From an uncultured virus (IMG/VR IMGVR_UViG_3300025009_000081) (lineage: Duplodnaviria; Heunggongvirae; Uroviricota; Caudoviricetes): a stretch of DNA of 20,000 nucleotides. Positions within the stretch are counted from its first letter, which is position 1; each line of letters opens with the position of its first letter. The translations under genes and the position numbers were made by a program. Positions 1 through 20,000 of this stretch are shown here, piece after piece. The notes beneath the pieces are model-generated. The model saw only the letters and a program-made list of their open reading frames with translations. It had not been told where the DNA came from and did no database searches. The stretch lies in the IMG/VR virus record IMGVR_UViG_3300025009_000081. One strand, written 5' to 3'.

Positions 1-93
1 GCAGGAAAAGAGCCTGAAGTAAAGTATGACTCCGCAAGAGAGGCTTACATTGCCAAATTACAAACTGAATGGAACACATCAAAGGAGAACTAA
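1..93 (+). CDS. 3' end of probable prohead protease/scaffold (DUF2213-like), partial
   Basis: Frame 1 open from base 1 to TAA at 91-93 (AGKEPEVKYDSAREAYIAKLQTEWNTSKEN). Amphipathic helical tail and position before the cement and capsid genes fit a scaffold C-terminus. Confidence 0.55.
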   Translation, partial: AGKEPEVKYDSAREAYIAKLQTEWNTSKEN

Positions 94-96
94 ACC

Positions 97-819
97 ATGA
101 CCGCTTATAACAATATAGATTCTGCAATTGCAGGACTAAAATCAGGATTGGGTGACAGCAAGGTTTCCTCATGCGTAGCTGGTGAAGCAATCGCTTTTGG
201 AAGACCTGTGTTTGCCTATGACAACGATGTAGAAAAAGTCTACAACTTTAAACTGGATGTCTCTACTAATCTGTACAGTGCAGACTTCTCCAGTTCAAAC
301 GTAATCGCACTTTCCGTAAATGGAGTAGCAATTACCCCAATCACTTATGCAACTGATCATGCAACTACCTTAGCTGCTCTTGTAGCTGCTGTTGATGCAC
401 TGGCTGGTGTAGAGTGTATCTCTTCCGCTGAAAAAACTCTGCTTATCAGAACCAAAGGTGCTGATTGTGTAGTTGTGACCTCGGTCTCTGGTGGATCTGC
501 TGTAACAGTAACCACTACTACGGGTTCGGGCTCAGTATTTGTGGGTGTATCACTGTTCACTCAGAAAGTTGGTGGCACCTATGCTATCTACGATTCTGTG
601 AATGTACTACGTGAAGGAAACATCTGGGTAACCTGTAATACTGCTGCTGAAGGCAACATGATTGCATACCTTGATATTGCTGGAGCTGATAAAGGAGCAT
701 TTACAAATGCTGCTGGTACGGACATTGGTTGCAAATTCCAGAGTAACCTGGCTGCAACTGGTTTGGCATTAATCGAAGTGAACGGTCAAGTAGCACTTGC
801 CTCCGCTGCATCATTCTAA
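97..819 (+). CDS. Capsid cement/decoration protein with an inserted ~85-aa domain
   Basis: SD AAGGAG upstream; directly precedes the capsid gene; motifs AIAFGRPV, FVGVS and VNVLREGNIWV resemble cement proteins of this phage group. Confidence 0.75.
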   Translation: MTAYNNIDSAIAGLKSGLGDSKVSSCVAGEAIAFGRPVFAYDNDVEKVYNFKLDVSTNLYSADFSSSNVIALSVNGVAITPITYATDHATTLAALVAAVDALAGVECISSAEKTLLIRTKGADCVVVTSVSGGSAVTVTTTTGSGSVFVGVSLFTQKVGGTYAIYDSVNVLREGNIWVTCNTAAEGNMIAYLDIAGADKGAFTNAAGTDIGCKFQSNLAATGLALIEVNGQVALASAASF

Positions 820-836
820 TTTAAAGGAGTAAACTA

Positions 837-1763
837 ATGAATCAAGATAATTACAATCTGGATACGAATGAGAGCGTGTTTTTCACTCGTCAGCTTGAAA
901 CCATAAAGGCTAAAAGCTACGATGTAAAACAGAAAGCTCTTAAAGCTACCTCACTAATTCCTGTTTCCTCGGACGCAGCAAGTGGTGCAGAGACAATCAC
1001 TTACAGACAGTTCACACAAGTAGGTCTGGCAAAGATCATGAGTGATTATGCCAATGACTTTCCTCGTGCAGATGCCTATGGAACCGAAACCTCTGTAAAA
1101 GTAAAGAGTATTGGTGTTTCCTACGGCTACTCAATTCAGGAAATCCGTGCCTCTCAGATGGCTGGAGCTAACCTGGATGTGAAAAGAGCACAGGCTGCCA
1201 AAAGAGCCATGGATCAGGAGTTGGAGTCAATAGCTTGGTCGGGCAACACAAACCACAACATCAGTGGTCTCATTGCTTATCCCGGTATCACTGAGTACAC
1301 AGTACCCAATGATGGTACAGGCACCACAAAAACATGGTCAACCAAAACACCTGATCAGATCGTAAGAGATCTTTCTGGTTTGGTTAATGCAGTTACTAAC
1401 ACCACCAACGGTATCGAAATACCTGACACCATTCTTATGGATCTCACTCACTGGAGTCTGATCACTAACACCAGAATGGGTGATGGTAGCAACGAAACCA
1501 TTTATTCATTCTTTTTGAAGACCAATCCTTACATCAAGCAGATTGAATGGCTGCAACAGCTAACCACTGCCGGAACAGGATCTACTTCAAGAATAATGGC
1601 CTATGCAAAAGACCCCGAACATCTGACTTTGGAAATCCCACAGCCATTTGAACAGTTTGCAGCAGATAAAAAAGGTATGGAGTTTGAAATTCCTTGCCAC
1701 ATGAGAACCGCTGGTGTTATCGTGTACTATCCGTTGTCCGTAGCTTATGGGGATGGCATTTAA
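837..1763 (+). CDS. Major capsid protein (DUF2184 family, HK97 fold)
   Basis: SD AAGGAG; 308 aa; motifs FFTRQLE, G.AKIMSDYANDFPRAD, YGYSIQEIRA, IAWSG, RTAGVIVYYP. Confidence 0.93.
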   Translation: MNQDNYNLDTNESVFFTRQLETIKAKSYDVKQKALKATSLIPVSSDAASGAETITYRQFTQVGLAKIMSDYANDFPRADAYGTETSVKVKSIGVSYGYSIQEIRASQMAGANLDVKRAQAAKRAMDQELESIAWSGNTNHNISGLIAYPGITEYTVPNDGTGTTKTWSTKTPDQIVRDLSGLVNAVTNTTNGIEIPDTILMDLTHWSLITNTRMGDGSNETIYSFFLKTNPYIKQIEWLQQLTTAGTGSTSRIMAYAKDPEHLTLEIPQPFEQFAADKKGMEFEIPCHMRTAGVIVYYPLSVAYGDGI

Positions 1764-1772
1764 GCCATCTCC
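1749..1772 (+). terminator. Stem-loop over the capsid stop codon (attenuator or mRNA stabiliser; no U-tract)
   Basis: GGGGATGGC-atttaa-GCCATCTCC: 9-bp stem with one G-U pair; the TAA is in the loop. Confidence 0.4.
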
Positions 1773-1807
1773 TCATTAAACATAACATAAAACAGGGAGC
1801 AAAAAAT

Positions 1808-2218
1808 ATGTTAGTAAGATGGAAAAACATGAATCTGAAAGTGATTCCAGAACTAGGTAAAAATGGAGCAATTATCTCCAGTATCGTTCTTGCCAATGGT
1901 ATCAACGAAGTCGATACACAGACTTGGAAAAAAGTCCGTGCATCAGTCGAAGATTCCATTGCAGCAGGGGATATTGAGGAAATTGAAGTCAAGGTTGACC
2001 TTCTGCCCAAAGCAAAAGCCACAGACAAAGACAAGTGGGGAATAATCAGTTGTGCAGAGTTCAAAGAGCTTGACCTCAAAACTGCTATCCAGATGGTAAA
2101 GGAATGTGGAAATCCTGCTACACTTGAAAAGTGGAAAGAGGATGAGTCCAGAGATAGTGTCAGGGCTGCAATTATGAACAGACAAGATACTATTAAAAAC
2201 TACAACCCAAAGAAGTAA
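1808..2218 (+). CDS. Hypothetical head-associated protein (136 aa) with helical C-terminal domain
   Basis: ATG 1808 follows GGGAG and is preferred over 1694, which overlaps the capsid gene. Lies between capsid and adaptor genes. Confidence 0.7.
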   Translation: MLVRWKNMNLKVIPELGKNGAIISSIVLANGINEVDTQTWKKVRASVEDSIAAGDIEEIEVKVDLLPKAKATDKDKWGIISCAEFKELDLKTAIQMVKECGNPATLEKWKEDESRDSVRAAIMNRQDTIKNYNPKK

Positions 2219-2221
2219 AGA

Positions 2222-2614
2222 ATGAGTTATAGTGCTGCTCAAATATTTGATTTAATAGCCCCAGAGCTTTCTACAAATGCTTCCAAAGACGCATTTTTGC
2301 AGATGGCCTCAGAAGCCGTTGATTCTAACTTGCTAGGTAATAATGCTCCCAAAGCTGTAGCATACCGAGCAGCACATGACTTAACTCTTACAGTACAACG
2401 TAGCACCGGAGAAGGTGGTACGATTTCCCAAAAGAAAGAGGGTGAACTTTCTATCGCCTACCAGAACGAAATCAAAGGCTCAGATTACTGGGACCTTACT
2501 TGGTATGGCAAAGTTTATAAAAGCACACTTGCAAGCTCTGTTTGCTTCTTCGGAGTCACCGGAGGAACGGACACGGGTTATGATGTCAGCACAGCCGACC
2601 CTGGAGGTTGGTAA
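2222..2614 (+). CDS. Head-tail adaptor (DUF4054-like)
   Basis: Motifs IAPEL, AVAYRAAHDL, ISQKKEGELSIAY, LTWYGKVY; position after the capsid gene. Confidence 0.85.
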   Translation: MSYSAAQIFDLIAPELSTNASKDAFLQMASEAVDSNLLGNNAPKAVAYRAAHDLTLTVQRSTGEGGTISQKKEGELSIAYQNEIKGSDYWDLTWYGKVYKSTLASSVCFFGVTGGTDTGYDVSTADPGGW

Positions 2615-3090
2615 TGCAAGTGCAGTTTACAGAAAAAGATTTTGGATGGGAGAACTATCTGAAAGGCACCAACAAACTTGATGGTTGCAAGACCAAAGTT
2701 GGATTCCCTGATAATGGTGACATGAACAATGATCACACAAACTTGATTGCAAATATTGCTTTCATCAATGAATACGGAATGGTTTATGCAGATCACCAGA
2801 TTCCACCAAGACCTTTTATGAGACAGACACTCCAATACCCTGATTCCCAGAACAGCACACAAGAACTGATGAAAGAAGTCAGCAATGCAGTTCGTAAAGG
2901 CACAAGTTATCCCAGAGTAGCGATGTCTAAGATAGGTGATCACTACACCGGGGAAATCAGAAAGACTATTGACAGGCAGAACTTCACAAAATTGAGTAAC
3001 ATAACTATTGCCTTGAAAGGCAGTTCTAAAATACTTGTGGACACCGGAACCATGTATGGAAGCATCAAGCATGTGGAGGTAATCCCTTGA
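2614..3090 (+). CDS. Neck/tail-completion protein (HK97 gp10-like)
   Basis: ATG 2614 overlaps the upstream TAA (TAATG) with GGAGG upstream; motifs KVGF, IAFINEYG, IPPRPFMR, TIALKGSSKILVDTG.M..SI. Confidence 0.85.
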   Translation: MQVQFTEKDFGWENYLKGTNKLDGCKTKVGFPDNGDMNNDHTNLIANIAFINEYGMVYADHQIPPRPFMRQTLQYPDSQNSTQELMKEVSNAVRKGTSYPRVAMSKIGDHYTGEIRKTIDRQNFTKLSNITIALKGSSKILVDTGTMYGSIKHVEVIP

Positions 3091-3506
3091 GTTTGTTTTT
3101 CCCCATAACCATTACTGCGATTCGTAAAGTAGGGATGCTTGTCGAAGGCGTGTGGTCATCCGTGGGTTTTCTTCTGGACACCGATTCAGAGGTTATAAAC
3201 AACACCGATGGGGAAGCACTGATTGCAGAACAAAATGCAAGTGGAGACACTTTTTACATCAGAGGCTCGGTTCAACCAATCACAGGCAAGGACATGGACA
3301 GTTTACCCATAGGCCGATCAGACATTGGCCGGGTGAAACTCTACACCAGTACAAAACTTGAGGTTGGAGTAACAGGTTCAGACAACACTGGTGATTTAAT
3401 CCAGTATGATGGCCGGGTCTGGGAAGTCATTCAAGAGTCTACTTATGCAAACGGACTCATTGCACATTACAAATACATAGCAGAGTACAGGGAGGAAGTA
3501 GCATGA
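3087..3506 (+). CDS. Head-closure (stopper) protein with an apparent ~25-aa acidic insertion
   Basis: TTG start in a TTGA overlap, SD GGAGG at 3075-3079; motifs V.G.W, GSVQP, LP.G, KLYT, GDLIQYDGRVWEV, HYKY. Confidence 0.8.
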   Translation: MSLFFPITITAIRKVGMLVEGVWSSVGFLLDTDSEVINNTDGEALIAEQNASGDTFYIRGSVQPITGKDMDSLPIGRSDIGRVKLYTSTKLEVGVTGSDNTGDLIQYDGRVWEVIQESTYANGLIAHYKYIAEYREEVA

Positions 3507-4021
3507 CCTCAGCAACTCTGTTTTCAAAAGTTTATAGTTGGGTAAACCTGAGCATTAATGCAGACCTTAGTACACCCATAGTCATTATGAAGAGTTTCCA
3601 GGACATCTCACAACCAGCACAGACATTTATTTCTATCGATCCCATAGGCAGAATATCAAGAGTGGGTATGCCTTACAAATCAGCCCTTGACAACGATGCC
3701 GAGGGAACTATTAAAAACACATACAGGACTTCCCTAAGTATTAGACAGGTTGGTGGTGTTGGAGAGTACCTGCAAAAACTAATTGACAATTATGAACTTC
3801 AATCCGTGCAAGACAATCTTTATTCTGCTGGTCTTTCCCTTTCAACTTTTGGTGACATTATTTCTATGCCCTCATTAATTGGTGCAGGAAACTGGAAACA
3901 AGAGAAGTGGGTACCTGAGTGTGTAATGGAAGTAGTTTTCCTATTTGCTTCAGAGAATACAATCACATCTAACTGGATTGAAACAGTGGATATTACAAAC
4001 AATATAAATCAAGGAGACTAA
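3503..4021 (+). CDS. Tail terminator / neck protein
   Basis: ATGA overlap, SD GGAGG; 172 aa immediately before the sheath gene; C-terminal WIETVDI strand. Confidence 0.7.
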   Translation: MTSATLFSKVYSWVNLSINADLSTPIVIMKSFQDISQPAQTFISIDPIGRISRVGMPYKSALDNDAEGTIKNTYRTSLSIRQVGGVGEYLQKLIDNYELQSVQDNLYSAGLSLSTFGDIISMPSLIGAGNWKQEKWVPECVMEVVFLFASENTITSNWIETVDITNNINQGD

Positions 4022-4022
4022 C

Positions 4023-5357
4023 ATGAGTTCAATACCTTCAAGTATTGTCGAAGTTACAATAAGCAGGAATACAACTGCTGTAACACAGGCAGGGTTTGGA
4101 ATACCGGGTATCATTTCAGAATTTGCTACCAGTGTAACAACCGTTCCTTTTGACAGATATGCTTACTATGCAAGCCTGGCTGAGATGGCTGCTGCTGGCT
4201 GGTCCACTTCAAGCAAAGAGTATCTTGCTGCATCAGCAATCTTTGCACAGAACCCACACCCTGCACAGGTGCTCATTGGCAGAAAAGCCAGTACAGACAC
4301 CAGTTGGGCAGACGCTTTCAATGCTGTTCAAGCAGCACAGGAAGATTGGTACAGCTTCAGCATTATTCCTAAAGCCCAGGGAAAAATGGTTTTCAGTGCT
4401 GATCTAAGTGCTTCAAACCAAGTGGCAGTTACTCTGAATACTTTCAGTATCACACCAGTGTCTTTTTCACTTAGCCATTTGAACACAGCTAACTTGGTTA
4501 TTACAGCTATCGAAAGTGCATTGGCTGACAGCGATGCTTCACTTGATGCAACCGATACAACTAACCGTACAATCCTTGTTGACAAGTTTGCAACGGATAT
4601 TGACATCACCACTGCAACCGTTACTGGTGGATCAGCTGTGACTATCACAAAAACAAACACCAATGACAGTGACCTCAAAGCAGCAATGGCTTGGGCAGAA
4701 ACCCAGACCAAGTTGTTCTTTGCAAGTACCAATGATGTCAATGCTTGGGATGCAGTAGCAACTTCAGATGTGGGTTACTTTGCTAAGAACGCAGCTTACA
4801 CAAGAACTGTGAACTTCTTTCACACCACAGCAAACACCTACATTGAAGAAGCCATGCAGGGTGAGGAAATGCCTTTTGACCCAGGTGAATCAACTTTCTG
4901 CTACAAAACTCTTGCTGGAATCAGTGCTGATGTACTGACCACAACCAAGATCAATGCACTGCTTGACAAAAACTACAACATCTACAATACCGTTGGTGGA
5001 GTAAATATTACCAGAGATGGTCTTGCGGCTTCAGGTGAGAACATTGACATCATCAGAAATCTGGACTACTTGAACTCACTTATCCAGACAACGATCTTTG
5101 CAAACTTCCTGAACAACAGAAAGATTCCTTATGACGATTCCGGTATTGCTTCCATCGTTGCTCTTTTACAAGGGGCATTGGCTCAAGCAGCTAGAGAAGG
5201 CATCCTTCAGGAAAGCTCAATAGTTGTGACAGCCCCGAAGTATGCTGACATTTCCAGTCTGAACAAAACAAATAGAAATTTACCTGACATCACATTTACT
5301 GCATTGCTCTTAGGTGCAATCAGAAGTGTTGAGATTTCAGGAACAGTAACGGTTTAA
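4023..5357 (+). CDS. Tail sheath protein (DUF3383-like)
   Basis: SD AAGGAG; motifs IVEVTIS, AGFG.P, AIFAQNP.P....IGR, DWY, YKTLAGI, G...SGE.IDIIR..D, KIPYDDSGI, GAI..V.I.GTV. Confidence 0.93.
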   Translation: MSSIPSSIVEVTISRNTTAVTQAGFGIPGIISEFATSVTTVPFDRYAYYASLAEMAAAGWSTSSKEYLAASAIFAQNPHPAQVLIGRKASTDTSWADAFNAVQAAQEDWYSFSIIPKAQGKMVFSADLSASNQVAVTLNTFSITPVSFSLSHLNTANLVITAIESALADSDASLDATDTTNRTILVDKFATDIDITTATVTGGSAVTITKTNTNDSDLKAAMAWAETQTKLFFASTNDVNAWDAVATSDVGYFAKNAAYTRTVNFFHTTANTYIEEAMQGEEMPFDPGESTFCYKTLAGISADVLTTTKINALLDKNYNIYNTVGGVNITRDGLAASGENIDIIRNLDYLNSLIQTTIFANFLNNRKIPYDDSGIASIVALLQGALAQAAREGILQESSIVVTAPKYADISSLNKTNRNLPDITFTALLLGAIRSVEISGTVTV

Positions 5358-5371
5358 GGAGGAGAATAACA

Positions 5372-5803
5372 ATGGCTAGTGAAGTATATACATACAGGCC
5401 CAATCAAGTATCAGTCACCTGTAATGGTGTTGCTATTACTGGGTTTGCAGAAAACTCATTTATAAAAGTCACCAGAAATGGTGATCTCTTTGAAAGCATC
5501 AAGGGAGCCGATGGTACAGTTGATAGAGTCTACAAAGCCTCTACTGACTTCACTGTTGAACTAACATTGAAGCAAACAAGTCCAGCTAACTTATTGCTTC
5601 AGGGTTATGTAACTCTGGATGCTGCAAGCAATGCTGGTATCTTTGTTTTTAATGTAACAGACTCTTCTGGCAACTCTACTTTCACTGCTCCTCAAGCATG
5701 GGTCTCAAAAGATCCCGATGAAGAGTATGGAAATGGTGTGGGTGACAGAACCTGGACTATGAAAACAGGCAATGGGTGCATCAAAGTTACTGGTGGAAAC
5801 TAA
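5372..5803 (+). CDS. Tail tube protein (DUF3277-like)
   Basis: SD AGGAGG; motifs TY.P..V, ITGFA..SFI, GADG, LTLKQTSPAN..L, AWV.K.P..EYG, RTW. Confidence 0.92.
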   Translation: MASEVYTYRPNQVSVTCNGVAITGFAENSFIKVTRNGDLFESIKGADGTVDRVYKASTDFTVELTLKQTSPANLLLQGYVTLDAASNAGIFVFNVTDSSGNSTFTAPQAWVSKDPDEEYGNGVGDRTWTMKTGNGCIKVTGGN

Positions 5804-5829
5804 GTAATCATCAACAGGGGTAAGCAAAA

Positions 5830-6321
5830 ATGATACAACCAACAGATGTTGTAATAGACAATCTAAAATTCCAAATCTCAATGCTGGATGTGCTGGAAGC
5901 CATAGTTCTGGACAAAAGAGTCACAGAACTGGTCCTCCCAGTTATGTCTGCATTGTTACAGGGCAAGGAAGGGGAAGTTTCCCCGGAAGCCAGAGTAAAT
6001 GACCCAGAGAGCATGGCTAGACTCATGGATGGGATCCTAAATGCTCTTATGAAACTTGACAGTTCTTTTATGACCGAACTAACCCAGAAGCTCCTGAGAT
6101 GTGTGGTGACATTCATTGATGGCAAGGGTAATGTTCAGCTCACAGAAAGGAATGACATAAATACTGTATTTGCAGGTAAATTTCTGACTCTCTACAAGTT
6201 ATTGTTGAAAGTCATGGAGGTGAATAAATTCACCCCTTTCGCACTACTGGCTTCTGGATTCGTAATGCCAGGAACCAGTACCTTGCAAGGGGGCATGGAA
6301 AGCAAGCCAAAGATGAAGTAG
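5830..6321 (+). CDS. Tail assembly chaperone (lambda gpG analogue)
   Basis: Between tube and tape measure genes; helical; motif VFAGK...LYKL...V.EVNKF followed by a slippery site. Confidence 0.85.
   Translation: MIQPTDVVIDNLKFQISMLDVLEAIVLDKRVTELVLPVMSALLQGKEGEVSPEARVNDPESMARLMDGILNALMKLDSSFMTELTQKLLRCVVTFIDGKGNVQLTERNDINTVFAGKFLTLYKLLLKVMEVNKFTPFALLASGFVMPGTSTLQGGMESKPKMK
6216..6280 (+). promoter_or_regulatory. Programmed -1 ribosomal frameshift signal
   Basis: SD-like GGAGGTGA at 6216-6223, in-frame heptamer C CCT TTC at 6234-6240, hairpin at 6245-6280; the -1 frame is open 6228-6527. Confidence 0.8.
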
Positions 6322-6527
6322 GTGTAGGTAAAGTGGGGGATCTTTCCCCCATCATAGAAGATGAGTGGCCTTTTTGGAGGATTGTCATAGATGGCAAAAG
6401 GGATATATCAGAGGTGAGACAAATGGATTTAGAAGAAATCGACAAATACAACTCAATACTGACTATGCGTTCTGACTATGACACCGCTTTCCACAACTAT
6501 TACGAAAAAACAGCGGAGGCTAAGTAA
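6240..6527 (+). CDS. -1 frame extension of the tail chaperone (gpT analogue); predicted fusion about 232 aa
   Basis: Contains track ORF 6333..6527 (WPFWRIV...EVRQMDLEEIDKYNSIL); its frame stays open back to the slippery site and its stop overlaps the tape measure ATG. Confidence 0.75.
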   Translation, partial: RTTGFWIRNARNQYLARGHGKQAKDEVGVGKVGDLSPIIEDEWPFWRIVIDGKRDISEVRQMDLEEIDKYNSILTMRSDYDTAFHNYYEKTAEAK

Positions 6528-8392
6528 TGGCTTCATCTGAAGTAGTAAAAGAACTCGTTACCGTCCTTGGCTTCAAGGTTGACAAAAATGGGATTATCCA
6601 GGCCAGAAGCAGCGTAAACAGTTTCAAATCTTTTGCTATGAAAGCCTTTGCTGCTATAGGGGCTATACAGCTCGGTAGAGGGGCTTTCCAACTAACCTCA
6701 GACATAGACAATGCCAAAGCCTCGATGACGGCTCTGACGGGCAGTGGTGAGAAAACAGCAGAGATGATGACACAGCTCAGAGCTATGTCAGAACAACTCA
6801 GACCCTCGTGGACACAGTTCTCAGATGCAGCCAAGCAATTACTTGTCTATGGTGTGAGTGCTGAGAAGGTTGTGGAGATCACAAGACAACTGACTGATGT
6901 CAGCGGTGGAAGCAATGTCATGTTCAGCAGACTTGCTTATGCACTGGGACAGATCAACAGTGCTGGTATTCTCCGTGGACAGGATCTAAGACAACTTACT
7001 GAAGCCGGATTTAATCCACTTGAAACCATGGCAAAGGCTACAGGCAAGACTTCTGAATACTACAGAGAACTGATGAAGAAAAGTATGATTAGTTCTGCTG
7101 CTGTATTCAAAGCACTCCAGATAGAGACAAGTGCTGGTGGAAGGTTCTTTGGAGTTGCTGACAAGCAAGCCAAGACTCTGGGTGGTAGTATTGATGTACT
7201 TAGAAACAACCTGAAGAACATGAGTTATGACCTAATGAACATAGTGTCACCAAGTATTATCAGAATTGCCAACAGAATGAAAGAATGGGCAAAGACTTCT
7301 TTACTACCATGGATGAAAGCACACAAGGCAGAAATTAAGAAAATTGGAGATGACTTGTTTGGTATCTTGGAGAAACTAGGTCCGGCAATTTTGACTACTT
7401 TCAAATTACTGGGTCCTTTGCTTTTTCTTATGATAAACAACCTCCCAATAGTTATAAGTTTATGGATGGGTCTAAAAGCACTTGAATTGGTGAAATTTTT
7501 TATCTCTTTTGGTGTGGAGGCTATTATCCTGTCCAATAGTTTAAAAGGGCTAATTGCTGTAGTCTTCCCTGCTTTAGTTTCTTCCTTAGAAAGCATCTAT
7601 CTTGCTTTTCTTTATATAAAACAGGGAGAGTTTGCTGTTGTATTTGTGAACATGGCTAAAGGTATTGTTTTCCTAAAAAAGGCTTTTCTTGCATGGGCCC
7701 CAGTTGTACTACTTGGTGCTTTTGCCCTGATGACATTGTACTATTGGTGGACAATGTGGGATAGAATACAGAACCAAAGTAAGTACCAAGAAAACCTACG
7801 AGAAAGTGCAAAGGCTGTAAAAGAACTTACAGATTTAGAGATAGCACGATCAAAACTTTTCAAGACCATGAATCAACCCGGTGGAGCACTGAATGGTGGT
7901 GTGGATTACTTGCAGGAAAAAAGTCAACTGAAAAAATTAGATGATCAGATACATGAGGCCAAATTAAGAAAGCAGAATATGGACATACTTCTGGGTGAGA
8001 GTATGCAGCAGCCTTTCTTAGAGTCCACTGTTTTAGGTGGAGCCAATGATTATGTAAACAAGATGACTTTTGGGTTTGTTGATATAGCTAAGTCACTGGA
8101 TAATATGAAGACAAACAGAGCCAATCAGTACACCAGTTATCCCAATGGTGGATTTGACCCCAACAATGCACCCTTTGATCCCAGAACAAATGCACCTCTA
8201 CAAACACCCTTTAGGGACAGAACCCTTCCCGGAGTAGGTCCTACACTAAATCAGGCAACAACAATTAATGTGACAGCTAATGGCTTAACTCCTAAAGATT
8301 TTGAGAAGACCGTAGCTGACACGGTGAAAACAACAGTTATTAGCCAACACAGAGCGATGTGGGGAAAAGTAATTGGGGAGGCTAATCAATAA
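6527..8392 (+). CDS. Tape measure protein (621 aa)
   Basis: N-terminal ELVTVLGFKVD; tape-measure domain (LAYALGQI.SAG.LRGQDLRQLTEAG); hydrophobic central segments; TAATG coupling at both ends. Confidence 0.92.
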   Translation: MASSEVVKELVTVLGFKVDKNGIIQARSSVNSFKSFAMKAFAAIGAIQLGRGAFQLTSDIDNAKASMTALTGSGEKTAEMMTQLRAMSEQLRPSWTQFSDAAKQLLVYGVSAEKVVEITRQLTDVSGGSNVMFSRLAYALGQINSAGILRGQDLRQLTEAGFNPLETMAKATGKTSEYYRELMKKSMISSAAVFKALQIETSAGGRFFGVADKQAKTLGGSIDVLRNNLKNMSYDLMNIVSPSIIRIANRMKEWAKTSLLPWMKAHKAEIKKIGDDLFGILEKLGPAILTTFKLLGPLLFLMINNLPIVISLWMGLKALELVKFFISFGVEAIILSNSLKGLIAVVFPALVSSLESIYLAFLYIKQGEFAVVFVNMAKGIVFLKKAFLAWAPVVLLGAFALMTLYYWWTMWDRIQNQSKYQENLRESAKAVKELTDLEIARSKLFKTMNQPGGALNGGVDYLQEKSQLKKLDDQIHEAKLRKQNMDILLGESMQQPFLESTVLGGANDYVNKMTFGFVDIAKSLDNMKTNRANQYTSYPNGGFDPNNAPFDPRTNAPLQTPFRDRTLPGVGPTLNQATTINVTANGLTPKDFEKTVADTVKTTVISQHRAMWGKVIGEANQ

Positions 8393-9099
8393 TGCCAGGT
8401 TTAGTTTCAGGACTCTTAACACTTGCTCAAGGCGTACAGAACATACACCTTTTGTTTCCCGACACCTACAGTGTGGGAGCAATAAAGTTTGACCTTATTC
8501 TTGCGGAGTCTCACAGCTTTGAGAACAGTGTAACCTCACATGCACTCCAAGATGGAACGGTAATCTCAGATCACATCTACAACAAATTACAGACTGGCAC
8601 ATTAAAAGGTATGGTTTCCAACTACAGTATCATTAAAAACTTTGGGATACTAACTGGTGTGTTCAACGAAACCTCTCTGATGTCATTGAGCAATCCTTTT
8701 GGCATACCTAATAAAATGAAAAATACCTATGATGCTTTCAAGAAGCTCTGGCAGTCCAGAGAGCTTGTTACCATAGTCACTATGTTGCAGTCCTACACCG
8801 ATGTAGCCATTACTTCCATCAATATAGATAGGGATGGAGACAGTGGACACTCACAGACCTTTGAGGTGAGTTTCCAACAGATCAAGAAAGTGGTGTTCCA
8901 GAAAGACCTGTCACAGTTTGTGGGTCCCAATGTACCCAACACCACACTAACAGATGTGCAGAAGCAAGCAGCTACAAAAGCAGCAGTTGCAAAGACAGCA
9001 GTTGCAGAAAAAGTAACAGTGGACTGGGCAACTGCTACTAATGGTAACACAGTAGATACTCCAGTGGTTGAAACAAGTAATAGAAATTGGTGGGAATAA
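8392..9099 (+). CDS. Baseplate organisation / tube initiator protein (Dit-like N-terminal domain)
   Basis: Motifs FD....ESH.....VTSH..Q.G..ISDHI, L.G.VSN, LVTIVT....Y....ITS, F..SFQQI; follows the tape measure gene. Confidence 0.8.
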   Translation: MPGLVSGLLTLAQGVQNIHLLFPDTYSVGAIKFDLILAESHSFENSVTSHALQDGTVISDHIYNKLQTGTLKGMVSNYSIIKNFGILTGVFNETSLMSLSNPFGIPNKMKNTYDAFKKLWQSRELVTIVTMLQSYTDVAITSINIDRDGDSGHSQTFEVSFQQIKKVVFQKDLSQFVGPNVPNTTLTDVQKQAATKAAVAKTAVAEKVTVDWATATNGNTVDTPVVETSNRNWWE

Positions 9100-9452
9100 T
9101 GGATAGGATACCTGTTTTAAAACTTACTTCTTCTGACAACGTGCAGACAATCATATTTGATTATCAGTCCGTTACTCTGAGATTTTACTGGAATGTAAGG
9201 GCTAACTGCTTTTTCCTTGATGTAACCGACACCAACAGCAATACCTTGTATGGGATCAAAGTGGTTCCAAACTGGCCACTACTACAATCCTATAAAGGTC
9301 ACACAGACTTCCGGGGTGATATAATTGTTCTCCCCAACACCAACAATTTTCCCACAGAAATCACATGGGATAATTTTGGCACCAATTGGTTTCCCTGGTT
9401 TATGAGCACGGCAGAACTTGTGCAGTGGGAGGACTACTATGGCTTGGCTTAG
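9099..9452 (+). CDS. Baseplate plug-like protein
   Basis: ATG 9099 in a TAATG overlap; motifs LRFYWN.R...F.LD and GIKVVPNWPLL; position before the hub gene. Confidence 0.75.
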   Translation: MDRIPVLKLTSSDNVQTIIFDYQSVTLRFYWNVRANCFFLDVTDTNSNTLYGIKVVPNWPLLQSYKGHTDFRGDIIVLPNTNNFPTEITWDNFGTNWFPWFMSTAELVQWEDYYGLA

Positions 9453-10326
9453 AAAAGCAGAACTTAGTATCAATGGCCTCAATCTACTCACTGATGAAAA
9501 CCAGAAAGATGGACTTGACATGGAGTTTGACATTGTCCGCAACATAGACTTTACAAAGTCCACAGCTAACTTTAAGGTTTACAACGCCAGTGCTTTTGTG
9601 AGAAAAGAAATACTCAAGGAAGCCAGCAGCATTGTTTTCAAAGCAGGTTATGCCGATGAGACCGATGCCTTTGGTGAAATATTTAGTGGCTTTGTCTGGA
9701 CATCGTACTCATATCTTGAGGACAACAACTGGGTAACTGAAATAGAAGCAATGGATCAACTGGATTCAGGAATATACAACAAGACCTTCAGGAAAGGCAC
9801 GGCTATACTGGACATAATTACCTATGTCAACGGCATACTTGGGTATAGTGACAAGATTGTGGGTTCACAGTACCTAAACGGAATCACAATGAAGCAAGGT
9901 TTTAATAACCCCGGCTACCTCAGAGGCTATTTGAAAGCCTGTTCTGATGTACTGCTCAGCAAAGGGCTATATTTGTTTGTGGACTTGGGGAGCATATTCA
10001 TTGTGGACAAGGGAAACATTGGTGATCTTATGAGACTCACAATTCCCCTGGATTACAACAGTGGACTCAAGAGCATAGAGGACATAACCCAAAACAAGTT
10101 TTTTAAAACAATCAAACCAAGAAAAACACCATTGAAGATTCCTATTGATGAAAGTCCCAAGATAAGATTTAATTGCTTGCTTGATCCAAGACTTGTACCT
10201 GCTGGTGGGATTAAAATAAACATAGGGAACCCATCCTTTGATTGGACCTACATGATTGAGGAATTGAAGTTTCATGGTGACAACTTTGGTGGTGACTTTG
10301 ACTGCACTGGGGAGGCCACTTTATGA
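9439..10326 (+). CDS. Baseplate hub protein (T4 gp27 / Mu gp44-like)
   Basis: ATG 9439 after GGAGG; motifs FDI.R, A.FKVYN, FKAGY, IFSG, CLLDPRL..G, Y.IEEL.F.GDNFGG.F. Confidence 0.82.
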   Translation: MAWLRKAELSINGLNLLTDENQKDGLDMEFDIVRNIDFTKSTANFKVYNASAFVRKEILKEASSIVFKAGYADETDAFGEIFSGFVWTSYSYLEDNNWVTEIEAMDQLDSGIYNKTFRKGTAILDIITYVNGILGYSDKIVGSQYLNGITMKQGFNNPGYLRGYLKACSDVLLSKGLYLFVDLGSIFIVDKGNIGDLMRLTIPLDYNSGLKSIEDITQNKFFKTIKPRKTPLKIPIDESPKIRFNCLLDPRLVPAGGIKINIGNPSFDWTYMIEELKFHGDNFGGDFDCTGEATL

Positions 10327-11009
10327 GTGACTTCAGTATAGCCGATCACCTGGATACATGGATCAAGAGCCAGTTCAGAGCAGTACACACCGTTCTTCCG
10401 GGCAGAATAAATGCTTATCACGGGCATGATGTGAGAAAGGCTGATGTGGATTTGCTTATGACATTACCTGTTGGGGAAAACAACTTTGTGGAAGTCAATC
10501 CACTGCTAGACATACCAGTTATTTTTCCTGGCAGTGCAAGATTCAACTTTGTGTATAGCCTTCAGAAAGGTGATCCTTGCCTGATTCTGTTCTGTGAGAA
10601 TGATATTGGTAACTACTTAGGGATTCCCCTGGAATCTGGAAGTATCAATTTGGCAAGTGCTAAGAAAGTGGACCCTGCAAACAATTTGAAGTTCAAACTC
10701 CAACATGCAGTATGCTTGCCTTTTTCCATAAACCCTGATGCTTACATACCCACAGCAGCACCAAGTAGCATTGTAGAGAATGATGGGGTAATTGAGATCA
10801 ATGGCAATACAAAGCAGTTTGTGACCCATGCAGAATTAAGTTCTCTATTGGCAACTTTCATGACAGCTCTTAATTTACACACACATGCTGTTACAGCTCT
10901 AGCTGCCTCAACTGGGCCTATGACAACACTTATTGATTATCCAACACTTGTACCCATATCTTTGGATATTAGTACAGCAACAACAACAAAAGTGAAGGCT
11001 GGTGTATGA
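10323..11009 (+). CDS. Baseplate spike (Gp138-like N-terminal OB-fold, HxH tip motif)
   Basis: Motifs VHTVLPGRI, L.DIPVIFPG, LQKGDPCLILFCENDI; LHTH at 10875-10886. Confidence 0.85.
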   Translation: MSDFSIADHLDTWIKSQFRAVHTVLPGRINAYHGHDVRKADVDLLMTLPVGENNFVEVNPLLDIPVIFPGSARFNFVYSLQKGDPCLILFCENDIGNYLGIPLESGSINLASAKKVDPANNLKFKLQHAVCLPFSINPDAYIPTAAPSSIVENDGVIEINGNTKQFVTHAELSSLLATFMTALNLHTHAVTALAASTGPMTTLIDYPTLVPISLDISTATTTKVKAGV

Positions 11010-11371
11010 AAAACTTTTATCTAACACAAACTCCTCCCAGTGAATATGATCTCACTGTTGTGAACAACAACCTTGCCTTTACCACAAACAACACAGACTA
11101 CATGGCACAGAAGATAATCAATGCCCTGAAAACTTACAAAGGTGAGTTCTTCCTAAACTCCACTCTAGGTGTACCTTACTTCACAGACATTCTAAAGAAA
11201 GGTGTGGACATGGTAACAGTCAAAGCAATTCTTGTGGCAGCGGTTGCAGGCATACAGTTTGTAAAAGAAGTGGTGAGTCTGGAAATGTCCTACGACAGTG
11301 AAAACAGAATAATTTCAGGAGACCTCACTGTGCTCCTAAACAATGACGAACTTTTGAGCCTGGAGATTTAG
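11006..11371 (+). CDS. Sheath initiator / gp25-like baseplate wedge protein
   Basis: Motifs AQKI...LKT.KGEFFLN...GVPYF..IL.K and YD..NR; between spike and baseplate J genes. Confidence 0.82.
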   Translation: MKNFYLTQTPPSEYDLTVVNNNLAFTTNNTDYMAQKIINALKTYKGEFFLNSTLGVPYFTDILKKGVDMVTVKAILVAAVAGIQFVKEVVSLEMSYDSENRIISGDLTVLLNNDELLSLEI

Positions 11372-11372
11372 A

Positions 11373-12842
11373 ATGGGAACTTATGTAACAGAAAGTGGAC
11401 TTATTATAAAAACTCTTGCTGAAATTGTAACTGAGTATGAAGCCTACTTCAAAACAATCCTGGGAAATGACATTGACACCGATCCCACGGGTACTATTGG
11501 ACAACTCATCGCAATGCTTTCTAAGAGAGATAGTGACCTCTGGCTTGCTGCTCAAGAGATTTACACATCAAGAGACCCAAGTCAGGCCACAGGCACAAGC
11601 CTTGATGGAATCAGTGCTGAGACCGGGGTAACCAGACTTGATGCAACACCCACAACTGTGGATAGTGTTTGTCACTATGGTGATGAAGGTGTAGTTGTTC
11701 CGGCCAATACAAAGGTTAGAAAGACAAGTGCAACTCTTACTTTTTCACTTGACACCGATGTAACTATTTCTGAGACCGCTTGCAATGATGCTTACTTGCT
11801 TCCCAATGCCGATCCCACAACTCCTACAGCCTATGCAGTAGTTCTGGCAGGAGTGACCTATAGCTTTACAACAGCCTCGACTTCAAAAACAGATCTTATA
11901 AACGGACTTGTGGGTGTTATAAATGCAGGTGCTTTTCCCGGAACTGCTGTACTTGACAATGCAGTGCATACCACTGGTGTGACTTTAAGAGTTTATGACC
12001 TGGCAAATGCTTTCTCAATAACCTACGATTCCATTTTTGACAACACCAAGTTTGGAACCATTGGTTCTTACACCTGTGACGAAGACGGTGTCAATGCAGT
12101 GGCTACAGAAAACTTGAACACAATCATCAATCCGATTTCAGGATGGGATTATGTGCTTAACCTCGATGCCGGAGCAACGGGCAGACTTGTAGAGACCGAT
12201 GCAGCTCTCAGAATACGTAGGGCACTTGCACAGGGCACAAGCAAAGCAACTGAAGAAGCAATCAGACAATACATACTAAACAATGTAGAGACCGTGGCTA
12301 CTTGCAGTATTCAGTCCAATAGAACCAATGCAACCGTGGGAAGCCTGCCTGCCAAGAGTTTTGAAGTAGTAGTAGATGAGAGTGCAGTTGCAGCAGATGT
12401 GGCACAGGCCATCTGGGAAAGTGCTCCTGCTGGTGTGGAATACTACGGAACCGAATATGTTGATATAACAGACACTCAGGGTGGAACACAAAGGATTCAC
12501 TTCAGCCGTTCAGTACCTCTTTACATCTGGGTTAAGGTTCTCAAGAACGCCTTTAGTGAAGGTGAGACCTATCCTGCTGATGGTGATGCTCAAGTAAAAC
12601 AAGCCATACTGGATTGGTCTGAAACCGCTTTTGAACTAGGCAAGGATGTAATTCCTCTAAGACTGGCAGTGCCCATATATTCCATTCCAGGTGTGGGTGA
12701 TATTCAGATCTCCCTATATAGTGACCTCAACTCAGGTGCAACTCCTGGACCCGGTGACTATGCAACCACAGACATCACTGTTAGTGCTACTCAGATAGCC
12801 ACCTTTGCAATCGCAAGAATGACAATAGGAGTGATACCTTGA
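11373..12842 (+). CDS. Baseplate J-like wedge protein
   Basis: Motifs G.IIKTL.EI, P....GQLI, P.QATG.SLD, I.NPISGW..V.N, G...ETDA.LR.R, LP.KSFEVVV, VAQAIW...PAG...YG, I.FSR. Confidence 0.92.
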   Translation: MGTYVTESGLIIKTLAEIVTEYEAYFKTILGNDIDTDPTGTIGQLIAMLSKRDSDLWLAAQEIYTSRDPSQATGTSLDGISAETGVTRLDATPTTVDSVCHYGDEGVVVPANTKVRKTSATLTFSLDTDVTISETACNDAYLLPNADPTTPTAYAVVLAGVTYSFTTASTSKTDLINGLVGVINAGAFPGTAVLDNAVHTTGVTLRVYDLANAFSITYDSIFDNTKFGTIGSYTCDEDGVNAVATENLNTIINPISGWDYVLNLDAGATGRLVETDAALRIRRALAQGTSKATEEAIRQYILNNVETVATCSIQSNRTNATVGSLPAKSFEVVVDESAVAADVAQAIWESAPAGVEYYGTEYVDITDTQGGTQRIHFSRSVPLYIWVKVLKNAFSEGETYPADGDAQVKQAILDWSETAFELGKDVIPLRLAVPIYSIPGVGDIQISLYSDLNSGATPGPGDYATTDITVSATQIATFAIARMTIGVIP

Positions 12843-14251
12843 GCACCATAACAATACCTTGGGAAACCAGTTTAACAACAGAAGCTCAGTATGGGTACTC
12901 TCTGTGTGTTTTCAATGATAAGTTATACCTTGCCACAGGCAACAGTCATCTCTTGTATGTGTACGATTCATTCACTTGGCAAGTAGCTAACATTTTCTCC
13001 CTGGATGTAGACATAAAATGCCTGTGTGTTTACAAAGGCAAACTTTACATAGGCACAGGTGGTTATGGAAAGATTTATGTATATGATGGCAACACTTATG
13101 AGCTTTCCTATGACATGGGATCACCCCTAGTTTCTTCTCTGTGTGTTTACAATGATAAACTCTATGCAGGTATGGGATCCACAATTCCTGCCAGAAGTTA
13201 TGTATGGTGCTTTGATAACACCAACTGGGTGCTCTCTTTAACTGCTTCTCCTGAAACCGCAATAGGGGATATGTATGTTTACCAAGGTAGACTGTTTGCA
13301 GGAACATATCCTAGCGGTATAATTTATGTCTTTGATGATAGCACATGGGTGATCTCACAAGATACCCCTGAAGATGCCATAACCTGTTTTTGTGAATTTG
13401 AGAACAGACTATATGCAGGTACGGGAGCTAATAATAATCTTTATGTTTTGACAGGTGGTGTGTGGAGCATAGCTTATACCCTGACAGATGAAGTACAGAT
13501 ATATTCTATGCTTGTTTACAATGGCAGAATGTTTATAGGTACTTGCTTGGGTGGGAAAGTTTTTGCTTATGATGGCACAACCATGGAATTAAGCTATGAC
13601 TCCGATGACACTTTCATATTCTCCCTTTGTATTTACCAGGATAAGTTATTTTCAAGCAGTGGAACCTATGGTGGCCTTAGTGATGTCAGAAGATATGCTG
13701 AAGAACTGATAACTGCCACCGGGGACATGTCTAAGATCACAGATTACAGTTACAACATGCAGTACCTTTTGGAGCAATACAAAAACAGTCCTAAATTAGT
13801 AGGGCTTATAAACTCATCAAACTTTCAGGCAGAAAAGATTGAGAGAGCACTTTATGAACTCAAGGAATTGTTTTACCTGAACACAGCAGAAGGCACTCAG
13901 CTTGACATCATTGGCAACAACATATTTGGACTACCCAGACTGGGGCTGCCAGATTACACCTACAGACAGGCTATTGCAGCCAAGGCTATACAGAGTAACT
14001 CAGGTACACCAGAGAGCATCATAGGGGCTATTAGAAGCCTACCCGATGCCACCTTTGTGGAGTTTCACAACAAGTTTCCAGCAGAACATGCGGCTTATAT
14101 TGTTGTAACCGATGCAGCTTTTAGTCAGAGTTGGTTAGAGAGTATTTCCCCGGCTGGAGTGGAGTGTGTCAGTGGAGGGTACTTGATCCTCAGTGATGGC
14201 AACTACCTAACTCTAGCAGATGGATCAAAGATTATATTACAGGAGAATTGA
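12839..14251 (+). CDS. Fusion: N-terminal 7-bladed beta-propeller plus DUF2612/gpI-like baseplate wedge domain
   Basis: TTG start in a TTGA overlap after AGGAG; seven ~40-aa repeats, then LLEQYKNSPKL, L.TAEG.QLDIIG, G..R....D..YR, NSGT.ESI, PAGV. Confidence 0.85.
   Translation: MSTITIPWETSLTTEAQYGYSLCVFNDKLYLATGNSHLLYVYDSFTWQVANIFSLDVDIKCLCVYKGKLYIGTGGYGKIYVYDGNTYELSYDMGSPLVSSLCVYNDKLYAGMGSTIPARSYVWCFDNTNWVLSLTASPETAIGDMYVYQGRLFAGTYPSGIIYVFDDSTWVISQDTPEDAITCFCEFENRLYAGTGANNNLYVLTGGVWSIAYTLTDEVQIYSMLVYNGRMFIGTCLGGKVFAYDGTTMELSYDSDDTFIFSLCIYQDKLFSSSGTYGGLSDVRRYAEELITATGDMSKITDYSYNMQYLLEQYKNSPKLVGLINSSNFQAEKIERALYELKELFYLNTAEGTQLDIIGNNIFGLPRLGLPDYTYRQAIAAKAIQSNSGTPESIIGAIRSLPDATFVEFHNKFPAEHAAYIVVTDAAFSQSWLESISPAGVECVSGGYLILSDGNYLTLADGSKIILQEN
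12854..13697 (+). repeat. Seven protein-level beta-propeller blade repeats
   Basis: SLCVFNDKLYLATG, CLCVYKGKLYIGTG, SLCVYNDKLYAGMG, DMYVYQGRLFAGTY, CFCEFENRLYAGTG, SMLVYNGRMFIGTC, SLCIYQDKLFSSSG. Confidence 0.9.
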
Positions 14252-14252
14252 A

Positions 14253-15710
14253 ATGGCAAATAGTATTTTATCAGAACTCACAGAAGTCACAAGTCTTGCA
14301 GCAACAGACCTGCTATACCTTGTCCGGGGAACGGGCACGGGCTGTGACAAAAAGATTCAGCTTTCTAACTTCGGTGGAGCCATGGGCTTCTTTGGAAGTG
14401 CTTACACACTGGCAAACATTGGAGGCACGGTAAATGTGCATGTACCCAGTGCAAGTGATCCCACAATCAACTTTGCAAACACAGCAACGGGCTATGGAGC
14501 CCATGGCCTTTTGATTGGTATTGACAAGACCACAGGTGTAGCTTATATCAACCAGCAAGAGAACTTATCATTACTAATAAAAACCAATAACACTACAAGA
14601 ATAACTATTACTGCTGCTGGTGTTGTGGAGGTGGGCAGCTCACTTACTTGTGTGGGGAACATAACTGTAAACACAAACAAGTTTTTTGTAAATGCTACTT
14701 ATGGGAATATTGGTATAGGGGCTATACCTAATGCTGACTCCGATGACCAAGGCTACAACATTGCCCGGATAGGAGCATCAGGGAGCCTTTATGCAACTAC
14801 TTCAGGTGAAAGTATGATCCTTGCCTCTAATTCCAGGTACGTAGGATCAGCCACATTCAAAAGGGATGTGAGTGGCTATGCCTCTTATTATCAACAGATC
14901 AATGGTACCCATCTTTTTGGAGTATCAGAAGCCACTGCTGCTGCTGACTCTGCTATAACTTGGTCTACTGTAATGGACATTCACAGGGGTGCTACACATG
15001 GTGTGACAATCACAGGCAATCTGAACACTTCTGATGGAATTATAAGTACAGTTCCAGATACAGATGCTTGGAGAGCTTTTGTAGGTACTACATCAGGAGC
15101 TCTGACAACAACAAACAGAGTATTGATGAATCTAAATCACTCTACAAGTGATACAATGGCAGATGGCTTTGGAACAGCCATTGACTTACAAGTTAATGCA
15201 GGCACAATATCTAGGATTTCTGCAAAAAGAAATGGGGCTGACAATACGGGAACACTGAATTTAGGTGTAGCCGATGCTGGTGCTATGTATGATGTAGTAA
15301 CAATAACTTATGCAAAAACAGTTGTTGTTTCAGCAGCAGTTCAGTTTAGTGGCTATGGAGCAGGCACAGCCACCTTTGATGCCAGTGGAAACATCACTTC
15401 GGTTTCTGACATGAACAAGAAAAACTACATCAGTGATTTCACTGGTGGGCTTGAATCTATCATGGGAATAAAACCAATCAATTATATGTGGAAACCAGAA
15501 ACAGGATTGGACACAGTAAATGTGTACACAGGTTTCAGTGCACAGAATGTAAAAGAGTTTATACCTGAAGCCGTCTTTGGTACCGAAGGCAATTATTCAT
15601 TATCAGATAGACCTATTATAGCTGCCCTTGTGAATGGCATGAAAGAACAACAACTGGTTATTGAAAACCAAACAAAAAGAATTGAACAACTTGAAGCATT
15701 GCTAAGCTAA
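14253..15710 (+). CDS. Tail fibre/spike 1 (485 aa) with C-terminal peptidase S74 intramolecular chaperone
   Basis: ATG 14253 after AGGAG; Gly/Thr/Ala-rich beta repeats; SDMNKKN..., IKPINYMWK, GFSAQNV....PEAV and a terminal coiled coil. Confidence 0.88.
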   Translation: MANSILSELTEVTSLAATDLLYLVRGTGTGCDKKIQLSNFGGAMGFFGSAYTLANIGGTVNVHVPSASDPTINFANTATGYGAHGLLIGIDKTTGVAYINQQENLSLLIKTNNTTRITITAAGVVEVGSSLTCVGNITVNTNKFFVNATYGNIGIGAIPNADSDDQGYNIARIGASGSLYATTSGESMILASNSRYVGSATFKRDVSGYASYYQQINGTHLFGVSEATAAADSAITWSTVMDIHRGATHGVTITGNLNTSDGIISTVPDTDAWRAFVGTTSGALTTTNRVLMNLNHSTSDTMADGFGTAIDLQVNAGTISRISAKRNGADNTGTLNLGVADAGAMYDVVTITYAKTVVVSAAVQFSGYGAGTATFDASGNITSVSDMNKKNYISDFTGGLESIMGIKPINYMWKPETGLDTVNVYTGFSAQNVKEFIPEAVFGTEGNYSLSDRPIIAALVNGMKEQQLVIENQTKRIEQLEALLS

Positions 15711-15729
15711 CAAAGCAGAGGAATTTATT

Positions 15730-18700
15730 ATGGCAAAAATGGTAGCAGATCTTGTAGAAGCAACGATACTTGACAAAGACGACCTCCTCTATGTAGTCAG
15801 AGGCACAAGCACTACATCGGGCAAAAAGATGAAAGGCTCTCAGTTCCTAATGGAAGTCCTAACGGCTTCGGGCAACACAGGGATTGATCTGAGCTCAAAG
15901 ACATCAGACCTGCTTGTTGAAATGACAGGTGCTGATGCTGGACCCAAGACTTTTGTATGTACAGCAGCAGAGTACCTGCCCTTGGGCCGAAGATTCATCT
16001 TTGCAAACAATGGCAGTGGAACAACGGTTTACACACTCACACTACCTGACCTCACAACCCACACCGTTAATCCTGGTGATACAATAACTATCATCTGTCT
16101 TGCTGCTGGAATCATTGTAGAGAAGAACATCCTGGGAAATGCCCTAACAGCCACAAGGTTACAAACTGCACGAACAATAAATGGCACCAGCTTTGATGGC
16201 AGTGCAAATATTACAGTCACAGCAGCAGCAGGAACCCTTACCGGAGCGACCCTGGCTTCTAATGTAACAGCAAGTTATCTCACCTCTGTGGGTATTCTCA
16301 CAGCGGTACAAGTAGATAATGTAAACATTGATGGAAACACAATAGCTTCCACCAGTGGTGATCTTAACATAAACCCCTTTGCTGGCTCAAAGATACTTCT
16401 GGATGCAACCATTTCCGTGGACGCTGGTGTAATCACAGGTGCAACAAGTATAACCTCTACTACTTTTCTGGGAGACCTCAATGGCACAATAAACACAGCC
16501 ACCACAGCAGCTACCCAATCACAGGGAGACAACAGCACCAAGGTAGCCACAACAGCTTATGTCGATGCCGCTGTACTAACTGAGGACTTCTGGACACGAA
16601 CATCCACCACAGTCACTCTAAAGACATCTGGAGACACCTTGAACCTCAGTGGTGACTTTCAAGTAGCCACAAGCAAATTCACAGTTGCAGCACTCACAGG
16701 AAACACGGCTATTTATGGGGACCTTGCAGTTGCTACAAACAAGTTTACAGTGGCAAGTGCAACGGGCAACACAGTTGTAGCTGGCACTTTTCATGGAGCC
16801 GGGGACTTTGACATTGCCACCAATCTATTCCAGATTGCTGCTGCTACGGGAAACACACTCATTGCAGGTACTCTGGGAGTTACTGGAGCCATTACAGGCA
16901 ACTTGACAGGTAATTGCTCTGGGACAGCAGCAACGGTCACAGGAGCAGCCCAAACAAGTATCACAAGCCTTGGCACTCTTACAGCACTTCAAGTTGACAA
17001 TGTGAACATAAATGGAGACACAATCTCTAACACAACAGGTATTTTATACCTGACCCCTTATACAGGCAATGCAGTTGTAATTGACGGGTACTTCAGCTTT
17101 GATGGAACCATACTTACAGGCATCACAGATTCAAACATGACCATAACTGCTCCTACTGGCAGAAACATTGGTATAGAGGGAGTGACCTTTGATGGTGGCG
17201 TAGTGGGAGGAATAAGCTCTCTGGGAGTCACAGGTACAAGAGTTACAGCAGGTTTCTTTACCGATCTCACAATAACCAATGCAATCTCAGGAAGTATTAC
17301 AGGTAATGCTGCAACAGCTACTAAACTTGCAACAGCCAGAGCGATTAATGGAGTTGACTTTGATGGCAGTGCAGCTATAACAGTCACAGCAGCGGGTAGT
17401 ACACTCACAGGTACAAGTCTGAACTCTACTATTGTAAGTTCAAGCCTGACTTCAGTGGGTACTCTCTCAAGCCTAGCAATGGGAGGGAACATTGCACTGG
17501 GTTCAAATTACCTTTCTGGTGATGGAGGTAATGAAGGCTTACAGATAGATGCAAGTGGAAACGCTACATTCAGTGGTGTTATAAATGGAACAAGTGCTTC
17601 TTTATCTAGTTCTATTGCTTGTACGACTATTTCAAGTTATTTCAGCCTGAATTTGACAAACACTATGGCAAGGCCAATAAGTATCAAACACATAACATCA
17701 GGTACACAAACCGATGGCTTTGGTGTAGGCATCAGCTATGCCACACAAACAGGTGCAGGGGATCCTAACATAGTTGGTTATCTTGGTTTTGTAAGAGCGG
17801 GAGCCGATGGGACCAGTGATCTTGTAGGACTTCCTTCTACAACAGGCACACCCACAGAGAGATTTAGAGTAAGCAGTGCTGGTGTACTTTCCAGTATCAC
17901 TTCCATTGGTGTAACTGGTGCAAGAATAGCCAATGCTTTCTTTACTGATTTAGCAGTAACAAACGCTATTGCAGGTTCTATTACAGGAACGGCAGCAAAG
18001 GCTACAAATTTAGTTGGTGGAAATAGTACAACTCTTTTAGGTTCTATTGGCTACCAATCTAACACAGACACCACAACAATGCTTGTACCCAATACAACAA
18101 GTACAAAGAAATTCCTAAGAATGACTGGCACAGGCACAAATGGGGCTGTTCCTGTATGGGACACAATTGTTGATGCTGATATTCCTAATCTTACAGGTAA
18201 GACATATAATGGCTTAACACTAACTGCTGCTAGTGTAGGCTTTACTATTGCTGGAGGGACTACAAGCAAAACACTTACTATAAACAACACCCTTGCACTC
18301 TCAGGTACAGATTCAACAGTTATAACGTTACCAGCAACAACGGGAACAGTGGCTTTAAATAACCAGACATTTTATTTGGGTTCTACATCCATTGCCATTA
18401 ATAGGGCCTCAGCTTCTATTGCACTTACTGGAATCACAAGTATTGATGGATCAAGTGCAAGTTGTACAGGTAATGCAGCCACAGTTACCACAAATGCAAA
18501 TCTCACAGGAGTAGTAACATCCACAGGCAATACAACGGCCATAGCATCAGGTGCAATAAAAGCTAATATGCTTCAGAGTGCAGCAAGTGATTTGGGTGCA
18601 GCCAATGTAACCATTGATTTGAGTAATACCAATGGAGCTTATGTTACCAATGTGACTATTGATGGAACTTACACAGGCACGTTTTCAGGGAACCTCACTG

Positions 18701-20000
18701 GTAATGTAACAGGTAACTGTTCAGGCACAGCAGCCACGGTCACAGGTGCAGCACAGGCATCCATAACATCAGTAGGCACACTGTCAACACTCACAGTCAG
18801 TGGAGCCATCGCATCCTCAAATGGCTTATCAACATTCACATACACTACGATAGATGGAAACACACCTTTAACTGTAACAAATGCAGGTGTAATTGCCGGA
18901 AGATTTATCGGAGCAGCAACCGACACAACGGTAGCAAATGGCTCTGGGGTTAGATTAGCCCTAAGAAATAGCAATGGTACAAATAATAACTATTCTCAAA
19001 TACAATTTGAAGAAAGCAACGGTAGTCCAAGTGCTTTAATTACTTGCAAGCATTTAGTACATAGTGCAACAGTACCAGAAAGCGAACTTTACTTTTTTAC
19101 CAGAAATGGGGCTAGTCTTACTCAGGCAATGAAGCTAGACAAGGTTGGAGCAGTAACCATTACAGGAGCCATCACCGGAGCAACGACCACAAACACGATC
19201 AACGGTGTTATAATAAATAGTGGTGCTGTTAGTGGTGTATCTACACTGACTACTACTTCAAACGTAACGATTAGCACTGTAGCAAATGGATTGACTATAG
19301 GAACTGTCACGACTGCCTCAGATGCTGCTGTTCAAATTGGTGCTACTCTAGCTAACGGTTTTCATTATCTGGACTATTGTGTTGCTGATGCCTACTCTGC
19401 ACAATATGCTATAAGAAAATCTAGAGGTACTGCTGCATCACCAGCATCTGTATCTAGTGGTGATGTTTTAGGAACATATGGATTTTATGCGCACGATGGT
19501 ACTAACTGGTATAAGACAGCACAGATTAGAGCTACTATATCAGCAACAACTGGAACTACAGATTTACCTACAAAACTAGATTTTTACACAACACCCGATG
19601 GTAGTGCTACTGCTGCAATAGCATTGACATTAGGAGCGGACAAATCAGCTACTTTTTATGGTGCTGCTAGTGGGGTTACAAGTTTTGCAGCATCAGGCCG
19701 TATTACAACCACAGACACAACAGAGGCCACTACTACCAGTGACGGTAGTATTGCTACTGCTGGGGGCATAAGTTGTGTTAAAGCTATCTATGCAGGTGGT
19801 GATCTCACAGTGCTTGGTAGTAACGTGACACTTGCACCTGGTGGCGTTACGTTTAAATGTGATGAAGCTGGATCTGAGCCTGGTAGCCAATTTATTTTTC
19901 GTGTGGACAATGCGACTAGATTATCAATGGGCTCGGGTGCTGCTACATTTACGATACCTGTAATAACAACGCAGTATAAATTATCAGCACTTAACACGGC
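15730..20000 (+). CDS. Giant modular tail fibre 2 (>1423 aa, 3' truncated; absent from the ORF track)
   Basis: ATG 15730 after GAGGA; manual translation shows no stop to base 20000; Thr/Gly/Ala/Ser-rich with fibre motifs ATKLATARAINGVDFDGSAAI and DNSTKVATTAYV. Confidence 0.92.
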   Translation, partial: MAKMVADLVEATILDKDDLLYVVRGTSTTSGKKMKGSQFLMEVLTASGNTGIDLSSKTSDLLVEMTGADAGPKTFVCTAAEYLPLGRRFIFANNGSGTTVYTLTLPDLTTHTVNPGDTITIICLAAGIIVEKNILGNALTATRLQTARTINGTSFDGSANITVTAAAGTLTGATLASNVTASYLTSVGILTAVQVDNVNIDGNTIASTSGDLNINPFAGSKILLDATISVDAGVITGATSITSTTFLGDLNGTINTATTAATQSQGDNSTKVATTAYVDAAVLTEDFWTRTSTTVTLKTSGDTLNLSGDFQVATSKFTVAALTGNTAIYGDLAVATNKFTVASATGNTVVAGTFHGAGDFDIATNLFQIAAATGNTLIAGTLGVTGAITGNLTGNCSGTAATVTGAAQTSITSLGTLTALQVDNVNINGDTISNTTGILYLTPYTGNAVVIDGYFSFDGTILTGITDSNMTITAPTGRNIGIEGVTFDGGVVGGISSLGVTGTRVTAGFFTDLTITNAISGSITGNAATATKLATARAINGVDFDGSAAITVTAAGSTLTGTSLNSTIVSSSLTSVGTLSSLAMGGNIALGSNYLSGDGGNEGLQIDASGNATFSGVINGTSASLSSSIACTTISSYFSLNLTNTMARPISIKHITSGTQTDGFGVGISYATQTGAGDPNIVGYLGFVRAGADGTSDLVGLPSTTGTPTERFRVSSAGVLSSITSIGVTGARIANAFFTDLAVTNAIAGSITGTAAKATNLVGGNSTTLLGSIGYQSNTDTTTMLVPNTTSTKKFLRMTGTGTNGAVPVWDTIVDADIPNLTGKTYNGLTLTAASVGFTIAGGTTSKTLTINNTLALSGTDSTVITLPATTGTVALNNQTFYLGSTSIAINRASASIALTGITSIDGSSASCTGNAATVTTNANLTGVVTSTGNTTAIASGAIKANMLQSAASDLGAANVTIDLSNTNGAYVTNVTIDGTYTGTFSGNLTGNVTGNCSGTAATVTGAAQASITSVGTLSTLTVSGAIASSNGLSTFTYTTIDGNTPLTVTNAGVIAGRFIGAATDTTVANGSGVRLALRNSNGTNNNYSQIQFEESNGSPSALITCKHLVHSATVPESELYFFTRNGASLTQAMKLDKVGAVTITGAITGATTTNTINGVIINSGAVSGVSTLTTTSNVTISTVANGLTIGTVTTASDAAVQIGATLANGFHYLDYCVADAYSAQYAIRKSRGTAASPASVSSGDVLGTYGFYAHDGTNWYKTAQIRATISATTGTTDLPTKLDFYTTPDGSATAAIALTLGADKSATFYGAASGVTSFAASGRITTTDTTEATTTSDGSIATAGGISCVKAIYAGGDLTVLGSNVTLAPGGVTFKCDEAGSEPGSQFIFRVDNATRLSMGSGAATFTIPVITTQYKLSALNT
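16135..18792 (+). repeat. Dispersed protein-level repeat modules in fibre 2
   Basis: GNA.TAT.L.TAR.ING..FDGSA.ITVTAA at 16135 and 17302; TGNCSGTAATVTGAAQ.SITS.GTL at ~16906 and ~18709; GVTG.R....FFTDL..TNAI.GSITG at ~17224 and ~17908; three tandem GD..VAT.KF.VA..TGNT at 16651-16860. Confidence 0.88.

Follow-up and report, generated by a model that had tools for sequence, protein, structure and literature searches.

A shared fibre N-terminal domain and two candidate socket peptides suggest fibre docking at the baseplate, and possibly at the neck, of an uncultured myophage

Gene context and the head-closure insertion

The window analysed here is the whole stretch of 20,000 nucleotides from an uncultured virus (IMG/VR record IMGVR_UViG_3300025009_000081), and it represents the structural module of a Pam3/E217/Alteromonas-V22-like myophage (contractile-tailed). 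The following features are considered:

3087..3506, + strand, head-closure (head-completion, 'collar' or stopper) protein of 139 aa with a TTG start, SPP1 gp16 / E217 gp28 / Bas63 HC family
3165..3242, + strand, 26 residues (aa 27-52) inserted into the first beta-hairpin at its tip, the putative neck socket of a fibre trimer
12839..14251, + strand, peripheral baseplate wedge subunit of 470 aa, assigned from a DUF2612 domain and PDB profile matches
14177..14248, + strand, C-terminal 24-residue tail of the wedge subunit, proposed baseplate socket for a fibre trimer
14253..15710, + strand, fibre 1 of 485 aa, with an N-terminal docking domain (aa 1-40, 14253-14372) and a C-terminal S74 intramolecular chaperone
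15730..19998, + strand, fibre 2, which runs off the window, with an N-terminal docking domain (aa 1-39, 15730-15846)

The wedge gene lies after the gp6/J-like gene. No dedicated collar, adaptor, neck-ring or whisker gene was seen between positions 2222 and 4021 of the window, and no LTF-platform-like gene was found in it between the wedge and the fibres. The start of fibre 1 is ATG 14253, with AGGAG seven bases upstream, and not ATG 14220. The C-terminal region of fibre 1 (aa 386-442) matched Pfam PF13884 at 33.5 bits against a cut-off of 22. The full length of fibre 2, taken from a longer contig (L010), is 1462 aa.

The head-closure assignment was obtained by several routes. The A1 profile searched against the PDB matched a 'Head-tail joining protein' (E=6e-13), the 'Head-closure protein' of Bas63 (E=4.7e-12) and of Sf14 (E=9.1e-11), and the Pam3 connector (E=1.2e-5). 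The top Foldseek matches were 9mt4_E, 9cc7_E, 9c39_E and the Pa193 collar, with Bas63 HC as the top fold match. The protein also matched PHROG 939 (E=7e-16), and Pfam E217_gp28 scored 18.4 bits, below its cut-off of 27.

The homologue alignment bore out the proposal that the neck peptide is an insertion. At this site 148 of the 150 best homologues have 0-4 residues, and the 26-residue form occurs in two, namely the window protein and its relative P0004. P0004 is 42% identical, and its insertion also consists of three units (NLVDGNG / NEIVSGNG / ENITAISE). In the monomer model the insertion is a coil (pLDDT 56-59) between strands 22-25 and 54-64. In the available text on E217, the corresponding region of gp28 is a lateral extension (residues 28-38; PMC10329688), and in that on Bas63 the 'external facing loop (F9-N37)' of HC is the contact of the collar ring (PMC12609058). 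Other homologues carry larger additions: P0120 has a C-terminal extension of six such units, P0040 has Big_2 domains, and P0149 is fused behind a 680-aa N-terminal region. The head-closure protein thus often displays appendages. The six-unit extension of P0120 may be an independent acquisition of units by this neck protein family, and we list it in favour of the docking proposal.

In the wedge subunit, a Kelch/beta-propeller-like region (about aa 1-290) precedes a DUF2612 domain (about aa 300-445), which is followed by the C-terminal tail. Pfam PF11041 (DUF2612) scored 37.7 bits against a cut-off of 23.5, and the Kelch/WD40-like matches were weak and below cut-off. In the PDB, the wedge matched phi92 gp146 (E=2.2e-7) and the Pam3 wedge gp23 (E=0.0077).

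Socket-like peptides and the common fibre start

Positions 3165-3236 translate to GFLLDTDSEVINNTDGEALIAEQN inside the ORF 3087-3506, and positions 14177-14248 translate to GYLILSDGNYLTLADGSKIILQEN, the final 24 residues of the ORF 12839-14251. Aligned without gaps, the two peptides share 7 of 24 residues, with a BLOSUM62 score of 42. Each consists of three 8-residue pseudo-repeats (neck, GFLLDTDS / EVINNTDG / EALIAEQN; wedge, GYLILSDG / NYLTLADG / SKIILQEN); self-similarity was positive at offset 8 only (+0.56 for the neck, +2.0 for the wedge) and negative at every other offset tested from 4 to 12. Among the 6,071 24-mers of 20 window proteins, the peptides are reciprocal best matches; the runners-up score 21 and 27. 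The score of 42 was also reached in 4 of 300 shuffles of the neck and wedge proteins and by two unrelated pairs among the 190 window protein pairs. BLASTP gave E=0.048, level with a chance segment, and no DNA-level similarity was found between the two stretches. Taken alone, the pairwise similarity of the peptides is not beyond chance.

The three-unit tail of the wedge is kept in its closest homologue P0153 (49% identical), and a profile built without any window sequence matched the tail (E=1.5e-4). The monomer model of the tail showed low-confidence coil or short strands. The description of the neck peptide as a grafted copy of the wedge tail held up poorly, as the baseplate-tail profile scored the window insertion at only 3.7 bits (E=4). 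The homologous P0004 insertion reached E=0.007 with the same profile, the best non-training match among 1,020 sequences. The 24-mer comparison and the profile search revealed no further socket-like peptide in the other window proteins.

The fibre N-termini are paralogous (BLASTP, 17 of 36 residues identical, 47%, E=1e-5) over a domain of about 40 residues. A hand count of 19/40 agrees with alignment A2, where the first 40 residues include 19 invariant ones and a single gap. The consensus is roughly M-A-..-L-.-E-.-T-....-D-L-L-Y-.-V-R-G-.....-K-K-I/M-....-F. This domain, the putative plug, is found at the start of six or more different fibre bodies (fibre 1, fibre 2, P0156/P0159, P0160, L012 and SeKF_13). 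Its apparent modularity across fibre bodies is listed in favour of the proposal. The observations of the earlier note, that is, the peptides, their repeats and the related fibre starts, are confirmed.

Judged from their sequences and profiles, socket and plug also adjoin in other phages. In L009, which has an unrelated, P2-like baseplate, the gpI-type protein ends in six units and a plug fibre follows directly, its N-terminus being 53% identical. Among cultured genomes, that of Alteromonas phage vB_AmeM_PT11-V22 (Myoalterovirus; V22) is closest in synteny. Its wedge gp22 carries GILVDNDG / NEIVDNNG / NNIVVGG (units profile E=3e-6, best of 245 ORFs), and gp24, of 1430 aa, is the best match to the N-domain profile (E=0.002-0.0035). 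BLASTP of fibre 1 against gp24 gave no alignment, so the plug link rests on the profile. V22 shares the three-unit wedge peptide and the plug fibre with the window and differs from it in that its 122-aa head-closure protein has no insertion; one socket and one plug fibre were found in the 80,000 of 92,760 bases scanned. The numbers of putative sockets and plugs match, with one of each in V22 and two of each in the window. The text found of the V22 paper does not discuss fibre attachment (PMC7289586).

The check on co-occurrence of the two motifs spoke for the proposal. Socket and plug occur together in three loci and are both absent in five, in a sample that is small, non-independent and partly chosen via the very motifs under test. 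A differing tail goes with a differing fibre start in L006, L007, H101, Vibrio D93 and K354. Two cases are discordant: the plug of Salmonella phage SeKF_13 (E=1e-4 to 5e-4; BLASTP E=2e-5) comes without a profile-detectable socket, and L012 has the plug and no socket within 20 kb.

Predicted docking and rival explanations

A single complex, three fibre-2 N-termini with the head-closure protein, was predicted together with three controls. The earlier note had proposed that each peptide supplies one strand per fibre protomer, and the neck pairing passed with one 8-residue unit per fibre-2 protomer. The median score was 0.71 (runs 0.71, 0.54 and 0.74), and the best of the three controls scored 0.00. 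Of 157 solved complexes, 116 reach the pass mark, as do 2 of 215 mismatched pairs; these counts hold only roughly here because shallow alignments of our own and a 3+1 chain set were used. The runs agreed in at least 89% of contacts, and the pLDDT of the partner was at least 71. A PDB search found no sequence relative of the plug, nor of the 51-aa repeat tract of P0120 (the only tract searched), which makes it unlikely that the model reproduced a homologous complex already solved. In the model, the interface comprises residues 17, 19 and 25-50 on the neck side, which is the insertion, and residues 1-6, 8, 21, 23 and 25-31 of all three copies on the fibre-2 side. The Tyr21 residues of the three copies touch L29, I37 and L45, an 8-residue register, and the contacts of fibre-2 residues 5, 8, 23 and 31 also move by 8 between copies.

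We propose a plug-and-socket fibre system. The plug would be the N-terminal domain of about 40 residues common to both fibres, and the socket a single-chain peptide of three 8-residue strand-turn units with the pattern polar, aromatic or aliphatic, L/I, hydrophobic, x, x, D/N, G. The socket would thread along the axis of the fibre trimer, each unit taking the same position against a different protomer, and a three-fold fibre could be held in this way by one copy of a monomeric virion protein. The first socket would be the C-terminal tail of the peripheral wedge, the usual place (compare the docking loops of Mu gp48 and E217 gp45), and the second would lie in the head-closure hexamer, as an insertion at the hairpin tip that faces outward. 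The baseplate would then bear six fibres of one kind and the neck six of the other, without a dedicated collar gene. Docking through the wedge tail is probable; the odds that the neck insertion is a fibre socket are even. The sequences show the insertion, the kinship of the fibre starts and the recurrence of socket beside plug in other phages, and the model shows the neck insertion bound to the fibre-2 trimer; that the wedge tail binds a fibre, which fibre goes where, and the presence of neck fibres on virions, we infer. For the whole statement, baseplate and neck together, we estimate a probability of about 0.5, and the docking interpretation of the earlier note is partly supported.

In a less probable but serious alternative, the baseplate carries both fibres, as it does in Sf14, Bas63 and A-1(L): one at the wedge tail and the other at a second wedge site. 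The insertion would then be an elongated 'wing' hairpin, contacting for example the tail terminator, the top sheath ring or the capsid, and the likeness of the neck and wedge peptides would reflect a common strand-turn design and not a common partner. In its favour, Sf14 gp52 and gp53 have a common N-terminal 'baseplate-binding region' and are both drawn on the baseplate in the available text (PMC11821841), and the two fibres of Bas63, with a region of the same kind, were both seen there. The window plug has relatives among Kolesnikvirus fibre starts (BLASTP E=2e-5) and is weakly like Sf14 gp53 (tblastn E=0.2; profile E=0.29). The two lateral extensions of E217 gp28 contact the gateway protein, according to the available text (PMC10329688), the Pam3 hairpins clasp the terminator, and the window insertion has no significant likeness to baseplate tails. 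However, the other window proteins offer no second socket-like peptide, and no LTF-platform-like gene separates wedge and fibres. In the model, nothing of the neck protein but the insertion lies inside the fibre trimer, and the register is exactly 8 residues; the six units of P0120 lie at the C-terminus of the neck protein, a position impossible for a wing hairpin. The Sf14 and Bas63 maps themselves leave the attachment interfaces unresolved, with the wedge-1 C-terminus disordered (for Sf14, available text of PMC11821841).

It is unlikely that the likeness arose by chance, the insertion being a tolerated flexible loop with no partner and the score an artefact of beta-prone repeats and a small beta-rich trimer. 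The shuffles and tied pairs, together with the low pLDDT of the insertion in the monomer model, would fit this explanation; the high complex score is also the model's own confidence, with alignments and a chain set that differ from the calibration. Chance does not readily explain why three 8-residue units are kept in P0004 and match the baseplate-tail profile, why both peptides show period-8 self-similarity, why all three controls scored 0.00, or why socket and plug adjoin in unrelated baseplates too. Least probable is that both sockets take the same plug, with the neck serving as a temporary place of assembly or storage, or with each site open to either fibre, so that mixed virions result. 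The closeness of the two plugs and the degenerate sockets make cross-binding plausible, and the model covers one pairing only (fibre 2 with the neck protein). No data point to transience, and with six neck and six wedge subunits the two fibre genes would have a simple 6+6 stoichiometry.

Comparison with known attachment systems

The proposed wedge docking resembles that of Mu and E217. In Mu BW3, the fibre docking loop of gp48 (residues 133-155, 23 residues) binds the gp49 fibre N-terminus (PMC11915804), and in E217 the 'fiber attachment loop' of gp45 (residues 76-123) lies inside the trimeric gp46 N-termini (PMC10329688), as given in the available text of both papers. As there, the start of a trimeric fibre is proposed to bind a single stretch of one peripheral wedge subunit, the wedge gene precedes the fibre gene, and the docking stretch is of similar length to that of Mu. 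The premise that gpI-like C-termini are the usual fibre site was imprecise, since the docking element of Mu and E217 is an internal loop. The window element is a C-terminal tail (sub-terminal in V22) of three 8-residue pseudo-repeats, and its fibre start is predicted to be beta-rich, in contrast to the coiled coil described for E217. Unlike Mu and E217, the window has a second copy of this type of element, in the neck protein.

Pam3 has a homologous DUF2612-type wedge (gp23), which anchors fibres, and the same minimal myophage architecture. Its 12 fibres are attached by disulfide bonds between two cysteine-rich regions and the alpha-helical N-terminus of gp24, whereas the window lacks this arrangement and its fibre start differs. 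The Ounavirinae (Bas63 STF/LTF, Sf14 gp52/gp53, Kolesnikvirus 'proximal tail fiber') also have tandem fibres with a common short N-terminal attachment region, likewise after a syntenic wedge gene, and the Kolesnikvirus start is 37% identical to fibre 1 over 52 residues. Both of their fibres are placed on the baseplate, and their wedge proteins have no profile-detectable three-repeat peptide.

Appendages at the myophage head-tail junction are known from the collar and whiskers of T4 (wac), the collar-whisker complex of Bas63/Sf14 and the neck fibres of A-1(L) on gp5. The collar ring of Bas63 touches the homologous head-completion protein at this same outward loop, according to the available text (PMC12609058). 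Those phages use dedicated collar, adaptor or neck-ring and whisker proteins, whereas the proposed anchor in the window is an insertion of the head-closure protein and the proposed neck fibre an ordinary tail-fibre paralogue. If the plug-and-socket reading is true, one fibre set would be carried on the neck with no dedicated collar gene.

Structural module and the two fibres

The window is part of a 26.4-kb IMG/VR virus record, and two longer contigs, one of 29 kb from IMG/VR and one of 106 kb from a metagenome, contain the same sequence. From Pfam, PHROG and ORF annotation its genes, which all lie on the + strand, make up the structural module of a phage with a contractile tail, of the Pam3/E217/PB1 type. 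The nearest cultured genome in gene order is Alteromonas phage vB_AmeM_PT11-V22 (V22). Downstream of fibre 2 lie small genes of a different nature, which leaves exactly two fibres in the module.

Table. Genes of the structural module (coordinates, strand, product)
97-819, +, cement protein
837-1763, +, major capsid protein
2222-2614, +, DUF4054 adaptor
2608-3090, +, Neck1
3087-3506, +, head-closure protein
3503-4021, +, tail terminator
4023-5357, +, sheath
5372-5803, +, tube
5830-6321, +, chaperone
6527-8392, +, tape measure
8392-9099, +, Dit-like tube initiator
9087-9452, +, gene listed as 'Plug' (distinct from the fibre domain below)
9418-10326, +, hub
10323-11009, +, spike
11006-11371, +, gp25-like protein
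11373-12842, +, gp6/J-like wedge (PHROG 6, E = 3e-43)
12839-14251, +, DUF2612 wedge subunit
14253-15710, +, fibre 1
15730 onward, +, fibre 2 (1462 aa in L010, a longer contig with the full gene)

The N-termini of the two fibres, which the earlier note had aligned by hand, are homologous beyond doubt (17/36 identical, E = 1e-5 by BLASTP), and 19 of their first 40 residues are invariant in the fibre-start alignment. This common domain of about 40 residues is called the plug below, and a peptide of three 8-residue units a socket, after their proposed roles. The C-terminus of fibre 1 carries a Peptidase S74 intramolecular chaperone domain (PF13884; 33.5 bits, cut-off 22) at aa 386-442 of a 486-aa translation of 14250-15710, which begins one codon ahead of the ATG at 14253; its match in the PDB was the ICA domain of myelin regulatory factor (E = 0.0044). 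Fibre 2 (15730-19998) contains internal duplicated segments at aa 131-210 and 517-564, '...ATRLQTARTINGTSFDGSANITVTAA...' and '...ATKLATARAINGVDFDGSAAITVTAA...', and PHROG 1833 and 37852 each matched them twice. A further segment is common to aa 285-336 of fibre 1 and aa 642-698 of fibre 2 (E = 0.024).

The wedge subunit was identified by Pfam PF11041 (37.7 bits, cut-off 23.5; aa 308-365) and by PDB matches to phi92 gp146 (E = 2.2e-7) and Pam3 gp23 (E = 0.0077). Its gene follows the gp6/J-like wedge gene and precedes the fibres, as for the third member of a wedge triplex of the DUF2612/Pam3 gp23 type. The closest homologue, P0153, has 177 aa, is 49% identical, lacks the propeller domain and also ends in three units. 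An AF2 model of the wedge C-terminal domain, for which four sequences were used, was of low quality (pLDDT 58.5) and gives little information on the tail. The N-terminal region of the wedge subunit (aa 1-290, 12839-13720) has repeats such as 'KLYIGTG', 'KLYAGMG', 'RLFAGTY' and 'RLYAGTG', with weak Kelch, WD40 and propeller matches under the Pfam cut-offs. This region of about 290 residues is absent from P0153, V22 gp22 (227 aa) and Pam3 gp23; it may form a beta-propeller exposed at the rim of the baseplate.

Two other shared segments were seen in the module. In the cement protein (aa 59-146) and the tail sheath (aa 123-216), about 90 residues form a common domain (30/94 identical and E = 5e-12 by BLASTP). 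It appears to be an insertion domain exchanged between the head decoration protein and the outer domain of the sheath, and both copies would be surface-exposed. The gp25-like sheath initiator (aa 28-51) and the DUF2612 domain (aa 325-348) share a 24-mer whose BLOSUM score of 47 is the third highest among 190 protein pairs; it may stem from a helix that both have in the core bundle of the wedge, or be due to chance.

The repeat peptides of the neck and the baseplate

The two 24-mers that the earlier note had singled out lie inside the head-closure protein (3165-3236, the start of an insertion of 26 residues at 3165-3242) and at the end of the wedge subunit (14177-14248). Translation agreed with the letters quoted, the pair is identical at 7/24 positions (BLOSUM62 score 42), and self-similarity was positive at offset 8 only in both. 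Among the 6,071 24-mers of the 20 proteins in the window they are reciprocal best matches, with runners-up at 21 and 27. Four of 300 shuffles attained a score of 42, and of the 190 pairs of window proteins two that are unrelated equalled it; BLASTP gave E = 0.048. Taken alone, this pairwise similarity is within chance. Recent duplication of the peptide-coding stretches was rejected because their DNA showed no relatedness when aligned.

A profile built from four baseplate tracts found the insertion of P0004, a head-closure homologue, as its top non-training match among 1,020 sequences (E = 0.007), and the insertion of the window at E = 4. With a profile that held no window sequence, the wedge tail scored E = 1.5e-4, the P0004 insertion E = 0.004 and the window insertion E = 4.7. 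Since the profile score of the window insertion is weak, its link to the family is drawn from its position, homologous to that in P0004, from the period-8 pattern and from the complex model. Neither the repeat peptide nor the fibre N-terminus matched any Pfam family, even at E<=10.

The head-closure protein itself belongs to the SPP1 gp16/E217 gp28/Bas63 'HC' head-completion family, by PDB profile and by fold. Its alignment profile matched head-tail joining and head-closure proteins of the PDB at E = 6e-13, 4.7e-12 and 9.1e-11, and SPP1 gp16 at 0.033; Pfam E217_gp28 scored 18.4 bits, under its cut-off of 27. The AF2 model (pLDDT 77.4) has the small beta-barrel fold of a neck hexamer subunit, and Foldseek matched it to Bas63 9mt4_E (E = 6e-5) and also to PhiTE, Sf14, the Pa193 collar, SPP1 gp16 and the Pam3 connector. 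The gene lies where that of the SPP1 gp16-type family does, after DUF4054 and Neck1 and before the terminator and then the sheath. A hexameric head-closure ring under the adaptor is known, from the excerpts available, for E217 (PMC10329688), Pam3 and Bas63 (PMC12609058).

In an exhaustive HMMER search the head-closure protein (139 aa) had 435 homologues at E<=1e-3. The best 150 were aligned; in 148 of them only 0-4 residues separate the columns of residues 26 and 53, and within this set 26 residues at the site occur only in the window protein and P0004 (142 aa, 42% identical). The neck peptide is thus an insertion, as had been supposed. That of P0004 likewise has three units, with G at the turns. 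The insertion site is the turn of the first beta-hairpin, and in the monomer model the insertion is a low-confidence coil (pLDDT 56-59) with strands 22-25 and 54-64 on either side. It points to the exterior of the neck, judging from E217 gp28, which has lateral extensions at residues 28-38 (the corresponding region) and 56-66 (PMC10329688), and from Bas63, where the collar ring contacts an external facing loop (F9-N37) of the HC protein (PMC12609058).

Other homologues carry additions of their own. P0040 has two Big_2 Ig-like domains fused to the head-closure domain, P0038 an added C-terminal domain of about 190 residues, P0120 a C-terminal extension of six units of the same strand-turn kind, and P0149 (767 aa) has the head-closure domain at its end after a 680-residue N-terminal region. 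The head-closure protein seems to be a frequent display platform. The phage of P0004 also has a tail terminator of 345 aa (L003 4638-5675), twice the 172 aa of the window, as a second neck difference; its IMG/VR contig stops before the baseplate.

Occurrence of socket and plug in other phages

A scan with the fibre-start alignment found L009, a fragment of a different, P2-like baseplate; further scans gave no relative in genome_contigs and nothing new in viral_contigs. The gpI-type protein of L009 (267 aa) has six units at its end, a number that would suffice for two trimers. A fibre begins 19 bases downstream, and over the first 40 residues it is 53% identical to fibre 1. In V22, the wedge protein gp22 has three units 28 residues ahead of its C-terminal end. 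With the units profile it gave E = 3e-6 to 8e-6, and no other of the 647 ORFs in the 80 kb scanned fell below E = 0.2. The top match of the six-member plug profile was V22 gp24 (1430 aa, two genes downstream of gp22; E = 0.002-0.0035); BLASTP of fibre 1 against gp24 gave no alignment, so this link is made by the six-member profile only. Wedge relatives with different ends are followed by different fibre starts in L006, L007, Pseudoalteromonas H101, Vibrio D93 and K354. In Salmonella phage SeKF_13 the plug was recognised both by BLASTP (E = 2e-5) and by profile (E = 1e-4 to 5e-4), with no profile-detectable socket; the metagenome contig L012 has a plug on a collagen-like fibre of 1189 aa (9980-13549) with no socket in the 20 kb scanned; and Sf14 gp53 has a weak plug likeness (E = 0.2-0.3).

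Overall, the co-occurrence of socket and plug, which the earlier note had named as a check, gave three concordant positives and five concordant negatives, with two or three discordant or unclear cases; the tally is suggestive, but small, non-independent and partly motif-selected. Three other searches gave the following. Tblastn with the head-closure protein and both fibre N-termini against 50,697 phage records returned no match, or matches at E>=2 only; no cultured phage with a socket was recovered when the gpI-type protein of L009 was the tblastn query; and word-index searches with the head-closure protein and the wedge C-terminal domain returned themselves and P0153 only. Two pattern matches were discarded once their ORFs had been read: L005 is a secretin-like gene from a MAG of Chlamydiia, and L015 encodes a small protein of Bacteroidetes. 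The L012 fibre, from a 102-kb metagenome contig of a different virion type, joins its plug-like N-terminus to hundreds of residues of G-Y-S and collagen-like repeats.

Proposed docking of the fibres at the baseplate and the neck

Docking by one loop of a single chain, enclosed in a fibre trimer, is established for two phages. The 'fiber docking loop' (133-155) of Mu gp48 is held inside the gp49 trimer (PMC11915804), and the 'fiber attachment loop' (76-123) of E217 gp45 lies within the trimeric gp46 N-termini (PMC10329688). The wedge tail would be best read as an element of this kind in a three-repeat terminal form. PDB sequence searches with the fibre N-termini, with the six-unit tract of P0120 as the one repeat tract used, and with the SeKF_13 fibre gave nothing meaningful and no homology to the docking segments or fibre N-termini of Mu and E217; the system would thus be an analogue of Mu gp48-gp49 and E217 gp45-gp46 and not a member. 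The 'fibre docking hubs' of crAss001 and the phi92 paper were set aside as precedents, as they use or resolve something else in the parts available.

A complex was modelled from three copies of fibre 2 residues 1-80, with the fibre 2 alignment, and the whole head-closure protein, with its own alignment, as partner. The median score was 0.71 (0.71, 0.54, 0.74), and the best of three controls scored 0.00. The contacts of the runs agreed to at least 89%, with a partner pLDDT of at least 71. The score mark is attained by 116/157 solved complexes and 2/215 mismatched pairs, counts that are only a rough guide here, given our own alignments and the 3+1 set of chains. The confident interface comprised residues 17, 19 and 25-50 of the neck protein, which is the insertion, and residues 1-6, 8, 21, 23 and 25-31 of all three fibre copies. 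In the model, Tyr21 of copies 2, 3 and 1 contacts L29, I37 and L45, the third position of each unit. Fibre residue 5 contacts neck residues 29/30, 37/40 and 45/46; residue 8 contacts 31 and 39, residue 23 contacts 32 and 40, and residue 31 contacts 31/32 and 39/40. The predicted arrangement, one unit per protomer with a pseudo-three-fold, is the one proposed from the sequence at the outset. Recall of a solved homologous complex is unlikely since no PDB chain resembles the plug or the P0120 tract in sequence; fold-level memory is possible. The model supports, and does not show, binding of the fibre 2 N-terminal trimer to the insertion.

We consider docking at the wedge tail, taken by itself, probable, with indirect support from gene adjacency and co-occurrence. 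Docking at both the wedge tail and the neck insertion has a probability of roughly 0.5. The counts fit a second fibre site: a single socket and a single plug-bearing fibre in V22, whose head-closure protein (122 aa) lacks the insertion, against two of each in the window. Gene adjacency would suggest fibre 1 on the wedge, and the one pairing modelled was that of fibre 2 with the neck protein. If a virion has six subunits each of the head-closure and wedge proteins, the simplest arrangement would be six fibres at each end of the tail. Known neck fibre and whisker systems (T4 wac, the Bas63 collar-whisker, A-1(L) gp82) have dedicated collar or adaptor-ring and whisker genes, whereas none was seen in the window, where the interval from capsid to sheath holds only DUF4054, Neck1, head-closure and terminator genes (20 kb of a contig of about 106 kb).

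Both fibres may instead sit on the baseplate, which we regard as possible though the less favoured arrangement. The syntenic Ounavirinae have two fibres with a common N-terminal baseplate-binding region, and in the excerpts available both are drawn on the baseplate, as are Sf14 gp52 and gp53 (PMC11821841); the STF of Bas63 is placed on D2 of wedge 2A and its LTF on a gp9-like platform on wedge 1. However, the window lacks both a platform gene and a third socket-like peptide. In the same excerpts the fibre interfaces of Sf14 and Bas63 are not well resolved, and wedge 1 of Bas63 is disordered over about 120 residues at its C-terminus. That the whole pattern reflects chance or artefact is improbable.

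Fibre docking loops and neck fibres are already known kinds. Three features appear new in the open-access literature searched, where full-text search found no description of a repeat peptide as a fibre docking element: a socket of three repeats, the fact that it is paired with a defined N-terminal domain of the fibre in unrelated baseplates, and a socket within a head-closure protein. How a three-fold fibre attaches to a one-copy site of a baseplate with six-fold symmetry has been resolved in only a few phages (Mu and E217, for example), and in the parts available it is not resolved in Sf14, Bas63 or phi92, which have also been imaged. We tentatively propose, at somewhat less than even odds, that the 24-residue socket and the plug form a portable attachment standard that has moved between virion proteins, fibre re-siting included. 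If so, sockets are carried by the C-terminus of Pam3/V22-like wedges, by a P2-like gpI protein with six units, and by a head-closure protein as an insertion or a C-terminal extension, and 26 inserted residues re-site a whole fibre from baseplate to neck without a collar gene. Such neck fibres would be very economical, unlike the dedicated collar and whisker proteins known so far. A short recognisable pair would explain fibre module exchange between unrelated tails and could tell annotators which fibre sits where, and the socket could serve laboratory phage work as a minimal handle of 24-26 residues for fibres or trimeric cargo at defined virion positions.

By eye, the C-terminal halves of Sf14 gp50 (L023 3621-4478) and the SeKF_13 wedge protein (L019 5953-6801), both undetected by the units profile, have short hydrophobic strands and N/G/D-rich turns with a period of 9-13 residues. 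Such Ounavirinae wedge-1 halves might be divergent sockets for two fibres, and the poorly resolved fibre attachments of this group, with their disordered wedge-1 C-terminus, may by analogy work likewise.
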